Shown here: positions 1 through 64,000 of the stretch, piece after piece | Position numbering within the stretch: position 1 is the stretch's first letter | Layout of the letters: every line of letters begins with the position of its first letter | Origin: an uncultured Acidobacteriota bacterium | GTDB taxonomy: Bacteria; Acidobacteriota; UBA4820; DSQY01 | Direction: 5' to 3' | Assembly: GCA_963724125.1 (NCBI GenBank) | Contig: CAVRTJ010000034.1 | Coordinates: 18,237 to 82,236 of the forward strand | Length of the DNA: 64,000 bases | Notes under the pieces: generated by a model | What the model was told of the DNA's origin: nothing | Seen by the model: the letters and a program-made list of their open reading frames with translations, nothing else | Database searches by the model: none | Position numbers and translations under genes: made by a program

Positions 1-3000
1 ATCACGGTGAACATGCACAATACGATCGTGTGGGCTAGCCAGAGTGATTTTGTCAAGAACGGAGGCGGTACCTTCGTCGATGACGGCCACAACTTCGACA
101 GCGACGGGACGAGCGGGTTTACCAACGGCGTGAACGGCGACATCGTGGGCACGGCGGGTTCGCCGCTGAATCCCGGGATCCGCCCGCTGGCCGATAACGG
201 CGGTCCGGTCAAAACCCAGGCCCTCCTGCCCGGCAGCGCGTGCATGGACGCCGGCGACCCGACTTTCTCCAATTCGGCGCCCACCGTGGACGCGCGCGGT
301 GCCACCCGCTCGGGCCCCGACGCTGACGGCAACGGGGACGGCACCTCCGCTCCGGACATCGGCGCCTACGAGTACCAGCGCTACGTGGTGGTCAACACGA
401 ACGACAGCGGAGCCGGATCCCTGCGCGACGCCATCGACCACTCGAACACCTACGGCGGCGAGGTGGCCTTCGCCATCCTGCCCGTCGGCACCGGTACAGG
501 CCATCAGTCCGGCGTCGCCGCTTCCCACTATTTCTCTGCCGACCTTCGTGGACGGCTGGAGCCAGGGCGGGACCGGCTACAAGGGGCCGCCGCTGGTGCG
601 TGTAGACGGGACCTCCGCAGGGCACGGCGCCGTCTGTCTGAACGTTGAGGCGCCGTACACCACCGTGCGGGGCGTGGACGCCACTGCGTTCGGCATCGGC
701 ATTGAAATTTCGGGAAGCGCCCACGACGTCTGGATCTACGGGTGCTACGTCGGCGTGGAAATGGACGGCACGACCGCGGCCGGCAATCTGGAGATCGGCG
801 TCTTTGAACTGCCCGGACCCTCGCAGGTCCTCATCGGGACCAACGCGGACGGCGTGGACGACGCGGCCGAGCGCAACGTCATCGCGGGCAACGGCATCGG
901 CACCGGCTTCGAAAACGTCCTGCTCAGGGGATCGAGCACGACCGTGGCCGGGAACTACATCGGCCTGGGCGCCGACGGGACCACGGCCCTCGGCGACGGC
1001 ACCGGCGTCACCGTGCTGACTCCGGGGAACATCATCGGCGGGACCGCCCCCCACGCGGGAAACGTCATTTCGGGTAACCACAACGAGGGCGTGGGCATCC
1101 TCACCGATCACACCACCGTTCAGGGCAACCTCATCGGGACTACGGCGGACGGCCTCTCGCCCCTGGGGAACGGGGGCGCCGGCGTCGTCATCTACAACTA
1201 CCACGGGAAGGACACCCACAACCTCATCGGCGGCTCGTCGTCCTCCGCGCGCAACGTGATCTGCTACAACAGCACCGACGGCGTCTCGCTGTACAACGGC
1301 GCCTCGAACGAGACGGTCCAGGGGAACTACATCGGCGTCGGCTCGGACGGCGTCACCCTCATGGGCAACCATTACCAGGGCGTGTACGTGACTGGATCCG
1401 ATAACACCGTCTCCGGCAACGTGCTCTCCGGAAATGGCGACTCCGGCGTCACTCTCACAGGCACCGGCGCCACCGGCAACGTCGTGGCCGGCAACCTGAT
1501 CGGCGTGGACGCCACGGGTCTGGTCGACGTGGGCAACGTGGGACCCGGGGTGCGTATCAGCAACGGCGCCAACCACAACCGAATCGGGACCGATTCCGGC
1601 GCAGCGAACAGCGATGACCGCAACGTGATCGCATGCAACAACCGCGACGGCGGCGGCATCTACTACGACAACGCGAATGTTCTCCTTAAGGACTCCGGCA
1701 CGGACTCCAACACGATCAGCGGAAACTGGATCGGGCTCGACAAGACCGGCGCGGCGACCTTCTCTCCCAACGGCGGGCCACGCGGGATCATATTGGTCGC
1801 CGGTCCCTCGAACAACACCATCGGGGGCACGACGGTCTACACGCGCAACGTCATCTCGGGCAACCAGCACACGGGCGTCGAAATCGTCGGATCGGGCACA
1901 AACGCCAACGTGATCGAAGGCAACTACGTGGGCACCGACTTCACCGGCACGAAAGCGATCGGCAACAACCACGGGATCCAGACGTACTACACGGGCAATG
2001 CCGGCACCCGGATCGGCGGGACGGCCGCAGGCGAGGGCAACCTCATCTCCGGCAACCACTACAACGGCATCAACTTCGACGATAACACGACCCAGGGCAC
2101 GCTCGTCGAAGGCAACCTCATCGGTACGGCCGCCGACGGCACGTCGGCCCTGGGCAACTCCGCCAACGGTCTGGCCTTTTACGGCGCGTCCGGCTGCACC
2201 GTGGGCGGATTCGACGCCGCCGACGCCAACGTGATCGCCGCCAACGGACAGGCGGGCATCGCGGTCTACTACGGCACCGGCGACACGTTCGAGGGCAACA
2301 GCATCCACGACAACGGCGGCCTGGGCATCGACCTGGGCGGCAACGGCGTCACGCCGAACCAGGGTTGTCAGCCGAGCGGGCCGAACCACTGGCAGGCCTA
2401 CCCTGTCCTGTCCGTCACGCCCACCGAGGTGAACGGAACCCTCTCCAGTTGTCCCAACGCCGACTACAGGATCGAATTCTTCGCGAGCCCGTCGCCCGAT
2501 CCCTCGGGGTACGGCGAGGGGCAGACCTTCCTGGGCGCCATCCCCGTCACGACCGACGGCGCGGGCAACGCCTCCTTCAGCTACGCCTACACCTCGGGCA
2601 CGCCCGCGCCGGCCATCACGGCTACGGCCACCCTGCTCGACACCGGCGACACGTCCGAGTTCTCGGCGGCGTGCGGGGTCGTGAGCCTCGGGCCGTCCGC
2701 CCTCAAGACCGCCACGGCCAGCCTGCCCTACACCCAGCAGCTCACGGCCTCCATGGCCATCCCCGGCGGCTCGGGCTTCACCTTCGCCCTGGCACCGGGC
2801 AGCCAGTTGCCGGCGGGTCTTTCGCTTTCGACCGGCGGCCTCATCACCGGCACGCCCACCGTGGTCGGCGACTTTTCCTTCACCGTCGTGGCCACCGAAA
2901 TCACCGCCGGCCACGACCCCTGCTCAGGCAGCCGGAAATTCTCGCTCAGCGTCGTCTGTCCGACCATCCTGATCACCCCGGCCACCCTGCCCGCGGGCGT

Positions 3001-3529
3001 CAAGGGCCAGAGCTATACCGTGAAGCTCACCCCCTCGGCCGGCGTCCCGCCCTTCGATTTCCAACTGAAGTCGGGCAACCTGCCTCAGGGTTTGACGCTT
3101 GCCTCCGACGGCACCATCAGCGGGGCGTATGCCGGCACCGGCACGACCGCCTTCACGATCGAGGTCACCGACAAAAACGGGTGCACGGGACAGCAGTCGT
3201 ACACGGTCAGCGTCTTCAACCTGAGCTATCACGACGACTCGGGAAGGTCGGTCCTCTGCGTGGATACCACGACGGGGGCCTACCGGTGGGCGGTCCTTTC
3301 GGGCATCCATGCGGGTAAGGTCTACACCGGCACGCTGCACGTCTACAACAGAGGAACCCTCTTTTGGAGCCAGGGCGGGCCGGGCCCGACCATCATCTTC
3401 AACTACTTTCCTTCAAGCCACGTGGCGTGGGGTTTCCTCTACGATTCCTCGACCCCCGTCTATTCGAGGCTCCACGACTCGAACACGCTTAACGATCCAT
3501 CCGGTTGCGGCGCCCTGCCGCCCGTCTGA
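1..3529 (+). CDS. Secreted multi-module parallel beta-helix repeat protein with C-terminal He_PIG-type Ig-like repeats; 5' end outside window; apparent frameshift near 495-530
   Basis: Frame +1 from position 1 reads the end of one beta-helix module (ADNGGPVKTQALLPGSACMDAGDP...DIGAYEY) and the start of the next (VVNTNDSGAGSLRDAIDHSN...EVAFAILPVGTG). From about 530 the sense continues in the +2 frame (ORF 299-3529) with ISLPTFVDGWSQ and many NVISGN/GNYIG turn motifs. The C-terminal part has two repeats of the LP.G..LS...G.ITGTPT Ig-like pattern. Stop TGA at 3527-3529. Confidence 0.75.
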
Positions 3530-3557
3530 CCGGAAGGCCGACAACATCCACACACCG

Positions 3558-3584
3558 GCGCGGGGCTTCGGCCCCGCGCTTTTT
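3558..3584 (+). terminator. Rho-independent terminator after the beta-helix gene
   Basis: Perfect 9-bp GC stem gcgcggggc/gccccgcgc with ttcg loop, followed by ttttt, about 30 nt after the stop codon. Confidence 0.6.
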
Positions 3585-3908
3585 CGTGCGGTGCTTCTTC
3601 GACGGCCCCCCGGCCTTTTCCAACTTTGGCCTTTACCCTTCCCCTCTTTGCCGCGCCGAGATCCGAAAGGGATTGGGGCCGCCCGCTTTCTTGCTTCTCG
3701 AAGACGACGGATGGGCACCGCCTCCCAAGCGGCGTCGCGCATTAGTTTCCTATAGCTCTTGCGTGTAGGGCGAGCCCCACACGTGTTCATCAGCAGTCTG
3801 TTATCCCCGTCCGTTGTCCCTTTTCTCTGGCGCTCGGGCCGCGACTTTTCGGTTGCCTCCATCGTGATCCGGCCTTAAATTGCAGACAAAGCAATGAGGA
3901 GGTTCGTC

Positions 3909-6900
3909 ATGAAACGGGACAGGGCATGTAAGAGGTGGACCTGTGTCTCCGTGATCCTCGTGGCACTGGGGCTGGGGCTCAGCCTCGGTACCCAGGCCCA
4001 GGATTACGGTACGCCCATGGCATGGGGGAACAACGGAGCAGGACAACTTGGCGACGGAACAACCGCCGGCAGTAACCTCGCCGTGCAGACATCGGGTCTC
4101 ACCCACGTTTCCGCGGTCACAGGAGGCGGCCACCACTCGTTGGCACTCCGGGCGGACGGCACCGTCTGGGCCTGGGGAATCAACAATCAGGGGCAACTCG
4201 GCAACGGGACGACGACGGGCTCTACGGTCCCCGTGCAGGTCCTCGGTCTTACAGACATCAAGGCCATCGCGGCAGGGTACAACCATTCTCTCGTCATAGG
4301 GGCCGACGGCACGATCTGGGCCTGGGGCTGTAACAGCAGCGGCCAGCTCGGCACAGGCGACGACACCCTCCGCCTTAGCCCGATTCAGGTTCCGGGCCTC
4401 ACCGAAGTTGTGGCTGTTGCGGCGGGCAAGGAGCACTCCCTCGCCGTCAGGGCGAACGGCACCGTCTGGGCCTGGGGAGCCAACGGTTCCGGGCAGCTCG
4501 GCGATGGGACGATAACCGAAAGGTACGCGCCCGTGCAGGTGACCGGGCTCTCGGAGATCACCGGCGTCGCTGCCGGCAAATACCACTCCCTCGCCGTCAT
4601 GGCCGACGGCACGATCTGGGCCTGGGGCTATAACGCGAGCGGCCAGCTGGGCAACGGCGGCAACATGGACAGCCACGTGCCGGTGCAGGTCTCCGGCCTG
4701 TCGGGCGTCGCGGCCGCAACGGCCGGCGATTCCCATTCCATGGCCCTATCAGGCGACGGTACCGTCTGGACTTGGGGGGCTAACGACAGGGGCCAGCTCG
4801 GCGACGGGACCATGGCCGACAGCAACCTGCCCATGCAGGTTACCGGCCTTACCGGGGTCACCGCCCTCGAGGGTGGTTACTGCCATTCCCTCGCCCTAAA
4901 GACCAACGGGCGGGTCATGGGCTGGGGCGGCAACGATATCGGGCAGCTCGGCGACGGGACGAATACCGACAGGCACGTGCCCGTACAGGTTTCCGGCCTC
5001 GAGGGCGTTACGGCCATCGCTGCGGGCTGGGAGCATTCGCTCTCGGTCAACAACGCGCCGCCGGCCTGGGCATGGGGTCGAAACGACTACGGCCAGCTCG
5101 GCGACTCGGACACGACAGATGCCAGCGTCGCCGTCCAGGTGTCCGGCCTCGTCCTTTCGACCGTAGCGGGGGGATACTTTCACGGTCTCGCACTGGAGCC
5201 CAACGGCATGGCGTGGGCCTGGGGACGAAACATCTACGGACAACTGGGAACCGGCGACTTCATCAATACTTCCTACCCCGTTCCGGTGACGAGCCTCACG
5301 GAAGCCCGGGCCCTGTCGTCGGGCGCGAACCACTCGCTGGCCATAGAGTACGACGGAACCCTCTGGGCGTGGGGGGCCAACGGCAGCGGCCAGCTCGGCG
5401 ACGGGACGCTCGCGGACCGCGCAGTGCCCATAAGGGTTCCTGGGCTGTCGGGCGTTAAGGCCGCCGGCGAAGGCTGGGCCAACACGCTGGCGCTTCTGAG
5501 CGACGGCACAGTGTGGGCGTGGGGAATGAACTCTTCCGGCGAACTCGGCGACGGAACAACCGTCGACAAGACCTCTCCCGTTCAGGTGCCGGGCTTGACC
5601 GGTATCAAGACCATGGGATCGGGCATGGGATTCGGCTTCGCCATCAGGGCCGACGGCACCCTCTGGACGTGGGGGGCTAACGACCACGGTCAGCTCGGCG
5701 ACGGGACGACCACCAACCGCACCTCTCCTATCCAGGTTCCGGGCCTCGTGAACGTTACGGCGGCAGCGGGCGGCCGGTACCATGCGCTGGCCTTGAAGAG
5801 CGACGGTACGGCTTGGACGTGGGGGTCGAACGAGTACGGCCAGCTCGGCCTGGGCGACACAATCGACCGCTCCGGCCCGGTTCAGATCTCGAGCCTCACG
5901 GGCATTGTAGCCATCGCGGCAGGCCGGTATCATTGCCTCGCCCTCCGGGCCGACGGGACGGTATGGGCCTGGGGATACAACTTCTACGGCGGTCTTGGAA
6001 TCGGGACGAGCGGGCCGAACGCGCACAGCTCTGTACCCATTCAGGTTCTCGACGTCGAAGACGCCACGGCCATTTCGGGAGGCGCGTTTCACTCCTTCGC
6101 CATCGCGCCCAGGCCGCCTTGCACGATCACATGTACAGCCACGGCATCGGCCTCCTCCGGCACGGCGCCGCTGAAGGTGTCCTTCACGGCGACGGCCACC
6201 CCGTCGAACTGCACGGGCGATCCGGCGTACGCCTGGGACTTCACGACCGACGGCGCGACCGACGACACCGCGCAGAATCCGGTCCACACCTACGACACAC
6301 CGGGGACCTTCACGTGGACCATGACTGTCACGGCATACGGCGCGATGTGCACCAAGATCGGTACGATCACCGTCACCACCGACGATACGCCCCCCGAAAC
6401 GTCGATGGCGTCGGGCCAGTGCGGGACGACCATCGACTCGACCTCTACGACTTTCTCCTGGGCAGGGACAGACAACGCCACGCCCGCTGGTAGCCTCGTC
6501 TACGCATACCGGCTGGACGGCGATTCATGGTCGGTGTTCGGCCCGGACACGGCCAAAACATACACCGGGCTTACCAACGGAACCCACAGTTTTAGCGTTA
6601 AGGCCAAGGACCTCGCGGGCAACGAAGACCCAAGCCCGGCGACGTGCGCCGTCGAGGTGAATCACGACCCGCCCGTCGTTTCGTTCATGCACAAGGTGGG
6701 CTCGCCCTTCCGGATCAAGGTTATGGGCAGCAACTTGCAGGACGGTATCCAGGTTTTCATCAACGGGGAATTCTGGGGTGATACCAGCAACCGATACCTC
6801 GTCAAGTGGAAGAACACCGGCAAGATCGTCGTGAAGAAGGGCTCGGCCCTAAAGGCTGCCGTGCCCAAGCACACCACGACGACCTTTCGCTTCGTGAACC

Positions 6901-6941
6901 CAGGCGGCGGCTGGGCCACTATGGACTTCACCTGGCCGTGA
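3909..6941 (+). CDS. Secreted RCC1-repeat (beta-propeller) protein with C-terminal PKD-like and Y_Y_Y-like beta-sandwich domains
   Basis: More than 12 tandem repeats of the RCC1 signature (WAWG.N..GQLGDGT ... HSLAL). N-terminal signal peptide MKRDRACKRWTCVSVILVALGLGLSLGTQAQ. SD GAGGAGG 6 nt upstream of the ATG at 3909; the ORF track start at 3894 is less likely. C-terminal region has a PKD-like segment (SFTATATPSN...YAWDF) and a YAYRLDGDSW...GTHSFSVKAKDLAGNEDPSPA motif. Confidence 0.85.
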   Translation: MKRDRACKRWTCVSVILVALGLGLSLGTQAQDYGTPMAWGNNGAGQLGDGTTAGSNLAVQTSGLTHVSAVTGGGHHSLALRADGTVWAWGINNQGQLGNGTTTGSTVPVQVLGLTDIKAIAAGYNHSLVIGADGTIWAWGCNSSGQLGTGDDTLRLSPIQVPGLTEVVAVAAGKEHSLAVRANGTVWAWGANGSGQLGDGTITERYAPVQVTGLSEITGVAAGKYHSLAVMADGTIWAWGYNASGQLGNGGNMDSHVPVQVSGLSGVAAATAGDSHSMALSGDGTVWTWGANDRGQLGDGTMADSNLPMQVTGLTGVTALEGGYCHSLALKTNGRVMGWGGNDIGQLGDGTNTDRHVPVQVSGLEGVTAIAAGWEHSLSVNNAPPAWAWGRNDYGQLGDSDTTDASVAVQVSGLVLSTVAGGYFHGLALEPNGMAWAWGRNIYGQLGTGDFINTSYPVPVTSLTEARALSSGANHSLAIEYDGTLWAWGANGSGQLGDGTLADRAVPIRVPGLSGVKAAGEGWANTLALLSDGTVWAWGMNSSGELGDGTTVDKTSPVQVPGLTGIKTMGSGMGFGFAIRADGTLWTWGANDHGQLGDGTTTNRTSPIQVPGLVNVTAAAGGRYHALALKSDGTAWTWGSNEYGQLGLGDTIDRSGPVQISSLTGIVAIAAGRYHCLALRADGTVWAWGYNFYGGLGIGTSGPNAHSSVPIQVLDVEDATAISGGAFHSFAIAPRPPCTITCTATASASSGTAPLKVSFTATATPSNCTGDPAYAWDFTTDGATDDTAQNPVHTYDTPGTFTWTMTVTAYGAMCTKIGTITVTTDDTPPETSMASGQCGTTIDSTSTTFSWAGTDNATPAGSLVYAYRLDGDSWSVFGPDTAKTYTGLTNGTHSFSVKAKDLAGNEDPSPATCAVEVNHDPPVVSFMHKVGSPFRIKVMGSNLQDGIQVFINGEFWGDTSNRYLVKWKNTGKIVVKKGSALKAAVPKHTTTTFRFVNPGGGWATMDFTWP

Positions 6942-7299
6942 TCGGTTACGGCAAACGGGGCCCTCTCGAGCCCTCCTGACTCTTCGCGACCGGGCGGGCA
7001 GGTTCCCGCCGGCCGAAAGCCCAAGTCGAGGACTCAGACCAGCAGGGTCCCGGCCGGCGCTGGGCGCGTGCTATGCAGCGAAGGATCACTGGTCCTGTGG
7101 GATCGGATACCCATGCGCCTTTCGGCACGGTGACCCAGCCAGCAAGCGATCGCGTCGGGAGCGGGCCTTTTAAGCACACCCGAAACCCTCAGCCCTCCCA
7201 ATGATTGCATCCTGGGGTGGCGGGGGGTTGACGATCTATGGTCCATGGACGGCCGTAGACGGCCCCGCGCGGGGGCGGCGGGGGCAGCCGGATGCCGCC

Positions 7300-8874
7300 C
7301 TAGGGCCGGCTCTCGTGCGGCCCGTGGCCCGACAGGCCGCGGTTCGCACCGCGGCGGAGGACGTTGTACACGAAGTGCCGCGCCCGGCTGGATGGCTGGT
7401 GCGCCGAACGCCTGGCGATGGAGCCGAGCCGGTAGAACTCTCTTCGCGCCCAGAGGAACCCCTCCCACAACTGCTCGGGCGTCATGTGCGCCGGCCGGAT
7501 GACCACCCTGTCCTGCGTGTACCGGTCCCAGTCGCGGGTGAGGATCCGGCCTTCGCCGGCCAGGCGCTCGTGCAGGCGGGTGCCGGGGTAAGGCGTGAGG
7601 AGCTGGAAGGTGCCGGTGCTCAGGTTGACGGACTGGGCCCACGCGACGGTTTTCTCGAAAACGTCGGGCGTGTCCTCGTCCAGGCCGAAGATGAAAGAGC
7701 CCTCCACGGCGATCCCGTGGTCCTGCAGGCGGCGCACGCCATCCTCGGGCGGGCCCGCCGCGCCGAGCTTGCGGAAACGCTCCGGCCCGCTCCTGCCGAT
7801 CGTCTCCAGGCCCAACAGCAGGCCCATGCAGCCGCTCTTCCGCGCAAGGTCCATCAGCCCGGCGTCTTTGGCGATGCTGAGGGAGGCCTGGGAAACCCAC
7901 CGCTTCCCCATGGGCGCCAGGCCCGCCAGCAGCTCGGCGCAGTAGGCCGGGCTCGCGTTGATGTTGTCGTCGAGAAAGAGCACGAACCGCCCGGGCAGCG
8001 CCTCGACCTGCTCGAGCACGTCGCGCAGCGGCCGGTGCCGGAACCGCCGCCCGAACACTGGCACGACGGAGCAGAAGTCGCAGTCCCAGGGACAGCCCCG
8101 CGCCGTCTGCACGAGGTTCCGCGTGAGGTACCGGATGCCGTTCCCGGCGTCCGTCCGGGGCGGCGGCACGCCGTCGAGCGGGAAGTTCTCTGGGGCCGCG
8201 TACCTGGGCTGGAGGGCCTTCTTCTCGAAGTCGGCCAGGAGCCGGGGCAGGACCGGTTCGGCCTCCCCCACCACCACGGCGTCGGCGTGGGCGGCGGCCT
8301 CGTCCGGCAGCGTGGACGGGTGGATGCCGCCCAGCACCACGGGGACGCCGGCCGCCCGGGCGCGATCCGCGAGCGCGTAGGCGCACCCCGCCTGGGCGGT
8401 CATGGCCGTGATGCCCACTAGGTCGGCCTCGAAGGGTCCGGGGAAGACGCCCTGCGCGTTCTCGTCCCACAGAACCACGTCCCAGTGGGCGGGGGCCAGC
8501 GCGGCCACCTGGAAGAGGCTGACCGGCGGCAACTGGAAGAACCGGATCCAGTTGGACGTGTTTTTCCACGGGTTGATCAGCAACAGCTTCGGCATTCGCG
8601 CCCTCCGTTCCGTCTTCACGGCCCGTCTGTCCCTCCGATCCCTTCGTTCTTCCCGTTTCTGTATCATGTCCTTGATATCGTGCAACTCCTTCGACAAATC
8701 CCTGGCGGCCACGCTGTTCTTGTAGGCCATCACGATCAGTTTTACCGACACGAGAAGGACACCGGCCTCCAACAGCAGATCGTGCGTCAGGCCCTTGGCG
8801 AACAGCGCCAACCCGAATAGGCCGAAGGTGACGACGATGATCACGAGCGACCCGGCGTCGAAGTGCTCACGCAT
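7300..8874 (-). CDS. B12-binding radical SAM protein with an N-terminal ~90-aa two-helix membrane extension
   Basis: From MPKLLLINPW the sequence has the cobalamin-binding-domain pattern followed by the radical SAM cysteine motif CPWDCDFC (CxxxCxxC). In-frame upstream extension MREHFDAGSLVIIVVTFGLFGLALF...LLVSVKLIVMAY has two hydrophobic helices and an Arg-rich linker. SD AGGAG precedes the ATG at 8874; a second strong SD GGAGGG lies 6 nt before the internal ATG at 8595, which is an alternative start. Confidence 0.8.
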   Translation of the reverse strand: MREHFDAGSLVIIVVTFGLFGLALFAKGLTHDLLLEAGVLLVSVKLIVMAYKNSVAARDLSKELHDIKDMIQKREERRDRRDRRAVKTERRARMPKLLLINPWKNTSNWIRFFQLPPVSLFQVAALAPAHWDVVLWDENAQGVFPGPFEADLVGITAMTAQAGCAYALADRARAAGVPVVLGGIHPSTLPDEAAAHADAVVVGEAEPVLPRLLADFEKKALQPRYAAPENFPLDGVPPPRTDAGNGIRYLTRNLVQTARGCPWDCDFCSVVPVFGRRFRHRPLRDVLEQVEALPGRFVLFLDDNINASPAYCAELLAGLAPMGKRWVSQASLSIAKDAGLMDLARKSGCMGLLLGLETIGRSGPERFRKLGAAGPPEDGVRRLQDHGIAVEGSFIFGLDEDTPDVFEKTVAWAQSVNLSTGTFQLLTPYPGTRLHERLAGEGRILTRDWDRYTQDRVVIRPAHMTPEQLWEGFLWARREFYRLGSIARRSAHQPSSRARHFVYNVLRRGANRGLSGHGPHESRP

Positions 8875-9010
8875 TCCCGCTCCTGTCCGCGCCGTGCGCC
8901 GGCCGGAGCATGAGGCAGGCGACGTCAGCAAGAAGCGCCGCGACGCCCGCCACCACGAGGGATGCGCCCGTCTCCCCGAACGCAGGCCCGGTCAGAATGT
9001 TTGAACCCAT
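8867..9010 (-). CDS. Hypothetical 47-aa small protein with one hydrophobic helix, translationally coupled to the radical SAM gene
   Basis: ATG at 9010 preceded by GGAGG at 5-nt spacing. Product MGSNILTGPAFGETGASLVVAGVAALLADVACLMLRPAHGADRSGNA. Its stop TGA overlaps the ATG of the downstream radical SAM gene (ATGCGTGA). No family recognised; could be a spurious ORF. Confidence 0.3.
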   Translation of the reverse strand: MGSNILTGPAFGETGASLVVAGVAALLADVACLMLRPAHGADRSGNA

Positions 9011-9261
9011 TCGTGCCTCCATTCGGCTGTCGCGGGCACACCCGGCGCCCTCTCGGCGTTCGAGGCGTCCCCGAATCGACCGTTGGCAAGCCTGATCATT
9101 TGTCACCTGTGTTCAGTATACCGTATTTCGCCGCGGACCCGGCCATGTCCCCGGGCCTGAAATAGCCTGGGCGGTTCACGGGTTTCCTAAGACGACGCAT
9201 GTGGACGAAGGCGTGGTCCGGGAATGGGCGCGCCTCTTGACCCGTATAGGAAGGAGACCTA

Positions 9262-9894
9262 GTGAGACATTCGACACTCAGGCACATCGTACTGGCAATC
9301 GGCATAACGGCCATGGTCGGCGCGGCGGCGCTCGCCGCCGAACCAGCCACGCAGAACTACAAGATAGACCCCGCCAATTCGTCGGTCGGCTTCAGCATCC
9401 GCCACCTCGTTTCCAGGGTGCAGGGCCAGTTCGACGCCTTCTCGGGTGAAGTGCGCGTCGACGCCGCGGACTCCGCCGCCTCGTCCGTCTCGTTCACCAT
9501 CCAGACGGCCTCCATCGACACGCACGTCGCCATGCGCGACAAGGACCTGCGGTCGGCCAACTTCTTCGACGCCGCGAAGTTCCCCACGATCACGTTTAAG
9601 AGCACGAAGATGGTCGAAAAGGGGAAGGACCGCTACGACGTCTACGGCACGCTGACCATGCACGGCGTCGCAAAGGACGTTGTTCTGCCCGTCGTCTACA
9701 CCGGCAGGATCAAGGACCCGTGGGGCAACGAGCGGTTGGGCTTCACCATCGAGACGACGCTCGACCGCAAGGACTACGGGATCGTCTGGAACAAGGTGCT
9801 CGACGACGGGAGCGTCTTACTGGGCAACGACGTGGCCGTTACCATCCACATCGAGGCGGTCAGGCCGCTGCACCCCCGCAAGAAGTCAAAGTAG
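9262..9894 (+). CDS. yceI: YceI-like periplasmic polyisoprenoid-binding protein
   Basis: Signal peptide followed by the YceI-family pattern (YKIDPANSSVGFSIRHLVSRVQGQF...TITFKST...YDVYGTLTMHGV). GTG start at 9262 with SD AAGGAGA. Divergent from the radical SAM gene. Confidence 0.85.
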   Translation: MRHSTLRHIVLAIGITAMVGAAALAAEPATQNYKIDPANSSVGFSIRHLVSRVQGQFDAFSGEVRVDAADSAASSVSFTIQTASIDTHVAMRDKDLRSANFFDAAKFPTITFKSTKMVEKGKDRYDVYGTLTMHGVAKDVVLPVVYTGRIKDPWGNERLGFTIETTLDRKDYGIVWNKVLDDGSVLLGNDVAVTIHIEAVRPLHPRKKSK

Positions 9895-9904
9895 GCAACT
9901 CGTT

Positions 9905-12359
9905 TCAGCGTTCGGCAGGGATCGCCGCGAGAGCGCTTTCGGAGAATCCCATCCGTTCGCCGAGTTCTCTGAAGCGGGCCGTCCATGTTGCGGCCTCGCG
10001 GTCCTCCTGGCCTGCACGGCGCGCGTGCGCGGACAGCTCCAGGCGTTTCATCGCGTCGTAGTCGTTCTGCACGGTCCAGAGCTTGACGGGGAAGGGCAGG
10101 CCTTCCACGACCTGCATGAGATTGAACATGCGCTCCATGTGCCCGGCGTCGTCGGGCTTCGCTCGCAGCTTCGCCATGGACGATTCCAGAGTCCCGCGCA
10201 GGGCGAATTCGAGCAGCTCGGTTTCGAGCCCGACCTTCAGTTCGTCGACCTGGCGCATGATGGCCTCGACGCGGCCGGGGGACGGGTCCTCCGACAGGAA
10301 TTCCCGCCTCAGGTCGAGGTTGATGATGTACTCCGCGGCGTTCTGGAAAGACCGCGGCAGGGACACGCCGATGTGCGGGAGAAACCGCATCATGGCGGCG
10401 TGCTCCTCGTAGATGCGCCTGTAGGAATTCTCGATCTCCTGGAGCGTGGGCTCCATGATCCTGTGAACGATCTGGCGCTGTTCGCGCCTGAAGAGGTCCT
10501 TCAGGGAGTAGATCGATTTTCCGAAGTGCTTGTCGAGAAGGCGTATGACGTCGGCGAAGTCGCTGATGTGGAACGCCTCCCCCACTTCCCTGCGCAACTC
10601 TTTGAACTCCTGTTCCGAAATGAACGGCCGCACGCCGCAGTAGAGCACCTGGTCGCCGAGGTGGAGGGCGCCAAAGCTGATCAGGCTCGTCTCGCCCGTG
10701 ATGCGCGAGGTCAGCCGCACGCGGCCGACGGCCATGGATGTCTTTCCCGTCTGCGCCGTCTCGAAAGTGTCGAGATCGGCGTCGAAGCAATAGATCTGCG
10801 CCTTCCTGTCGTAGGCCTGGAAGAGCGAGCTGACGGCGTAGTGCGCGCCGACCCGCACGAGGTCGAGGGCGGCCGGACGGACGAAGCGCTCGTAGAGGCG
10901 CCGGCCGTCGCCGTATTCGGGCAGGTTGGACGCGGCCCCTTCGAGCCTCTGCAGGAAGCCGGGCTCCAGGTTCTTTTCGAAAAGCTCGCCGACGAGCTGG
11001 ATGACCCTGCCGGCGTACTGCAGGATCTGCACCGTGCTGATGTCCGACACGTCGTCGAAGAACCACCCACAGCTCGTGAACATGAGCATGGCGTGGCGCT
11101 GCATCTCCAGGAGCTTGAGAACGTGGACGCTCCGCCTCCCGCCCGTCTTTAGGTGCTTCTTGCAGAACGCGTCGACCGCCACGGCATTCCGGTTGAGGAT
11201 GACCGAGATGTAGTCGTCGCGCGCCCGCCACGGGTCCTCGAACAGCTCGGCCCCCTCCTTCTCGTAGAGCGCCGCCGCCTCGTCGCGAAGCCAGTCCAGC
11301 GCTGCCCTGAGCGGGGCGCGCCAGGCCTGATTCCACCCGCCGTGCCAGCCCGTGCTGCAGCCGCAGTCGGCCCGCCAGCGCTCGACCCCGTGGACGCAGC
11401 TCCAGGAGCTGCTCTCGACGATTTGGACCTCGTATTCGGGCGGGTGCTTCTCCAGGTACTCGCCGTAGTTGGTGAGGCGGGCGATCTTCTTTTCCTCGAT
11501 GTAGCGGAGCGCGTACGCGAGCGCCATGTCCCCGAACCGGTGGTGGTGCCCGTAGGTCTCTCCGTCCGTGGCGACGTGAACGAGCTGTGGCCAGTGCCTG
11601 TCGTTCGAGAAGGCTCCGGCCAGGCGGACCGCAAAGGCCTCGCCCGAGTCGAGGAGATTGTCGAAGGCCACGGACCTGGCGACGGGCCCGTCGTAAAAGA
11701 AGAGGTCGATGGCCGCTCCCGACGGCAGCGGGCACCTGTAGGCCCTCGCCGGATCGATGTGCGTGCCGTTGACCGCCTGCCAGGCGCTCTCGCCGGTCCG
11801 CCTCACGGCCGCGGCCTGGTGGGGAGCGAGAACCGTAAAGGCTATTCCGTGCCGGACGAGGGTTTCGAGGGTTTCGGTGTCCACGGCCGTCTCCGCCAGC
11901 CACATGCCTTCGGGCTTCCGGCCGAAGCGGTGCTCGAAGTCCCGGATTCCCCACAGAACCTGCGTCTCCTTGTCCCGCGCATTGGCCAGGGGCATGATGA
12001 CGTGGTTGTAGACCTGCGCGAGGGCCGAGCCGTGGCCCGAGAAGCGTAGCCTGCTCTCGCGATCGCCCGACGAGGACGCCTTCGTACGTATCCCGGGCAT
12101 GTTCTTCCAGCCAGCTGAGCAGGGTCGGGCCGAAGTTGAAGCTCATCTGCGCGTAGTTGTTCGATATGCCGGCGATGTGCCCCTTCTCGTCGAGGATGCG
12201 CGACGTCGCGTTGGGCTGGTAGCATTCGGCGGTGATCCGCTCGTTCCAGTCGTGGTACGGCTGGGCGGACTGCTGGTACTCGACCCGCTCCAGCCACGGG
12301 TTCTCCCGCGGGGGTTGGTAGAAGTGTCCGTGAATGCAGATGTAGCGTTCGTCGCTCAT
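9905..12359 (-). CDS. Glycoside hydrolase family 57 protein (~818 aa) with C-terminal extension; apparent frameshift near 12060-12075
   Basis: N-terminus MSDERYICIHGHFYQPPRENPW and NYAQMSFNFGPTLLSWLEEHA are GH57 signatures in the frame starting at 12359. After about 12070 the sense continues in the frame of ORF 9905-12100 (DRESRLRFSGHGSALAQVYNHVIMPLANARDKETQVLWG...). The ATG overlaps the glgB stop (ATGA). Confidence 0.8.
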
Positions 12360-14290
12360 GACCCGTGCTCAGGCCTGAGGAAGACGGCCGCCAGGGGCGG
12401 GAGCGTGAGCTGAAGGGTGAAGGGCCGCCCGTGCCGGGACTCGGACGTGGCGGTCACGGCACCCAGGTTGCCCATGCCGCTCCCTCCGTATTCGGGCGCA
12501 TCGCCGTTGAACACTTCGAGCCATCGCCCGTCCAGGTCCACGCCCACCTTGTAGGCGAGCCGCGGGACGGGCGTGAAGTTGCAGGCCACCACCATCCGGT
12601 CCTCCCGCTTCTCGCCCCTTCTCTCGAAGACGAGAATGCTGTTCTCGGAGTCGTTGCAGTCGATCCACTCGAAGCCGCCCTCCCCGCAGTCGCGCTCGTG
12701 CAGGGCCGGCTCGTTCCGGTAAAGCCAGTTGAGCCGCTGGACCGCGAGCCTGACGCCGCGGTGCATGGGGCTGTCGAGCAGGTGCCAGTCCAGGCTCCGC
12801 TCGTGCGACCATTCCTGCCGCTGGCCGAACTCGCACCCCATGAAGAGGAGCTTCTTGCCCGTCTGCGCGTACATGTACGCCAGGAGCAGCCGGAGGTTCG
12901 CGAACCGCTGCCACTCGTCGCCGGGCATCTTGTTCAAGAGGGAGCCCTTTCCGTAGACCACCTCGTCGTGCGACAGGGACAGCACGAAATTCTCGAACCC
13001 CGCGTACATGGTGCGAAAGGTCAGCTGGTTGTGATGGAACCGTCGGTGCACGGGGTCGTGCCTGAAGTATTCGAGCGTGTCGTGCATCCAGCCCATGTCC
13101 CACTTGAGGCCGAAGCCGAGGCCGCCCACGTAGATCGGCCGGGAGACCATCGGCCAGGACGTGGACTCCTCGGCGATCGTCTGCACGTCGGGGTAGGCCT
13201 GGTACACTTCGGCGTTCAGGCGCCGCACGAAGTCGACGGCTTCGAGGTTCTCCCGGCCGCCGAACCGGTTCGGAATCCACTGGCCGTCCTCCCGGGCGTA
13301 GTCCAGGTAGAGCATGGACGCCACGCCGTCCACCCGCAGGCCGTCGGCGTGGTAGGCGTCCAGCCAGAAGAGGGCGCCGCTGACGAGGAAGCTCCTGACC
13401 TCGTCGCGCCCGTAGTTGAAAATCGCGCTCTTCCACTCAGGATGGAGGCCCTGCCGGGGGTCCGCGTGCTCGTAGAGGTGCGTTCCGTCGAAGTAGGCCA
13501 GGCCGTGCTCGTCCGTGGGGAAGTGGGACGGGACCCAGTCCAGGATTACCCCGATCCCGTTCTGGTGCAGGACGTCGATCATGGCCATGAAGTCGGCGGG
13601 GCTGCCGTACCGGCTGGTCGGCGCGAAGAAGCCCGTGCACTGGTAGCCCCACGATCCGTAGAAGGGATGTTCCATGACCGGCAGAAACTCGACGTGGGTG
13701 AATCCCATCTCCTTCACGTAGGCGGCCAGCCGCGGGCCTAGTTCCCTGTAGCTGAGCATGCGGTTGCCGTCTTCCGGCACGCGCATCCAGGACCCCATGT
13801 GGACCTCGTAGATGGACATCGGCGAGTCGAGGCCCTGCTTCCGCCCCCTTTCCGACATCCAGGCACCGTCCTTCCACGCGTGGGCCAGCTTCCGGATCAT
13901 TGATGCCGTCTTGGGCGGAAGTTCGGCCGAGAACGCGAACGGATCGGCCTTCTCCACGGTGTATCCGTTAGTGCTGGACGCGATCCTGTACTTGTAGCGG
14001 TGCCCGTCGAGCGCGCCCGGAACGAAGCCCGCCCATATGCCCGAACTGCCACGCGCATCCAGCGGGTCGGCCGTCCGATTCCACCCGTTGAAGTCCCCGA
14101 CCACGTGGACGGATCGTGCGTTGGGCGCCCACACCGCGAAGTGCGTCCCCGCCACGCCGTCCCTGGCGCAGCAATGCGCCCCGAGCTTCCGGTAGAGGCG
14201 GAAATGGGACCCCTCGTTGAACAGAAAGAGGTCCTCCCCGGTCAGTTCGAATTCGGAGGCGTCGGGCGTGCGCTCAGTTCCTGCTTCCAA
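12356..14290 (-). CDS. glgB: 1,4-alpha-glucan branching enzyme (GH13)
   Basis: Conserved GlgB sequence from LFLFNEGSHFRLYRKLGAH through the GH13 catalytic region (GIGVILDWVPSHF, GLRVDGVASMLYLDY, EESTSWP, FVLSLSHDEVVYGK). The first ~90 codons of the long ORF (to 14566) look like non-coding GC-rich translation, so the start is placed at a TTG near 14290 and is uncertain. Confidence 0.85.
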   Translation of the reverse strand: MEAGTERTPDASEFELTGEDLFLFNEGSHFRLYRKLGAHCCARDGVAGTHFAVWAPNARSVHVVGDFNGWNRTADPLDARGSSGIWAGFVPGALDGHRYKYRIASSTNGYTVEKADPFAFSAELPPKTASMIRKLAHAWKDGAWMSERGRKQGLDSPMSIYEVHMGSWMRVPEDGNRMLSYRELGPRLAAYVKEMGFTHVEFLPVMEHPFYGSWGYQCTGFFAPTSRYGSPADFMAMIDVLHQNGIGVILDWVPSHFPTDEHGLAYFDGTHLYEHADPRQGLHPEWKSAIFNYGRDEVRSFLVSGALFWLDAYHADGLRVDGVASMLYLDYAREDGQWIPNRFGGRENLEAVDFVRRLNAEVYQAYPDVQTIAEESTSWPMVSRPIYVGGLGFGLKWDMGWMHDTLEYFRHDPVHRRFHHNQLTFRTMYAGFENFVLSLSHDEVVYGKGSLLNKMPGDEWQRFANLRLLLAYMYAQTGKKLLFMGCEFGQRQEWSHERSLDWHLLDSPMHRGVRLAVQRLNWLYRNEPALHERDCGEGGFEWIDCNDSENSILVFERRGEKREDRMVVACNFTPVPRLAYKVGVDLDGRWLEVFNGDAPEYGGSGMGNLGAVTATSESRHGRPFTLQLTLPPLAAVFLRPEHGS

Positions 14291-16462
14291 TGAGAAGGTC
14301 CTTTCTGCGAGGTCTCGACCGCCGCGACGGGCGGCTCGGCATCGCGCGCCTCGCCGCCCGTCCGGCCCGTCAAGTGGTGCAGGGCGCGCTGCACGGCCGC
14401 GTTGGCGCCGGCCTCCCGGAGCCCCATGTGGAGCTTGCGCCGCCAGCTCGGCCTCGCCTCGCCCACGCCCGGCCAGTTCTGCTGCCTCGTCTCCCCCCAG
14501 AGATCCTCGAGCGACGCTACGAGGTAACCCGCCCTGCTCGTGCGCAGGTCGTCGAAAAGCCTGCACAGCACCTCGTGCACCTCCTGGCCCGGGTCGCCCC
14601 CCGTCCCGATGTCCAGGCGTTCCCTTACGTTGTCCCTCATGGCCTTGCGTCCGGCCGTTCCGGCCTCGTAGTCCCCGTCCCCCAGCAGGCCGAGTTCCTG
14701 CCGTTCCGCAAGGTCAAGTCCCCGCCAGAAGGCGGCGAACGAGGGGAGGTCGTGCGTGCCGAGTTCGGCCAGGCTCCCCTGCGGAACCGATTCGGACGGG
14801 CGCCCGGTCGAGGAACCGGCCTCGAACTGCATGACCCACATCCGGCTCACGCCGTTGCTGTCCATGGCCCTCCGGACCGCGCGGGGAACCGTGCCGAGGT
14901 CCTCGCCCACCAGCGCGGTGCGGTGCCGGTGCGACTCGAGGCGGAGGACGGCGTACAGGGCGTCCGCCGGGTAGCCGACGTAGGCCCCCTCCGTGGGCTT
15001 GAGCCCGGAGGGCACCCAGAAGAGCCGGTGCAAACCCATGATGTGGTCGATCCTCAGGACGTCGGCGTACGCCATCGAGCTCGAGAGCGTGGCCCTGAAA
15101 TGCTCGAGGCCGTCCGCCAGCATGCCTTCGGGCGACATGGGCGGGAAACCCCAGTCCTGTCCGGCGGCGAAGAAATCGTCGGGCGGCGCGCCGACCGAGA
15201 CACCCTGGACGTAAAGGTCGGGGCGGCGCCACGTGTCGAAGCCGTCCGGGTGGACCCCCAGCGGGTGGTCCAGGTTGAGGCGCACGTTCAGCTCTTCCGC
15301 CTTGCGCCGGACGTGCGCCAGCTGTTCGTGGGCGACGAATTGCGCGTACAGATGGTAGCGTGCGGCCTCCGGGTCATAGTCCGCCGGTGTCACCTCGCCG
15401 CCCCTCAGCGGAGCAGGCCATTGACGCCACCCCGCGCCCTGCCGCTCCGTCACGGCGCGGAATTCGGCGTACGCCTCCAGGTCCGGCGTGGCCCGCAGGA
15501 AGGTCTCCATGGCGTTCCTGCGGGCCTCCGGCCCGAGGTCGATTTCGCGGGCGAGCCTCTCCAGAACTTCTCGCTTGACGGCCATCGCGGTCCGGTAGTC
15601 CACGAACTCCTCGCCGGCGAGCCTCTTCAGCGCCTCCCGCGTCTCCTCTCCGTCGAGAAAGGACCGTGCGTCCGTCGACCGGTCGAACTCGGGCAGGGCC
15701 TCCACGGCCACGTAGAACTCGTTCAGGAACCGCTGGCTGACCGGCGAGTAGGGACTCGGCGAGTCGTTTTCCGCCAGGAACGCGGCGTGGAGGGGCAGGG
15801 TCGAGGCAATCCGGCCCCCGTTGTAGGCGACGAACTTCACAAACGCCTCGAACGAGCCGAAATCTCCCGAGGGAAAGGCGCCGGATCCACTGAGCCCGTA
15901 AAGGGGCGCGAACAACCCGACCTGGGGCCCGTCGCCCCCCGCGGGGTGGACGAAGGCCTTCTCGGGGGCGCCTATCAGCCTGCTTCGTCCCGTGCGCCCG
16001 GCCGCCTCGAGTTCGATGGTGTGATAGCCGGGCGGAACGTCCCCGGGAAGCGCCACCCGGACGCGGTGGAACGCGTCTTTTCCAAGACTTTCGGTTTCGC
16101 ACGGGCGAGGCGTCGGACGTTTCGATCCAGCCCTTCCTGCCTTCGCCGGATTCCATGGCCAGTTCGTATCGAATCCGCCTGCCGGCGAGCTTCTCCGGCA
16201 CAATGAGCCGAAGAAAGGCCCGCCTGCCGGGGGTGACCACGGCGACCGGGTCGATGAGGCGGCTCAGGGCGTCCGCCCTTCGTTCGCGCAGGCGTTTCTC
16301 GGCGCCTGACAGGCCGCCCGTCAGCGCCCCAAGGCTTTCGAGGATGGCCAGGACCGCGTCCGGCGAAGCCGTGTGCATCTTTCCGTCGAGGCCCTTGTAG
16401 CGCACCTGAACGCCGCAGGCCGCGGCCACCTTTTCGAGCACCTTCGGGAAGGGCTTCTTCAT
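14242..16462 (-). CDS. malQ: 4-alpha-glucanotransferase (amylomaltase, GH77); apparent frameshift near 16085-16095
   Basis: N-terminal segment (MKKPFPKVLEKVAAACGVQVRYKGLDG...) is in the frame starting at 16462; from about 16090 (a tttt/aaaa run) the GH77 core continues in the frame of ORF 14242-16203 (LPLHAAF..., DHIMGLHRLFWVP, GEDLGTVP). Start overlaps the treS stop (ATGA). Confidence 0.8.
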
Positions 16463-19400
16463 GGTTCCGTTTCCACGAGCCAGAGGATGCCGGTCAGCGG
16501 GATGTCCACCCAGGCCGGCCTGTTGTTGAGCTCATAGCCGAGTTCGTACACGGCCTTGTCGAGGAGATAGGCGCCCAGGAGCAGACCGGCGGTCGCTTCG
16601 CTGACCGCCAGCACGGGCGATTCGCCCGCCGTCTCCATGTAGCTCCGGAGGAATTCGCCGCTCACCGTGGTGTACCAGAAGTCCGCCCATGCTTTCGCGG
16701 GTTCCTCCTGGCCCCTCTTGATCATGCCGATCTCCACCTGGTGCTTGAAGGCCTGGTAGGCCGCGTAGTGAAAAGAGCGCAGCATGCCGGCCACGTCTCG
16801 GAAAGGCGACCTCTTGAGCTGGCGTTCCGCCAGGCTCCTCGCGGGCTCCCCCTCGAAGTCTATGACCGCGAAATCTTTGCCGGTATTGAGAACCTGCCCG
16901 AGATGAAAATCCCCGTGGCAGCGGATCCTGTTGGCGTCCAGCTTCCTGCCTAGGAGGCGCTTGAAGCGCTCGTTCACGGCCTTGTCGTTCGCCAGGACGC
17001 GCCGGACTAAATCGGCCTTCGATTGCGGCACCGCGCCCCTCCTTTCGGAGAGCAGGTCCAGCGTCTGGCGCGCCAGGTTGCGCATGGACTGGTAGAGCGA
17101 CCGCTGGTAGAGGGTGGTGAAGAGTTCGGGCGAAAACCGCGGGTCTTCGCTCCTGGACGCCAGCGCAATGTGCATCTCCGCCGTCCGGATGCCGAGCAGG
17201 CGGGCCGATTCCACGTAGGCGCCGACCAGGTCCACGCCTTCCTGGTTGATCTCTCCCGCGCTCCTCTCGAGGAGCGGCCTCCTGTCGAGGTACTCTTCCG
17301 GGGGTCCCGACGCAAAGGTAGCGTGCGTAAGGATTCTATCGAAGAAATGGGACAGCACGTTGAGCGTGTACGTCCACGCGTCCCCGTGGTTCTCGACGTA
17401 CCTGTGGAGAACGCCAAGGGTCATGGGCGCCTGCTTGCGCACCTCGTAACTGATGTGCCCGGCCAGCTGCGGCGCGTGGGGAAAGCCGGCGCTCTCCGTC
17501 AGGAACCGGCCGATTTCCAGCTCGGGGTTCTCCCCTCTCTCGAGCTTCCGGTAGAGCTTGAGAACGAAGGCCTCGTCGTAGATGATGGACGTGTTGCTCT
17601 GCTCGGCCCCCACGACCTCGGCCTGGAGATCTTCGGCCGCCTTTCGGACGCCTCCGTTGATCTTTGCGTTCCTGTGTGTCGCCAGCACGCCGTGCCCGGC
17701 TTCGACCTGCCGCCTCCGTGCGAACAGGTCGAGCAGGCGCCTGGGCAGCATCTGGCTGTACACGGCGTCGTAAAGCAGCCCTCTTCCGCCCCTCCCGGAC
17801 AGATCCAGCCAGCATATCGCCGCCGCGGGGTGCGCCTCGAGCAGGGCCTGGCCTTCCTGGCCCTGCATGAAGGCGACGGGGAGCAGGTACGTTTCGGCAT
17901 CGCCTTCCTGGTAGGCCACATCCAGGAGCACGAGCGCCGCCCTGTCGCCCCTGGCGCGCCCCTGCATCCAGATCACGTCCAGGACTTCGACGCCGGAGAT
18001 GGTGCGGGACTTGCCTCCGAACCACCGGCTGCCCAGCAGGTAGCGGGGCAGCGCTCTTTCCAGCCTGCGAACGTTCCTACCCTTCAAGATGGAATCCCAC
18101 CCGTTCCTGGGAACGGAGAGCACGGGAAGTTCCCCTTCCGCCTGCCTGTGGGCGATGGCGTCCTCGTGGACCGGCGCCTCGAGCTCGAACCAGTAGAACC
18201 CGTAAGGGTTGAGCGCGAGGCAGTACGGGCAGTCGCGCACTTTTCCGAAACGCGTTCTACCAAAAAGCTCGACCGGCGTGTACCCCTCGAAGCCCTCGAG
18301 TTCTATCTCAGCCTGCTGCGCGTGTCTCGACAGGTTGGCCACCACGAGGATAACCCCGCCCTCGTGGCGCCGCAGGTACGCCAGGACCTTGTTGTTCTGC
18401 GGATAGACGAACTCGAACGACCCCCAGCCGAAGGCGCGGTGCTGGTTTCTCATGGCGATCAGTCTTTTCATCAGCCACCACAGGGAGTTCGGGTTGCCCT
18501 GCTGGGTCTCCACGTTGACCGCCGCGTAGTGGTAGCTCTGGTCGAGGATGAGCGGAAGGTAGAGCCGCTGGGGATTGGTGTTCGAGAAGCCCCCATTCCT
18601 GTCGGAACTCCACTGCATGGGCGTGCGCACGCCGTCTCGATCGCCGAGGAAGATATTGTCGCCCATGCCTATCTCGTCGCCGTAATAGAGAACCGGCGTC
18701 CCCGGAAGCGACAGCAGCAGGGCGTTGAGCAGTTCGATTTTCCGGCGGTCGTTCCCGAGGAGCGGCGCGAGCCTGCGCCGTATGCCGATGTTGATCCGGG
18801 CCTGCGGGTCCGCCGCATAGGCCCTGTACATGTGGCTGCGCTCCTCGTCCGTGACCATTTCGAGCGTCAGCTCGTCGTGGTTCCGCAGGAAGATCGCCCA
18901 CTGGCACGACTCGGGAATCCGGGGCGTCTGCTGGAGTATGTCGACCAGGGGGAACCGGTCTTCCGCGCTCAGGGACATGAATAGCCTCGGCATGAGCGGG
19001 AAGTGGAAGTTCATGTGGCATTCGTCCCCCTCGCCGAAGTACGCCGCCGCATCCTCCGACCACTGGTTGGCCTCGGCGAGAAGCATCTTGTCCTTGAACC
19101 GGGCGTCGACGTGCGCCCTCAACTCCTTGAGGAAGACGTGCGTTTCAGGCAGATTCTCGCAGTTGGTCCCCTCGCGCTCGAAGAGGTAGGGCACGGCGTC
19201 GAGGCGCATGCCGTCCACGCCCATGCCGAACCAGAAATCGACGACCTTCAGAATCGCCCGGCGGACGTCCGGGTTGTCGAAATTGAGGTCGGGCTGATGG
19301 CTGTAGAACCTGTGCCAGTAGTAGGCCTTTGCCACGGGATCCCAGGCCCAGTTCGAGTTCTCGAAATCCGGAAAGATGATGCGGGTTCCCGCGTACCGAT

Positions 19401-19854
19401 CCCGCGTTTCGCTCCACACGTAGAACCTGCGCGCCCGGCTGCCGGCGGGTGCCCTGCGCGCCCGCTGAAACCACGGGTGCTGGTCGGAGGTGTGGTTGAT
19501 GACCATTTCGGTGATCACCTTCAACCCCCGATTGTGCGCTTCATTGAGGAAGCGCTTGAAGTCCTTCACCGTCCCGTAGTCCGGGTTGACGCTGCAGTAA
19601 TCGGCGATGTCGTACCCGCCGTCCCTCAGCGGCGACGGGTAAAACGGCAGGAGCCACAGCGCCGTGACACCCAGGTCGCTCAGGTAATCGAGTTTCTCCG
19701 TCAGGCCGGCGAAATCTCCCGACCCGTCGCCATCCGAGTCCTTGAAGGCGCGGACGTGAAGCTCGTAGATGACGGCGTCCTTGTACCACCGGGGGTGTCC
19801 TTCCTGTCCCTGTGCACGCGATGTCTTCGGCTTCGTCATGGGTTCTTTCCGCAT
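16459..19854 (-). CDS. treS: Trehalose synthase (GH13) fused to maltokinase (TreS-Mak/Pep2 fusion), ~1130 aa
   Basis: TreS N-terminus WYKDAVIYELHVRAFKDSDGDGSGDFAGL, GH13 motifs (GVDGMRLDAVPYL, FLRNHDELTLEMV) and a C-terminal kinase-like half (CHGDFHLGQVLNTGKDFAVIDFEGEP). The 310 codons upstream of the chosen ATG within ORF 16459-20784 are glgE coding sequence read in another frame. The start overlaps the glgE stop. Confidence 0.85.
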   Translation of the reverse strand: MRKEPMTKPKTSRAQGQEGHPRWYKDAVIYELHVRAFKDSDGDGSGDFAGLTEKLDYLSDLGVTALWLLPFYPSPLRDGGYDIADYCSVNPDYGTVKDFKRFLNEAHNRGLKVITEMVINHTSDQHPWFQRARRAPAGSRARRFYVWSETRDRYAGTRIIFPDFENSNWAWDPVAKAYYWHRFYSHQPDLNFDNPDVRRAILKVVDFWFGMGVDGMRLDAVPYLFEREGTNCENLPETHVFLKELRAHVDARFKDKMLLAEANQWSEDAAAYFGEGDECHMNFHFPLMPRLFMSLSAEDRFPLVDILQQTPRIPESCQWAIFLRNHDELTLEMVTDEERSHMYRAYAADPQARINIGIRRRLAPLLGNDRRKIELLNALLLSLPGTPVLYYGDEIGMGDNIFLGDRDGVRTPMQWSSDRNGGFSNTNPQRLYLPLILDQSYHYAAVNVETQQGNPNSLWWLMKRLIAMRNQHRAFGWGSFEFVYPQNNKVLAYLRRHEGGVILVVANLSRHAQQAEIELEGFEGYTPVELFGRTRFGKVRDCPYCLALNPYGFYWFELEAPVHEDAIAHRQAEGELPVLSVPRNGWDSILKGRNVRRLERALPRYLLGSRWFGGKSRTISGVEVLDVIWMQGRARGDRAALVLLDVAYQEGDAETYLLPVAFMQGQEGQALLEAHPAAAICWLDLSGRGGRGLLYDAVYSQMLPRRLLDLFARRRQVEAGHGVLATHRNAKINGGVRKAAEDLQAEVVGAEQSNTSIIYDEAFVLKLYRKLERGENPELEIGRFLTESAGFPHAPQLAGHISYEVRKQAPMTLGVLHRYVENHGDAWTYTLNVLSHFFDRILTHATFASGPPEEYLDRRPLLERSAGEINQEGVDLVGAYVESARLLGIRTAEMHIALASRSEDPRFSPELFTTLYQRSLYQSMRNLARQTLDLLSERRGAVPQSKADLVRRVLANDKAVNERFKRLLGRKLDANRIRCHGDFHLGQVLNTGKDFAVIDFEGEPARSLAERQLKRSPFRDVAGMLRSFHYAAYQAFKHQVEIGMIKRGQEEPAKAWADFWYTTVSGEFLRSYMETAGESPVLAVSEATAGLLLGAYLLDKAVYELGYELNNRPAWVDIPLTGILWLVETEP

Positions 19855-21821
19855 CAGCGCCGCGAGGGTCGCACGCCCCGTCTCCCGCTGTTCTTGACCA
19901 GCAGAATGTGGGCGGGCTGCTTCTGCGGGGCCAGTTCGACGAAGTTCCTCGCCCCGTTCCAGGCGTAGGTCTCCCCGCCCAGCAGGTCCTCCACGCTGAA
20001 TGCCGCCCCGTCGACCGCCAGGTCCTCGAGCTTCAGGTTCGTCCATCCCGACTGTCGATTGCGCGGATCGAGGTTCACCACCGTCAGGATGACGTTCGTC
20101 CCGTCCTCGGTGCGCTTGCTGTAGGCGAGGAGCTGGGGATTGTCGGTGTCGTGAAAGACCAGGCCGTCGTTGGCCTGCAGGGCGGGGTTGTCCCGCCGGA
20201 TGCCGTTCACCCTTGCGATCAGCTCCCGCAGGCTGTCCGGGCGGTCCCTGTCCCAGTGCCTGATCTCGTATTTCTCCGAGTTCCGGTATTCTTCGCTCCC
20301 CGGCCGCCGCGGCGTGCCGACGCAGAGCTCGAACGCGGGACCGTAAATGCCGTAACTGGCGCCCAGGGTGGCCGCGAGCACAAGCCTGACGGCGAACGCG
20401 GGCCGGCCGCCCGTCTGCAGGTATTCGTGGAGAATGTCCGGCGTGTTCGCGAAGAAGTTGGGCCTGAAGAAATCCCTGACCGGCGGGCGGGTCAGTTCGG
20501 TCAGGTACTCCCTGAGTTCCCACCCCTGGTTTCGCCACGTGAAGTAGGTGTAGGACTGCGTGAATCCGATCATGGCCAGATGATACATCACCTTCGGACG
20601 CGTGAAGGCTTCCGACAGGAAGATCGTGCCCGGATGCGCGCGCTTGATGCCCCCGATGCACCATTCCCAGAATCGAAAGGCCTTCGTGTGCGGGTTGTCC
20701 ACGCGGAAGATCCCTACCCCGTTGTCGATCCAGAACTCGAACACGCTCCTGAGTTCCTTCCAGAGCGCTTTCCAGTCCCGGCATTCCAGGTCCAGGGGGT
20801 AGATGTCCTCGTACTTCTTAGGTGGGTTCTCGGCGAAGCGGATCGACCCGTCCGGCCGGCTCTTGAACCAGTCCGGATGATCCTTGACGTACGGGTGGTC
20901 CGGTGAGCACTGGAATGCCACGTCCAGGGCGATCTCCAATCCGTGCTCGCGCGCCGCTTCCACCAGCGTCCTGAAATCTTCGAGCGTGCCCAGCTCCGGA
21001 TGGATCGCCTTGAATCCGCCGAGTTCGCTCCCGATGGCCCACGGGCTGCCCGGGTCTCCGGGGCGGCACTCGAGGGCGTTGTTCGCCCCCTTCCTGTTCG
21101 TGACGCCTATGGGGTGAATGGGGGGCAGGTACAGCACGTCGAAGCCCATGGATGCGACGTAGGGAAGGACGTCCACACAATCCATGAAGGTCCCGTGCCT
21201 GCCGGGTTTGGAGGAACACGACCGCGGAAACATTTCGTACCAGGAGCCGAAACGGGCCCGCGGCCTGTCGACGGTTGCGCGAAGAACGCGCGGATAAACG
21301 GACGCGTTTTTCCGCTCGTCGAGCGACAACATGAGGCCCGCCGTACGGGGCTCCGCCGCCCTCTCGAAGCGCTTTTCCGGGGCCGCATCGCCCGTCATGA
21401 AATCCGCGATCGTCTCCAGATATTTACGGTCCGGTGCCGAGGCCCGTCCCGACGCTTCGCGCAGAAGGGAGGCGCCCTCGAGGAACTCCGGATCGACGTC
21501 CATGCCCGCCTCGATCTTCTTTGCCGTGTGGCCGCACCACGTCCGGAAGCGGTCGATCCAGGCGAGGACCGTGTATTCGTAGGGAGCCAGTTCCGTGACC
21601 TGAAAACGTCCGGTCCACCGGTCGTTCACAATCGGCTCCATCCGAACCTCGGTCCACTTTCTCCGTCCCCTGCGCCTGTACCGGAGCAGGCACGTGATGA
21701 CGTCGTATCCGTCGGCGAACACGTCCGCCTCCACGACCATCCACTCGCCCACCACGCGCTTGGCCGGATAGAGCCCCCCTTCGACCTCGGGGCTGACGTT
21801 CTTGATGACGACCCTCTTCAT
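19854..21821 (-). CDS. glgE: Alpha-1,4-glucan:maltose-1-phosphate maltosyltransferase
   Basis: N-terminus MKRVVIKNVSPEVEGGLYPAKRVVGE and the GH13-like core (FGSWYEMFPRS, GFDVLYLPPIHPIG, GIFRVDNPHTK) match GlgE. Start at the ATG at 21821 with a GGAAGA SD-like element. Confidence 0.85.
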   Translation of the reverse strand: MKRVVIKNVSPEVEGGLYPAKRVVGEWMVVEADVFADGYDVITCLLRYRRRGRRKWTEVRMEPIVNDRWTGRFQVTELAPYEYTVLAWIDRFRTWCGHTAKKIEAGMDVDPEFLEGASLLREASGRASAPDRKYLETIADFMTGDAAPEKRFERAAEPRTAGLMLSLDERKNASVYPRVLRATVDRPRARFGSWYEMFPRSCSSKPGRHGTFMDCVDVLPYVASMGFDVLYLPPIHPIGVTNRKGANNALECRPGDPGSPWAIGSELGGFKAIHPELGTLEDFRTLVEAAREHGLEIALDVAFQCSPDHPYVKDHPDWFKSRPDGSIRFAENPPKKYEDIYPLDLECRDWKALWKELRSVFEFWIDNGVGIFRVDNPHTKAFRFWEWCIGGIKRAHPGTIFLSEAFTRPKVMYHLAMIGFTQSYTYFTWRNQGWELREYLTELTRPPVRDFFRPNFFANTPDILHEYLQTGGRPAFAVRLVLAATLGASYGIYGPAFELCVGTPRRPGSEEYRNSEKYEIRHWDRDRPDSLRELIARVNGIRRDNPALQANDGLVFHDTDNPQLLAYSKRTEDGTNVILTVVNLDPRNRQSGWTNLKLEDLAVDGAAFSVEDLLGGETYAWNGARNFVELAPQKQPAHILLVKNSGRRGVRPSRR

Positions 21822-22149
21822 AGCGTCTTCCATTGCCGGTTTCTCCGATGAGGTGTTCCCGGCCGGTCTTTTCCGGCCATCCGGCCGCCCGCCGCCCTCC
21901 GACCAGTGAAAACGCCGCCGCATGGGGGGAATTCCGCCGTTGCGGCCTCCGGGGAGCCGCGGCTCTCAACCTTGCCCCTCCGAACCTTCCGCCAGACGGG
22001 TGTTAGGGCTTGTCTACCGTTGGAGTCTAACCGCGCGCTTCTTTTCCTGTCAATCGCGAGCCGCGGAATCCAGGGCCGCTCCGTTCGTGGACTGCGCCCG
22101 GACGCGCCCCGTTCGGCCGCAGCCGGAGCCCAGGGGCTTCCGCAACGGC

Positions 22150-23913
22150 CTATTCGCCGTGAGCCGGCGGCTCGAGCTTGCCCTCCGCGACGTAGGCCAG
22201 GGTCATTTTTCTGACCACGCCGGTGAGCAGCAGGATCGCGATGAGGTTGGGAACGGCCATGAAAGCGAGCGCGATGTCGCTGAAGGTCCACACCAGCTCG
22301 AGCGAATAGACCGCGCCGATGAACTGCATGGCGCAGAATAGAATTCTGTACGGCAGTATCCAGCGGTCGCCGAAGAGATACTGCGTGGCCCTGTCGCCGT
22401 AATAGGAGGCGCTGATGGCCGTCGACAGGGCGAAGAGAAAGACCGCGATGGTCACCAGGAAATTGCCGTGATTGCCCGCCAGGCGACCGAGCCCCTTCTG
22501 GAAGGCCCAGGAGGTCAGCGGGGACCCGTTCTGCAGGGCCTTGCCCTCGATCCAGACCCGGGAGGCGTCCACGCGACGGCCCTTTTCGTTCCGGAAGGCG
22601 GACAGGGCGAAATCCCCTTGGGCGTCCGCCGGTATCCTGACCGTCCCCGTGAACGGTGCGGAACCCGAGGTATCGAGCCCATGCGCTCCGACGAGGATCT
22701 TCATGCCGTCGACGGTGCCGTTTTCCCTGACGAGGCCGAAGCCCACCGGCCGCCCGGCCGCCACCTTGAAAGTGCCCGATGCTATGTCTCCCCGCCTGAC
22801 GACGCCGTCCCTGTGCACGGTGGCCCCGGCGACGACGGCCGTGAGAGAGGATTGTTCGGTCACGGCCAGTTTCTGCGCCTGCTTCTGGGTCCAGACGCCC
22901 GTCGTCAGTATGACCAGTCCCGTAATGGTGCACACCACCAATGTATCGACGAAGGGGCCGAGCATCGCCACGACGCCTTCCCGCACGGGCTCGTCCGTCC
23001 TGGCCGCGGCGTGGACGATGGGCGCCGACCCGAGGCCGGACTCGTTGGAAAACAGTCCCCGCTTGACGCCCCAGGTCAGCAGAAAGACGAAACCTCCGCC
23101 GGCGAACCCTCCGACCTCTGCGGCCGGCCGGAAGGCCGACACCACGATCAGCCTGAGCGTGGGTAGGATCTGGCCGGCGTTGAGCACGAGCACGGCCAAC
23201 CCCGCTACGACGTAGAGGAGGCACATGAAAGGGACAAGCTTCGAGGTGACCTTGCCTATGCGGCGGATCCCGCCGAGAATGACCGCCGCGACCAGGACCG
23301 TCATGACCAGACCGGTGAGAATGGTGGGAATCCTGAGATCCTGGCGGAACTGGTCGGCGACCGTGAAGGATTGGACCGCATCCCCCATACCCAGGGGCGT
23401 GATGGCCGTGGCCACGGCGAAAGCAACTGCCATGGGCTTCCAGTTCTTACCCAGACCTCTCTCGATGTAGTACATGGGACCGCCCGAGGCCTCCCCCTTG
23501 GGGGATATCTTCCTGAAGCGCTGGGCGAGGGTACACTCCGTGAACTTCAGCGCCATGCCGAGAACGGCCGTCACCCACATCCAGAAGAGCGTACCGGGAC
23601 CGCCGTAGTGAATCGCGGTCGCCACACCCGCGATATTGGCGATGCCGATGGTCGCGGACAGAGCCGTGGAGAGAGCCTGGAAGTGCGTCAGGTCGCCCTC
23701 GTGGTGAGGGTCGTCGTAGTCGCCCTTCAGGACCCGGATCCCGTGCCAGAAGCGCCTGATCTGGATGCCGCGCAGCCTTATGGTCGTGATGATGCCCGTG
23801 CCGACGAGAAGCAGAACCATGAGGGGCATGGCGGAGGGCCAATCCCACACGTAGCGGTTCAGGCCGAAAAGGAACGTCTTCAGAGCGTCGATCAGACCAG
23901 CAAATACGGGCAC
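22150..23913 (-). CDS. Alanine/glycine:cation symporter (AGCS family) with an unusual ~140-aa hydrophilic insertion
   Basis: Multi-pass membrane protein with AGCS-family conserved segments (GGPGTLFWMWVTA, ESGLGSAPIVHAAA). Residues ~341-480 (nt ~22476-22893) form a non-hydrophobic inserted domain. Confidence 0.85.
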   Translation of the reverse strand: MPVFAGLIDALKTFLFGLNRYVWDWPSAMPLMVLLLVGTGIITTIRLRGIQIRRFWHGIRVLKGDYDDPHHEGDLTHFQALSTALSATIGIANIAGVATAIHYGGPGTLFWMWVTAVLGMALKFTECTLAQRFRKISPKGEASGGPMYYIERGLGKNWKPMAVAFAVATAITPLGMGDAVQSFTVADQFRQDLRIPTILTGLVMTVLVAAVILGGIRRIGKVTSKLVPFMCLLYVVAGLAVLVLNAGQILPTLRLIVVSAFRPAAEVGGFAGGGFVFLLTWGVKRGLFSNESGLGSAPIVHAAARTDEPVREGVVAMLGPFVDTLVVCTITGLVILTTGVWTQKQAQKLAVTEQSSLTAVVAGATVHRDGVVRRGDIASGTFKVAAGRPVGFGLVRENGTVDGMKILVGAHGLDTSGSAPFTGTVRIPADAQGDFALSAFRNEKGRRVDASRVWIEGKALQNGSPLTSWAFQKGLGRLAGNHGNFLVTIAVFLFALSTAISASYYGDRATQYLFGDRWILPYRILFCAMQFIGAVYSLELVWTFSDIALAFMAVPNLIAILLLTGVVRKMTLAYVAEGKLEPPAHGE

Positions 23914-24058
23914 GGCACCTCGCGGCGTTGCTTAATTGACTGGGCGACTCGACGGAGCCGTTGTGAACGTTGAATTGTAATTATGAGCCGGATCGGGAGT
24001 GCCTGTCAAATATGCTTTTCAAAGGCGTTCTGCATCTGGGATTGAGCCGGCGCAAGCC

Positions 24059-24817
24059 TTACGAGCGATCGGACTTCTTGAAGACCGTCACGATACCGAG
24101 CGGCTCGCCCTTTTCGTTCCGGATCGCGCCGATGCTGCACCCGATCGTCAGTATCCGCCTGTTCCGCCTCAGCTTGTACCACTGGAAGCCGAATCCGATG
24201 GCCTCTTCCTTGAGATAGCGGGCCCAGTAGTTCTCGACCGGCTCGCACGTCTCGCTGTCCAGCAGGGGTATGACCTGCTGTATGTCCTGGCCCACGGCCT
24301 GTTCGTGGCGCCACCCCGTGAGAGCTTCCGCCATCGCGCTCATGAACTTCACCCGCCCCCGCGTATCGGTCGCGATGACGGCCTCTGAGATGCTCCGCAG
24401 CGTGGCCATAAGCCACTGCTGGCTTTCGATCAGCTTCCTCGCGAAGGCGTGCCTGTCGAGGGCCACCTCGATGGCCGCCTGCAGGTCCCTGTCTCTTATG
24501 GGCTTGTACACATAGCCGTAAAGGGCCGCGCCCTTGCTCTTCTTGAGGATCTTCTCGTCCGTGTGCGCCGTCATGTAGATGACGGGGATGTCGTTGCGGG
24601 ACATGATCTGTTCGGCCGCTGTGATGCCGTCCATGAGGCCCGCGAGGACGATGTCCATAATCACCAGGGCGGGGCCGAGTTCACCCGCTCTCCTGACGGC
24701 CTCCTCGCCCGTGGTCACGTGCCCGGCCACCGTGTAGCCCAATCTGTTGAGCGTCTCCACGATCAGCTTGGCGCTGAGCTTGTCGTCTTCCACGACGAGA
24801 ATGGAACAGGGCGTCAT
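24059..24817 (-). CDS. Response regulator receiver domain fused to a PAS domain
   Basis: Receiver signature (ILVVEDD...ALVIMDIVLAGLMDG...YVYKP) followed by a PAS-like segment (LRSISEAVIATDTRGRVKFMSAMAEALTGW). Start placed at the internal ATG (MTPCSILVV). Confidence 0.75.
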   Translation of the reverse strand: MTPCSILVVEDDKLSAKLIVETLNRLGYTVAGHVTTGEEAVRRAGELGPALVIMDIVLAGLMDGITAAEQIMSRNDIPVIYMTAHTDEKILKKSKGAALYGYVYKPIRDRDLQAAIEVALDRHAFARKLIESQQWLMATLRSISEAVIATDTRGRVKFMSAMAEALTGWRHEQAVGQDIQQVIPLLDSETCEPVENYWARYLKEEAIGFGFQWYKLRRNRRILTIGCSIGAIRNEKGEPLGIVTVFKKSDRS

Positions 24818-25016
24818 GCTCGTTCTCCATTTCTGCCAGTGGAGGCAGGGCAATAGGGTGATCGACCTGATGGCATACTCTGGAATCTATTATAACCCCT
24901 TCTTAGAAAAACACGAAATGCAGTTCTACCGCCCGGCCCGGGCGGGGGCCGGCGGGGCCGCCCCCTGGACGGACCGTCTGTGCGTGGCGCGGAATGGTTC
25001 GGACGAGGGGGGGTGC

Positions 25017-27841
25017 TCAGCTGCCGAGGATCCGGGCCACGAGAAGGGTCATGTCGTCGGTCTGTGGGGCGTCCTCCATGAACGCCTGCACGTCCTGGAA
25101 CACGGCTCGCCGGAGCGCCTCGGCCGTCCCGCCGCTCAGGGTCGCCAGAACGCCCGTAAGTCGTGCCTCTCCGTATTCCTCCCCACTGGGGCTCTGTGCT
25201 TCCGTGATCCCGTCGGTGAAGACGACAAGGGTATCTCCGGGCTGCAGGGGCAGGACCGCCTTCGAGTATTCCGCCTGCGGCGACACGCCGAGTACCATCC
25301 CGGTAGGCTTTAGCCGGTGTACTTCGTAGGTGGTTTCGGCCTCGCCGTCAACTTTCAGCGCCTCGCCTCCCAGGCTCCTGGCCTCGACGGGCCTGAGCAA
25401 CATGGGGGGATTGTGGCCCGCGTTGACGTAGGTGAGCGTCCTCGCAAGCCCGTCGTAAAGTCCGAAGAAGAAGGTGGCGAAACGGTTGGTGTCCGTGATC
25501 TCGCACAGCAGCCGGTTGATGTCCTGCGCCAGCAGGTCCACGTTGTCCCCGTGCACGTCGGCATGGATTCGGAGCATGGTCTGCAGGCTCGCCATGAGGA
25601 GCGCAGCCGGCACGCCTTTTCCGCATACGTCGCCCACCGCCATCCCCAGGCGTTCCGGCCCGACCCGGATGAAGTCGTAGCTGTCTCCTCCGACGCCCCG
25701 GGCCGGCATGCAGGCGCCGACATAGTCCAGGCCGGCTATCTCCGGAGGGTTCTGCGGCAAGAGTCTCGTTTGCACGTTCCTCGCGATGGCGATGTCGTGC
25801 CGGAGCTTGAGCTGCTCGGCCTCCTGCTGGATCGAGGCCGCATAGGCCAGAGTGGATGCCAGTTGCCGTCCGACGCCGAGAAGCAGGTCCTTGTCTTCCC
25901 GGGTGTACGGTTCCTCGGATCTCTTTTCGCCCAGGGTCAGAAAGCCTATCAGGCGCCTGTGCGCGACGAGAGGGACAAGCAGGCTGGCGTTGTAGCGTCT
26001 GAACAGATCTCTTTCGGTCGAGGGCTCGGGGTGGTAGCTGCGGAGGAACCTCGGTCCGTTCTCCTTCCCGTCCGGGTCATGGGGAGCGACGCCCAATACG
26101 CAGGGCGTGGAGTCGGCCATAGCCTCCAGGCGGCGGCCCGTCTGCGATTCCGCCGGCAGGATTTCGGGCGCGCATTCTCCGGCGACACCGTCTATATCTT
26201 CGTCGTCCGACCTCAGGTGCCGCCAGAAGCAGACGAAGTCGTCCGTGGGGCCTTCCAGCCGGCCCAGAACCCGGCGCTCGTGCTCGCTTTTGCCGGGCAG
26301 TCTGACGATTTCCGTACCGCGGACAAAGACACCTATCTGGTCCGGGTGCAAAGAGTCCATGATTTTGCTCGCCGCCATCTGGACGACCCATCCGGGACGC
26401 GTGGCGAAGCGTTCGAGATTCTGCCCCAGGTCCATAAGTATGCGACGGGCGTCGTAAGCCTCTCTGAAAAAGCGCCTGTCGAGGGCCTGCATGACAGCCT
26501 TGTTCATCCGCCGCAGGATGAGCACGAAGACCATCGTGACCAGGGCCGTGGCCAGGGCCAGCGCCCCGGTGTGCTCGGAAGCGTGGAGGTTCGCCGAGAA
26601 TGGGGTCCGCCAGATAGAAGATCGCCAGAGAACAGCCCCGCGCCTTCAAGAAACAGGAACCCCCTGGAAAGAAAGGCGTACTGGAGTCCCCTTCTCAGGA
26701 TCAGACGAACGCCTAACACTCTGTGCCGGACAACGGCGTATGCGAAACATACGGGGAAGAGCGCCACGCCCGTTCCGGCCGCGAGGTAGGCCCACTCGGG
26801 AATCGCGACCGACCCTGAGTACGACCCGGCAGGAATAGAGTATGAGCGCCGGCAGGATGCCGAGCGACCCCGCCAGGAGTATGACCAGCCTTCTCCTTTC
26901 GTCCTGCGCGGCCGCCCTGGCGGACATTGAAGGATAAGCGAAACGAAGCCGAGCGCAAACAAGGCGATGAAGACCACGTCGAGTATTATGTCCAGCCAGC
27001 CCAGGGAGGCATCGAGAGCGTGAGAGGCGGCGAAGGATAGTCCCTGGCTGTAGGCCCACATGATGTTCCAGACGGCGAAGACAAAGGGGAAAACCACAAG
27101 GCGGCTCTTGAGTCGCGGAAATCGGCGGTCTATGGGGGAGGGCGAAGGGTAGACCAGGAAGAAACGCATGAAAAGGTACGACCAGAAGGAAAACAGCGTG
27201 GCAGCGACGACCAGGTTTACCTCTCTCAGCCCAGCCGGAAATGAAGCGTAAGCTCCGGCCGGTGAAGCGTTTGCGAATGCGAAGAACAGGAGGGCCGCGA
27301 AAAAGGCCTTCTCGTCCTCGAGTTTCGCCAGTCCGATGAACACTCCGGTCAGGAGGCACAGAAGGGGCAGTCCGACGCGGAGGGCAAGCGATCCGAGAGG
27401 CACGCCCCGGGGTTGTTCGAGGCGGCAGGGCGGAACCTCGACCCTCAGGGCCTGGGTCCGCCCATCCTCCGCATCACGCTCTATCAGCGCCTGCCAGGGC
27501 TTGGCAAAATCAAGTTCCCGCCGCACCGCGAACAGATCGAAGAGGCCCTGAACCTGGACTATCCTCCCGTCGCCGTCCCAGACGGCCACAATTCGATCCC
27601 CTTTTCGAAGACCCGCTTCAAAGGCCGGCGAGGGCACACCCCGGGGGCCGGCCTCCCTCACGGACGACACCGTCAGGGCGTCTCCCGACGTATTCAGAGC
27701 CATGCCGACATCCACGAAGGAAGGCGACGACCGGCTCTTGAGGACGAAGTTGAATTCGAGACCTTGAAAAAGGAGGATGATGCCGGAGAGTACAGCTATA
27801 CACCAGAACCTTCGACTTCGGGCATAGTCAGCAAGGCGCAT
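25017..27841 (-). CDS. Membrane sensor phosphatase: N-terminal multi-pass membrane region, GAF domain, PP2C (SpoIIE/RsbU-type) serine phosphatase; several apparent frameshifts between ~26535 and ~26960
   Basis: The 25017-26534 part is intact and shows GAF and PP2C motifs (GVGGDSYDF, GDVCGKGVPAAL, TDGITEA). Upstream 26504-27841 encodes a hydrophobic multi-helix region whose sense jumps between three frames (for example the helix RRLVILLAGSLGILPALILY is in the frame of ORF 26646-27359). Treating this as one gene is an inference. Confidence 0.65.
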
Positions 27842-28135
27842 CCGTACCCCGCCTTCCCCCGGCGGGCAGGCCGCGGATCCCCTTGAACATTACTCTTAGG
27901 TGGTCCTCCCGCGGTGTCCGAGACGGACCCGCGCGGGAAGGGACGACGCACATCACGTTGCAAATGACGACCACGCTCTATCAAACGCAGGCGGATCGCC
28001 TTTTGTTTCATTCTTTTACTTTTACTTCAGGTTACGCCGATGCGCCGGAGGAAGCCTGAAGAAGTGCGCCCGCCTGGACCGGCATCCTCTTTGCGGCGGG
28101 GTCCCGGCCCCGGGGAGAACGGCGCAATTCGCGCG

Positions 28136-28576
28136 TCACCGGTCCAGATCCTCCAGGATTTCGACCGCGGAGGCGACGAAATGAGGGCACACGGAGCCGA
28201 AGATCCCGTGCTCCCTGGCGGCCTGGTAGTCCACCGGGTCCTTCAGGTCATATCCGATCAGTTTTCGGCATACCACCGAACCGTGGCGCGCCTTGAATCT
28301 CTCCTGGAAAATCCGTGCGGCGTCGTAGGTTTTGTCGCGCGAGACCTCCTTGCCTTCAGAAGGGTCCGCGTGACGAAGTCCCGTCACCATGAGCGCCCCG
28401 CTCACGGCTCCGCACGTCTCTCCCAGCCGGCAGATTCCGGCGCCGAAGGCGCAGGCCACGCGGAGGGCGGCGTCGCGTTCGAGGCCCAATCCCGGTGCAA
28501 AGGCCGCCAGGACGGCCTGCGCACAGTTACAGCCGTTTTCGAAGTCCTGCACCGCTCTTTCGGACAGCGTACTCAT
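28136..28576 (-). CDS. C_GCAxxG_C_C family redox protein
   Basis: Signature NGCNCAQAVLAAF and CGAVSGA with conserved Cys pattern in a ~146-aa protein. Confidence 0.8.
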   Translation of the reverse strand: MSTLSERAVQDFENGCNCAQAVLAAFAPGLGLERDAALRVACAFGAGICRLGETCGAVSGALMVTGLRHADPSEGKEVSRDKTYDAARIFQERFKARHGSVVCRKLIGYDLKDPVDYQAAREHGIFGSVCPHFVASAVEILEDLDR

Positions 28577-28705
28577 GGGATGTGTCCCTCCCGGGACAGT
28601 CTAACGCCGGCCGGCGTCCGGGCGCACGGCCGAATACCTTCGGGATGGACGATGTTACTCTTAGGGACAGAGAAATGATGTTCCGTTACCCGGAGAGGGA
28701 GGCGA

Positions 28706-29131
28706 ATGATGGCGTCGAACATGGACGATCCGCTCGAGAAGAGCGACGAGGAGTGGAGACGGATACTCGGCCCGGAGGCCTTCGAGGTCTGCCGCCGGAA
28801 GGGTACCGAGCGGCCCTTCACCGGACGGTACTGGAATTTCTGGGAACCGGGCGCTTACCGGTGCGCCTGCTGCGGCAACGAGCTCTTTTCCTCGGAGACC
28901 AAGTTCGATGCGGGGTGCGGATGGCCGAGTTTCCGGGAGGCCCTTTCGCCGGACGCGGTCACGCTCACCCCGGACCTCAGTCACGGCATGCGGCGGACGG
29001 AGGTAACGTGCTCCCGGTGCGGCGCGCACCTCGGGCACGTTTTCGACGATGGCCCCGGGCCCTCCGGAACCCGCTACTGCATAAACTCCCTGTCCGTGCG
29101 TCATGAATCCGAGGAAGAAGGCGGGTCATGA
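28706..29131 (+). CDS. msrB: Peptide-methionine (R)-S-oxide reductase
   Basis: Near-canonical MsrB sequence: two CxxC zinc motifs (CACCGNELF, CSRCGAHLGHVF), GCGWPSF, RYCINS catalytic region. Confidence 0.9.
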   Translation: MMASNMDDPLEKSDEEWRRILGPEAFEVCRRKGTERPFTGRYWNFWEPGAYRCACCGNELFSSETKFDAGCGWPSFREALSPDAVTLTPDLSHGMRRTEVTCSRCGAHLGHVFDDGPGPSGTRYCINSLSVRHESEEEGGS

Positions 29132-29189
29132 GCCGGCGGGACTTTGATTCGCCTCGATTACCGGCCGGACGTAATCGTTAGGAGCAAGC

Positions 29190-30257
29190 ATGAAGTTTCG
29201 AATGAAACCCTTCAACGTGTTTCTGATTGTCCTGTTCGCTTCCATGGCGGGGCTGCTGCTCTGGAGCGGGGGGGCGGTCGGCGTCGGGAAGTCCGCGCCC
29301 GAGTTCCCAAAGGCCCGGTGGCTGAACAGTAAGCCCCTGACCACGAAAGAACTCAAGGGAAAGGTCGTGCTCGTGGATTTCTGGGAATACACGTGCATCA
29401 ACTGCATCCGGACGCTTCCGTACCTCAAGGAATGGAATAAGCGGTACGCCCCATACGGATTGGTCATAATCGGCGTTCACACCCCCGAGTTCGATTCTTC
29501 CGCCAAACCCGCCAACGTGGCGGCAGCCGTCAAGCGCTTCGGCATAACCTACCCCGTCCTTCTTGATGACCAATACAAGACATGGAACGCCTATGCGAAC
29601 CTCTACTGGCCCCGCGAGTACATGATCGACCGGAAGGGCATCATCCGGTACGACCACGTGGGCGAGGGCGAGTACGGCAGGACCGAGGCCGAAATCCAGA
29701 AACTGCTCCGCGAGGGGGGGACCTGCCCGGACATCCCCCTCATGAAACCCGTCCGGGCGATGGACAGCCCGGGCGCCGTCTGCTATCGCACGACCGCCGA
29801 GACCTACATCGGCTCGAAACGCGGACATCTGGCGAATACGGGCGGATACGGCGGTGCGAAAGTCAACCACTACATCGCTCCCGCCGGTCGCGCCCTCGGC
29901 GACGGCCTCCCGGCCCTCTCGGGATCATGGTCCACCTACCCGGAATACTGCGAATCGAAAAGCCCCTATTCTGCGCTTTACCTCCGCTACCATGCCGCAG
30001 GGTGCTACGTGGTCGCAGACGCCGGCGAGAAGAGGTCGGAAAGCACGATGGTCGTTCTGCTCGACGGAAAGCCCGTGCCGCAGGCCCTCAGAGGCAAAGA
30101 CGTCGTCGAGAGAGACGGCAAGACCGTGGTCCGGCTTGAAAGGACCCGCCTCTACCGCCTCGTGGACGGGAACGTCTTCGGACGGCACGTCGTCGAACTC
30201 CAGCCCGAGCCGGGCGCCAGGTTCTACTCCTTCACATTCGGGACCTGCACGCATTGA
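29190..30257 (+). CDS. Thioredoxin-fold thiol-disulfide oxidoreductase (TlpA/redoxin-like) with ~200-aa C-terminal extension
   Basis: Signal/anchor helix, then VVLVDFWEYTCINCIRTLPYL (WxxxCxxC active site) and a redoxin-like core; the C-terminal half is of unknown family. Directly downstream of msrB. Confidence 0.75.
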   Translation: MKFRMKPFNVFLIVLFASMAGLLLWSGGAVGVGKSAPEFPKARWLNSKPLTTKELKGKVVLVDFWEYTCINCIRTLPYLKEWNKRYAPYGLVIIGVHTPEFDSSAKPANVAAAVKRFGITYPVLLDDQYKTWNAYANLYWPREYMIDRKGIIRYDHVGEGEYGRTEAEIQKLLREGGTCPDIPLMKPVRAMDSPGAVCYRTTAETYIGSKRGHLANTGGYGGAKVNHYIAPAGRALGDGLPALSGSWSTYPEYCESKSPYSALYLRYHAAGCYVVADAGEKRSESTMVVLLDGKPVPQALRGKDVVERDGKTVVRLERTRLYRLVDGNVFGRHVVELQPEPGARFYSFTFGTCTH

Positions 30258-30597
30258 CGGACACGGTTCGCATTTGCCTTTGCAGTCGACCCCGTTCCGC
30301 CCCTGGATCTTGTCTGTCATCATAAAAGGGTGTATCATACAGTTTGAGGTGTAATTGATGCTGCTTGATCCCTTTACAGACGCCTCCCTCCCGGTATCCG
30401 GGCCCCCGACCTATGATCGTCCGACTTAAACTAGATGACATAATTTGCCGCCATAGTCCTCCCGGCGGCCATCGGCAACCTGGCGAGATCAGAAACTTGA
30501 ATATTGGAGGAATCACAAGTGAGAAGAGATACGCAATCGCAGACCGCGAGCGGCAAACTCACGGACTGGGAAGACGGGCAGAACCGGCGTCCATTGA

Positions 30598-33277
30598 GTG
30601 GCCGCCTTCGCCGTACTGGCCGTGATGGCGGCGGCAAGCTTGTTTTTCTGCCTGCCGGGCGGCATCCTCAATGCCGCCACCCCGGCAACGTCGAGCTCCG
30701 TCCTGAAGACCACGCTGAAGAACGGTCTGCGGGTGGTCATCGTGCGCAACCCGCTCGCCCCGGTCGTAACGACCGAGGTGAATTACCTCGTGGGTTCGAA
30801 CGAGGCTCCCGACGGTTTCCCTGGGATGGCCCACGCCCAGGAACACATGATGTTCCGGGGGAGCCCGGGCCTCAGCGCCGATCAGCTTGCGGACATCACC
30901 GCGGCCATGGGCGGCGACATGAACGCCGACACCCAGCAGACGGTTACGCAGTACTTCTTCACCGTTCCCGCGGAGGACCTGGACGTCGCCCTGCACGTGC
31001 AGTCGATCCGCATGAGCGGGGTGCATGGACAGCGACAAGCTCTGGGGTGAGGAACGGGGCGCCATCGAGCAGGAGGTGGCGCAGGACCTGTCAAATCCCC
31101 AGTACGTTTTCTTTACCAAGCTGCTCAAGGCCATGTTCAAAGGCACGCCATACGCTCACGATGCGCTCGGAACGCGCCCGTCCTTCGACAAGACCACCGG
31201 CGCCATGCTGAAGAAGTTCTACGACACCTGGTATGCGCCCAACAACGCCATCCTCGTGATCGTGGGCGACGTCCAGCCGCAGAAGACCCTCGCGGAGGTG
31301 AAGACGCTGTTCGGCTCAATCCCCTCCAAGAAGATTCCCGAGCGGCCGGAGATCAAACTCCAGCCCGTCACGCCCGACACGCTCCACCTCAAGACCGACC
31401 TGCCCTACGGGCTCGCCCTCGTCACGTTCCGGATGCCCGGCTCGGACAGCCCGGACTACGCGGCGGCCGAGGTGCTCAGCGACGTGTTGAGCAGCCAGCG
31501 GGGATCACTCTTCGGACTCGTGCCCCAGGGTAAGGCCCTCTACGCGGGCTTCTCCACCCAGGCCATGCCAAAGTCCGGCCTCGGCTTCGCCTTTGCGGTA
31601 TTTCCAAAGGGCGGCGACTCCGCAGGCCTCGTCAAGCAGGTCAATGGAATCCTCGCGGCGGACCTGAAGAACGGCCTCCCCGCCGATCTCGTCGAAGCCA
31701 CCAAGCGCCGCGTGCTTACACAGGCCGAACTCCAGAAGAATTCGGTGTCCGGTTTGGCCCAGGCCTGGTCCCAGGCCCTGGCCGTGCAGGGCAGGCAGTC
31801 GCCCGAGGACAACGTTGCTGCCATCCAGAAGGTCACCGTCGAGGACGTCAACCGCGTGGCCAGAAAATATCTTGATCAGAAACACGCCATCGTGGCAATT
31901 CTCACGCCGCAACCTTCGGGCAAGCCCATCTCGTCTAAAGGCTTCGGAGGCAGCGAATCCTTCGCTCCCAAGAACCCCAAGCCGGTCAAACTGCCATCCT
32001 GGGCGGAGTCGGCCCTGCGACGCCTGTCAGTTCCCGCATCTGCGGTCAACCCGGTCGTAACCAAGCTTCCCAACGGCATCACCCTCATCGTACAGCCCGA
32101 GGCCACGAGCGACACGGTGAGCGTCTATGGCCGGATCCGCAACAACTCAGACATGGAAACACCAAAGGGGCAGGAGGGCGTAGACCAGGTACTGAACAGG
32201 CTCTTCTCATTCGGAACCACATCGCTCAATCGCATCGCTTTCCAGAAAGCCCTCGACGACATAGGCGCGTCCGAATCTGCGGGCGCGCATTTCAGCGTTC
32301 ACGCACTGTCCGGCCATTTCGAGCAGGCCGTCAAGCTCCTCGCCGACAACGAACTGCATCCCGCTCTTCCCGCGCAGGCCTTCAAGATCATGCAGATGCA
32401 GACGGCCCGCTCCGTCGCAGGGCTGCTTCAGAGCCCCGACTACCTGTCAGGCCTCGCTCTGGACAAGGCTCTCTATCCGAAAGACGATCCCACGCTTCGC
32501 CAGGCGACTCCCAAATCGGTGTCCGCACTGACGCTGAAGGACGTAAAAGCCTACTACGAAAAGGTGTTCCGTCCGGACTTGACGACCATAGTGGTCATCG
32601 GCAACATCAAACCGGCCCAGGCCCGATCGACCATCGAGAAGCACTTCGGAGCCTGGAAGGCCGAAGGCCCCAAACCCGTGACCCTCTATCCGGAAGTGCC
32701 GCCGAACAAACCGTCAAGCACGGCCGTTCCGGACTCCAGCCGCGTTCAGGACCTGGTCACCCTTTCGGAGACCCTCGGGCTCAAGCGGTCCAATCCGGAT
32801 TATTACGCCCTCGAACTGGGCAACCACGTGCTCGGCGGCGCGTTCTACGCCACCCGCTACTACCGCGACCTCCGCGAAAAAGCGGGCCTCGTCTACTACG
32901 TGAGTTCCTCGTTTGATGTGGGCCGCACGCGATCGACCTACACGGTTCGCTACGCCTGCGATCCGCCCAACGTGACCAAGGCCCAGAACATGGTGGTGAA
33001 GGAACTCACGGCGATGACCTCGGCTCCGGTTACCCCCGACGAACTCCAGAAGGCCAAGGCCATTCTCCTGCGGGAAATTCCCCTCCGTGAATCCAGTGAG
33101 GGGAGCATTGCCGGAGGCCTGCTCTCAAGGTCCATCCACGACCTTCCGCTGAACGAGCCGACGCTTGCCGCCCGCAAGTACGTCGCGCTGACCGCGGCCC
33201 AGGTCAAGACCGCGTTCAAGAAATGGATGCGCCCCGATGCCCTCGTAAGGGTCACCCAGGGACCGAGCCCCAAGTAG
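30598..33277 (+). CDS. M16-family zinc peptidase (pitrilysin-like, two-domain, ~890 aa); apparent frameshift near 31020-31030; start uncertain
   Basis: Inverted zinc motif HxxEH (GMAHAQEHMMFRGS) in the N-terminal frame; after a cgggg run at ~31025 the sense continues in the frame of ORF 31025-33277. A strong SD GGAGG with GTG at 30519 lies in a different frame, suggesting a further indel and a start nearer 30519. Confidence 0.8.
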
Positions 33278-33322
33278 CGCACCGGAATACAGGTTTCCCG
33301 GCGCCGTTAATGGCGCCAGAAA

Positions 33323-33355
33323 GGCCCGGGGGGCGGCAATGCCCCCGGGCCTTTT
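33323..33355 (+). terminator. Rho-independent terminator after the M16 peptidase gene
   Basis: 10-bp GC stem ggcccggggg/cccccgggcc with 9-nt loop, followed by tttt. Confidence 0.6.
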
Positions 33356-33438
33356 GAAGAGAAAAGGGCTACAATGGGCTATCGAGTTCCCCGGCCGTCC
33401 GGCCGCGACGTCCGGAACCTGCGCGTATAGAGGACCGC

Positions 33439-34998
33439 TTGGAGACCGGCAGGCACCGCCAGACAAGCAAATTCATGATCACCTTCGCCACCATGCTGGC
33501 AACCATGATGCAGGCGGTGGACACCTCCGTGGCGAATGTCGCCCTTCCGCACATGCAGGGGGCCTTCTCCGCCGGTGTCGACGAGATCACCTGGGTCCTC
33601 ACCGCCTACCTGGTGGCCAACGCGGTGATCGTGCCAATGACCGGCTGGATGGGAAATTTCTTCGGCCGTCGCAGGGTCTACATACTGAGCCTGGTCGTCT
33701 TCACGCTCTCGTCCCTCGGTTCCGGCGCCGCGCCCACGCTCGCCTTCTGCGTGCTGATGCGGGTCATCCAGGGTCTGTCCGGCGGCGTCATAGTTCCCAT
33801 GAGCCAGGCCATCCTCCTGGAGGCCTTCCCGGCCGAGGACCGCGGCCGGGCGCTGTCCTACTTCGGCGTCGGCGTGGTTTTCGGACCCATCATCGGCCCC
33901 ATTCTGGGCGGCTGGATCACCGACCACTGGAGCTGGCGCTGGATCTTCTACATAAACATCCCCATCGGAATCCTTGCCGTCGTTCTCGCCCTTTTGTACG
34001 TCTGGGACCCTCCATACATCAAGAAGCCGGAAGGGGGCCTGGATTCCTGGAGCCTCCTGTTCATAATCCTGGGCCTCGGCGGACTCGAAGTCGTTTTGAG
34101 CAGGGGCGAGCGCCTGGACTGGTTCCAGAGCCACTTCATTCAGGTCTTCGCACTGGTCGCCGCGCTGGGAATCGTCCTCTTCATCTGGCGGTCGCTCACA
34201 CATCGCAATCCACTCGTGGACCTCTCCATCCTCAAGAACAAGGAGTTTGCCGCGGGCGTGGGGCTATCCTTTTTTCAGTACTTCGTCCTCTACGCCACGC
34301 TCGTGATGTTGCCCCTGTTCGTCCAGCAAATGCTCGGCTACACGTCCACGTGGGCAGGATTGCTCCTGGCGCCGGGCGGAGTGGCCGCACTCCTGGCCAT
34401 GCTCGTGGGAGGCCAGCTCGTGAGCCGCATAGACGCGCGGTGGCTGCTCCTGGCCGGCGTTCTCATCATGCTCGTTTCGCTGAGAATGCTCTGGAACCTC
34501 TCTCTCGGGATCGATTTTACCTACCTGGCCACGGCCCGGTTCATACAGGGGTTCGGCGTCGGCCTGCTCTTCATTTCGGTGGCCGCCGCCGCCTATTCCA
34601 CCATGCCGGCGGCCAAGATGGGCCACGCGACGGGGTTTTACAACCTGGTACGGAACGAGGGAGGATCCATAGGCATTGCGGTGGCCTCCACGATCCTGGC
34701 AAGCCGGGCCCAGTTCCACCAGGCACGTCTGGTGGAACACATGAACCCCTACAATCCCGTCTTTCAGCATCGCGCCGCAGAGGCCGCGCGGGGGCTCATG
34801 TCTCACGTCGGAATGGACGGGCACACGACCAGGGCCCTGTCCGAAACCCTGCTTTACCGCCAGGCGCAGGCCCAGGCGATGGTGCTTTCCTACGCGGACA
34901 TTTTCTGGGTGATCACCTTCGTCCTTCTCGCCTTTCTCCCCCTCATTCCGATCCTGCGCGGCAAGGTCGCCAAGAGGGGCGCCCCGCAGCCCGACTGA
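33439..34998 (+). CDS. MFS transporter, DHA2 (EmrB/QacA-like) drug:H+ antiporter family, 14 TMS
   Basis: Multi-pass hydrophobic protein with DHA2-like conserved segments (TSVANVALPHMQ, GWMGNFFGRRRVYILS, MRVIQGLSGG). TTG start with SD AGAGGA; alternative ATG at 33475. Confidence 0.85.
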   Translation: METGRHRQTSKFMITFATMLATMMQAVDTSVANVALPHMQGAFSAGVDEITWVLTAYLVANAVIVPMTGWMGNFFGRRRVYILSLVVFTLSSLGSGAAPTLAFCVLMRVIQGLSGGVIVPMSQAILLEAFPAEDRGRALSYFGVGVVFGPIIGPILGGWITDHWSWRWIFYINIPIGILAVVLALLYVWDPPYIKKPEGGLDSWSLLFIILGLGGLEVVLSRGERLDWFQSHFIQVFALVAALGIVLFIWRSLTHRNPLVDLSILKNKEFAAGVGLSFFQYFVLYATLVMLPLFVQQMLGYTSTWAGLLLAPGGVAALLAMLVGGQLVSRIDARWLLLAGVLIMLVSLRMLWNLSLGIDFTYLATARFIQGFGVGLLFISVAAAAYSTMPAAKMGHATGFYNLVRNEGGSIGIAVASTILASRAQFHQARLVEHMNPYNPVFQHRAAEAARGLMSHVGMDGHTTRALSETLLYRQAQAQAMVLSYADIFWVITFVLLAFLPLIPILRGKVAKRGAPQPD

Positions 34999-35049
34999 CC
35001 GCCTCCACGCGTCTTCACCGACGCAAAACCGCAATACCTACGCCCGAGC

Positions 35050-36199
<1,150 letters not shown>

Positions 36200-36227
36200 T
36201 CTTCAGCAGGGCGGACCGCGCGAAGAC

Positions 36228-37709
36228 TCAGCGCGAGCGGAGCGTCTCTATGCGGCGGATGAACTCTTCGAGGATGAGCCTGTAGAGCCCGTCGCCCAGG
36301 GTCCCATCTTCCACGCCCGCGTCGATGTTGGGGTTGTCGTTGACCTCTATCACGAAAGCCCCCTTGTCCGTCATCTTGACGTCCACACCGTAGAGGCCGT
36401 CTCCGATCAGGTTCGCCGACTTGAGGGCCGCCTCCAGCACCTTTGCAGGCACGTCGTCCACGGGAAGGGACTTGAACCCCCCTTCCGTGAATCGGCCCGA
36501 AGCGCTGTGCTTGACGATCTGCCAGTGGTACTTCGACATGAAGTACTGGCAGGCATAGATGGGTTGGCGCCTCAGGATCCCGATGCGCCAGTCGTATTCG
36601 GTGTACATGAACTCCTGGGCCAGGATAAGGTCCGAATCCGTGAACAGCTTCTTGCAGATGGCCTTCAGTTCGCCGAAGTTGTTGACCTTGTATATCCCTC
36701 TGGAGAACGAGCTGTCCGGGATCTTCAGGACCATCGGATAGGGAATGGACTCCTCGAGCTTCTGCAGCGCCTTCGTTCCGACTTCCTGCAGAATCACCGT
36801 CTTGGGGGTGGGGACCTTGTGGGCCGCGAGCAACTCGGCCAGGTAGACCTTGTTGGTGCACTTGACGATGGAATCGGGATCGTCGATGACGGCCATGCCC
36901 TCGTTCTCGGCCTTCTTCGCGAAACGGTAGGTGTAGTGTTCGATTTCGGTAGTCTCTCTAATGAAGAGCGCATCATACTCGGCCAGCTTCGAGTAGTCCC
37001 TCCGCTCGATCAGGTCCACGCTGATACCGAGTTTCTCCCCCGCTTTGACGAACTTCTGAAGGGCTCGCTTGTTGGACGGGGGCAGGCGCTCCGCCGGGTT
37101 GTACAGAACGGCCAGGTCGTAACGCATGTGGTTCTTCGTCCTGGGCCGGTGCCATGGTTTGCTGCGGTGGTATTCGAACGCTTCGATGAACTTCTCTTCC
37201 TGCTCCTGCGACAGTCCGTGCAGGTGCGCGGCTTTGATGGCCGAGATGTGCCAATTGCCCTGCAGGCGGAATTCGACCTTGAGGAGTGGGCACTGGAAAA
37301 GGTCGAATATCTGGCGGGCCAGCTCCGGCAACTGCCCCTGCCTGCATCGTCCGAAAAAAATGTCCATCTCGAAGGCGTTGCGTTGGTCGAGGCCCAGACT
37401 TTTTTTCAGGCCCTTTTGAACGGTCTCGTCCAGATCTTCGACGTTGAGACTGTAAATGGCTTTGCTGCTCAGATCGTTGATCGTCCTGACGGTGGGAATG
37501 ACCTTGTGGCGGCGCGCCTGCGCCAGCAGAGAACAGTAGTACCCGATTGTGAGATAGCCGTAGCTGCGGCACATGTTGACGATCTTCGCGTCCCGGAGCT
37601 TGAAATACTGTGACTGGTCCAGGTAGTCCTTTGCCAGAACCACTGTGACATCGGGATAAGAGGTCTTCCAGTCCTTCAGGTTTTCGACCAAGACGATCTG
37701 CTGAGACAT
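36228..37709 (-). CDS. RimK-like ATP-grasp ligase with ~220-aa N-terminal extension domain
   Basis: C-terminal half carries RimK-type ATP-grasp motifs (PMVLKIPDSSFSRGIYKV, LILAQEFMYTEYDWRIGIL, GLYGVDVKMTDKGAFVIEVNDNP). The N-terminal domain is of unassigned function. Start 10 nt downstream of the GNAT/C39 gene stop. Confidence 0.85.
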   Translation of the reverse strand: MSQQIVLVENLKDWKTSYPDVTVVLAKDYLDQSQYFKLRDAKIVNMCRSYGYLTIGYYCSLLAQARRHKVIPTVRTINDLSSKAIYSLNVEDLDETVQKGLKKSLGLDQRNAFEMDIFFGRCRQGQLPELARQIFDLFQCPLLKVEFRLQGNWHISAIKAAHLHGLSQEQEEKFIEAFEYHRSKPWHRPRTKNHMRYDLAVLYNPAERLPPSNKRALQKFVKAGEKLGISVDLIERRDYSKLAEYDALFIRETTEIEHYTYRFAKKAENEGMAVIDDPDSIVKCTNKVYLAELLAAHKVPTPKTVILQEVGTKALQKLEESIPYPMVLKIPDSSFSRGIYKVNNFGELKAICKKLFTDSDLILAQEFMYTEYDWRIGILRRQPIYACQYFMSKYHWQIVKHSASGRFTEGGFKSLPVDDVPAKVLEAALKSANLIGDGLYGVDVKMTDKGAFVIEVNDNPNIDAGVEDGTLGDGLYRLILEEFIRRIETLRSR

Positions 37710-37718
37710 CTTGACTCC

Positions 37719-38915
37719 TCACCACTCGGCATTGTGCGCTGCGCCGCCGCCCTTCAATCCCGGCCCTTGTTCCGCCGTACGCCACCACCGCGACCACGTT
37801 TTCGGGCCGGTCCGCCGGAAGGACGCCCTTCCGATAAACAATGCGGCCTTCAGCCCTGCTTTGCCATACCTCGCCATGCGTTCGAAGTCCTTCTTCAAGA
37901 TGGGCATGTTGATGCTGTCGGTGGCCGACTTGTGCGCCTCCAGGTCCACAAAGGAATCGTGAACGTAGATAAAGCGATCATCGAGACCGGTCACCACGAC
38001 CCAGTGAGGGGAGTTCTCGTGGTATATCCTGCGGGAGCTGATAAGTACAAGCGGGATGAGTTTCGCCTCGACGCGGTCTTGTATGTCGGACATTCCAGGC
38101 GTCCCGTAGTGCAGCGCAATGGGATGGTTCCGAATCTCTTCGAGCATGTCTTCCTGAACCAGGCGAATGACTTCCTTCTTTTCCTCGCTGCGGACGCTCC
38201 TGGTGAACAGGGCGCCTTCATCGTTGATGAAGATCTCCACGCTGAAACCGCGATGGAAGGCCGACAGCGCAAGACCGTACGGACCACAGCCGCCATGGCC
38301 AGCGGTCATGAAAATGCTGGTCGACTCGCGCCATATTCTCAGTTCGAGTTTTCTGTTCAGGTCCACCTGCGGATCGAGCGCCTTCATGGCCATCATCAGA
38401 GCCGAAGGCCCGCACGTGAAATCCAACGTCTGCATATAGAAAGGCACGCTCACGAGGTTCGGTTCGAGGTGGGGAATGAGGAACTTCTCGAATCGCAGGG
38501 CCGCCTGATGGTCCTCGTAGTAATCCTCGATTACGCCGAAACGACGGTAGCCGCTCTTGTCGTAGAGCCGGATGGCAGCCTCGTTATCGCTCCTCACCTC
38601 GAGCCTCATGCTGACGCAATCGTGCTCTCTCGCGGCCTCTTCCGAAGCGCCGAGCAGCACGGCACCGATCCCGAGGCCGCGGCTCGCCGGATCAACCGCC
38701 ACCGAGTACAGGCGTGCCAGGGACGTTCCGGTGTTGAACAGGAGCATGGCGTAGCCGCACATCCTGCCGCCTTCCAAGGCAACGAGCGTGAGTGCGTTTG
38801 CCCGGCTGAGAAGATATCGAAAATTCCGCCGCGATAAACGGTCCAGCTCGAAACAGCGCGCTTCCAAAGCGACCAGTCCTTCCAGATCATCGAGTCCGCC
38901 CCGCCGTATGTCCAT
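37719..38915 (-). CDS. GNAT N-acetyltransferase fused to a papain-like (C39-type) peptidase domain
   Basis: N-terminal GNAT pattern (LYSVAVDPASRGLGIG...MRLEVRSDNEAAIRLYDKSGYRRFG); C-terminal domain with candidate catalytic Cys in LDFTCGPSALMMA and His in SPHWVVVTG. Start placed at the internal ATG (MDIRRGG). Confidence 0.75.
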   Translation of the reverse strand: MDIRRGGLDDLEGLVALEARCFELDRLSRRNFRYLLSRANALTLVALEGGRMCGYAMLLFNTGTSLARLYSVAVDPASRGLGIGAVLLGASEEAAREHDCVSMRLEVRSDNEAAIRLYDKSGYRRFGVIEDYYEDHQAALRFEKFLIPHLEPNLVSVPFYMQTLDFTCGPSALMMAMKALDPQVDLNRKLELRIWRESTSIFMTAGHGGCGPYGLALSAFHRGFSVEIFINDEGALFTRSVRSEEKKEVIRLVQEDMLEEIRNHPIALHYGTPGMSDIQDRVEAKLIPLVLISSRRIYHENSPHWVVVTGLDDRFIYVHDSFVDLEAHKSATDSINMPILKKDFERMARYGKAGLKAALFIGRASFRRTGPKTWSRWWRTAEQGPGLKGGGAAHNAEW

Positions 38916-39138
38916 TACCGTACTCCAGCGGCGCCGCACGACGCTTGCAGCCGGCGGCGCCTTCGCGATCTATTATGAGCGCATGGAGCAAAAAATAAAG
39001 CCCCGCGAAGCGCGCGCATATCCCGTCTCGGCGCACCCGCAAGTCGGTTAGAGACGATTCGCGGCCAAGGCACTATAATGGGACCGCATCAGTTTCTGGG
39101 CCGCCGAGCGGCGTCCGCAAACGTAGATACATTCATGA

Positions 39139-39624
39139 ATGGGTGAGGGCATGGAAAAGAAAGCAAGCGTCGCCCCGGGGCACCTGGTTACGATCGAATA
39201 CACGCTCTACGACGAAGACGGAAAGACCATCGATTCCACCGAAGGCGAAGAGCCTTACACCTATATCCAGGGATACGGGCAGGTCGTACCCGGACTGGAG
39301 AAGGCGCTCGCCGGCCTGAAGCCTGGCGACCGGCGGAAGGTCACGGTGAATCCGGAAGAGGGATTCGGCCTCCACGATCCGGCAAAGGTGTTCAAGGAGA
39401 CTCGTGAGAAGCTGGATGCGGACGTACAGGTCGGCCACGTGCTCGAGGTGGAGGTGGACGAGGACCACAGTTCCGAACTGCTGGTGATTTCGGTCGACGA
39501 CAATGCCGTCATTCTCGACGGAAACCACCCCCTCGCAGGCAGAAGGCTCGTATTCGACGTCAGGGTGGTCGGTGTGAGGCCGGCCACGCTCAAAGAACTG
39601 AACAAGATCGGTAAAGCCGATTGA
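39139..39624 (+). CDS. FKBP-type peptidyl-prolyl cis-trans isomerase (SlyD-like)
   Basis: FKBP fold signature (VTIEYTLYDEDGKTIDST...YIQGYGQVVPGLEKALAGLKPGD) in a ~160-aa protein. Confidence 0.85.
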   Translation: MGEGMEKKASVAPGHLVTIEYTLYDEDGKTIDSTEGEEPYTYIQGYGQVVPGLEKALAGLKPGDRRKVTVNPEEGFGLHDPAKVFKETREKLDADVQVGHVLEVEVDEDHSSELLVISVDDNAVILDGNHPLAGRRLVFDVRVVGVRPATLKELNKIGKAD

Positions 39625-39942
39625 AAGAACGGTGCGTCAGAACCGGACCAATCGTCAGGAAGCGGCCACAGAAGGGATGGCTCGGTCCGATCGGGATGCG
39701 TAACCTTCTGGTTACACCCATGTTCGCAAATGGAAGCACCAAGCGCTCCATAATCTATGCAAGAACTTGAACTTTTCTTTGATTCCGCATTATTTATTAT
39801 AGTTTTTCTGCACATTGTGTCGAACGCATACCCTAGTGGCAGGCTTCTTGCTTTTGAGATCTCACTCAAGAGACTGCCGATCTTGTATGGAGCATTCGAG
39901 ATTGAGTTCGACTGACTCGAGAAGCATCGGGCGGAGGCGAAG

Positions 39943-42423
39943 TTGGTTGGAAAGATCACAAAGAAATTCCTCGAAGTCGTTCTGAGGCACTTGCCCCACG
40001 CGGTATGCGTGCTGGCCGAGGACGGGCGGTTACGCTACGCGAACGACGCGGCGATTTCTGTGCTCGGCTGCGAGCAAAGCGACATGGCCGGCATTGGATT
40101 TTTTCGAGCGGGTGCATCCCGACGACGTGTCCAACCTGAAGGCCCGTCTTGAACGGGCGGAAGACGGGCAGTACGCGTCGTGTTCGGTCATCATCCGGGT
40201 CCTCCAAGGGCGGCGACCGGTGGACCACCATGGAGGCCTTCGTCACACATGCGGACGGCGAGGCCGGTTCTCCTCTCCTCCTGATCTACTTGAGCGATAC
40301 GTCCGGGAGGCTCGAAACGGAGGGGCGCCTCAAGAAGCTCTCGAGCGCCGTCGAGCATATAGATGAATCCGTCGTGATCACCAACAGGGATGGCGTCATC
40401 GAATACGTGAACAACGCCTTCGAGAGAACGACCGGCTACACAAAGGACGAGGTCATCGGCAAGACCCCAGCCATCCTGAAATCCGGCAAACACGACCAGG
40501 CCTTTTACAAGTGGATGTGGGACACGATCCTGTCGGGCGAATCCTTCCACGGCACCGTCATCAACAAGAGAAAAGACGGCACGCTCTATTATGAGGAAAA
40601 AACGATTTCACCCCTTATTGATGCGGATGGAGTCGTGACCCACCACGTGGCGACCGGCATGGACGTCACACACAAGAAACTCGCCGAAGAGCGTCTCAGG
40701 GCGGGAGTCGAACGCTATGCACTCTCCGTGAGAGGCGCCAACGACGGGCTGTGGGACTGGGATTTCCGGACGGGCCACATCCACCTTTCCGACCGCTGGA
40801 AAACCATGCTGGGCTTCTCGAGGGACGAAGTTGGCAGTACCATCGACGAGTGGTTCCGTCTCGTCCATCCAGACGACCTCGCCGAATTGAAAACGCTCAT
40901 GAAGGCCCACATCGAAGGTACGACCTCCCACTTCGAGCACGAACACCGGATGCGCCACAAGGACGGAGGGTACTGCTGGGTCCTGTCCCGCGGGCTGGTC
41001 GTGCGGGACGACGACGCCAAGGCTTACAGGATGGCGGGCTCACAGACGGACATTACGGACAGAAAGATGGCCGAGGAGCAGCTTCAGCACGACGCACTCC
41101 ACGACGCCCTGACGGGGCTTCCCAACCGGACCCTTTTCATGGACAGGCTCGGTCTGGCCATCGCCAGGGCCAAGCGGAGCGAGACGTGCCACTTTGCGGT
41201 CATGTTCATGGACCTCGATCGCTTCAAGATCATCAACGACAGCCTCGGCCACCTGGCCGGGGACCAGTTGCTCATCGAGCTGGCCAAGCAGGGTCAAGGG
41301 GTGTCTTCGAGCATCGGATACGGTTGCCCGCCTGGGCGGAGACGAATTCGCCATGCTTCTCGAAAACGCACAGAGCGACAAAGAGATAACGCTCTTCGCC
41401 GAGAGGGTTCAGGCCTGTATCGCCGAGCCCTTCCGGATCGGATCGCGCGACGTGTTCACGTCCGCGAGTATCGGAATTGCCCAATACGAGGACGGGTACG
41501 AGCGGCCGGAGGACATGGTCCGGGACGCCGACACCGCCATGTACCACGCCAAGAATCACGGGAGGGCCCACTATACGGTCTTCTCGCCCAGCATGCGTTC
41601 GAGGGCGCTCCAGATCCTCGACATGGAAACGGGCCTGAGGCGGGCCATAGAATCCCAGCAACTGACGGTCCATTACCAGCCCATCGTGTCCCTGAAGTCC
41701 GGCCGAATAGCCGGATTCGAGGCCCTCTCCCGCTGGCCGCACCCCGAGCGCGGCTTCATCTCGCCGGTGGAATTCATTCCCCTTGCGGAGGAAACAGGCC
41801 TCATTAACACCATCGGCCTGCTCGTTCTGCGAAAGGCCTGCCTCTATCTCAAGGCCATCCAGGGCCGGTTCCGTACCCATCCGCCGCTTACCATGAGCGT
41901 GAACCTCTCGGGCATCCAGTTCATGCGCCCGGAACTCCTGGGCCAGCTGGACCTCATGCTGAGGGAGTACGGGTTGGACCCCCGGACCCTCAAGCTGGAG
42001 ATCACCGAAAGCGTCATCATCGACCACGCCGAGTACGCGCGCGAAATGATCGACCAGATGAAGGCCCAGAATATTCGCCTAAGCATCGACGACTTCGGAA
42101 CGGGGTATTCTTCCCTCCGCAGCCTCAGGCAGTACCCCATCGACACGGTCAAGATAGATCAGTCCTTCGTCGCCACCATGTGCGAGAACGAAGAGAGCCT
42201 CGAGATCGTTCGGACCACCGTATCCATGGCCCACAAGCTCCGAATGGAGGTGATTGCGGAGGGCGTGGAAGCGAAGAAGCAGATGGACCTCCTTGCATCC
42301 ATGGACTGCGACTTCGGACAGGGCTTTTACTTCGCCCGGCCGATGGAACAGGATGCCGCCGACGCCATGCTGGCGCGCCAGAGCCATTGGTGGCAGGGGG
42401 AACCGATCGACGCTGACGCCTGA
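39943..42423 (+). CDS. Multi-PAS GGDEF-EAL cyclic-di-GMP signalling protein; at least three apparent frameshifts (~40090, ~40210, ~41295)
   Basis: PAS segments, GGDEF domain (LTGLPNRTLF...FMDLDRFKIINDSLGH...ARLGGDEFAML with GGDEF intact) and EAL domain (QPIVSL...EALSRWPHPERG...IDDFGTGYSSL...KIDQSFV). Sense passes through four frames. TTG start at 39943 with SD GGAGG. Confidence 0.75.
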
Positions 42424-42702
42424 GAGCGGCGGTCGGCGCGGCGCGGGCCACGCCGGGCAGGCAGCACCCGTCCCGGGCACGCCCCGCGGCCGCCCTCTGG
42501 GTCAAATACCCTGAATCAATACGCGAACAACAGGGAAAGCAACTTTCTCGCCGGTCCTGCGTATGGGCACAATGAGTACCATGAGCAGCCGGTCTGTGGG
42601 GACAGAGCCGGCGTGTCTCTTTCACTGGGTTGGGCAGGGGAAACGCTGTGCCAGCGGCTCTCCAAGGGTATTTGTATCCTCACTGAAAAGGAGGAAAAAG
42701 GA

Positions 42703-44586
42703 ATGAGGGAATTGACTCGGAAGTGCTGTACGGTTCTCGCGGCCACTGTCATGGCGGCCGCCTCCGTTCTGGCGGCCGACAGGGCCGATATTCCGGAGAA
42801 ATACACCTGGAACCTCGCCGACATCTACCCGTCCGTCACGGCCTGGTCCCAGGCCAGGGCCGACGTCGAGAAAAAGATCGGCGAACTCACTCCCTTCAGG
42901 GGGCACATGGGTGACTCGGGCCAGACGCTCCTCAAGGCCCTCCGGACGCAGGAACGCCTCGAAAAGGAACTCTACCGGGTCTACGCCTACGCCAGCATGC
43001 TCAGCGACCAGGACACGAGGAATTCAGAGCACATGGCCATGAAGCAGAGCGTGCAGGAACTCGCGACGACCTACGGTGCGGCCGCCTCGTTCATCGAACC
43101 GGAAATCCTCTCGCTGGACGCCGACACCGTCCGGGGATTCATGGCGGCAGAGCCGGGCCTGTCCACCTATAAACCTTACCTGGACAATATCCTCCGCATG
43201 AAAGCGCACACGCTGACCCCGGACGAGGAACAGATCGTAGCTCGGGCGGGCGCCGTGGCCGTCTCCCCCGGTTCGATTTACGGGATCTTCACGGCCGCCG
43301 ACATGCCTCGTCCTGAAATCACCCTCTCGACCGGGGAGAAGGTCCGCCTCGACGCCGCGGGCTACGCCAAGTTCCGTTCTTCGAGCAGCCGTGAGGACCG
43401 CGATGCGGTCTTCAAGGCCTTCTGGAAGAGCTACGACGAATTCAAGCGCACCCTGGGCATGACCCTCTACTCGCACGTGAAGGCCCACATCTTCAACAAG
43501 GACGTCCGGCACTACGACAGTTCCCTTGCCGCGTCCCTGGATGCCAACAACATTCCGACGGCGGTCTACACACAGCTCATCGCGGACGTCCACCAGAACC
43601 TGCCCACCCTGCACCGCTATCTCAAACTCCGCAAGCGCATGATGGGCGTCGACCGCCTGAGGTACGAGGACCTCTACGCGCCTATCGTGAAGGAAGTCGA
43701 CATTTCCTACACGCCTGACCAGGCCATGGCCCTCGTCCTCGAGGCCGTATCCCCTCTCGGCCCGGCCTACGGGAGGGAACTCAAGACCGGTTTCGAGAGC
43801 AGGTGGATCGACTTCTACCCGAGCACCGGCAAGAGATCCGGCGCCTACAGCAGCGGCGCGGTCTACGACGTCCATCCCTATCAACTCCTGAACTTCAACG
43901 GCCGCTACGACGACGTTTCCACGCTGGCCCACGAGTCCGGCCACTCCATGCACAGCTACCTTTCCAACAAGAGCCAGACCTTCGCCAACGCGCACTATGC
44001 GACCTTTGTGGCCGAGGTGGCGTCGACCCTCAACGAAAACCTCCTGTTCCATTACACGATGGACCACACGAAGGACGACGCCACCAGGCTCTACATCCTG
44101 GGAGAACACCTCGAGGGCTACAGGCAGACGCTCTTCCGCCAGACCCTGTTCGCCGAGTTCGAGATGCGCATCCACGAGATGGCCGAGAAGGGACAGCCGC
44201 TCACGGGCGATTCCATGAGCGGGCTCTATCTGGACCTGCTCAGGAAGTACTACGGCCACGACGAGGGCGTCTGCACGATCGACGAGCTGTACGGCAACGA
44301 ATGGGCCTACATACCCCATTTCTACCGGAACTTCTACGTCTACCAGTACGCCACCAGCCTCACGGCCTCCACCGCGCTGGCCAACCGGATTCGTTCCGAA
44401 ATGCCTGCCACCGCAGCCCGCGACGCTTACCTGAAGATGCTCTCCTCGGGATCGACAAGCTATCCGGTGGACCTGCTCAAGGACGCAGGGGTTGACATGA
44501 CCACGAGCGCACCGTTCGACGAGGCCATCAAGGACATGAACGAGACCATGGATCAAATCGAGGCGATTCTGGACGAGAAGGCCTGA
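42703..44586 (+). CDS. pepF: Oligoendopeptidase F-like M3B metallopeptidase, secreted
   Basis: Signal peptide MRELTRKCCTVLAATVMAAASVLA; zinc motif HExxH in LAHESGHSMHSY; M3B-like length and conservation. SD AAGGAGGAAAAAGG before the ATG at 42703. Confidence 0.85.
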   Translation: MRELTRKCCTVLAATVMAAASVLAADRADIPEKYTWNLADIYPSVTAWSQARADVEKKIGELTPFRGHMGDSGQTLLKALRTQERLEKELYRVYAYASMLSDQDTRNSEHMAMKQSVQELATTYGAAASFIEPEILSLDADTVRGFMAAEPGLSTYKPYLDNILRMKAHTLTPDEEQIVARAGAVAVSPGSIYGIFTAADMPRPEITLSTGEKVRLDAAGYAKFRSSSSREDRDAVFKAFWKSYDEFKRTLGMTLYSHVKAHIFNKDVRHYDSSLAASLDANNIPTAVYTQLIADVHQNLPTLHRYLKLRKRMMGVDRLRYEDLYAPIVKEVDISYTPDQAMALVLEAVSPLGPAYGRELKTGFESRWIDFYPSTGKRSGAYSSGAVYDVHPYQLLNFNGRYDDVSTLAHESGHSMHSYLSNKSQTFANAHYATFVAEVASTLNENLLFHYTMDHTKDDATRLYILGEHLEGYRQTLFRQTLFAEFEMRIHEMAEKGQPLTGDSMSGLYLDLLRKYYGHDEGVCTIDELYGNEWAYIPHFYRNFYVYQYATSLTASTALANRIRSEMPATAARDAYLKMLSSGSTSYPVDLLKDAGVDMTTSAPFDEAIKDMNETMDQIEAILDEKA

Positions 44587-44612
44587 TTCTCCTCGTTGCA
44601 AAGCAAATGCAA

Positions 44613-44636
44613 GGGGCCCCACGGGGCCCCTTTTTT
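44613..44636 (+). terminator. Rho-independent terminator after pepF
   Basis: ggggcccc/ggggcccc palindromic GC hairpin followed by tttttt, about 27 nt after the stop. Confidence 0.65.
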
Positions 44637-44936
44637 CAATCCCGGCCCGCGGCACCCGGGCCGTGACCTCTCACGCCGCCACGATCGTGCGCCTCTCAGA
44701 GAAACGCACCTGCACTTCGGGCCGCGCCAGTTTTGAGTCCGCTCACAGAGTAGAGAGCGGCCCTCCGTTCCTCCCTCTCAAAATCTCTTCCCCAACCCGA
44801 ACTCCAATGACCATATCCTTCTCTTCCCGTTTTCCTTCCCGTGAAGACGCACCGCATAAGGTCCCTCCGACGCCAAGGCTTCCTTGCCGGACGGACCCGC
44901 AGGGGCTACCATGTACGCTCAAGATTGGCAGGCACG

Positions 44937-45431
44937 ATGAACGAGCGACTTCGGCGATTCCTCTTTCCTTCGATCACACCCGCCTTCCTGATCCGGGTGG
45001 TCTTGGTGGCGGTCTGTGCCTACGTCTTCTTCGGATTTGTCTGCACCCCTTTCGTGGTCAGGGGACGAAGCATGGTGCCGACTTACCACGACGGGGCTTT
45101 TGACTTTCTCTGGAAACCGAGGTTCCTGTTTTCCGGCCCGGAGCGCGGAGACGTAGTCGCCATAAGCCTTGCGGGTGACAGCGTGGTCTACCTGAAGCGC
45201 GTGGTTGCCTTGGGCGGCGATACAGTTTCCTTCAAGGAAGGCGTCCTTTACGTGGACGGCAAGGCGGTAGATGAACCCTACGTCAGGGGCCCGTGTCACT
45301 GGAACCTCCCCCCGCGCAAAGTTGAACCCGGCAGGGTCTACGTCGTGGGCGACAATAGGAGCATGCCGATGGAACAGCACGACTTCGGACAGGTCTCGGT
45401 CAGGCGCATCGTCGGGAGCCCGGTATGGTGA
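44937..45431 (+). CDS. lepB: Signal peptidase I (S26 family), compact ~165-aa form
   Basis: N-terminal anchor helix, catalytic Ser motif RGRSMVPT, Lys motif YLKRVVALGGD, and VYVVGDNRSMPMEQHDFG box. Confidence 0.8.
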   Translation: MNERLRRFLFPSITPAFLIRVVLVAVCAYVFFGFVCTPFVVRGRSMVPTYHDGAFDFLWKPRFLFSGPERGDVVAISLAGDSVVYLKRVVALGGDTVSFKEGVLYVDGKAVDEPYVRGPCHWNLPPRKVEPGRVYVVGDNRSMPMEQHDFGQVSVRRIVGSPVW

Positions 45432-45922
45432 CCTGGAAACGCCTCGGCGCCGTTCTGGCCGTGATTCTTGCGGCTTGGGCGATCTACTACTTCTTCCCAT
45501 CACGCACGCGGCAGGTCAAGCGCCGTTTCAAGGCCATATCGGAATGGGTGGACAAAACCGGCCCGGAGGGCAACCTGACGATGGCCAGGGAGGCCTCGGA
45601 GGCGGCCGATTTCTTCGCGCCCCAGTGCACGTGGGATGCGCAGTCCTACGACCTCAACGGCTCCTTCACGCCTCGCGACGCCGCGCGCTATTACTTCGCG
45701 GGCCGCGAGCGTTTTTCAAGTCTTTCGCTCAAGTTCTACGATGTGGGGGTCGGCTTTCCCGAGAAGCACAAGGCGGACGTCACGGCGACGGCCCGGATTA
45801 CGGGTACGACGAGGGAAGGCGAGAAGGTGAGCGAAACGCACGAAGTCCAATGCTCCCTCAGGAAGACCGACGGCACGTGGCGACTGACCCACGTGACCGT
45901 CGTGCAGGTGCTCCAGAGATAA
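45425..45922 (+). CDS. Hypothetical membrane-anchored protein, translationally coupled to lepB
   Basis: Start overlaps the lepB stop by 7 nt; N-terminal TM helix (LGAVLAVILAAWAIYYFF) followed by a ~130-aa soluble domain of unassigned family. Confidence 0.55.
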   Translation: MVTWKRLGAVLAVILAAWAIYYFFPSRTRQVKRRFKAISEWVDKTGPEGNLTMAREASEAADFFAPQCTWDAQSYDLNGSFTPRDAARYYFAGRERFSSLSLKFYDVGVGFPEKHKADVTATARITGTTREGEKVSETHEVQCSLRKTDGTWRLTHVTVVQVLQR

Positions 45923-46014
45923 TAGAATCGGATTTCCCGGTAATGCTACCTGTTCCCGGGGTTGAGGTGTGCTACGACGAGGGCGCGCGAGCCGGTGAAT
46001 CCTCTCACAGCCCG

Positions 46015-46440
46015 TCAGTAAGCGATGGGCGGATCCTTCGACGCGCTCTGAAAGGAAAGCGCAAGGACGACGTTGTCGTCCTTGATGGTGCTGTACGTGA
46101 CGACGGCGTCCACGTACCCGTTCGAAAATGTGCACACGACGTGTATGTGCCACTCGATGCCGTCCACTTCCGTGGCCTTCACCTCGGAGCCCTGGAAGGG
46201 ACCGAACCGGTCCAGGAGAGACTGCCACTCCCTCTGGAGCTTCTCCGCCGTCAGGGTCTTTGCCAGTTCCGGCGAAAACCTGGCCACGGCCTGGTCGTAG
46301 GTGCCGGCACTGATCAGACTCACGACGTAGCTCGCCTCGTCCGTAGGCGCCGCACCCAGCGCGTCGCCCGAGCCGAGGTACTGCGCGGGCGCCACCAGGC
46401 AGACGGACATGAGCAGGGCCAGGATCAGAAGCTTCTTCAT
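46015..46440 (-). CDS. Hypothetical secreted protein or lipoprotein of unassigned family
   Basis: Signal peptide MKKLLILALLMSVCLVAPAQ, then a ~120-aa domain (EKLQREWQSLLDRFGPFQGSEVKATEVDGIEWHIHVVCTF). No family recognised with confidence. Confidence 0.55.
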   Translation of the reverse strand: MKKLLILALLMSVCLVAPAQYLGSGDALGAAPTDEASYVVSLISAGTYDQAVARFSPELAKTLTAEKLQREWQSLLDRFGPFQGSEVKATEVDGIEWHIHVVCTFSNGYVDAVVTYSTIKDDNVVLALSFQSASKDPPIAY

Positions 46441-46494
46441 GATAGGCGTCTCCTTGATGCGGCCCGGCCCACACATGGGCCGGATACCGGAATG

Positions 46495-47145
46495 CTATCG
46501 CCTGTGCCTTCCCGCGGCCCCCGCGTGCCCGCCCCTGGAGGGCATCGGGGACGGCATGGGCATGGGCATCGGCCTGGGGCTGAAGCGGGGGCGGCCGCGC
46601 GGCACACGCACGGGAGGCGCCGTGTTCACCGGCGGGCGCCTTCGGTGACGGACGCGGTCGGCCGAGGAACCGCCCCTGCGAGGATTCTCGTTCCGGATGA
46701 CGACGGGCTTCGGAGCCGGATGCGAGTGCGGGTGCCCGTGCCGGGAACGATGCCGGTACATCCATGGATCAGGCAGAAAACCCCGGTAGAGGCTGTACCA
46801 ACCCGTCCAGAGGTACATGCCGCCGTAGTAGCCGTACCAGTTGTACGGGTTGCTCCAGCCGTACCAGTCGTACCAGCCGCCACCCAACATCCAGTTCATG
46901 TACGACTGCGGCCCCCATCCCGGCCAGTCCCAGGGCGCCCACTCCGCGCTGAAATAGTCGGGCGTCCAGTCGTATCCGTACCAGTTCCCGCAGTTCCATG
47001 CCGAAACCGGGCCTCCCGCGGATACGGTCATGACCGAGAAAGGTCGGACGGGGAAAACGGGCTCGGCCGCCGAGTGCGAGACCGGCACGGCGAGGCACAC
47101 TATTGCGAGGGTCGCGGCGACCAGGATTGCCTTGTGCTTCATCAT
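46495..47145 (-). CDS. Secreted Trp/Tyr/Gly-rich low-complexity protein with Pro/Arg/His-rich basic tail
   Basis: ATG at 47145 with SD GGGAGG; signal peptide MMKHKAILVAATLAIVCLAVPVSHSAAEP; mature region is dominated by W, Y and G (WNCGNWYGYDWTPDYF...WYDWYGWSNPYNWYGYYGGMYLWTGWY), then a basic tail with PMPMPMPSPMP. No family recognised; the C-terminal extent could be affected by an indel. Confidence 0.5.
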   Translation of the reverse strand: MMKHKAILVAATLAIVCLAVPVSHSAAEPVFPVRPFSVMTVSAGGPVSAWNCGNWYGYDWTPDYFSAEWAPWDWPGWGPQSYMNWMLGGGWYDWYGWSNPYNWYGYYGGMYLWTGWYSLYRGFLPDPWMYRHRSRHGHPHSHPAPKPVVIRNENPRRGGSSADRVRHRRRPPVNTAPPVRVPRGRPRFSPRPMPMPMPSPMPSRGGHAGAAGRHRR

Positions 47146-47544
47146 TTCAAACCTCCCAAGCGCGGGTTTCATGGCATATCCCCTTCTCTCCGCGGCCTGG
47201 AGGCCGCATGATCTGAGCGTCCCTGGACTCGATCCGATGACGACGCAACACATCATGCAAGCCCGCTGCCAATGACAATATAGGGTGCAAACCCGCCGCG
47301 TGCACGGGCTTCGCGCGGCTGCCGGGTCCCGGCCTGTTCTCGACCTCGTATTTAGTCCGAAAAACCGGACACTCTTGCGGCGGCCGGTGCGATGACCCGG
47401 CGATCGACGGAACACGGGCCTTAAGTGAGGCGTTCTTCGAAGACCTCGCTCCACCCGTCTTCGGCGCGTCGCGTAAGGCGGGAAAAGTTTTCAGGAGCTT
47501 CCCTTCCCCCGCCTTCCGGTTCCGAGATTCAAAAGTTTCCGCCC

Positions 47545-48511
47545 TTACTTCATACGCTTCAGGTAGCGGTAGAGCTCCGAGTCCGTCGAAAGGATCATGA
47601 CGCCTTTACCATCCATCGTCTTCCCATAGGTTTTTAGCGTTTCGACGAAACGGTAGAGGTTCGGGTCCTGCTGATAGGCCTCGGCGTAGATCTTCGTGGA
47701 CTGCGCTTCCCCGTCGCCGAGGATTTCCTGCGCCTTCCGATAGGCCTCCGACTGGATGCGCTTGGACTCCTCCGTGACCTGCCCGGCAATCTCGGCCTTC
47801 TTGCCCTGCCCGAGCGCCCTGTATTTTTCCGCGATCCTCAGCTGCTGGCTGATCATCCGGTCGTAGACCTTGCGCAAGCACCTTCTGGGTGTAGTCGAGG
47901 CGCTTGATCTCCAGATCCACGAGGTCTATCCCGAGGTTGAGCTCCTTAAGGCGCTTCTTTGCCGCGTTCGTGATTTCCGTTGTCAGTTCTTCCCGCAGTC
48001 CCCTCACGGGCTCCTGGGCATCCTTGGAGTCCGAGCCGCCCGACATGCGGCCCTCGGATGCCTCGATGGCCTCCTCCCCCAGGTCCATGTGCCTGTTCGA
48101 GGATCGAACGACTTCGAGAAGCGTATGCGCCGATAGAGTGTCCCTCACGAGTCCGTCGAGAATGTCGTCGAGCCGACCCTGGCCGCCCTCCTGGTTGGTC
48201 ACCTTCTTGTAGAAGGTCAGGGCGTTCGAAATGCGCCACCTGGCGAAGGAGTCCACGAAAATGAACTTGGAGTCCTTGGTCGGGATCACTTCGGGATCGC
48301 CGTCCCACTCCAATATCCGCTTGTCAAAATAGTGGACATCCTGTACGAGCGGGATCTTCCAGTGCAGACCGGCTTGCGTGACCGGCTGCCCCACCGGGGA
48401 GCCGAGCTGGACGACGACCGCCTGCTCGTACTCCGGGACGGTGAAGAGGAACATCTTGCCCAGGATTATGAGGACGACCACGAGGACGACGCCCGCAATG
48501 ATCTTTCTCAT
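47545..48511 (-). CDS. hflC: Protease modulator HflC (SPFH/band-7); apparent frameshift near 47875-47885
   Basis: N-terminal TM helix plus SPFH domain in the frame of ORF 47606-48511, continuing after DYTQKV in the frame of ORF 47545-47877 (KVYDRMISQQLRIAEKY...). ATG overlaps the hflK stop (ATGA) with SD GGAGG. Confidence 0.8.
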
Positions 48512-49519
48512 TGGGCACCTCCCTTCTTCTCGGTCATCCCCGCCGACCGGAAATCGAGGAGAGGCATCATGTTCTTAAGCGATTCATCCACCACGTAGAC
48601 CTGGCGGAGGCGCGGCAGGGCCTGTCCGCATGGTCTCCAGGAAGAGACGGCGGCGGGTCACCTCCGGCGCCTTTCGATACTCGCGCATGAGCTTCGTAAA
48701 GCGCGCCGCGTCGCCCTTCGCGCGGTTGATTCTCTCCACCCGGGTTCCTTCGGCCTCCTTGACGGTCTGTTCGGCCTCGCCCTTGACCCTGTAAATGACC
48801 TTGTTGTACTCCTGGTAGGCCTGGTTGATGGCCTGGTCCATTTCCTGGCGCGCCCGGTTGACCTCGTCGAACGAGTCCTTGACCGGGGCCGGGGGATGCA
48901 CGTCCTGGAGCTGGACCAGCTTGATATCCACGCCGCAGTTATACAGATCGAGCATCTTCTGCATCCTGTCCTTGACGGCCAGTTCGATGGCCTGCCGCTT
49001 CAGGCGGATGACCTCGTTGAAGGACTCGTCCCCGACCACGGCCCGCATGGTGGCTTCGGAAACGTCCCTGATTGTGCCCGGAACGTCCCTGACGGCGAAG
49101 AGATACTTTCTGGGATCGCGGATGCGATATTGAACCACCCACGTCACCGTGGCGATATTCTGATCCCCGGTGAGCATGTCCGATTCTTTCGTGTAGTCCT
49201 CTTCGGAGTAGTGCGACCGCACTCCGGCCCTATCGGTTCGGAAGCCGAATTCTTCCTTGAACTGGTAGTCGGTCTTGACCAGGTAGACCTTGTCCACGCC
49301 AAATGCGATCTTGAGGTGCGGCCCCGGTTTGGCCGATTTGATGTAGCGCCCGAAGCGCAGGACCACCCCCGTCTCGTTCGGTTCCACCTGGTAGTAGGAC
49401 GTCACGGCCAGCACGATCAGCACGATCACCGCCAAGCCCCCGGCTATCGCCCTCATCGTGTCCTTCGGGGACAGCCCTCGTTTCAGGTTGTCCACTGCGT
49501 CTTTGAACTTGTCGTCCAT
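48508..49519 (-). CDS. hflK: Protease modulator HflK (SPFH/band-7); apparent frameshift near 48635-48645
   Basis: Start at MDDKFKDAVDNLK; SPFH core conserved; the C-terminal ~35 codons read in a +1-shifted frame (QALPRLRQVYVVDESLKNMMPLLDFRSAGMTEKKGGAQ) and end at a TGA overlapping the hflC ATG. Confidence 0.8.
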
Positions 49520-49940
49520 TCTTCCTCCCTCCCCGATGCGTACACTGAGCACGAAATCACGTAGCCGCGGCTGCGACCGGCGGCTCCTCCGCGGGCGATC
49601 GTCTCGTCGGCCCTGCCTGGCGGTCCTCCATGCTGCTTCTTTTTCAATGTTACCAGCCGGTGCGCATCGGGACAAATACCCCGGCAACCGTCACGACTGC
49701 CCCACCTGCCATCGGGTCCGGGTCCCCGTGACGGCCGTCACGCTTGACGCTAACGCCTCTACCGAGGCTATTGCAAAATAATTTGAAAGGGTGTATCAGG
49801 TCTTATGGCCCTCGGTTCCAAGAGGTATGACGATCCGTGTTGGCCTGATCCCAGAGGGGCATGGCCGTTTTGCCGGTGGGCGGCCTGCCGTTTCCCACGC
49901 CGGCAGATGGGCCGGTTCGGCCGGCCGGAAGGAAGCACGG

Positions 49941-50297
49941 ATGAAGTTATACGTCGGGAACCTGTCGTACGAGACCAGTGAAGACGACCTGAAAGACCTC
50001 TTCGCCGCCTACGGCGAACCAAGTTCGATCAGGATTATCACGGACCGTGTCACCAGGCGTTCAAAGGGCTTTGGATTCGTCGAGTATGAAGATGACGACC
50101 AGGCCCGCGCCGCGATGAGCGCCCTGAACGGCAAGGAAGTTGCCGGCAGGGCTTTGACGGTCAACGAAGCCCGCCCACAGACGCAGAGTGGTGGACCGGG
50201 TGGCGGCCGCGGTCCCGGCCGCGGCGGGCGCGGTCCCGGCCGCGGCGGTTTCGGTGGCGGCCGAGGCGGATTTGGAGGCGGAGGCGACCGCTACTGA
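49941..50297 (+). CDS. Glycine-rich RNA-binding protein with single RRM domain
   Basis: RNP-2 (KLYVGNLSY) and RNP-1 (KGFGFVEY) motifs followed by an RGG/GGF repeat tail. SD GGAAGGAAG before the ATG at 49941. Confidence 0.85.
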   Translation: MKLYVGNLSYETSEDDLKDLFAAYGEPSSIRIITDRVTRRSKGFGFVEYEDDDQARAAMSALNGKEVAGRALTVNEARPQTQSGGPGGGRGPGRGGRGPGRGGFGGGRGGFGGGGDRY

Positions 50298-50345
50298 AGT
50301 TCCTTCGGCTCCGCCCACCGGGGGCGGATTCCCGAACACGAGAGA

Positions 50346-50376
50346 GGGAGGGGCACCTCTGGGCCCCTCCCTTTTT
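50346..50376 (+). terminator. Rho-independent terminator after the RRM gene, in the convergent gap with the acyl-CoA ligase gene
   Basis: 9-bp stem gggaggggc/gcccctccc with 8-nt loop followed by ttttt. Confidence 0.6.
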
Positions 50377-50436
50377 CATTGCGCCGCGGTGCCGGAGCGG
50401 TTCTCCGGATGTCGTCCCTTTTCAGGACCGCCCTCC

Positions 50437-52251
50437 TCATGCGCCTCCGCTTTCCTTCGGCTGCGCGTAAAGCTCCTCGATGTCCCGTGCATACAGTTCG
50501 TTGATGACGCGCCTCTTGACCTTCATGGTCGGCGTGAGTTCTCCCGCTTCCTGCGTGAGTTCCCGGATCAGAATCCTGCAGCGCTTGACCTGCTCGTATC
50601 TCGATAACCTGCTGTTTACCCTCTCCAGCACTCCGGCGAACAGGTGCATGACCACCGGGTGGTCTCTCAGGACCGCGGGGTCCTTCTCGGCCATGCCCTG
50701 ACTCTTGGCGTAGTCCAGGACATTTGCCCAGTTGGGAACTATGAGCGCGGCTATGTACGGCCGCTTGTCGCCGATGAGGACGGTCTGGCTCACGTACTTG
50801 TTCGTCTTGAACGCATTCTCGATGGGTTGAGGCGCCACGTTCTTTCCGCCGGCCGTGACGATGAGTTCCTTCTTCCTGTCCGTAATGTAGACAAAACCTT
50901 CCTCGTCGATCTGAGCGATGTCGCCCGTCGCGAACCAGCCGTCGTCCGACAGGACCTCTGCGGTTTCTTCGGGCATCTTGTAGTAGCCCTTCATGACGTT
51001 CGGCCCGCGGACGAAAAGCTCCCCATCCTCGGCGGTCCTTACTTCCACTTTCGAAATGACCTTGCCGACGGACCCGTATCGCATTGCGCCGGGTTTGTTC
51101 ACGGTGACCACGGGCGTCGTCTCGCTCAGGCCGTAACCTTCCAGGATGTTGAGTCCCGCCCCGAAAAAGAAGAGGCCGAGGTCCCTTGCCAGCGGCGCCC
51201 CCCCTGATACCATGAGACGCAGGCGCCCGCCTGTCTTCTCACGCAGCTTCTTGTAGACGAGCCTGTCGGCGATACCGTGTTTGAAAGACAGCGCCGCTCC
51301 CACCCTGCCTTCCTCGAGCGTCGCGCATGCCCACTCCTGCGCCACCTTCACGCTCCAGTGGATGAGTTTCTTCTTCAATCCCGAGGCGTGCGCCGCCTGT
51401 TCCATGAGACGGGCGTAGACCTTCTCATAGAGACGCGGGACGGAGACCATGAGCGTGGGGCGCACTTCCTGGAGGTTCTCGCCCACCTTCTCGACGCTTT
51501 CGGCGTAGGCCATGCTGCAGCCCCGCCAGAAGAAGCAGTAGTCCGCCATCCGCTCCAGGCTGTGGCTGAGGGGCAGAAAGACGAGCACCCTGTCCGAGGG
51601 GCCCGCATCCACCTCTTCCAACGTGGCCTTGCAGTTCTCGATGAAATTGGAATGCGTGAGCATGACCCCCTTCGGAACACCCGTCGTCCCGGACGTGTAT
51701 ATGATGGTCGCGAGGTCGTCCGGCTTCACCGTGGCAGCCGTCTTCCGGTGAATTCCGGGGTTTTCCGCGCTGTAGGCCCTTCCCTTCTCGAGCGTTCCCT
51801 CCCACGTGGCGAGGTCGCCCCTGCCTTCCGGCGGCGGGTCCATGATGATGATCCGCTTGATGCTGGGCAGGGCGGAACGCTGCGACAGGAGTTTGTTGGC
51901 CTGGTCCTGGTCGGAGACAATGGCGATGGCTGCATCGCTGTCATTTGCGATGTAGGCAGTTTCTTCCGCGTTCAGGGTCGGATAGATGGGAACCGTCACG
52001 GCCGCCGCCGTCAGAATCGCAAAATCCGCCATGGCCCATTCCGGTCTGTCTTCAGAGAGCAGCACGACTTTCTCGCCGGGTTTGACCCCCAGCGCCATCA
52101 GGCCGCACGCCAGAGCCTCCACGTTCTCGGCGGCGGACTGTGTAGACCGTTCCCACCATTGCCCGCCCTGTTTCCAGAGGAACATGTCGGGCCTTTTCAG
52201 CGTGTCCACGTTATGGAAATAGAGATCACAAAGAGTACGAACCTCTCCCAT
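50437..52251 (-). CDS. Long-chain fatty-acid-CoA ligase (AMP-dependent synthetase/ligase family)
   Basis: AMP-binding motif IIYTSGTTGVPKGVMLTH, plus GYGLSETT and conserved C-terminal lysine region, in a ~600-aa protein. Confidence 0.85.
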   Translation of the reverse strand: MGEVRTLCDLYFHNVDTLKRPDMFLWKQGGQWWERSTQSAAENVEALACGLMALGVKPGEKVVLLSEDRPEWAMADFAILTAAAVTVPIYPTLNAEETAYIANDSDAAIAIVSDQDQANKLLSQRSALPSIKRIIIMDPPPEGRGDLATWEGTLEKGRAYSAENPGIHRKTAATVKPDDLATIIYTSGTTGVPKGVMLTHSNFIENCKATLEEVDAGPSDRVLVFLPLSHSLERMADYCFFWRGCSMAYAESVEKVGENLQEVRPTLMVSVPRLYEKVYARLMEQAAHASGLKKKLIHWSVKVAQEWACATLEEGRVGAALSFKHGIADRLVYKKLREKTGGRLRLMVSGGAPLARDLGLFFFGAGLNILEGYGLSETTPVVTVNKPGAMRYGSVGKVISKVEVRTAEDGELFVRGPNVMKGYYKMPEETAEVLSDDGWFATGDIAQIDEEGFVYITDRKKELIVTAGGKNVAPQPIENAFKTNKYVSQTVLIGDKRPYIAALIVPNWANVLDYAKSQGMAEKDPAVLRDHPVVMHLFAGVLERVNSRLSRYEQVKRCRILIRELTQEAGELTPTMKVKRRVINELYARDIEELYAQPKESGGA

Positions 52252-52310
52252 CTTCCCCTCCTCCGCTCGCAGCGCCTGCCGTTAAATATAATTCTAATGT
52301 CCCAGAGTGC

Positions 52311-52342
52311 AAAGAAAAAGGGCGGGGAAACCGTCCCCGCCC
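52311..52342 (-). terminator. Rho-independent terminator after the S46 peptidase gene (minus strand)
   Basis: 8-bp stem gggcgggg/ccccgccc with 7-nt loop; on the minus strand it is followed by tttttcttt, about 40 nt past the stop. Confidence 0.55.
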
Positions 52343-52379
52343 GATTCTGCAAAACTCACCGGCACTGCCGGAGGCCCCG

Positions 52380-54474
52380 CTACTTGGCCGCCGCCGTGAG
52401 TTCCCCGGCGACCCGGCTTGCGCCGTACAGTTTGTTCAGCGCTTGGAGAATGGCGGGCGTATCCACCGCCACGCATCGCGCGACCTTTTCTGAATACACG
52501 AAGGTGTTGGGATTGCTCTGTGGGTTTCCGTCGAAAACCAGTCCCACCAGTTTGCCTTCCCTATCGACGATCGGGCTGCCCGAATTGCCGCCCGTGATAT
52601 CTCCCGTGCACACGAAGTCCATGGGCGTCTTGAGGTCGAGTTCGTCCCGCCGCAGTTCTTCCATCTTGCTGAGCTGGAAGTCTCCCCTGTTGTCGAAGGA
52701 ATAGGCACGGTTATAAAGGCCGTAGAAGGTCGTTTTGTACGGCACTTCACTCGTGTCGAAGGCGTAGCCTTTCACGACGCCGAAAGCCAGCCGGAGCGTA
52801 CCCGTCGCGTCGGGATACACGTCATCGCCGTACACTGCGAACTGCGCATTGGCGATCTGCGTCAAGGCCGGCTGAACAACGGCCTCCACATGGTCTTTCA
52901 CGGCTCTGTGCACGCGCCTGAGAGTCGGATCCATAAGCCGGACAAAAGCGATGAGCGGATCCTTGCACGATTTCACGGCGGCACCCTTGCTCACGAGAAG
53001 GGAAGCGCGGTAGGATGCGTCGTCCAGCCGCGTTCCTCCCATCACTTCCTCGGCCCGCCGGGCCGGCGTCTTCCCGTCAAGAAGCGCTTTCACATATGCG
53101 TTCACGGCGCCGAGCTTGTCCCGCAATACCGTCAGGTCGTAGGCGAGAAGGGCCGCATCCATGCCCTTGTAATAGGGCCGATCGGCCTTGAGGCGCCGCA
53201 TGAGACCCGGGATCTGGGCGTCGTGGTAACCATCCAGCCGTTGGCCGTCAGGCTTGTTCGCTTCTTCTGAATACCGAAGGATTCTCAGCGCGACCCCGGT
53301 CAGTCCATACGCACCGGGGGCCCTGCCTTCGTAGGTTAATTCCTTGAAGTGCTCCCGTTCCCAGTTCACGGATTTCTCGATCTGTTTCCAGGCATTCTCG
53401 TAGTGTGTCAGTTCGGGTTCCGGCGATGGCGTCCCGGAGATTCTTCTCCTGCCGTGCTTTCTTCGCCATCAATGCGGGATTCTTGAGGCCGTCGTATTCG
53501 CCCGTCAGGGCCTTGATGCTGTTGTGGACGAAGAAGATGATCGACTGGGCTTCCTGTGCCTGTTCGGGGCCCTTCTTGCTATAGACGGTCAACACTTCGT
53601 CCATCCCCTTGAGCCTTTCGAGAATGGCCGGATAGCTCACATCTCTGAAATATTCGAGCTGGGCCAGCGTGTCCAGTCGGTCCGTCCTTCCCGGGTGGCC
53701 CGAAACGAAGATCGGCATGCCGTCCGTGACGCCCGCCGGGTCCACCTTCAAGTAGTCCGGCGTATGCGCGGGCTTGCCGTTTTCGTAGACGCGGAGGAAG
53801 CTGAAGTCCAGGTCGTACCGGGGATAGTAGAAATTGTCCGCGTCGCCGCCGAAGTAGGCCGCCTTTTCTTCCGGCGCCATAACGATGCGCACATCGGTGT
53901 ACTCCTTGTAGCGGTAGAGCATGTAGCGGGCCCCGCCGTAGAGCTTGACGACGTTTCCGCGCAGACCCGTCTCTTCCCGGCAGGCCTTCTCCATGTTCGC
54001 GATCTTCGCCTCGCGCGCCTGCTGCGCCTGCACCGCCGTATCTCCGGCCTTGACGGCGGAATCCACCTCGTCGGTGACGTCCTCCATGGAACGCAGCACT
54101 TCGATCATGGCGCCCGGCACCATGAGTTCATCGGCCTGTGACCTGGCGTAGAACCCGTCGTCCACGTAGTTATGCTCGGGCGTAGAGAGCTGCTGGAGAT
54201 ACATGCGTGCCACGTGATGGTTCGTCAGGATAAGGCCGTCGGGGGATACGAACGACCCGCTGCCGCCCCCGATCCCGACGGACGACAGGCGGAGGTGGTC
54301 GAGCCACGCCTGCGAAGGCGTGAATCCGTAGCGTTTCTGGATGAGCTTAGTGGGGGGGTGGCTGTAGGTCCACATGCCCTCGTCGGCGCGCGACGCCGTC
54401 GACAAGCCGAACGCGCACGCAGCGGCCACCGCAAGTGCTGCAAAACTCCTTAGGACATTTCTCTGATGGGTCAT
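52380..54474 (-). CDS. S46-family dipeptidyl-peptidase (DPP7/DPP11-like serine peptidase), secreted; apparent frameshift near ~53400
   Basis: Signal peptide, then N-terminal S46 signature DEGMWTYSHPP...GSGSFVSPDGLILTNHHV (catalytic His) in the frame of ORF 53248-54549; C-terminal catalytic Ser region CTGDITGGNSGSPIVDREGKLVGLVFDGN in the frame of ORF 52380-53369. SD AGGAGG before the ATG at 54474. Confidence 0.8.
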
Positions 54475-54618
54475 GATGCCTCCTGAATGTATGCTGGACA
54501 CAAAAATAGCGAAGAGAGATATACGCGGGTGACGCGGACTTTGTTTCAACCGTCTTTCCGATCACTCCGGGGTTTGGCACAGGTCATGCTGTCCCGTCGT
54601 GAATCGACGGGTGCGGGC

Positions 54619-55383
54619 TCAGTCCGCAGACCTCGCCAGGGTTCGCGGGTCCCTGTCCCCCGCGAGAATCAACCGCCAGAGGTCGGCCAGGGTTCCCTGG
54701 CCGAAGAGGTTCCCTGATTCCGCCGGCCTGGGTTCGTCCTCCGGCGCGACCCACCACCCTCTGATCCCGAGCTTTGAAGCGTTTTCCATATCCCAGACCC
54801 AGTCGTCGCCCACCATGAGACATGCCTCCGGAGAGCACCCGATGCGATCGAGAATCTCACGGTAGTAGGCCGGATTCTCCTTGGATGCGTGCATGTTCTC
54901 GTAGGTCGTGACCAGCGCGTAGGGATGGGCGTCGACACCGACACCCGCCCACTCCAGGCGCTGTTCAATGGCCGTCCTCGGAAACAGCGGATTCGTCGCG
55001 ACGACCACCTTAAGGCCGCACTCAAAGGCCCAGCGGACGAGTTTCGGCGCCTCGGGCACCGCCTGCGTGAACCGGCGCAACCCGGGGAATTCCTCCGAGT
55101 AAAACCGCATGAACAGCGGTTCGAGCTCGGCGCGGTCAACGCCGACCGCCGGATAGAACGTCGCCGCAAACACTTCCTCGTTCGTGGCGCCGTCTCCGCC
55201 ATTCGCGGCCATGATTTTCGTTGCGCGCAGAAGCTCCCTTATGAGTCTTTCGGGCGCGATGCGGTTTCCAAGAAAACGCCCTGCGGCCTCCAGATAGGCT
55301 GGAACGAACTGTTCCATGTCGTTCCGGAGGAGAGTGCCGTCCAGATCCAGAAGGAGGGCTTTGATCGTCGCCTGCGGTTTCAC
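54619..55383 (-). CDS. HAD-superfamily hydrolase
   Basis: HAD motif I LLLDLDGTLL near the N-terminus and a motif-IV-like LMVGDDWVWD; start placed at the GTG at 55383 with a GGGGGA SD-like element. Substrate unknown. Confidence 0.7.
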   Translation of the reverse strand: MKPQATIKALLLDLDGTLLRNDMEQFVPAYLEAAGRFLGNRIAPERLIRELLRATKIMAANGGDGATNEEVFAATFYPAVGVDRAELEPLFMRFYSEEFPGLRRFTQAVPEAPKLVRWAFECGLKVVVATNPLFPRTAIEQRLEWAGVGVDAHPYALVTTYENMHASKENPAYYREILDRIGCSPEACLMVGDDWVWDMENASKLGIRGWWVAPEDEPRPAESGNLFGQGTLADLWRLILAGDRDPRTLARSAD

Positions 55384-55504
55384 GCATCCCCCATGGGCTC
55401 GCCCCGGACCCTCGCACGGGGTGGCGGCCAAGACATCAGATTATACCCCAAGAAGGCCTCGGGACCTTTGCCGGCGCGTCAGAGCCGTCCGTATGTCCCC
55501 CCTA

Positions 55505-56812
55505 TCAGCTTTCTTCCGGCGTGTACCAGTCCCTGCGTGTGAGCGGAAATCCGCTTCGGCCGTTCTCTCCGGTCTTGATGAGAAGGCTCTGATAGACGTT
55601 CAGCCGCCCACGCGTGAATCCGTAGGCCGATCCGGCCATGAAGAGCCGCCAGACGCGGTAGGTCGGTTCGTCCACGCATTGGAGCGCCTTTTCCCGTCGA
55701 CTCTCCAGCCTGCGAACCCACCGGCGGAGGGTCAGCGCGTAGTGTTCGCGGAGGCTCTCCACGTCCCTCACTTCAAAGCCGACCTCCTCGGCGGCGCGAA
55801 GCGTGACGTGGATGGGCACCAGTTCGCCGTCCGGGAACACGTAGACGTCGCTGAATGAGGGTCCGCGCGTCGCTTCGTCCGTGGCGCGGCTCGCGATGCC
55901 GTGGTTCAGGAAAACCCCGCCGGGATTGAGCAGGCGCAGTGCCCGGTCGAAGTAAGTCGCCAGCAGCTTCTCACCCACGTGTTCGAACATGCCTATGCTG
56001 GCGATGGCGTCGTATCCCCGATCGTCTTCCACCTCGCGGTAGTCCCTGACCTCGACGCGGCATCGGTCGGAGAGTCCGGCGGCTGCGATTCGCTCGTTCG
56101 CCAACTCGGCCTGCGGCTCGCTCAGGGTTATACCGGTCGCGTCGACGCCGTAGCGCTTCGCCGCATAAATTGCCAGCCCGCCCCATCCGCAGCCCAGGTC
56201 CAGAAATCTCTGGCCCGGGTTGAGGCGAAGTTTGCGGCATACCAGGTCCAGTTTGCGCTCCTGGGCCTCGTCCAGCGTTTCCTCCGGCGAATGAAAGTAC
56301 GCACAGGAATACACCATGTGCCGGTCGAGCCACAGGGCGTAGAACTCGTTGGAGACGTCGTAATGGTAGCTGATGGCCTGCCGGTCGCGTTCCACCGAAT
56401 GGCGCTTGCCGGAGAGCCTGGCCGGCCCTCGGGCACCGACTGGGTGGTCCTTTCCTGCCGGAAGACGCAAGAGGTCCTTCGCCGCGAGCAGCTTGGTGCG
56501 CCAGCCGCCCGTCTTTTCTCCCAGAAAGTCCGCAAGCGCGAACACCGATTCGACGTCGCCTTCGATGTCCACCTCGCCGTACAGGAAGGCCTCGGCCAGC
56601 CCCACTTCGCTGCCGGCGAGCAACATGGCCCGAAGCGACCCCGGATGCTTCAGGATGATCGTGGTGCGGGAGACCGGATCCTCGGGCCACACGCTCCCGT
56701 CCCACAGTCGAAAGCCTGCCCCGATGGCCGGCGCGCCTCCGAAGAGATCCTGCAGAATCTTCAATGTCAGGCGCTTTGCTTGTCCGGATGAGGAATGAGC
56801 CTTTTCCGACAT
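55505..56812 (-). CDS. cfa: Cyclopropane-fatty-acyl-phospholipid synthase
   Basis: SAM-binding motif VLDLGCGWGGLAIYAAKRYG and CFA-synthase family conservation throughout. SD AAGGAGGA before the ATG at 56812. Confidence 0.85.
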   Translation of the reverse strand: MSEKAHSSSGQAKRLTLKILQDLFGGAPAIGAGFRLWDGSVWPEDPVSRTTIILKHPGSLRAMLLAGSEVGLAEAFLYGEVDIEGDVESVFALADFLGEKTGGWRTKLLAAKDLLRLPAGKDHPVGARGPARLSGKRHSVERDRQAISYHYDVSNEFYALWLDRHMVYSCAYFHSPEETLDEAQERKLDLVCRKLRLNPGQRFLDLGCGWGGLAIYAAKRYGVDATGITLSEPQAELANERIAAAGLSDRCRVEVRDYREVEDDRGYDAIASIGMFEHVGEKLLATYFDRALRLLNPGGVFLNHGIASRATDEATRGPSFSDVYVFPDGELVPIHVTLRAAEEVGFEVRDVESLREHYALTLRRWVRRLESRREKALQCVDEPTYRVWRLFMAGSAYGFTRGRLNVYQSLLIKTGENGRSGFPLTRRDWYTPEES

Positions 56813-56930
56813 GCCGTCCTCCTTGTGGTGCGGTGCTTTTCCCTGTTCGAATCCTCCTTCCTTGTCCACATCGATACTAACGTCTCACCCAGAGATTGCA
56901 ACCCAGTCAATTGCCCTCAACGTCATGCAC

Positions 56931-56960
56931 AAAAAGAAAGGGCGGGCCGGCCGACCGCCC
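56931..56960 (-). terminator. Putative Rho-independent terminator after serC (minus strand)
   Basis: GC hairpin (gggcgg ... ccgccc) followed on the minus strand by tttctttttt, about 30 nt past the serC stop. Confidence 0.5.
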
Positions 56961-56986
56961 TCCTTCTCACGACGTTTCACGGCGCT

Positions 56987-58087
56987 TCAGCCGTTTTTCT
57001 TCACGAACTCCTCCATGAAACCGCAGAGGGTTTCAACCTGGTCCACGGTCACGGCGTTGTACATGGACACACGGATGCCGCCCATGGTCCTGTAGCCCTT
57101 GAGGCCGACCATTCCCGCGGCCTTGGCTTCCGCCACGAACCTCGCGTCCAGGTCTTCGCTCGGAAGGTTGAAATCCACGTTCATGAAGGACCGGTCGTCT
57201 TTCACCTTCACGTAACCCTTGTAGAATTCGGGGTACTTGTCGATGACGCCGTAGAGCAGTTCGCCCTTCTTCAGGTTGTTCCTGTAGATGGCGTCCAGGC
57301 CGCCGATGGACTTGTTGTAGGCGAGGACGTTCCTGAGGATGTAGACCGAGAAGCAGGGCGGCGTGTTGAAGAGGCTGTTCTTCGCGGCCTGCACTTTGTA
57401 CTGCAGCATGTTGGGCAGGTTCTCGGCGCACATCTCGAGGAAGTCGTCGCGGATCAGCGCCACCACCAGGCCCGACGGGCCGAGGTTCTTCTGGGCGCCC
57501 GGCGTAGATGAAGCCGAAAGGGCTTCACGTCGAAGGGCCGCCACATCATGTCGGAGGACATGTCGGCCACCAGCGGAACGCCGCCGGTCTGCGGGAAGTC
57601 TTTCCACTGCGTGCCGTAGATCGTATTGTTGGAACAGAAGTGCACGTAGGCCGCAGTCGGGGTTGACATGGATCTCGTCGGGCCTCGGCAGGCGGTTGAA
57701 CTTCTCTTCTTCCGTGGATACGATTGCCCTCGCGGCGTCTCCCGCTACGGTTTTCGCCTCCTTGAAGGCCTTCTTCGCCCAGTTTCCAGTCACGATGTAA
57801 TCGGCCTTGCGCCCCGAATGGAGAATGTTCATGGGAAGCATGGCGAACTGGAGATTTCCGCCGCCCTGCAGCAGGAGCACCTTGTAGTTGTCGGGGACGT
57901 TCAGGAGCTCCTTCACGAGTGCGATGGCCTCGTTGTGCACCGCATCGTATTCCTTGGACCGGTGGGAGATCTCCATGACGGACATTCCCGTTCCTTCGAA
58001 ATCCAGCAGTTCCGCCTTCGCCCGCTCGAGAGCCTGCACCGGAAGCCCGGCGGGGCCGGCGTAGAAATTGATAACCCGATTAACCAT
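56987..58087 (-). CDS. serC: Phosphoserine aminotransferase; two apparent frameshifts (~57655 and ~57520)
   Basis: N-terminus [17 protein letters not shown]-terminus [15 protein letters not shown]; the central segment ([17 protein letters not shown]...[12 protein letters not shown]) is encoded in the frame of ORF 57454-57669. SD AGAGGAGAAGG before the ATG. Confidence 0.8.
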
Positions 58088-58104
58088 GACCTTCTCCTCT
58101 TTTC

Positions 58105-58979
58105 CTATTTTCCGAAGCCGGAAATGATATCCACGATGATGTCCCCGATTCGCAAGAGGTTCTCCTTGCTCGACGCGCCGATGTGGGGCGTCATCAGGAC
58201 GTTCGGCGCACGCAGGAGCGGGCTCGACGGATCGGGAGGATCGGAGTACCACACGTCCGTCGCGTAGGCCCTCACCTTCCCGGACTCCAGCGCTTCCGCC
58301 AGGTCCGCCTCGTTAACGACCTTGCCCCGGCCCGTGTTCACCAGGATGACCCCGTCCTTCATCTCTGGCGATCATGGCCCGGTTCACCATGCCCTTCGTT
58401 TCGTCGGTGAGCGGCGTGTGCATGCTGATGTAGTCCGCCGAGGCCAGCACGTCGCCCTCTTCCTTCATCTCGGCCACGGGATGGCTCTGGACGAAGGGGT
58501 CGTAAGCCACCACCTTCATGCCGAAGGCGGCGGCCCTCTTGGCCACTTCGGTGCCGATGAGGCCTACGCCCAGGAGGCCGAGCGTCTTCTGGTAGAGCTC
58601 AGTGCGCTTGAGTTCCTTCTTGATCCACTTGCCTTCCTTCATGCTGGTATGGCCCTCGACGATGCGGTTCGGCACGGCCAGCATGAGCGCCATGGTCAGC
58701 TCGGCCACGGCCACGGACGAGGCCTGGGGGGTATTCCGTAACCTCTATTCCACGGCTCTTGCACGTCTCCCGGTCCACGTTGTCCAGGCCCACGCCGCCG
58801 CGAATGACCAGCTTGAGGTTCGGGGCGCCTTCCAGGAACTCCCTGGTTACCTTGGTCTTGGAGCGGATGAGCAGGACATCCGCCTCGGAGAGTCTGCCCA
58901 TGTCTTCGTAAACGTCGCCGAAGGTCTTCAGACGGCCCGGAAGCGACGCGTCAAATGCATCCGCGATCAGGATCTTCAT
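58105..58979 (-). CDS. D-isomer-specific 2-hydroxyacid dehydrogenase, SerA-like (probable phosphoglycerate dehydrogenase); two apparent frameshifts (~58720 and ~58365)
   Basis: Three consecutive ORF fragments in different frames together give the family pattern: N-terminal substrate domain (MKILIADAF...), NAD-binding GLLGVGLIGTEVAKR, catalytic region (ILVNTGRGKVV...MTPHIGASS). SD GGGAGGA before the ATG at 58979. Confidence 0.7.
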
Positions 58980-59066
58980 TTTTATCCTCCCGTTTATCCT
59001 AGAGGCGGGAAGGGGGCGGCATCCCCGGTAGAAGCTGGCCGTCCGTACCCCGCAGACTCGTGGAAA

Positions 59067-60306
59067 TCAATCTTCTATCAGCCTCACGATCAGCCCGGAA
59101 CGAAGTTTCGGTTCGAACCAGGTGGACTTGGGCGGCATGACATGGCCGGAGTCCGCCACGGACATGAGCTGTTCGAGCGACGTCGGGTACAGGGAAAAGG
59201 CGACGGCCCACCCCTCCCCGACCCGCTTCTCCAGCTCCTCGGTGCCCCGGATTCCGCCTATAAAATCAATACGCTCGTCGGTCCGCGGATCCTCGATGCC
59301 CAGGATCGGTGTCAGCAGGTTCTCCTGAAGGATAGAGACGTCCAGACTCTTTACCGGGTCGTTCGCCGGAAAGGTCCCCTCCTTTGCGCGAAGGCTGTAC
59401 CATCGGCCGCCGAGGAACATGCCGAATCGCCTGGGCGCGCCGGGCCTTGGATCCGAAGCCGGCGACAGGTCGAAACGTCTCCTTGACCTTGTCCGCGAAG
59501 AGCTCCGGCGCCAGACCGTTCAGGTCCTTGACCACGCGGTTGTAGTCCAGGATCTGCAGCTGATCGTGGGGGAAGACCACGGCCATGAAGTACTCGAAGG
59601 GCTCCTCGCCAGTGTGGGTCGCGCTCTTTGCGCGGAGAGCCTGACCGGTTCTCACGGCGGCCGCCGTCCGGTGATGCCCGTCGGCGACGTAGAGCGCGGG
59701 CACCGCGGCAAAGTGGCGCTCGAGGTCCGCTATGTCTTCGTCGTCCGCCACGACCCAAACCGTGTGTCCGATGCCGTCCTCCGTTACCAGGTCGTAGACC
59801 GGGTCGCAGCTGCGGGCCCTTTCGACGATCTCATCGATGGCCGACCTGGACCGGTAGGTGAGAAAGACGGGTTCCGCGTTGGCGTTCTGCTCGGTCACGT
59901 GGCGCGTGCGGTCGTCTTCTTTGGTCTTTCGGGTGAACTCGTGTTTCTTGATCAGGCCGTCCTCGTACTCCTTCACGGAGCAGAGACAGACGATCCCCGC
60001 CTGAACGTGTTCTCCCATCTTCTGCTGGTAGACGTACAGGCAGGGCTGTGACTCCTTGACGAGGGTTCCTTCGGAGATGAAGCGCCTCAGGTTTTCCACG
60101 CCCTTGGCGTAGACCCTGTCGTCGTAGAGCGAGATCGACGGTTCGAGGTCGATTTCGGGCTTGCCCACATGTAAAAAAGACAAGGGATTGCCATCGGCGA
60201 TTTCCCTGGCCTCCTCCGAGCTGATCACGTCGTACGGGAAGCTGGCGATTTTGTCCGCGAGTTCAGGCTTTGGCCTGTAACCCCGAAAAGGCTTGATGCG
60301 AGACAT
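59067..60306 (-). CDS. DUF1015-family protein (conserved, function unknown); apparent frameshift near ~59425
   Basis: N-terminus MSRIKPFRGYRPKPELADKIASFPYDVISSEEAREI and the internal YVADGHHR motif resemble DUF1015 proteins; the C-terminal ~115 aa are encoded in the frame of ORF 59067-59420. Confidence 0.7.
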
Positions 60307-60705
60307 AGTAACCCCCTGGCGGGCTGGTTTCCTCTGAAGTTTTCACCATGCACACCCCGGCTACGCCCGCAACTTGGTGCCGGGGATGCGAGACGCCAGC
60401 ATAGAACACGCCTGCAGTACGTTCAAGATAGGCCCTGGACGATTACCGGACCAAGGTGTCAAGTCGCCCACGGCCGCGGAGGTTTCCGTGGGCCGGCTTT
60501 GGCCCGAAGCCTTATCCTCCCCAGGGTGGCGATGTGCCCTCGGCGGCCCTGGGGCCTTGGAGCGGCTGTCCGGCCTCTCTTTGCGCCAAAAGGCCCGTAA
60601 GGACCCTGGTCGCTGACCGTTTCTGATGCAGAATACCCGTTCTGCGGTGTATACTCCCGTACTTGGGGTTCACCGGGTCCGCATCTTCATGGGAGGAATG
60701 AGATC

Positions 60706-61614
60706 ATGTCCATGCTCGCCGTGAGAAAAGCCGTCGCCAATTCGATACCCGGCAGGCTCGTCCGGGTATTCGCTTCGCCCTACGTCTCCGGGGACTCGCT
60801 CGAAAAGGGGCTCGCCTTCGCCGACGCCCTGTACAAAGAACAGGGCATCGAGGCGACCATGGACGTGCTGGGCGAGGCCGAAAAGACCCGGGAAAAGGTA
60901 CGCGGCGCGGTCGAACTCTACCTGAGTACCCTCGATGCGATCAAGGAGCGTCAGTACTGCTCCATTTCGGTCAAACCGGGCCATTTCGGCTACTACGTCG
61001 ACCCCGACTTCTGCAGGAAGAACCTCGAAGAACTGGCATCTGCCTGCCAGTCGGCCGGACGCGGTCTCACCATCGACATGGAGGACACGGATCTCACGGA
61101 TTTCACGCTGCAGCTCTACAAGGAACTGAAGCCGAAATACCCCGTGCTGGGCACCGTTCTCCAATCCCGCCTCTACCGGACCGAAGCCGACATCGATCGG
61201 CTGGACGGTCTCAACGCCCACGTGCGCGCCTGCATAGGTATTTACAACGTACCGGCGGACAAGGCCTACCAGAACAAGCGCGACATGAAGGAAAACCTCC
61301 TCAAAATCATCGAAAAGCTCTTCGACAGAGGTCACTACGTCTGCGTCGCCACGCACGACCTCGAATATCTCGAAAAGGCGCGAGCGCTCATCGCCCGCAA
61401 GAAAGTCCCCAGGGACCGCTACGAATTCCAGATGCTCGTCGGTGTCCCCCGGGACCGCGTGCAGAAAGAACTCGTGGAGACCGGCGAGAAGGTGAGGCTC
61501 TACGTCCCCTTCGCGGTTGATTGGGACGATGCGATCGCCTATCTACGGCGACGCATGATCGAGAGCCCTTCCATGACCGGCCTCGTGCTCAAAAACCTCG
61601 TCAAGCGGGGCTGA
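60706..61614 (+). CDS. Proline dehydrogenase (monofunctional PutA-like, PRODH TIM-barrel)
   Basis: PRODH-family conservation (ISVKPGHFGYY, LTIDMEDTDLTD, GIYNVPADKAY, VCVATHD). SD GGGAGGA 8 nt before the ATG. Confidence 0.85.
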   Translation: MSMLAVRKAVANSIPGRLVRVFASPYVSGDSLEKGLAFADALYKEQGIEATMDVLGEAEKTREKVRGAVELYLSTLDAIKERQYCSISVKPGHFGYYVDPDFCRKNLEELASACQSAGRGLTIDMEDTDLTDFTLQLYKELKPKYPVLGTVLQSRLYRTEADIDRLDGLNAHVRACIGIYNVPADKAYQNKRDMKENLLKIIEKLFDRGHYVCVATHDLEYLEKARALIARKKVPRDRYEFQMLVGVPRDRVQKELVETGEKVRLYVPFAVDWDDAIAYLRRRMIESPSMTGLVLKNLVKRG

Positions 61615-61738
61615 ACGTCTCCGCCTTCACGACCGCTTCTGCCGTTTCAAAGGCGCATTATCCGCGCCCGTCGAGGCACGCGCTGTCCTTCCCCTTCCTG
61701 AGGTCCTCCGCCCCTTGACCCCTCCATCTTTCTAAAGC

Positions 61739-61767
61739 TTGACCTCGTGGTATCGGGCATTTAAGTT
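61739..61767 (+). promoter_or_regulatory. Putative sigma70-type promoter for the downstream metalloprotease gene
   Basis: TTGACC, 17-nt spacer, TAAGTT; would give a ~300-nt leader. Weak -10 element; prediction only. Confidence 0.2.
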
Positions 61768-62073
61768 CTATAGGGGAGATCGTCACATTCGGTGCGGTCA
61801 CAGGGAGTCCTGAAACCCGGGGAGGCGGACCTAACTTATTCGCAGTAAAGCGCAGGCCTGAAGACCGGGAGGCGCCGCATCGCTCTCTCGATTGAAAGCG
61901 CATCAGGAAGCGATCAGGGCAGCGATTCAAACCGCGGCATTTTCCCGAAACAGCTAACGAACGGCTCTCTGTGCAGGTGAATGCCTGTGTCCACTAAGGT
62001 GGTGTGCCCGACACGGATGCCGTTCTCGCCCCCGCCTTATCTACCCGGATACCATAGTGGGGAGAAAGAAGCG

Positions 62074-64000
62074 ATGAGCAAGAAATTCGTCATTACGGTA
62101 TGTGCACTCGCGGCCTTCCTCCTTGCCGTCGACGCCCGTGCCTTCACACCCGAACCGGTACTCCTGCTCGAATGCCCTCCCGGCATGACTTTTACCGAAT
62201 GGACGGCAAACATGGCGAGCCGGGGGATTCACCTCAACCACGCTTTTCCGCCTGTCGGCGGCCTCCTTGTCCTTGCGCCCACGCAGGGGCTCTACGCGAC
62301 GATCGCCGACCTTCCCGCCGGAACGCTCACTTTCGAAGAGAGCCCGAGTGGAAAGGACGCGGACAGGCTGACCGCGACCTTCGAGGGCAGACTGCTGTGG
62401 CACGCCCAGCGCGCCCTTCTCGGGCTGGAGGGGCCGTCTGCGGGAGAATTCCAGTTACCCGGGCGCCCTCTCGATCACGACGTTTTGGAGCCTCTCGCCT
62501 ACCTCGGTCCGGAGGGCGCGTGCTCGGCTTACTCCCTCTACCGAACGACGTCCGAGTACATGCTCGGCACCGTATCTGTCAGCGTGATTCTGCCCGAGAG
62601 CACCGGTGCCGCCAGTACGGAGGACTGGACGCCGACGCTCGAAACCAACGTATCCAACGGCATCGTCCAGGGCCTCAACGATCTCTCCAATTACTACATC
62701 ACGCTCTTTTCTCTCCCCTCCTCCCTCAAGCCGACGTGGACCTACCACTACTATTTCGGGCGGACGGACGCGCGAGCCCAGGTCACCGTGGAGCCGATCA
62801 GCAATCCGGGTCCCACTGCCTCCAACCCCCAGTGGGTCAACACGATTTACGACAACCTGGGATATACCTCGGACTCCACGATGTGGGACAAGGGTCGCCA
62901 TTTCAACGGCGACCAGCGGGCCGGAGACGGAACGGACTGGGCTTACACCATATTCGTGGCCAACAGCCTCAACGACGCCGACGGGATGTTCAGCGACAGC
63001 AGCTTCGCCTACGCCTACCTGGGCGGTCCGTTCTGCGTCATGACCTACGACAACGACGGATGGACCATCAGCCAGATGAACGCGGTGGCACGCCACGAGT
63101 CCAGTCACATCTTTTACGCGCTGGACGAGTACAGCTCCTCCCCGTGCTACTGCACGCAGACGAGCGGTTACGTGAACTATCAGGACCAGAACTGCAACAA
63201 GTCCTGCCTTATCAATGTGCCCTGCATCATGAACGAGTCCTACCGGCAGTACAACGTCTGCTTCTACACGGCGGGCCAGATCGGTTGGGGCGACTCGGAC
63301 GCGGACGGCGTACCCGACCCCGTGGACATCGACCCGGACACCGCTCTCACCGCCTACGCCCCCGACCCCACGACGAACACGACCCTGACCTACACCGGCA
63401 CCGCGACGATCCAGACGAACTCCAACCAGAACATCTACCACTACATGTGCGACATGAACATCCTGACCATCGGCAACGTGCAGTACAGGGTCGACGGTGG
63501 CGCCTGGCAGAACGCGACGGCCTCCGACGGCGCCTTCGACAGCGGCACGGAAAACTACACCTTCACCGCCACGGTCACATCCGGCACCCACACCTTCGAC
63601 ACGAGAGCGATAGACGAGCTCGGACAGACGGACGCCAGCCCGGCCACGGATACCGTCACGGTGACGGCTACCTGTACCGATTCCTACGAACCCAACGACA
63701 CGTGCGCTACCGCCTATCTCCTCTCCTGCGGAGCAAGCATCAACGACGCGAAACTCTGCAGCGCTTCGGACCTGGATTACTTCGCCGTGACACCCGCGAG
63801 CACAGGCACCCTGGCGGTTTCCATGACGCCGCCTTCCGGGCGGGACTACGACCTCATCCTCTATTCAAACGACTGCGGCACCACCCTGTGCGCGCCCGGC
63901 GTGCGGGGGAGCGGAACGGAGACCTGCAACATCTCCGTGGTCGGTGGAACCACCTATAAGGTCCTGGTCGCTGGGTACGGTGGTGCCTACGACGCGGCCA
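62074..64000 (+). CDS. Secreted HExxH zinc metalloprotease with Y_Y_Y-like and pre-peptidase C-terminal (PPC) domains; 3' end outside window
   Basis: Open frame from the ATG at 62074 (SD GGGGAGAAAG) to the window end with no stop; it is not in the supplied ORF track because it runs off the window. Signal peptide MSKKFVITVCALAAFLLAVDARA; HExxH in AVARHESSHIFYALDEY; QYRVDGGAW...GTHTFDTRAIDELGQTDASPA motif; PPC-like YEPNDTCATAY...DLDYFAV...DYDLILY. Confidence 0.75.
   Translation, partial: MSKKFVITVCALAAFLLAVDARAFTPEPVLLLECPPGMTFTEWTANMASRGIHLNHAFPPVGGLLVLAPTQGLYATIADLPAGTLTFEESPSGKDADRLTATFEGRLLWHAQRALLGLEGPSAGEFQLPGRPLDHDVLEPLAYLGPEGACSAYSLYRTTSEYMLGTVSVSVILPESTGAASTEDWTPTLETNVSNGIVQGLNDLSNYYITLFSLPSSLKPTWTYHYYFGRTDARAQVTVEPISNPGPTASNPQWVNTIYDNLGYTSDSTMWDKGRHFNGDQRAGDGTDWAYTIFVANSLNDADGMFSDSSFAYAYLGGPFCVMTYDNDGWTISQMNAVARHESSHIFYALDEYSSSPCYCTQTSGYVNYQDQNCNKSCLINVPCIMNESYRQYNVCFYTAGQIGWGDSDADGVPDPVDIDPDTALTAYAPDPTTNTTLTYTGTATIQTNSNQNIYHYMCDMNILTIGNVQYRVDGGAWQNATASDGAFDSGTENYTFTATVTSGTHTFDTRAIDELGQTDASPATDTVTVTATCTDSYEPNDTCATAYLLSCGASINDAKLCSASDLDYFAVTPASTGTLAVSMTPPSGRDYDLILYSNDCGTTLCAPGVRGSGTETCNISVVGGTTYKVLVAGYGGAYDAA

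Follow-up and report, generated by a model that had tools for sequence, protein, structure and literature searches.

Single-base frame changes in a 64-kb contig segment from an uncultured Acidobacteriota bacterium are best explained by technical indel errors

The DNA analysed here (the window) is a 64-kb stretch containing about 37 genes. It belongs to a 92,434-bp contig from an uncultured, Thermoanaerobaculia-like member of the Acidobacteriota. Approximately 25 frame-changing events were identified in 13 or 14 of these genes, a rate of about 1 per 2.5 kb. The events are single-base indels and nearly all are extra bases; approximately 22 of the 25 are clean +1 insertions and 2 are deletions, giving a ratio of insertions to deletions of about 10 to 1. 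Their positions were fixed by nucleotide alignment of the window to related assemblies. These comprised independent assemblies with 94–95% DNA identity that together cover approximately 55 kb of the window, namely CAZDOY010000014 (loci L001 and L081) and four JGI contigs (L083, L084, L086, and L087), and three outgroups at approximately 78% identity. The read set SRR28003197 contains a population that is 99.85% identical to the window over positions 8558–9896.

In the first 38 kb, a net +1 change (491–496, plus strand) lies in a beta-helix/He_PIG gene (1–3526), where the alignment contains a 1-nt gap plus 2 extra nucleotides; in a tblastn search, residues 322–483 of the L081 orthologue matched frame 1 and residues 480–1494 matched frame 2. 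On the minus strand, a GH57 gene (9908–12359) contains an extra base at 12070, around codon 97, which was located by tblastn and alignment, and its product is a 731-aa fragment in the source record versus 817 aa in the other members of its protein cluster. The adjacent minus-strand gene (12359–16462) is a malQ-glgB fusion encoding one 1365-aa protein in the relatives, whereas the source record holds products of 644 and 604 aa. It is broken by an extra base at 16101 in the malQ part (around codon 121; tblastn and alignment), an A between C and C, and by a frame change in the linker (14267–14324), where the window has a net excess of 8 nt over L081, out of frame, and the tblastn match moves from frame −2 to −1. 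Because this linker is naturally variable, the latter change was counted without being split into individual events. Five extra bases, found by alignment with L083, are present in a SpoIIE/GAF sensor phosphatase gene (25020–27889, minus strand) at 26589, 26630, 26807, 26920, and 26931, and the product in the source record is a 505-aa fragment versus 889–935 aa for the full-length cluster members. An M16 peptidase gene on the plus strand (about 30519–33277) carries an extra base at 30598 (codon 26) that is missing from L083 and L084 and a second one at 31023 (codon 167; tblastn and alignment), the latter a G that comes after a T and adjoins GGGG; its product is a 750-aa fragment in the source record versus 903–917 aa in full-length cluster members. 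The weakest case of the set is an extra base at 37824 (minus strand) in the C-terminal tail of a GNAT acetyltransferase, which changes the last 24 or so codons and is not found in L086 or L087. The corrected frame yields an Arg/Gly-rich tail and a stop as in the relatives.

In the region from 39 to 60 kb, a PAS-GGDEF-EAL gene on the plus strand (about 39940–42423) contains three extra bases. Those at 40093–40095 and 40204–40205 were located by three-frame translation, the first against the L085 protein (the base is not present in L086 or L087) and the second together with alignment, and that at 41288 was located by tblastn and alignment. The product is a 356-aa fragment in the source record versus 825–833 aa for full-length cluster members. 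All the remaining events are on the minus strand. The hflC (47548–48511) and hflK (48511–49519) genes each contain one extra base, at 47875 (around codon 234 of the stop-to-stop ORF) and 48627, respectively, both found by alignment and tblastn; the hflK product is a 311-aa fragment in the source record versus 336 aa in eight cluster members. An S46 peptidase gene (52383–54474) instead lacks two bases, one at 53411 (Pfam, alignment, and tblastn) and one at 53421 (alignment), where GGG has become GG. The Peptidase_S46 profile matches over positions 1–343 in one ORF and 342–697 in the next, and the source record holds products of 408 and 273 aa versus 698–714 aa for full-length cluster members. 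In serC (56990–58087), extra bases were aligned at 57654 (also found by tblastn), 57517–57519, and 57497. Because the three sum to +3, the ORF remains open with approximately 52 codons out of frame, and at 90% identity the 366-aa product clusters with no other protein. A serA-like 2-hydroxyacid dehydrogenase gene (58108–58979) contains extra bases at 58365 and 58738, and a DUF1015 gene (59070–60306) contains one at 59479, all three located by Pfam, alignment, and tblastn. The 2-Hacid_dh_C domain is split at 58365 into profile positions 1–115 and 116–178, and the DUF1015 product is a 346-aa fragment in the source record versus 412 aa in four cluster members.

All 17 frame changes listed in the initial annotation of the window were confirmed, each lying 0–55 nt from where it had been placed, and about eight further events were found; the additions include 57497 in serC, three of the five SpoIIE sites, 14267–14324 in malQ-glgB, and 37824 in the GNAT gene. 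Single Pfam domains are split exactly across adjacent ORFs in different frames, with profile coordinates continuing from one piece to the next, and the 2-Hacid_dh, DUF1015, GH57, and MalQ_N domains are truncated at the places given in that annotation. At every listed site, consecutive segments of intact orthologues from close relatives matched different frames of the window in tblastn searches. When outgroup proteins were used as a control, multi-frame matches were obtained for none of 31 against the comparator contigs and for 8 of 32 against the window, and the multi-frame matches of the window are far beyond chance. In the alignments, the breaks appear as indels of 1–2 nt amid otherwise conserved sequence with conserved flanks, and no excess of mismatches was found within 10–50 nt of the indel sites. 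The events are clustered, with 8 gaps shorter than 200 nt versus 1.8 expected (P about 2e-4); such clustering is not predicted by a uniform error process.

Comparison with orthologous loci in close relatives, which had been proposed as a check, revealed intact versions of the broken genes in all relatives at 94–95% identity and in the outgroups at approximately 78%. The indels are private to the source contig and are lacking in some 10 or more independent assemblies with 78–99.4% identity. The closest of these, JGI contig L145, is the sole comparator above 99% and covers the 16101 site only; over 6118 aligned columns (99.4% identity) it differs from the window by 37 substitutions and one gap, which is the frameshifting base at 16101. 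In protein clusters at 90% identity, only products of the source contig end at the indel sites. The other members are full length or are partial calls from short contigs, and all those spanning the sites read through. Given that all related assemblies lack the extra bases, these almost certainly arose in sequencing or assembly rather than through biology.

If the frame changes were real, they would amount to the recent loss of a third of the genes in the region by pseudogenization or genome decay, and the uncompensated state of most of the affected genes, whose products would be truncated, is in keeping with this. Mycobacterium leprae and Sodalis glossinidius likewise have a large fraction of genes with disrupted frames. 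In those genomes the lesions are mixed, including nonsense codons, deletions, and insertion sequences, and selection is relaxed. The window, in contrast, contains only 1-nt indels: once the frames of the broken genes were reconstructed, they contained no in-frame stop codons, and no large deletions inside these genes were seen in the alignments to relatives, a search that addressed these two lesion types. Gene order is the same as in the relatives over the compared stretches. After removal of the indels, dN/dS was 0.07–0.20 in the broken genes versus 0.02–0.28 in the intact genes. Amino-acid changes relative to the outgroup were equally frequent in the window and the comparator, numbering 77 window-specific versus 76 comparator-specific changes in broken genes and 35 versus 39 in intact genes, with no lineage-specific acceleration. 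The broken genes are thus shown to be under normal purifying selection on both sides of the breaks, without relaxation. Together with the 99.4% identical contig that lacks the base at 16101, these features make gene decay highly improbable.

The types of lesion point in the same direction. Spontaneous indels in bacteria are biased towards deletions and concentrated in runs. The spectrum in the window, with approximately 22 non-repeat +1 insertions versus 2 deletions, is unlike that of natural mutation, which further argues against decay. Among 21 inserted bases, 14 are not flanked by an identical base, six form a run of 2, and one (57517–57519) lengthens a run to 3 nt. None of the 703 homopolymer runs of at least 4 nt in the window, and none of the 157 runs of at least 5 nt, is affected.

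The initial annotation had noted that several sites coincide with short homopolymers (cgggg at 31025 and tttt at 16090), hinting at homopolymer-length miscalls of the Nanopore, 454, Ion Torrent, or HiFi type. Among published errors, indels in homopolymers form the dominant class (PMC12007338; PMC9262707), and 6 or 7 of the 23 single-base events resolved to the nucleotide (26589, 26920, 26931, 40204, 48627, 57519, and the deletion at 53421) do touch a neighbour of the same base. This share is, however, at or below the approximately 44% expected if bases were drawn and placed at random. Errors in Nanopore assemblies are mostly homopolymer-linked deletions (PMC12007338), whereas about 90% of the events in the window are insertions, and these avoid homopolymers. 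The link with homopolymers was therefore not borne out, and the errors accordingly do not belong to the classic class of miscalled homopolymer lengths; that reading is very unlikely, having already been largely refuted by the counts of run context.

It is also conceivable that the extra bases are real and that gene expression compensates for them through programmed +1 ribosomal frameshifting, transcriptional slippage, or RNA editing. As in prfB-type frameshifting, a +1 shift is needed to read through each site; nearly all events have the same sign, and three of them sum to +3 in both serC and the GGDEF-EAL gene. A net +3 is, however, trivial if every event is +1, and the SpoIIE gene has five events and the M16 gene two. 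Programmed frameshift sites such as that of prfB are conserved. In the window, by contrast, 13 or 14 unrelated genes are affected, and the frameshift is conserved in none of the orthologues examined, all of which are in one frame. No slippery or stimulatory motif is common to the sites, no stop or rare codon is present at them, and no poly-A/T tracts that would allow slippage occur there. Extra bases occur at any position within the codon, with the next stop 9–765 codons downstream. Such a bypass has a nearly negligible probability. It is extremely unlikely that the DNA of the population truly contains the extra bases, which would imply either a very recent burst of non-repeat +1 insertions through an unknown mutational process or a lineage in which an undescribed recoding mechanism makes them tolerable.

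As the indels are private to one contig and accompanied neither by gene decay nor by a signal of recoding, technical indel error in the assembled sequence is, judging from these sequence comparisons, by far the best explanation and very probably the correct one. The initial annotation had already favoured indel errors over inactivation, and that reading is upheld by the private indels, the lack of relaxed selection, the lack of nonsense codons and large deletions, and the unnatural spectrum. The contig would accordingly represent a consensus with uncorrected single-base errors, mostly spurious extra bases, each of which would put out of frame a gene that the organism itself carries intact. With the frame shifted, gene callers report two or more fragments or, as in serC, an uninterrupted ORF whose central part is misread.

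Long-read assemblies are known to contain indels that fragment genes (PMC12007338; bioRxiv 10.1101/2021.08.23.457338; PMC9262707). As with the long-read or low-coverage assembly errors addressed by proovframe, Kastor, and IDEEL-type checks, 1-nt indels split conserved genes whose orthologues are intact, and the breaks in the window are amenable to correction by protein-guided alignment. The PacBio continuous long read (CLR) error profile is largely independent of sequence context. PacBio raw reads contain approximately 8% insertions, 3% deletions, and 2% substitutions (bioRxiv 10.1101/2021.08.23.457338), and the window is similarly dominated by insertions, although it is a consensus sequence and not raw reads. 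Its spectrum looks more like the CLR insertion bias than like homopolymer miscalling. The cause is most plausibly an error process that is biased towards insertions and independent of homopolymers; candidate sources include a poorly polished or low-coverage single-molecule (PacBio-CLR-like) consensus and a mixed-strain consensus, and the local clustering of events may mark stretches of poor support. A generally noisy consensus might also show an excess of substitutions, and none was found to accompany the indels. The commonest long-read artefact, the homopolymer-linked deletion of Nanopore assemblies (PMC12007338), has a different spectrum from that found here.

The finding bears on data quality only: in the public record, roughly one in three genes of the window is wrongly annotated as fragments, and pseudogene counts, pathway reconstructions, and protein-family entries derived from the contig are consequently unreliable until it is polished. 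The pathways touched include serine biosynthesis, the GlgE alpha-glucan pathway, and HflKC. Given the insertion-only, homopolymer-independent spectrum, the assembly would not be mended by polishing homopolymers alone. Fragments from the contig are already present in public protein collections, some of them as cluster representatives.

The G + C content of the window ranges from 58 to 70% along its length (mostly 61–67%), with a strong GC3 signal, and the frame plot contains numerous phase switches inside apparently single genes. In the Pfam search, single domains are cut exactly at ORF boundaries: Peptidase_S46 is divided into profile positions 1–343 in one ORF and 342–697 in the next, and 2-Hacid_dh_C into positions 1–115 and 116–178, while the first 100 profile positions of GH57 are absent and MalQ_N, DUF1015, and 2-Hacid_dh are truncated. 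When intact orthologues were searched against the window by tblastn, successive query segments landed in differing frames in the beta-helix/He_PIG, GH57, malQ–glgB (twice), SpoIIE phosphatase, M16, GGDEF-EAL, hflC, hflK, S46, serA-like (twice), and DUF1015 genes. As a control, outgroup proteins were searched against the comparator contigs and the window, yielding multi-frame matches in 0 of 31 and 8 of 32 cases, respectively.

The nearest relative, identified by searching an S46 peptidase fragment against species-representative genomes, is an Acidobacteriota short-read MAG labelled uncultured Thermoanaerobaculia. Its contig CAZDOY010000014.1 covers positions 5–22394 (L081) and 44295–61952 (L001) of the window at 94–95% nucleotide identity, and JGI contigs of the same similarity cover 25146–36085 (L083 and L084) and 36023–45929 (L086 and L087). 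Three outgroup contigs from two other MAGs (L002, L082, and L085; ~78% identity) provide partial coverage. A close comparator is absent only for 22.4–25.1 and 62–64 kb, and the ORFs in both stretches are intact.

Nucleotide alignment with these comparators placed each event at base level, except one in the malQ–glgB linker, which was located to 14267–14324 rather than to single bases. In total, ~25 events were identified, affecting 13–14 of ~37 genes at a density of about 0.4 per kb. All frame-change positions listed in the initial annotation were recovered, with offsets of 0–55 nt, and the alignments added the linker event, one at 57497 in serC, one at 37824 in the GNAT tail, and three of the five events located between 26589 and 26931 in the SpoIIE gene. 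A stop codon at 37719 that seemed to interrupt the beginning of the ATP-grasp/RLAN gene in frame was rejected as a candidate, because it terminates the frameshifted GNAT tail; the start of the RLAN gene is at 37709, the same as in relatives.

Approximately 22 events are clean +1 insertions and two are 1-nt deletions (53411 and 53421). The extra base can occupy any of the three codon positions, with 9–765 codons to the next stop. Among the 21 nucleotide-resolved insertions, 14 placed a base that differs from both neighbours, six produced a run of two, and one produced a run of three. The window contains 703 runs of ≥4 nt, all of which are free of the indels. The association with homopolymers remarked upon in the initial annotation therefore does not hold, and a homopolymer origin of the indels was rejected. 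Programmed frameshifting of any known kind was also excluded: the codon context of the sites contains no common motif, and conservation in orthologues would be expected but is not seen. The events are clustered (eight gaps of <200 nt vs 1.8 expected, P about 2e-4). Local low-quality stretches with added substitutions were rejected as an explanation, since mismatch density near the sites is not significantly raised; the clustering may have arisen from low-coverage patches or from mixed strains being merged into one consensus.

The proteins called in the 92,434-bp source record of the contig (NCBI and ENA) break off at the indel sites. About ten or more independent assemblies (JGI, ENA, Logan, and NCBI) contributed other proteins to the same clusters at 90% identity, and none of these proteins shows such a break. 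The source-record proteins and full-length cluster members measure 731 vs 817 aa for GH57, 750 vs 903–917 aa for M16, 644 + 604 vs 1365 aa for malQ–glgB, 346 vs 412 aa for DUF1015, 505 vs 889–935 aa for SpoIIE, 408 + 273 vs 698–714 aa for S46, 311 vs 336 aa for hflK, and 356 vs 825–833 aa for GGDEF-EAL. Several clusters also include proteins called only in part on short contigs, and in no case does the break coincide with an indel site. In the GH57, DUF1015, and SpoIIE clusters, the Logan members represent other populations (84–96% amino acid identity).

The strongest single result was obtained with JGI contig Ga0392312_0005171 (L145), the only one among the same-population assemblies sought that covers an indel site. 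It is 99.4% identical to positions 15518–21635 of the window, with 37 substitutions and a single gap, which falls at 16101, where the JGI contig lacks the frameshifting base. Logan contig SRR28003197_35727 (L144), which spans no indel site, is 99.85% identical over 8558–9896, the differences being two substitutions and, within a short variable stretch (8609–8629), eight gap columns and one further mismatch, indicating that the same population is present in the independent public run SRR28003197.

With the extra bases deleted, dN/dS against the 94–95% relatives was 0.07–0.20 for the broken genes and 0.02–0.28 for the intact genes, and no stop codon interrupts the broken genes in their reconstructed frames. 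Outgroup polarisation assigned 77 private amino acid changes to the window branch and 76 to the sister branch in the broken genes, and 35 and 39, respectively, in the intact genes, revealing no substitution excess on the window branch. Relaxed selection and an excess of substitution errors are thus both absent from this branch.

Spontaneous indels in bacteria are biased toward deletions and occur mainly in runs, and the virtually insertion-only, non-repeat, and substitution-free set of lesions is therefore unlike the products of bacterial mutation. Judging from the sequence comparisons, indels private to one assembly in genes under normal constraint appear to form the pattern of an under-polished consensus. 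The proposal of indel errors in the initial annotation is supported by this normal constraint and by the comparison with orthologous loci of close relatives that it had suggested, in which the related assemblies lack the indels. The frame changes almost certainly arose in the sequence record and do not reflect the biology of the organism, and CDS boundaries and pseudogene calls on this contig are untrustworthy until it is polished or frame-corrected. Gene-fragmenting indels have been documented in long-read assemblies (PMC12007338; bioRxiv 10.1101/2021.08.23.457338; PMC9262707). The insertion bias of the window resembles the profile of PacBio raw reads, in which insertions (about 8%) outnumber deletions (3%) and substitutions (2%) (bioRxiv 10.1101/2021.08.23.457338), but differs from Nanopore assemblies, in which homopolymer deletions are the dominant error (PMC12007338).

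The serC ORF stays open despite three insertions, with ~52 codons read in wrong frames. Because the three insertions sum to +3, tblastn returned a single match of lower identity. The misread stretch ends directly before the segment Ala-Gln-Lys-Asn-Leu-Gly, which we take to be the pyridoxal-phosphate lysine motif by analogy with Escherichia coli SerC. Were this sequence genuine, SerC would very probably lack activity.

The tRNA and Rfam scans of the window revealed nothing relevant. ARAGORN called a 96-nt 'tRNA-Phe' at 54568–54663 (+ strand), which begins in the S46/HAD intergenic spacer and overlaps the end of the HAD gene; no tRNA was found there by Rfam at the gathering threshold, and the call is thus probably a false positive. 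Relative to L001, the window lacks ~2.4 kb at 60519–60582, between the DUF1015 and proline-dehydrogenase-like genes (1405–3870 in L001, containing a 728-aa ORF), and has 137 nt upstream of hflC (47414–47551) vs ~1 kb (16837–17877 in L001). Two in-frame length differences, 27 additional nt in a small gene (46856–46882, relative to L001) and +12 nt (11 + 1) in the SpoIIE gene (26044–26066, relative to L083), look like natural variation and not errors.

At 9908–21836 (− strand), glgE, treS–mak, a malQ–glgB fusion, and a gene for GH57/DUF3536 form a complete alpha-glucan cluster of the GlgE type, in which start and stop codons overlap as ATGA. The malQ–glgB product of relatives is one polypeptide of 1365 aa that combines GH77, CBM48, and alpha-amylase domains, and the fusion is kept in at least three related assemblies. 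A long ORF overlapping glgE (16459–20784) does not reflect a frameshift but a chance upstream extension in GC-rich DNA; treS–mak starts at 19854–19857. The treS–mak and glgE region (16459–21833) shares 98–99% DNA identity with the CAZDOY contig (dS about 0.02), whereas identity falls to about 94% in the flanking genes (dS 0.1–0.3). On these sequence data, the region looks like a recent recombination tract common to two populations. The window and a third contig, L145, share 99.4% identity in the same tract.

Follow-up and report, generated by a model that had tools for sequence, protein, structure and literature searches.

The two-helix membrane extension that seems to anchor a cobalamin-type radical SAM enzyme of a member of the Thermoanaerobaculia (Acidobacteriota) is probably a separate small membrane-protein gene (ORF2) that has lost its stop codon only in the 64 000-nucleotide stretch of DNA analysed here (the window), the enzyme itself being soluble. 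The minus strand of this genome would accordingly carry a three-cistron unit. ORF1 would be a poorly conserved hydrophobic leader ORF of 47 codons, coupled to ORF2 by an 8 nt overlap; ORF2 would be an intact family member that crosses the membrane with two helices and places a basic C-terminal helix in the cytoplasm; and the enzyme would be a soluble class B radical SAM protein with its own start at ATG 8595. Approximately eight extra bases, present only in the window, would put the ORF2 TGA in another frame and fuse ORF2 in frame to the enzyme, giving rise to an apparent membrane extension of 93 residues. The gene boundaries, family relationships and distribution of adjacencies described below are observed. 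What is seen here is a fusion with a neighbouring gene in one sequence and not a family of B12 radical SAM enzymes with membrane anchors, which removes a false lead; automatic annotation as a 524-residue protein would mislead.

Direct reading of the sequence gives a long frame on the minus strand that is open from position 8874 to a stop at 7300 and encodes 524 residues, and the strand is divided into three cistrons: ORF1, ORF2 and the radical SAM gene. ORF1 (9010–8867; 47 codons, with ATG at 9010–9008 and TGA at 8869–8867), whose coding status is uncertain, encodes a single hydrophobic segment and is preceded by a Shine–Dalgarno sequence GGAGG (9020–9016) at a spacing of 5 nt, as described in the earlier note. 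That note also had the ORF1 TGA overlapping the next ATG; the two frames do overlap, by 8 nt (ATGCGTGA), but not in the 4 nt ATGA form, and the stop and start codons share no bases. ORF2 starts at ATG 8874–8872 and the part of it that is homologous to a family of stand-alone proteins (residues 1–80) occupies positions 8874–8635. The fusion junction (8634–8596) contains the out-of-frame ORF2 TGA and the Shine–Dalgarno sequence of the enzyme (GGAGGG, 8606–8601), which is located, as had been claimed, 5 nt ahead of the internal ATG at 8595, from which the class B radical SAM gene (8595–7300) encodes 431 residues. The N-terminal extension of ∼90 residues proposed for the 524-residue reading is seen as two hydrophobic helices within residues 1–93, with Kyte–Doolittle windows of at least 1.6 at residues 4–30 and 32–51 and AlphaFold helices at residues 7–27 and 31–80. 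A YceI-like gene (9262–9894, plus strand; 210 residues with a hydrophobic N-terminus) is divergently oriented and is a neighbour only. The 251 nt intergenic region between this gene and ORF1 contains a putative −10 box, TATACT (9115–9120, minus strand; TATAAT in the related locus L009), and a promoter scan found no full σ70 consensus site. The only terminator-like match from a terminator scan is on the wrong strand and inside ORF2. Rfam, searched for riboswitches and known leader RNAs, gave no matches at gathering thresholds in the whole window, and a permissive search of 8500–9350 returned only a subthreshold Moco-like match on the opposite strand (17.9 versus 36 bits, E value 0.2). The fold of the leader RNA has a z-score of −1.45, which is below significance.

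ORF2 lies upstream of the enzyme in six sequences: the window and the related loci L001, L006, L009, L093 and L094. In the latter five the TGA is retained and terminates an ORF2 of 84 residues, 16 or about 60 nt ahead of the enzyme ATG; loss of the stop is seen in the window alone. One of these is L006, which derives from SRR28003197, is 99.9% identical to the window outside the junction (one difference in ∼1300 positions outside a stretch of ∼25 nt) and in which ORF2 ends with RREDP and the stop codon 16 nt ahead of the enzyme ATG. Relative to L006, the window contains 8 extra nt (approximately GACA at 8631–8628 and AGAC at 8615–8612) and two substitutions. These changes, placed around the ORF2 stop, put ORF2 in frame with the enzyme, and the ancestral TGA survives out of frame at 8618–8616. 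Since the GGAGGG and ATG of the enzyme are intact, the normal soluble enzyme of 431 residues is probably still made. One of the options raised in the earlier note, namely a small membrane protein of its own that was deprived of its stop, is upheld for the extension by the five stop-keeping relatives, by the existence of a stand-alone family of 74–79 residues and by the starts of the enzyme homologues.

All 120 of the best enzyme homologues start at the position of ATG 8595 and none of them contains the N-terminal extension. Their matches cover 67–85% of the query, solely downstream of the internal ATG, and most are 419–488 residues in length, with two double-length exceptions (835 and 886 residues); the enzymes of the nearest relatives open with MPKLLLINPW or MPSLLLINPW. 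No fused ORF2–enzyme protein is present among 5.8 billion protein clusters. The previous assignments of a B12-binding radical SAM protein and a divergent YceI-like protein are both supported by Pfam. The enzyme matches the B12-binding domain PF02310 (8529–8239, residues 116–212 of the 524-residue reading; 49.4 bits, cutoff 32.1), which places it in class B, and the radical SAM core PF04055 (8109–7639; 39.3 bits, cutoff 29.5), with the CxxxCxxC motif present as CPWDCDFC at 8094–8071; the neighbour matches PF04264 over its full length with 168 bits. HpnP/HpnR, BchE and QCMT/MgmA (PDB entry 9CCB) share this two-domain layout, in which the B12-binding domain precedes a radical SAM core containing CxxxCxxC. 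Classification of the radical SAM subfamily with HMMs, which the earlier note had proposed, was carried out and assigned the enzyme to no characterized subfamily, since no curated NCBIfam model accepts it and every model scores far below its cutoff. These include BchE (TIGR02026; 92.1 bits versus an equivalog cutoff of 481.35), HpnJ (70.1 versus 577.6), HpnR (54.6 versus 650), the B12/radical SAM model for ladderane-type lipid biosynthesis (TIGR04072; 53.2 versus 360) and the RiPP models ApyD (NF050148; 55.6 versus 750) and TIGR03975 (15.7 versus 281.85). Hopanoid genes are absent from the vicinity of the enzyme. Several homologues with 46–48% identity contain DUF4070, which has been reported in HpnP (PMC10697835) and constitutes a likeness to that protein. 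By sequence, the closest solved structures are QCMT (PDB entry 9CCB) and AprD4 (PDB entry 6FD2), with no others, and the match to QCMT spans just 40 residues around the cluster motif. Judged from its sequence, the enzyme is an ordinary soluble cobalamin-type (class B) radical SAM enzyme outside the characterized subfamilies and would be expected to carry out cobalamin-dependent radical chemistry, most often the methylation of an unactivated carbon.

ORF2 belongs to a protein family that is widespread and strongly conserved and has so far escaped annotation, and which we define here by a length of ∼76 residues, two helices and a set of invariant residues. The database contains 716 relatives, mostly 74–79 residues in length and with 55–74% identity. 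At least 330 genomes at species level, spread over more than ten phyla, carry the family, which has no Pfam or NCBIfam model. Its alignment contains 20 invariant columns, including Asp6, Ser9, Gly28, Thr30-His31-Asp32, Glu36, Gly38, Leu41-Val42-Ser43 and Lys45-Leu46-Ile47, and the Thr-His-Asp triplet, Glu36 and Lys45 are conserved charged residues inside the second helix. ORF2 of the window is 57–88% identical to 26 members and carries all of the invariant residues. Differences from L009 fall 4/5/18 at codon positions 1/2/3, with 18 synonymous and nine nonsynonymous codon changes; given this third-position bias and the 716 relatives, ORF2 is on sequence grounds certainly a real coding sequence. 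The C-terminal tail contains 16 Lys/Arg residues with a net charge of +7 and is thus predicted to be cytoplasmic, so that the enzyme would stay in the cytoplasm even when fused. The family has no conserved neighbours, the largest cluster of neighbouring genes being found at seven of 80 ORF2-centred loci. A radical SAM gene is missing from the vicinity of ORF2 at 79 of these loci (the exception being L009, a close relative), ORF2 is present at no other radical SAM-centred locus, and in the acidobacterial metagenome-assembled genome JBJKRE the enzyme and ORF2 are on separate contigs (L004 and L012, respectively). A fold search with the ORF2 model against the PDB returned nothing at E ≤ 0.001 and a PHROGs search gave no meaningful match. 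We infer that ORF2 acts alone in the membrane, with no dedicated partner, and that it is a chance neighbour of the enzyme.

The fusion itself either arose very recently as a mutation at the strain level or is due to an error of assembly. There is a real, if lesser, chance that it is a sequencing or assembly artefact and that the organism has separate ORF2 and radical SAM genes like those of L006: all eight gap columns and the two further mismatches with L006 are confined to the junction, and a 1 nt insertion in a G-run at ∼12066, which splits a GH57/DUF3536 gene that is intact in L009 (817 residues), indicates that indel errors or pseudogenes do occur in the window sequence. However, the junction change consists of two 4 nt insertions plus substitutions and not of a homopolymer slip, and part of it (GGGCCGTGAAGAC) resembles a spacer segment of L009 (GGGCCGCGAAGAC) that is missing from L006, a likeness compatible with a labile, purine-rich spacer in which real deletions arose independently. 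A fusion that is both real and adaptive is unlikely. On this account ORF2 would be a membrane-docking partner and the fusion a `Rosetta stone' for an enzyme that acts on a hydrophobic substrate at the membrane; in its favour one may cite the position of ORF2 immediately ahead of the enzyme in six independent sequences, the short spacer (16 nt in L006), the compatible topology with a tail predicted to be cytoplasmic, a possible decayed ORF2-like ORF ahead of the enzyme in L002 and the lipid-type gene cluster of a 55%-identical homologue (P0005; see below). Moreover, the junction occurs in three states among close strains (a 16 nt spacer, a ∼60 nt spacer and fused), which could reflect selection instead of drift or error. 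Against this, the six sequences are all close relatives, so that descent alone explains their shared order, and the adaptive account is further opposed by the scarcity of radical SAM genes at ORF2 loci and of ORF2 at radical SAM loci, by the absence of ORF2 beside the 76–77% identical orthologues and by the lack of any fused protein in the clusters searched. A separate ORF2 gene beside a soluble enzyme is the reading that we retain.

The status of ORF1 as a gene is ambiguous. Its frame, its Shine–Dalgarno sequence and its overlap with ORF2 are all conserved in L006, L009, L093 and L094, and every relative of 94% identity or higher preserves the order ORF1–ORF2–radical SAM gene. The window, L009 and L002 have the GGAGG unchanged and share the core D(V/I)xC(L/I)xLxPA, in which the cysteine is invariant and the V/I, L/I and M/V changes are conservative, and indels of 21 and 9 nt preserve the frame. 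The nucleotide identity to L009 is 82%, equal to that of the noncoding flank, and the differences are spread 7/8/7 over the codon positions with 14 nonsynonymous versus four synonymous codon changes; this comparison shows no sign of purifying selection on the amino acids. ORF1 is found only in this lineage. A word-index search returned no homologues, and a HMMER search against 1.84 billion proteins gave one match, to a 703-residue protein in six stretches, which was read as low complexity. None of the gene callers called ORF1 in L006. In L002, a 57-residue ORF ahead of an 84%-identical enzyme weakly resembles ORF1 (56% over 27 residues) and scores 11.6 bits against the ORF2 profile, a value reached by none of 300 shuffles. 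Kinship of ORF1 itself with the ORF2 family was rejected, as its scores against the profile, −0.8 and −0.9 bits, lie within those of shuffles. A role as general partner of ORF2 was rejected as well, the ORFs that precede ORF2 at the remaining 79 loci being unrelated to ORF1.

It is a plausible minority view that ORF1 is no gene and that the GC-rich 5′ leader simply contains an open frame, or is at most translated into a peptide of no importance. Its divergence at the rate of intergenic DNA with no third-position bias, the silence of the gene callers, the absence of homologues and the unrelated ORFs upstream of other ORF2 genes all point in this direction; the conserved Shine–Dalgarno sequence, frame and ATGCGTGA overlap, the two indels in multiples of three and the protein-level similarity to the L002 ORF, despite an enzyme there of only 84% identity, point the other way, and neither a stable RNA structure nor an Rfam family explains the conservation. 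The earlier note had suggested instead that ORF1 is a substrate or partner peptide, and a RiPP-like precursor modified by the enzyme would agree with the placement of a small ORF ahead of a class B radical SAM gene, a conserved Shine–Dalgarno sequence, a core with an invariant cysteine and frame-keeping indels. This suggestion is very improbable. The small ORF is missing from the orthologous loci L003, L004 and L005, a finding that the note itself had named as telling against it; no conserved precursor gene stands beside the enzyme, ORF1 having no family and no homologue in either protein database; its divergence from L009 matches that of the noncoding flank; there is no peptidase, transporter or recognition domain nearby; the ApyD and TIGR03975 scores are far below cutoff; and the overlap couples ORF1 to ORF2, not to the enzyme.

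Nor does the YceI-like gene appear to be a lasting companion. It scores below the NCBIfam equivalog cutoff for the Escherichia coli-type YceI (151.6 versus 232), and it adjoins the enzyme only where the relative is at least 84% identical (L002, L006, L009, L093 and L094), being absent from L003, L004 and the other radical SAM-centred loci. Orthologous YceI genes are likewise absent near ORF2 at 79 of the 80 ORF2-centred loci, L009 again being the exception. A YceI-like match with 27% identity is located ∼3 kb from ORF2 at locus L043. YceI-like proteins bind polyisoprenoids, and the earlier note had taken the membrane anchoring together with this neighbour to indicate a lipid or isoprenoid substrate. 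That argument is supported on neither count, the enzyme family not being anchored and the adjacency, for which the note had sought conservation across related genomes, being lost beyond close relatives. A broader version, in which the enzyme would work together with YceI and the small membrane proteins to modify or handle an isoprenoid or lipid of the membrane, is correspondingly doubtful and we give it a low probability. The polyisoprenoid binding of the YceI-like family, the divergent arrangement kept in the five relatives listed above and a lipocalin-like gene as the commonest neighbour of ORF2 (although at just seven of 80 loci) speak for it; the restricted adjacency, a DJ-1/PfpI gene that intervenes between YceI and the small ORF in L002 (no remnant of which is present in the window) and the low scores with the hopanoid and ladderane-type lipid models speak against it.

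The surroundings of the enzyme vary among its relatives. In the window these are the small ORFs, YceI, an RCC1/PKD protein and an α-glucan cluster. The orthologues at L003, L004 and L005 (76–77% identical) are without ORF1, ORF2 and YceI. Beyond the Thermoanaerobaculia clade the closest homologue is P0005 (55% identity), encoded by one of the three B12 radical SAM genes of a lipid-type cluster (locus L089) that also contains ketoacyl synthases, an ACP-sized gene, LolA and an LpxL-like acyltransferase; the window differs from clusters of this type in having none of these genes. This context is not conserved, as more distant homologues show others: a 51% homologue (L095) is surrounded by ClpB-like and lipoate-ligase genes, and at 88 loci of the wider family, which numbers roughly 5500 radical SAM relatives, an AMP-binding ligase-like gene is found 13 times, a small methyltransferase 12 times and a membrane protein eight times. 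A common gene context for the wider family was rejected because of this heterogeneity. As P0005 sits in a cluster with ketoacyl synthase, ACP, LolA and acyltransferase genes, a lipid-like molecule is still a reasonable guess and may be weakly favoured as the substrate. A functional link of ORF1 and ORF2 with the enzyme is possible within the clade of at least 94% identity, because the gene order is kept there and because of the resemblance of the 57-residue ORF in L002.

ORF2 was also compared with S-4TM (SMODS-associated four-transmembrane effector; PF18159, PADLOC PDLC00723) of CBASS, which is twice its size. Over their whole length, ORF2 proteins align with helices 3 and 4 of S-4TM (approximately residues 162–232 of 291 in the Pfam model and 176–243 of 302 in the PADLOC model). 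PDLC00723 is matched by 18 of 27 family members, with a best E value of 8.6 × 10−6, and PF18159 by 11 of 27 at E ≤ 1, with a best E value of 4.4 × 10−4 and a best score of 20.1 bits, below the gathering cutoff of 26.9. A CBASS effector would need a partner gene. Clustering of the neighbours at the 80 loci, which used no cyclase-specific profile, revealed no conserved neighbour of ORF2 that might be a nucleotide cyclase (SMODS/CD-NTase), no family being present at more than seven loci. The similarity may reflect membrane-helix composition alone. We regard it as rather improbable that ORF2 represents a new widespread class of mini membrane protein, a half-size relative of the S-4TM pore-forming hairpin, that was recruited in Thermoanaerobaculia as the membrane dock of the enzyme, with the fusion as a genuine Rosetta-stone event and the enzyme working on a membrane lipid. 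The enzyme finding itself is mostly ordinary, and the ORF2 family is the part most worth following; it is made testable by cultured carriers, among them Chlorobaculum thiosulfatiphilum DSM 249 (L081).

Window positions 7300–9894 contain a long ORF of 524 aa on the minus strand (ATG 8874 to 7300) with both B12-binding and Radical_SAM domains (Pfam), two hydrophobic helices within residues 1–93 and an internal ATG at 8595, which is preceded at 5 nt by GGAGGG (8606–8601, minus strand). A 47-codon ORF read from the sequence, ORF1 (ATG 9010 to TGA 8869–8867, minus strand), has GGAGG 5 nt upstream (9020–9016), and the divergent gene at 9262–9894 carries a YceI domain over its full length (Pfam). All of these features had been described in an earlier note, and the observation is real. 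The overlap between ORF1 and the long ORF is likewise present, although it spans 8 nt (ATGCGTGA) and its description as a TGA overlapping the ATG was slightly off.

The N-terminal extension constitutes an independent gene, ORF2, as in the earlier alternative of a separate small membrane protein that had lost its stop. The TGA closing an 84-aa ORF2 is retained in five independent related sequences: in L006 it lies 16 nt before the ATG of the radical SAM enzyme, and in L001, L009, L093 and L094, with enzymes 96–97% identical, ∼60 nt before it. Outside this junction L006 and the window show one difference in ∼1,300 positions. The window junction has eight extra bases and two substitutions inside ∼25 nt; the ancestral TGA, still present at 8618–8616, no longer lies in frame, and ORF2 reads on into the enzyme ATG. 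Among the related sequences compared, the fusion is unique to the window.

The fusion may be a real young mutation, as the junction changes are not homopolymer slips and a piece of the L009-type spacer lost from L006 is kept in the window. It may also be an assembly error, since a further small indel occurs in the window, where a G-run at ∼12066 (region 11950–12370) is 1 nt longer than in L009. This insertion splits the GH57/DUF3536 gene, an intact 817-aa gene in L009, over two frames (ORFs 9774–12359 and 9905–12100, minus strand); the split reflects either a pseudogene or an error in the sequence, and it affects the trust to be placed in small indels of the window. Whether the fusion is real or an artefact, membrane anchoring is no property of the enzyme. 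Production of the 431-aa form can presumably still occur in the window, because the ribosome-binding site and start codon that belong to it remain intact. The ORF2 tail is basic (16 K/R, net +7), so its C-terminus is predicted to be cytoplasmic and a fused enzyme would remain on the cytoplasmic side.

Searches with the 524-aa reading retrieved thousands of enzyme homologues. The 120 best, mostly 419–488 aa, align solely downstream of the internal ATG (67–85% of the query), and the extension is carried by none of them. Two are of double length (P0012, 886 aa; P0016, 835 aa) and are possibly tandem fusions of two B12-binding radical SAM units. The 93-aa extension as sole query retrieved 716 proteins, mostly of 74–79 aa and with 55–74% identity, from which Pfam annotation is absent. 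A scan of species-representative genomes found ORF2 in 330 genomes spanning Acidobacteriota, Desulfobacterota, Nitrospirota, Campylobacterota, Chlorobiota, Bacteroidota, Planctomycetota and Calditrichota, among others, and also Beta- and Gammaproteobacteria. The top match (89% identity) comes from L009, a MAG of the Thermoanaerobaculia in which the genes are ordered as in the window; the window therefore belongs to that class. Twenty columns are invariant in an alignment of 27 members, including the polar T30-H31-D32, E36 and K45 within or adjoining the second helix. This unannotated family is the sole part of the locus of wider interest.

The AlphaFold model of ORF2 is a hairpin consisting of helix 7–27 and a long helix 31–80 (mean pLDDT 80), with no significant match in the PDB (Foldseek). 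The whole protein matches helices 3–4 of the CBASS-associated 4TM effector, consistently but below threshold, in two independent profile libraries: PADLOC PDLC00723 (18 of 27 members, best E 8.6e-6) and Pfam S_4TM (11 of 27, best 20.1 bits against a cutoff of 26.9). This likeness may serve as a lead, not a classification. Across 80 ORF2-centred loci, surveyed with no cyclase-specific profile, ORF2 has no conserved neighbour of any kind, so nothing points to a partner cyclase; assignment as a CBASS effector was rejected on the sub-threshold matches and the lack of a conserved neighbour.

The most frequent ORF2 neighbour family reaches only 7/80 loci (including L031, L036, L057 and L077). This family is lipocalin-like, carries the motif GKWYEIA and lies a median of ∼350 nt away from ORF2; that the fold of the window YceI is lipocalin-like too may be a coincidence. 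The enzyme or an orthologous YceI occurs within 6 kb of ORF2 in one of the 80 loci, that of the close relative L009, and at L043 ORF2 is accompanied, ∼3 kb away, by a weak YceI-like match (27% identity). Among radical SAM-centred loci, ORF2 is present in L009, L093 and L094 only. The Acidobacteriota MAG JBJKRE encodes the enzyme on one contig (L004, 76% identical) and an ORF2 homologue on another (L012). ORF1 and YceI are kept in close relatives but are missing, with ORF2, from the orthologous loci L003, L004 and L005 (76–77%), which have a PKD-domain gene upstream of the enzyme instead. In L002 (84%) the order towards the enzyme is YceI, a DJ-1/PfpI gene and an ORF encoding 57 aa with two helices; the DJ-1/PfpI stop overlaps (ATGA) the start of the 57-aa ORF (L002 1572–2392). 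The proposal that anchoring and YceI indicate membrane lipid or isoprenoid modification is not supported, as the YceI adjacency is local and anchoring is no enzyme trait.

The enzyme has a class B layout with the motif CPWDCDFC. Every curated NCBIfam subfamily model scores it far under cutoff (BchE, 92 versus 481; HpnJ, 70 versus 578; HpnR, 55 versus 650; ladderane-type, 53 versus 360; ApyD, 56 versus 750), and the subfamily classification suggested earlier yielded no accepting model; it represents a known kind of enzyme, of which it is a new and uncharacterised member. By sequence, the nearest solved structures are AprD4 and QCMT (9CCB), the latter aligned along just 40 residues. Beyond the clade, the closest homologue is P0005 (55%), whose gene lies in a lipid-type cluster together with two other B12-binding radical SAM genes, ketoacyl synthases, LolA, an LpxL-like acyltransferase and a gene of ACP size; for this reason a lipid-like substrate is the best guess. 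The guess is weak because a 51% homologue is surrounded by unrelated housekeeping genes and more distant homologues occur in other contexts. A metagenomic cluster of this lipid type, in L089 (1–15275; also L090–L092), comprises four radical SAM genes (three B12-binding, one zinc-ribbon) and, in addition, LolA, an LpxL-like acyltransferase, an ATP-grasp enzyme, an alpha/beta hydrolase, a polysaccharide deacetylase, a methyltransferase, a 73-aa ACP-sized gene and two ketoacyl synthases.

The GGAGG, frame and overlap of ORF1 are conserved in L006, L009, L093 and L094, and its indels among relatives (21 and 9 nt) preserve the frame. Compared with L009, its DNA identity (82.1%) is the same as that of the non-coding flank (81.8%), with differences even across codon positions (7/8/7) and 14 non-synonymous and four synonymous codon changes; the expected third-position excess is seen for ORF2, the enzyme and YceI. 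Two large protein collections contain no ORF1 homologues, and no comparable upstream ORF was found before other ORF2 genes. Taken together, the flank-like divergence and these two absences make ORF1 at best a leader peptide, fast-evolving and lineage-restricted. Its proposed role as a substrate peptide finds no support, given its absence from L003–L005, the lack of homologues and the missing third-position bias. The ORF1 core D(V/I)xC(L/I)xLxPA recurs in the L002 57-aa ORF (56% over 27 aa). The resemblance of that ORF to ORF1 is weak, as is that to the ORF2 family profile, where its score is 11.6 bits, a value reached by 0/300 shuffles; it retains the G28, D32 and A-G-V landmarks. Speculatively, this ORF may be a decayed ORF2 relative or paralogue, and ORF1 may descend from the same stock.

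Just upstream of the YceI start, a Moco/tungsten riboswitch model matches at 9137–9272 (plus strand) with 17.9 bits against a gathering threshold of 36 (E 0.2), probably by chance. An alpha-glucan cluster of GlgE-pathway type at 9905–21923 (minus strand; GH57/DUF3536, a GlgB-like branching enzyme, MalQ 4-alpha-glucanotransferase, a 1441-aa TreS-maltokinase-like fusion and GlgE) appears unrelated to the radical SAM unit. The segment 3586–7274 (∼3.7 kb) holds the gene for a 1015-aa RCC1-repeat/PKD protein (3894–6941) and is missing from L001, L009, L093 and L094; in these four, the sequence downstream of the radical SAM stop continues directly at window position ∼3585. The segment would be either an insertion in the window or a deletion in the relatives. 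At its C-terminus the RCC1-repeat/PKD protein has a domain similar to the end of the PKD protein encoded upstream of the enzyme in L003/L004.

Follow-up and report, generated by a model that had tools for sequence, protein, structure and literature searches.

A lineage-restricted gene of Thermoanaerobaculia predicted to encode an exported, Trp-rich orphan protein with a polycationic tail

In a 64,000-nt stretch of DNA from an uncultured Acidobacteriota bacterium (contig CAVRTJ010000034.1; referred to below as the window), the coding sequence (CDS) at positions 46495 to 47145 of the minus strand is a functional, selectively maintained, lineage-restricted gene. Its 216-amino-acid (aa) preprotein, rich in Trp, Tyr, and Gly and ending in an Arg-, Pro-, and His-rich tail, is judged from its sequence to be an orphan that is exported via a Sec-type signal peptide. 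The gene also appears to have a sigma-54-type switch, with dependence on this factor predicted. As to function, our best guess is an envelope or matrix protein that self-associates and binds polyanions. The reading taken as a whole, a sigma-54-driven operon for a disordered, self-associating, polyanion-binding envelope or matrix protein with an NTF2-like partner, is tentative and is given a probability of about 0.3.

Reading frame and selection

The original prediction placed a gene with a convincing Shine-Dalgarno sequence at this position. Translation of the minus strand bore this out, giving a 216-aa product that contains all four of the motifs claimed for it (WYGY, WYDWYGW, YNWYGYYGG, and PMPMPMPSPMP) and ends at a TAG stop codon (46495 to 46497). 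The Shine-Dalgarno sequence GGGAGG (47152 to 47157, minus strand) lies 7 nt before the ATG and aligns with AAGGAGG or GGGAGG in the orthologs. Comparison with homologous loci found the sense frame to be open in five of five, with no other frame open in all five. Substitutions are concentrated at codon position 3 (for example, 41/42/106 at the three positions against locus L003), whole-gene dN/dS ranged from 0.18 to 0.37 across the homolog comparisons, and every indel among the homologs is a multiple of three. Single-nucleotide indels, with neighboring frameshifts near positions 47875, 48627, and 41288, disrupt hflC, the 3' end of hflK, and a PAS-GGDEF-EAL gene in the same window, while the Trp-rich (W-rich) gene carries in-frame indels only; its GC3 of 0.85 is similar to that of the adjacent genes. 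A different true reading frame and a lack of expression signals had been named in advance as the outcomes that would count against the gene, and what was found instead is a conserved frame under purifying selection, preceded by a Shine-Dalgarno sequence and a conserved promoter-like element.

Other coding possibilities at the locus were considered and set aside. An upstream GTG start, which would extend the product to 319 aa, was discarded. An in-frame ATG at 47172 is a possible start, but L001 and L004-A do not conserve it and it has no conserved Shine-Dalgarno sequence. An antisense open reading frame (ORF) of 646 aa (45271 to 47211, plus strand) was rejected as the true gene: it is interrupted by stop codons in L001 and L011, its third codon positions are the slowest-changing sites, and it overlaps three other well-supported genes of the window.

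Distribution and evolution of the family

When 1.84 billion representative proteins were searched exhaustively with an HMM, only three sequences were returned, namely, the query, one paralog, and one relative with 41% identity, and no relatives outside Thermoanaerobaculia. The W-rich family totals six sequences in three 50%-identity clusters, all from Thermoanaerobaculia (Acidobacteriota) metagenome-assembled genomes; no members beyond these six were found by word-indexed search, exhaustive HMM search, or scans of genome and metagenome contigs, and a six-frame HMM search of the window revealed no further copy. The earlier view that the protein matches no recognized family was upheld, and no sequence similarity to any family was detectable. 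Pfam gave no match to the whole protein (E ≤ 1), the isolated blocks (E ≤ 10 for the aromatic block), or the paralogs; NCBIfam and PADLOC gave no match to the protein, and the best match in a PDB profile search (E = 1.9) was at chance level. A search of the literature for comparable bacterial Trp/Gly-rich exported proteins or for Thermoanaerobaculia biology found nothing relevant.

The W-rich gene diverges faster than its neighbors (46% versus 73 to 80%), and both its copy number and its length differ between near-identical strains, with paralogs gained or lost. The change in length is repeat mediated. In the length-variable aromatic segment (46830 to 46868, minus strand), a 12-nt direct repeat, ACTGGTACGGCT (copies at 46857 to 46868 and 46830 to 46841), flanks a 27-nt in-frame indel, and positions 46842 to 46868 are missing in a 95%-identical strain. 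Family members P0004 and P0005 are 208 aa long, and deletions of 9 and ~35 residues occur in the middle of the aromatic block among relatives. Fast divergence, repeat-mediated length change, and paralog turnover were together counted in favor of the best explanation as evolution of a structural or surface type.

Signal peptide and export

A Sec-type signal peptide, also part of the original prediction, was confirmed by inspection at residues 1 to 27 (47065 to 47145, minus strand), where the n-, h-, and c-regions of a Sec/signal peptidase I preprotein are all recognizable. The n-region MMKHK is followed by a 15-residue hydrophobic core (AILVAATLAIVCLAV), Pro21, and SHSAA, with cleavage predicted after Ala27. 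The c-region has small residues at −3 and −1, and the −1 Ala is the same in all six members of the family. Cleavage there would leave a mature protein of ~189 aa (~22 kDa). Three other routes or fates were rejected. A lipoprotein was discarded, as there is no lipobox, AIVC carries Val at −1, and P0003, P0007, and P0008 lack the Cys; no twin-arginine motif for Tat export was seen on inspection; and the GRHRR end lacks the preceding hydrophobic helix of PEP-CTERM or other C-terminal sorting signals and has no NCBIfam match. No genes for an outer-membrane export route, polysaccharide, or biofilm formation were linked to the W-rich gene.

Two-block composition of the mature protein

Composition counts confirmed the description of a Trp/Tyr/Gly-rich mature region followed by a basic Pro/Arg/His tail, and the W-rich ORF ranks first in W+Y fraction among the window's ORFs of 150 aa or more. 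The N-terminal block (residues 28 to 130; 46756 to 47064, minus strand) is acidic (net charge, −5), with 32% WYF and 15% G; over the 87 residues from 44 to 130, it contains 17% W, 16% Y, and 17% G (29 W/Y in total), with a pI of 4.05. The 86-residue tail (residues 131 to 216; 46498 to 46755, minus strand) contains 23% R, 21% P, and 9% H, with a net charge of +19.5 and a dN/dS of 0.27 to 0.32. Relatives with the same bias were found, in which the aromatic character of the N-terminal block (WYF, 22 to 34%) and the two-block layout are retained down to 41% identity.

The label "low-complexity" held for the biased composition; it did not hold in the sense of mere low complexity, given the positionally conserved motifs in both halves. 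In the aromatic block, the core motif GGPVSAWNCGNWYGYDWTPDYFSAEWAPWDWP (residues 44 to 75; 46921 to 47016, minus strand) has many invariant columns, including Cys52, the single invariant Cys, and a dN/dS of 0.14 to 0.33. The most constrained motif, WTGWYSLYRGFLPDPWMY (residues 113 to 130; 46756 to 46809, minus strand), has a dN/dS of 0.03 to 0.05 in three comparisons. Conserved motifs of the tail are the His cluster HGHPHSHP, PKPV, HRRRPPV, RVPRGRP, PRP, and the C-terminal GRHRR, and a His-rich stretch is found in every member (HGHPHSHP, SHAHP, or, in P0008, HHHHRHH). Within RVPRGRPRF (residues 180 to 188), which has the R-G-R-P core and basic flanks of an AT-hook, PRGRP (residues 182 to 186; 46588 to 46602, minus strand) is identical to the AT-hook core and invariant in five of the six members. 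This motif was spotted post hoc, and 1.8% of shuffles that preserve the tail's composition also contain it; Pfam AT_hook gave no match in the protein. Copper binding by the Met-Pro repeats was rejected as a core feature because the Met residues are not conserved, only one being invariant among the close members of the family.

AlphaFold2 gave no confident fold, β-rich or other, with pLDDT values of 36.5 from a 4-sequence alignment and 36.4 from a 6-sequence alignment. The sole predicted helix (residues 2 to 19) lies in the signal peptide, and no other regular secondary structure was predicted. This low confidence may stem merely from alignments of only four to six sequences.

A conserved sigma-54-type promoter and upstream palindrome

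A sigma-54-type −24/−12 element, TGGCAGCGGGCTTGCA (47256 to 47271, minus strand; −12 GC at 47258 to 47257), lies 126 nt upstream of the ATG. The pattern TGGCAC-N5-TTGCW, with GG and GC 10 nt apart, has two matches in the window versus 0.14 expected. GG-N10-GC is kept in L003, in L001, and upstream of the L004 paralog (L004-A), with changes in the spacer bases, and the distance from the element to the ATG is 125 to 129 nt in five of five upstream regions. In the promoter of the 95%-identical strain, TAGC replaces TTGC, and the P0008 copy has no obvious −24/−12 element. No sigma-70-like promoter was found upstream of the W-rich gene.

A palindrome, GTCCG-N6-CGGAC (47355 to 47370), present as a single exact copy in the window, is a candidate enhancer-binding-protein site. 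It is located 92 nt upstream of the −24 GG, which falls within the range of sigma-54 upstream activator sites (~80 to 150 nt upstream). In the relatives it reads TGTCCG...CGGACA, and across five of five upstream regions its arms are invariant, its spacers are variable, and it is 92 to 94 nt from the −24/−12 element. The palindrome was rejected as an hflC terminator because it travels with the promoters of both paralogs and is 175 nt from the hflC stop codon. Neither rpoN nor a gene for an enhancer-binding protein (GAFTGA AAA+) was found in the 64-kb window or the homologous loci. The 5' leader contains a hairpin, GCGGCC-TCCA-GGCCGC (47192 to 47207, minus strand), which is conserved in L003 and in the B copy of L004 and not in L001; Rfam gave no match across the whole window, leader included.

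Neighboring genes

The original prediction described the gene as convergent to a hypothetical secreted protein. That neighbor is in fact a co-directional gene 51 nt downstream (46015 to 46443, minus strand) for a secreted DUF3887 protein (Pfam PF13026; E = 3.6e-10), a domain with an NTF2-like fold that is noncatalytic (PMC3924330). The pairing recurs in L003, L004-8, and L010/L011 with gaps of 37 to 51 nt, and the P0003 paralog (L001) has no DUF3887 partner. No terminator was found in the 51-nt gap, terminator-like matches being at chance level with one inside the DUF3887 CDS, and the two genes are probably cotranscribed. An intergenic hairpin, CCGGCCCA-TGTG-TGGGCCGG (46483 to 46464), was not counted as functional because neither L003 nor L011 retains it.

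Convergence is instead with the next pair, on the plus strand. The nearby compact signal peptidase I gene was confirmed (44937 to 45431, plus strand); it encodes a 164-aa enzyme of the ordinary bacterial type (TIGR02227) and overlaps by 7 nt the gene for a membrane-anchored SnoaL_4-like protein (45425 to 45922, plus strand). This pair lies next to the W-rich/DUF3887 pair in the window and in L011, two loci whose flanks differ, and it also occurs without the W-rich/DUF3887 pair (L013 and L014). It is taken to be an older, independent pair whose tie to the W-rich gene is uncertain. The wider surroundings of the W-rich gene consist of housekeeping genes.

Proposed function and alternatives

In the proposed mechanism, transcription would begin at the −24/−12 promoter, a step that we infer with good support, on activation by an enhancer-binding protein that is encoded outside the window and binds the palindrome ~93 nt upstream. 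The transcript would run on into the gene for the secreted NTF2-like partner. After export, signal peptidase I would remove the signal peptide, and the largely disordered mature protein would self-associate as an envelope component or an extracellular matrix/adhesive component, the mechanism here being the weakest step. The Arg-rich tail, with its AT-hook-like PRGRP core, would bind polyanions, such as acidic polysaccharide, lipopolysaccharide (LPS), or extracellular DNA, and would pair with the acidic Trp/Tyr block of adjacent molecules through cation-π and electrostatic contacts that would give a condensate or a cohesive coat. The conserved aromatic motif might be bound or chaperoned by the NTF2-like partner. 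The argument for a matrix, for adhesion, or for phase separation draws on composition and on general knowledge of Tyr/Trp-Arg interactions, and the adhesive, amyloid-like, or matrix character suggested originally is likewise a compositional analogy. The housekeeping surroundings and the lack of linked outer-membrane export, polysaccharide, or biofilm genes count against the coat model. So do the strongly conserved motifs, whose dN/dS of 0.03 would fit a specific partner or fold better than generic stickiness.

That observation bears on a first alternative, in which the protein is a new folded domain with a specific ligand, such as aromatic platforms that bind carbohydrate or the cell wall and are anchored by the basic tail, and in which the apparent disorder is an artifact of the shallow alignment. 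Aromatic-rich repeats in known cell-wall-binding modules bind choline or sugars, and W, G, P, and C are positionally conserved here, with a dN/dS of 0.03 to 0.19 in two motifs; the AlphaFold2 input of four to six sequences also favors it. We nevertheless consider this alternative unlikely: no CW_binding_1, YXWGXW, or CBM match was found by Pfam (whole protein, E ≤ 1; isolated aromatic block, E ≤ 10), the middle of the block tolerates both deletions, and no regular secondary structure was predicted.

Two further alternatives are unlikely to a similar degree. One is a membrane-active or antimicrobial exported protein, with the DUF3887 protein as an immunity factor or chaperone, in which the Trp/Tyr block would enter membrane interfaces and the Arg/Pro tail would bind anionic lipids or intracellular targets. 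The aromatic block and the charge of the tail resemble, by analogy, Trp-rich peptides (indolicidin, tritrpticin, and puroindoline types) and Pro/Arg-rich peptides (Bac7 and PR-39 types), respectively. The rapid divergence of the gene, the gain and loss of paralogs among strains, and the tight pairing with a small secreted DUF3887 protein of equally narrow distribution would fit, and each of three loci has a different secreted peptidase nearby that could process the W-rich protein. Against this, such peptides are much smaller than the 189-aa mature protein, no linked system for crossing the outer membrane was found (lysis, ABC, or other), PADLOC and Pfam gave no toxin or bacteriocin match, and P0003 has no DUF3887 partner. 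Furthermore, dN/dS is well below 1 throughout, and thus there is no sign of diversifying selection.

The other is a sigma-54-induced periplasmic envelope-stress or metal-handling protein, ZraP or Psp-like, whose His cluster and Met-Pro repeats would bind metals and which would act at the inner membrane with HflKC. Periplasmic ZraP and the psp operon of Escherichia coli are sigma-54 dependent, and the promoter with its candidate upstream activator site, together with the His-rich stretch of all members, is consistent with such a role, as is the presence of a W-rich copy immediately 3' of hflKC in the window, L003, L004, and L001. The most divergent copy, P0008, is not beside hflKC, however, and the adjacency may therefore reflect simple shared ancestry. 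The Met-Pro repeats are not conserved, the conserved Trp-rich block is left unexplained, and there is no similarity to any metal-binding family or to the LTXXQ family of ZraP, CpxP, and Spy, with no Pfam or NCBIfam match and no predicted helices beyond the signal peptide. A spurious ORF or frameshift artifact of a GC-rich genome, with the true gene on the opposite strand (45271 to 47211), has a negligible chance of being correct. Long antisense ORFs are common in the window and 1-nt indels do break the three neighboring genes, but the codon-position pattern, dN/dS, and frame conservation already refute it.

The envelope or matrix protein remains our best guess. A more specific form of it is highly doubtful: an exported condensate or adhesive scaffold, switched by sigma-54, in which the two blocks would self-coacervate on the surface, PRGRP would serve to capture polyanions, extracellular DNA among them, and the NTF2-like partner would keep the protein soluble in transit. 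A still bolder variant would be a Trp/Tyr matrix that is redox active or can be cross-linked, in a lineage that reduces metals. Should the scaffold form be true, the Tyr/Arg grammar of phase separation would have an extracellular counterpart in prokaryotes. If the protein does play the inferred role, it would be a natural Trp/Arg two-block protein, compact and easily synthesized, that self-assembles or adheres, and it would be relevant to biofilm and matrix biology, extracellular protein phase separation, and bio-inspired adhesives. Irrespective of function, the six sequences constitute a validated orphan family with conserved motifs under purifying selection. The promoter and activator site provide a pair with which Thermoanaerobaculia genomes can be scanned for the members of a regulon, and the widespread DUF3887 NTF2-like domain gains a candidate protein partner. 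With a tiny family from few metagenome-assembled genomes and a function that is inferred only, the impact for now is modest.

Comparison with known systems

No Pfam or NCBIfam match to the functional amyloid families (Curlin, TasA, and Fap) was found, and csgBEFG, tapA, and fapA-F are not among the neighbors. In the tapA-sipW-tasA operon of Bacillus subtilis, a matrix protein has a signal peptidase dedicated to it. The putative matrix gene described here likewise has a small signal peptidase I gene close by, within ~1 kb, and the four-gene block is kept in two loci with differing flanks; Pfam gave no TasA match in the W-rich protein. Unlike the SipW/ER type, the peptidase is of the bacterial TIGR02227 type and is encoded on the opposite strand, and a dedicated SipW-type system was rejected on these grounds. 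The link is also weak because the peptidase/SnoaL-like pair exists without the W-rich gene.

The sulfur globule envelope proteins SgpA/B/C, known from purple sulfur bacteria, and eukaryotic structural proteins rich in Gly and Tyr, such as cuticle proteins and the glycine-rich cell-wall proteins of plants, are Gly/Tyr repeat proteins thought to be purely structural. The W-rich protein is similarly small, exported by a signal peptide (as predicted), dominated by Gly and aromatic residues, and lineage restricted, but it differs in its Trp enrichment, its polycationic Pro/Arg tail, and the lack of a sulfur-oxidation context. Mussel foot proteins, His-rich squid-beak proteins, and FUS-type Tyr/Arg sticker proteins are eukaryotic and achieve cohesion or coacervation via aromatic-cation contacts. 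The W-rich protein shares their aromatic, Gly, and basic/His bias and predicted disorder, a likeness of composition between unrelated sequences; it uses Trp/Arg where they use Tyr/DOPA/Lys/His, and it segregates its aromatic and cationic residues into two blocks. The PRP/RPR-containing Pro/Arg tail and Trp-rich segments recall, in composition only, Bac7, PR-39, and indolicidin, which are short antimicrobial peptides of animals, whereas the W-rich protein is bacterial, has 189 aa, and includes an acidic aromatic block.

AT-hook or RGR minor-groove motifs occur in HMGA, Myxococcus CarD, and Lsr2, and the known AT-hook proteins are intracellular. The W-rich protein differs in its predicted export and in having a single copy of PRGRP, and it resembles them in that this exact motif lies in a basic, Pro-rich sequence context. 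Finally, zraP of E. coli and the type IV pilin gene pilA of Pseudomonas and Geobacter are sigma-54-dependent genes for exported proteins. While its product is not homologous to ZraP or the pilins, the W-rich gene is like these genes in combining a −24/−12 promoter and a palindromic candidate activator site ~90 to 100 nt upstream with a predicted exported product.

Identification of a genuine W-rich gene

The ORF at 46495-47145 on the minus strand encodes a 216-amino-acid protein, in which every aromatic and Met-Pro motif quoted in the original prediction was found. The Shine-Dalgarno sequence (GGGAGG, 7 nt ahead of the ATG) and signal peptide claimed for it were likewise present, the latter with Sec/signal peptidase I anatomy: MMKHK, a hydrophobic core of 15 residues, Pro21, and SHSAA, the Ala at -1 being invariant in 6/6 members of the W-rich family. 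Residues 44 to 130 (n = 87) contain 15 W, 14 Y, and 15 G and have a pI of 4.05, while residues 131 to 216 (n = 86) contain 20 R, 18 P, and 8 H and carry a charge of +19.5. The W+Y fraction was not exceeded by any window ORF of at least 150 amino acids.

The ORF is a genuine gene. Its GC3 is 0.85, compared with 0.74 to 0.86 for surrounding genes, and its homologues share 94%, 70%, 50%, 47%, and 41% identity with it. In codon-aware alignments, differences at codon positions 1, 2, and 3 numbered 41, 42, and 106 against homologous locus L003 and 73, 65, and 106 against L001, position 3 being highest; dN/dS was 0.18 to 0.37, and all indels were multiples of three. Both halves are under purifying constraint (dN/dS of 0.15 to 0.35 for the aromatic block and 0.27 to 0.32 for the tail), with a value of 0.03 to 0.05 for the motif WTGWYSLYRGFLPDPWMY (residues 113 to 130). 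The aromatic-rich frame is the only one open across five loci, which, with the low dN/dS and in-frame indels, bears out its prediction as the true reading frame. The codon-aligned antisense frame, corresponding to a 646-amino-acid plus-strand ORF of the window, contains stops in L001 and in L011 (a locus of MAG GCA_975851195); together with the conserved frame, this excludes a spurious ORF.

Compared with a 95%-identical strain (L004), the sole differences in length within the W-rich gene were 27-nt and 3-nt in-frame indels, which carry weight because neighboring genes in the window have 1-nt frame breaks. Such insertions relative to L004 split hflC (break at ~47875; ORFs 47606-48511 and 47545-47877, minus strand), the 3' end of hflK (~48627), and a PAS-GGDEF-EAL gene (~41288; ORFs 40149-41807 and 41194-42423, plus strand) into overlapping ORFs, reflecting assembly errors or else recent pseudogene formation. 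Of its Pfam profile, the S46 peptidase ORF (53248-54549, minus strand) likewise spans no more than the initial half (1-343 of 698).

Family anatomy and distribution

The two-block layout was kept in 6/6 family sequences. The N-block comprises 22 to 34% W+Y+F with a net charge of -6 to +1, and the tail comprises 20 to 25% R+K, 16 to 21% P, 6 to 15% H, and at most 5% aromatics, with a net charge of +15 to +20 (n = 6 for both). As specific positions are conserved in both blocks, the family is more than a compositional bias. Conserved in the N-block are GGPVxAWxCGxWxGxxWxPDYFSAEWxPW, bearing the sole invariant Cys, and a WTGWY...Y motif; the tail retains a His cluster followed by PKPV, HRRRPPV, RVPRGRP, PRP, and a C-terminal GRHRR. 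PRGRP, the AT-hook core, is invariant in 5/6 members and arose in 1.8% of tail shuffles; having been spotted post hoc, this possible AT-hook-like motif is no more than a lead. Length varies in the middle of the aromatic block, as a 27-nt segment between 12-nt direct repeats (ACTGGTACGGCT) is absent from the 95%-identical strain and ~35 residues are missing from its paralogue P0007. The window and L011 proteins share 46% identity, versus 73 to 80% for their neighbors, indicating much faster divergence.

No match to the protein was found in Pfam, NCBIfam, PADLOC, or a PDB profile search. When 1.84 billion cluster representatives were searched exhaustively with a HMMER profile, only three matched, namely, the protein itself, P0007 (194 amino acids), and a relative, P0008 (214 amino acids), which upholds the earlier view that it belongs to no recognized family. 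Scanning recovered one locus from 185,579 species genomes and one from 241 million metagenome records, and the two belong to the same strain group; the species genome is that of an uncultured member of the Thermoanaerobaculia (Acidobacteriota), whose contig shares ~95% DNA identity with the window. With alignments of 4 and 6 sequences, AlphaFold2 returned mean pLDDT values of 36.5 and 36.4, the helix of the signal peptide being the sole element predicted. These values are consistent with disorder, though the alignments are shallow; that such shallowness masks a new folded ligand-binding domain we consider unlikely.

Gene neighborhood and copy number

A DUF3887 gene (46015-46443, minus strand), with its own Shine-Dalgarno sequence (GGAGA) and a secreted product, lies 51 nt downstream in the same direction as the W-rich gene; the secreted neighbor had mistakenly been described as convergent. 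DUF3887 proteins have a noncatalytic NTF2-like fold and are mostly secreted or lipid anchored (PMC3924330). The genes that do converge on the two (44937-45922, plus strand) encode the compact signal peptidase I noted previously (164 amino acids, bacterial type) and a membrane-anchored, NTF2-fold SnoaL_4-like protein; their 7-nt mutual overlap suggests translational coupling. We know of no described link between these two families.

All four genes occur together in L011 with both flanks changed (hflKC and PepF in the window versus GH57 and sedolisin-PKD). The same MAG also holds a lone paralogue, P0003, beside hflKC without DUF3887, and the peptidase-SnoaL pair (4513-5498 in L011) is also present in several other Acidobacteriota MAGs lacking the W-rich and DUF3887 genes (L013 4513-5498; L014 1540-2525). 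From this comparison, the association with DUF3887, whose variant here is equally narrowly distributed, is firm, and that with the signal peptidase is weak. Cotranscription with the DUF3887 gene is strongly suggested. A membrane-active or antimicrobial W-rich protein whose protective partner is DUF3887 appears improbable.

Between the W-rich stop and DUF3887 start codons lies a strong hairpin, CCGGCCCA-TGTG-TGGGCCGG (46464-46483, minus strand), found in the window and L004 and missing in L003 and L011. A different peptidase gene occurs near each of three family loci: M3 oligoendopeptidase F with an N-terminal hydrophobic signal-like segment (window 42613-44586, plus strand), sedolisin with PKD domains (L011 1208-4072, minus strand), and an M13 peptidase (L001 9486-10694, plus strand). 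Their proximity may be accidental, or it may hint that the Pro-rich tail is processed. Farther out, the surroundings consist of ordinary chromosomal genes. Elsewhere, a RimK-like ATP-grasp (RLAN domain) gene adjoins a GNAT acetyltransferase-Peptidase_C39-like DUF3335 fusion (36228-38939, minus strand), possibly a peptide-modification pair unconnected with the W-rich gene.

Family copy number varies, with the 95%-identical strain carrying the extra paralogue P0007 (L004 4936-5520, plus strand), which has its own palindrome and -24/-12 region and a signal peptide near-identical to that of P0003. The strain also has a truncated remnant (L004 ~5521-5660, minus strand) of the 170-amino-acid secreted-protein gene found after P0003 in L001. 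At the equivalent place, between 47415 and 47550, the window lacks ~1 kb, pointing to a recent rearrangement or deletion at the locus.

A putative sigma-54-type promoter

No sigma-70-like promoter was found upstream of the W-rich gene. The sequence TGGCAGCGGGCTTGCA (47271-47256, minus strand), 126 nt 5' of the ATG, agrees with the sigma-54 consensus TGGCAC-N5-TTGCW, its GG and GC being spaced exactly (GG-N10-GC). Two matches to TGGCA-N6-TTGCW are present in the window (0.14 expected); across 15 fetched loci, the pattern is confined to sites upstream of family members and to the second window site. The element is retained, its spacer bases differing, in L003 (TGGCAGAGGACTTGCA), L001 (TGGCATACAGCTTGCT), and upstream of the L004 paralogue (CGGCATACGGCTTGCT); in the W-rich copy of the 95%-identical strain, TAGC replaces TTGC, and no obvious element accompanies the P0008 copy. 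The palindrome GTCCG-N6-CGGAC is located 92 to 94 nt 5' of the -24 GG in 5/5 upstream regions, with invariant arms and a variable spacer, and has no other exact copy in the window. Such an arrangement is classical for an enhancer-binding-protein site, making the palindrome a candidate. It is strongly suggested that the W-rich gene has a sigma-54-type promoter and, upstream of it, an activator site. A GAFTGA-type activator and an RpoN box were absent from the window and fetched loci, so dependence on sigma-54 is putative. A periplasmic stress or metal-binding protein induced through sigma-54 is an explanation to which we attach little likelihood.

The second element, TGGCAGGCTTCTTGCT (39837-39852, plus strand), is in an AT-rich intergenic region ~100 nt 5' of where the PAS-GGDEF-EAL gene, for c-di-GMP turnover, probably starts and is kept in L009 (15266-15281, minus strand).

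Proposed function

The W-rich protein is a real, exported, two-block orphan with conserved motifs, to which the present analysis adds regulatory and operon context. The weakest step is function: we tentatively propose, with a probability of about 0.3, an envelope or matrix/adhesive protein that would self-associate and bind polyanions, with cohesion provided by Arg-aromatic contacts between its two blocks. The composition stands out as very unusual, and the predictions made are clear enough to test, yet the family has very few members, all of them in uncultured organisms. Among exported low-complexity aromatic/glycine-rich proteins, a broad class, it forms a new sequence family.
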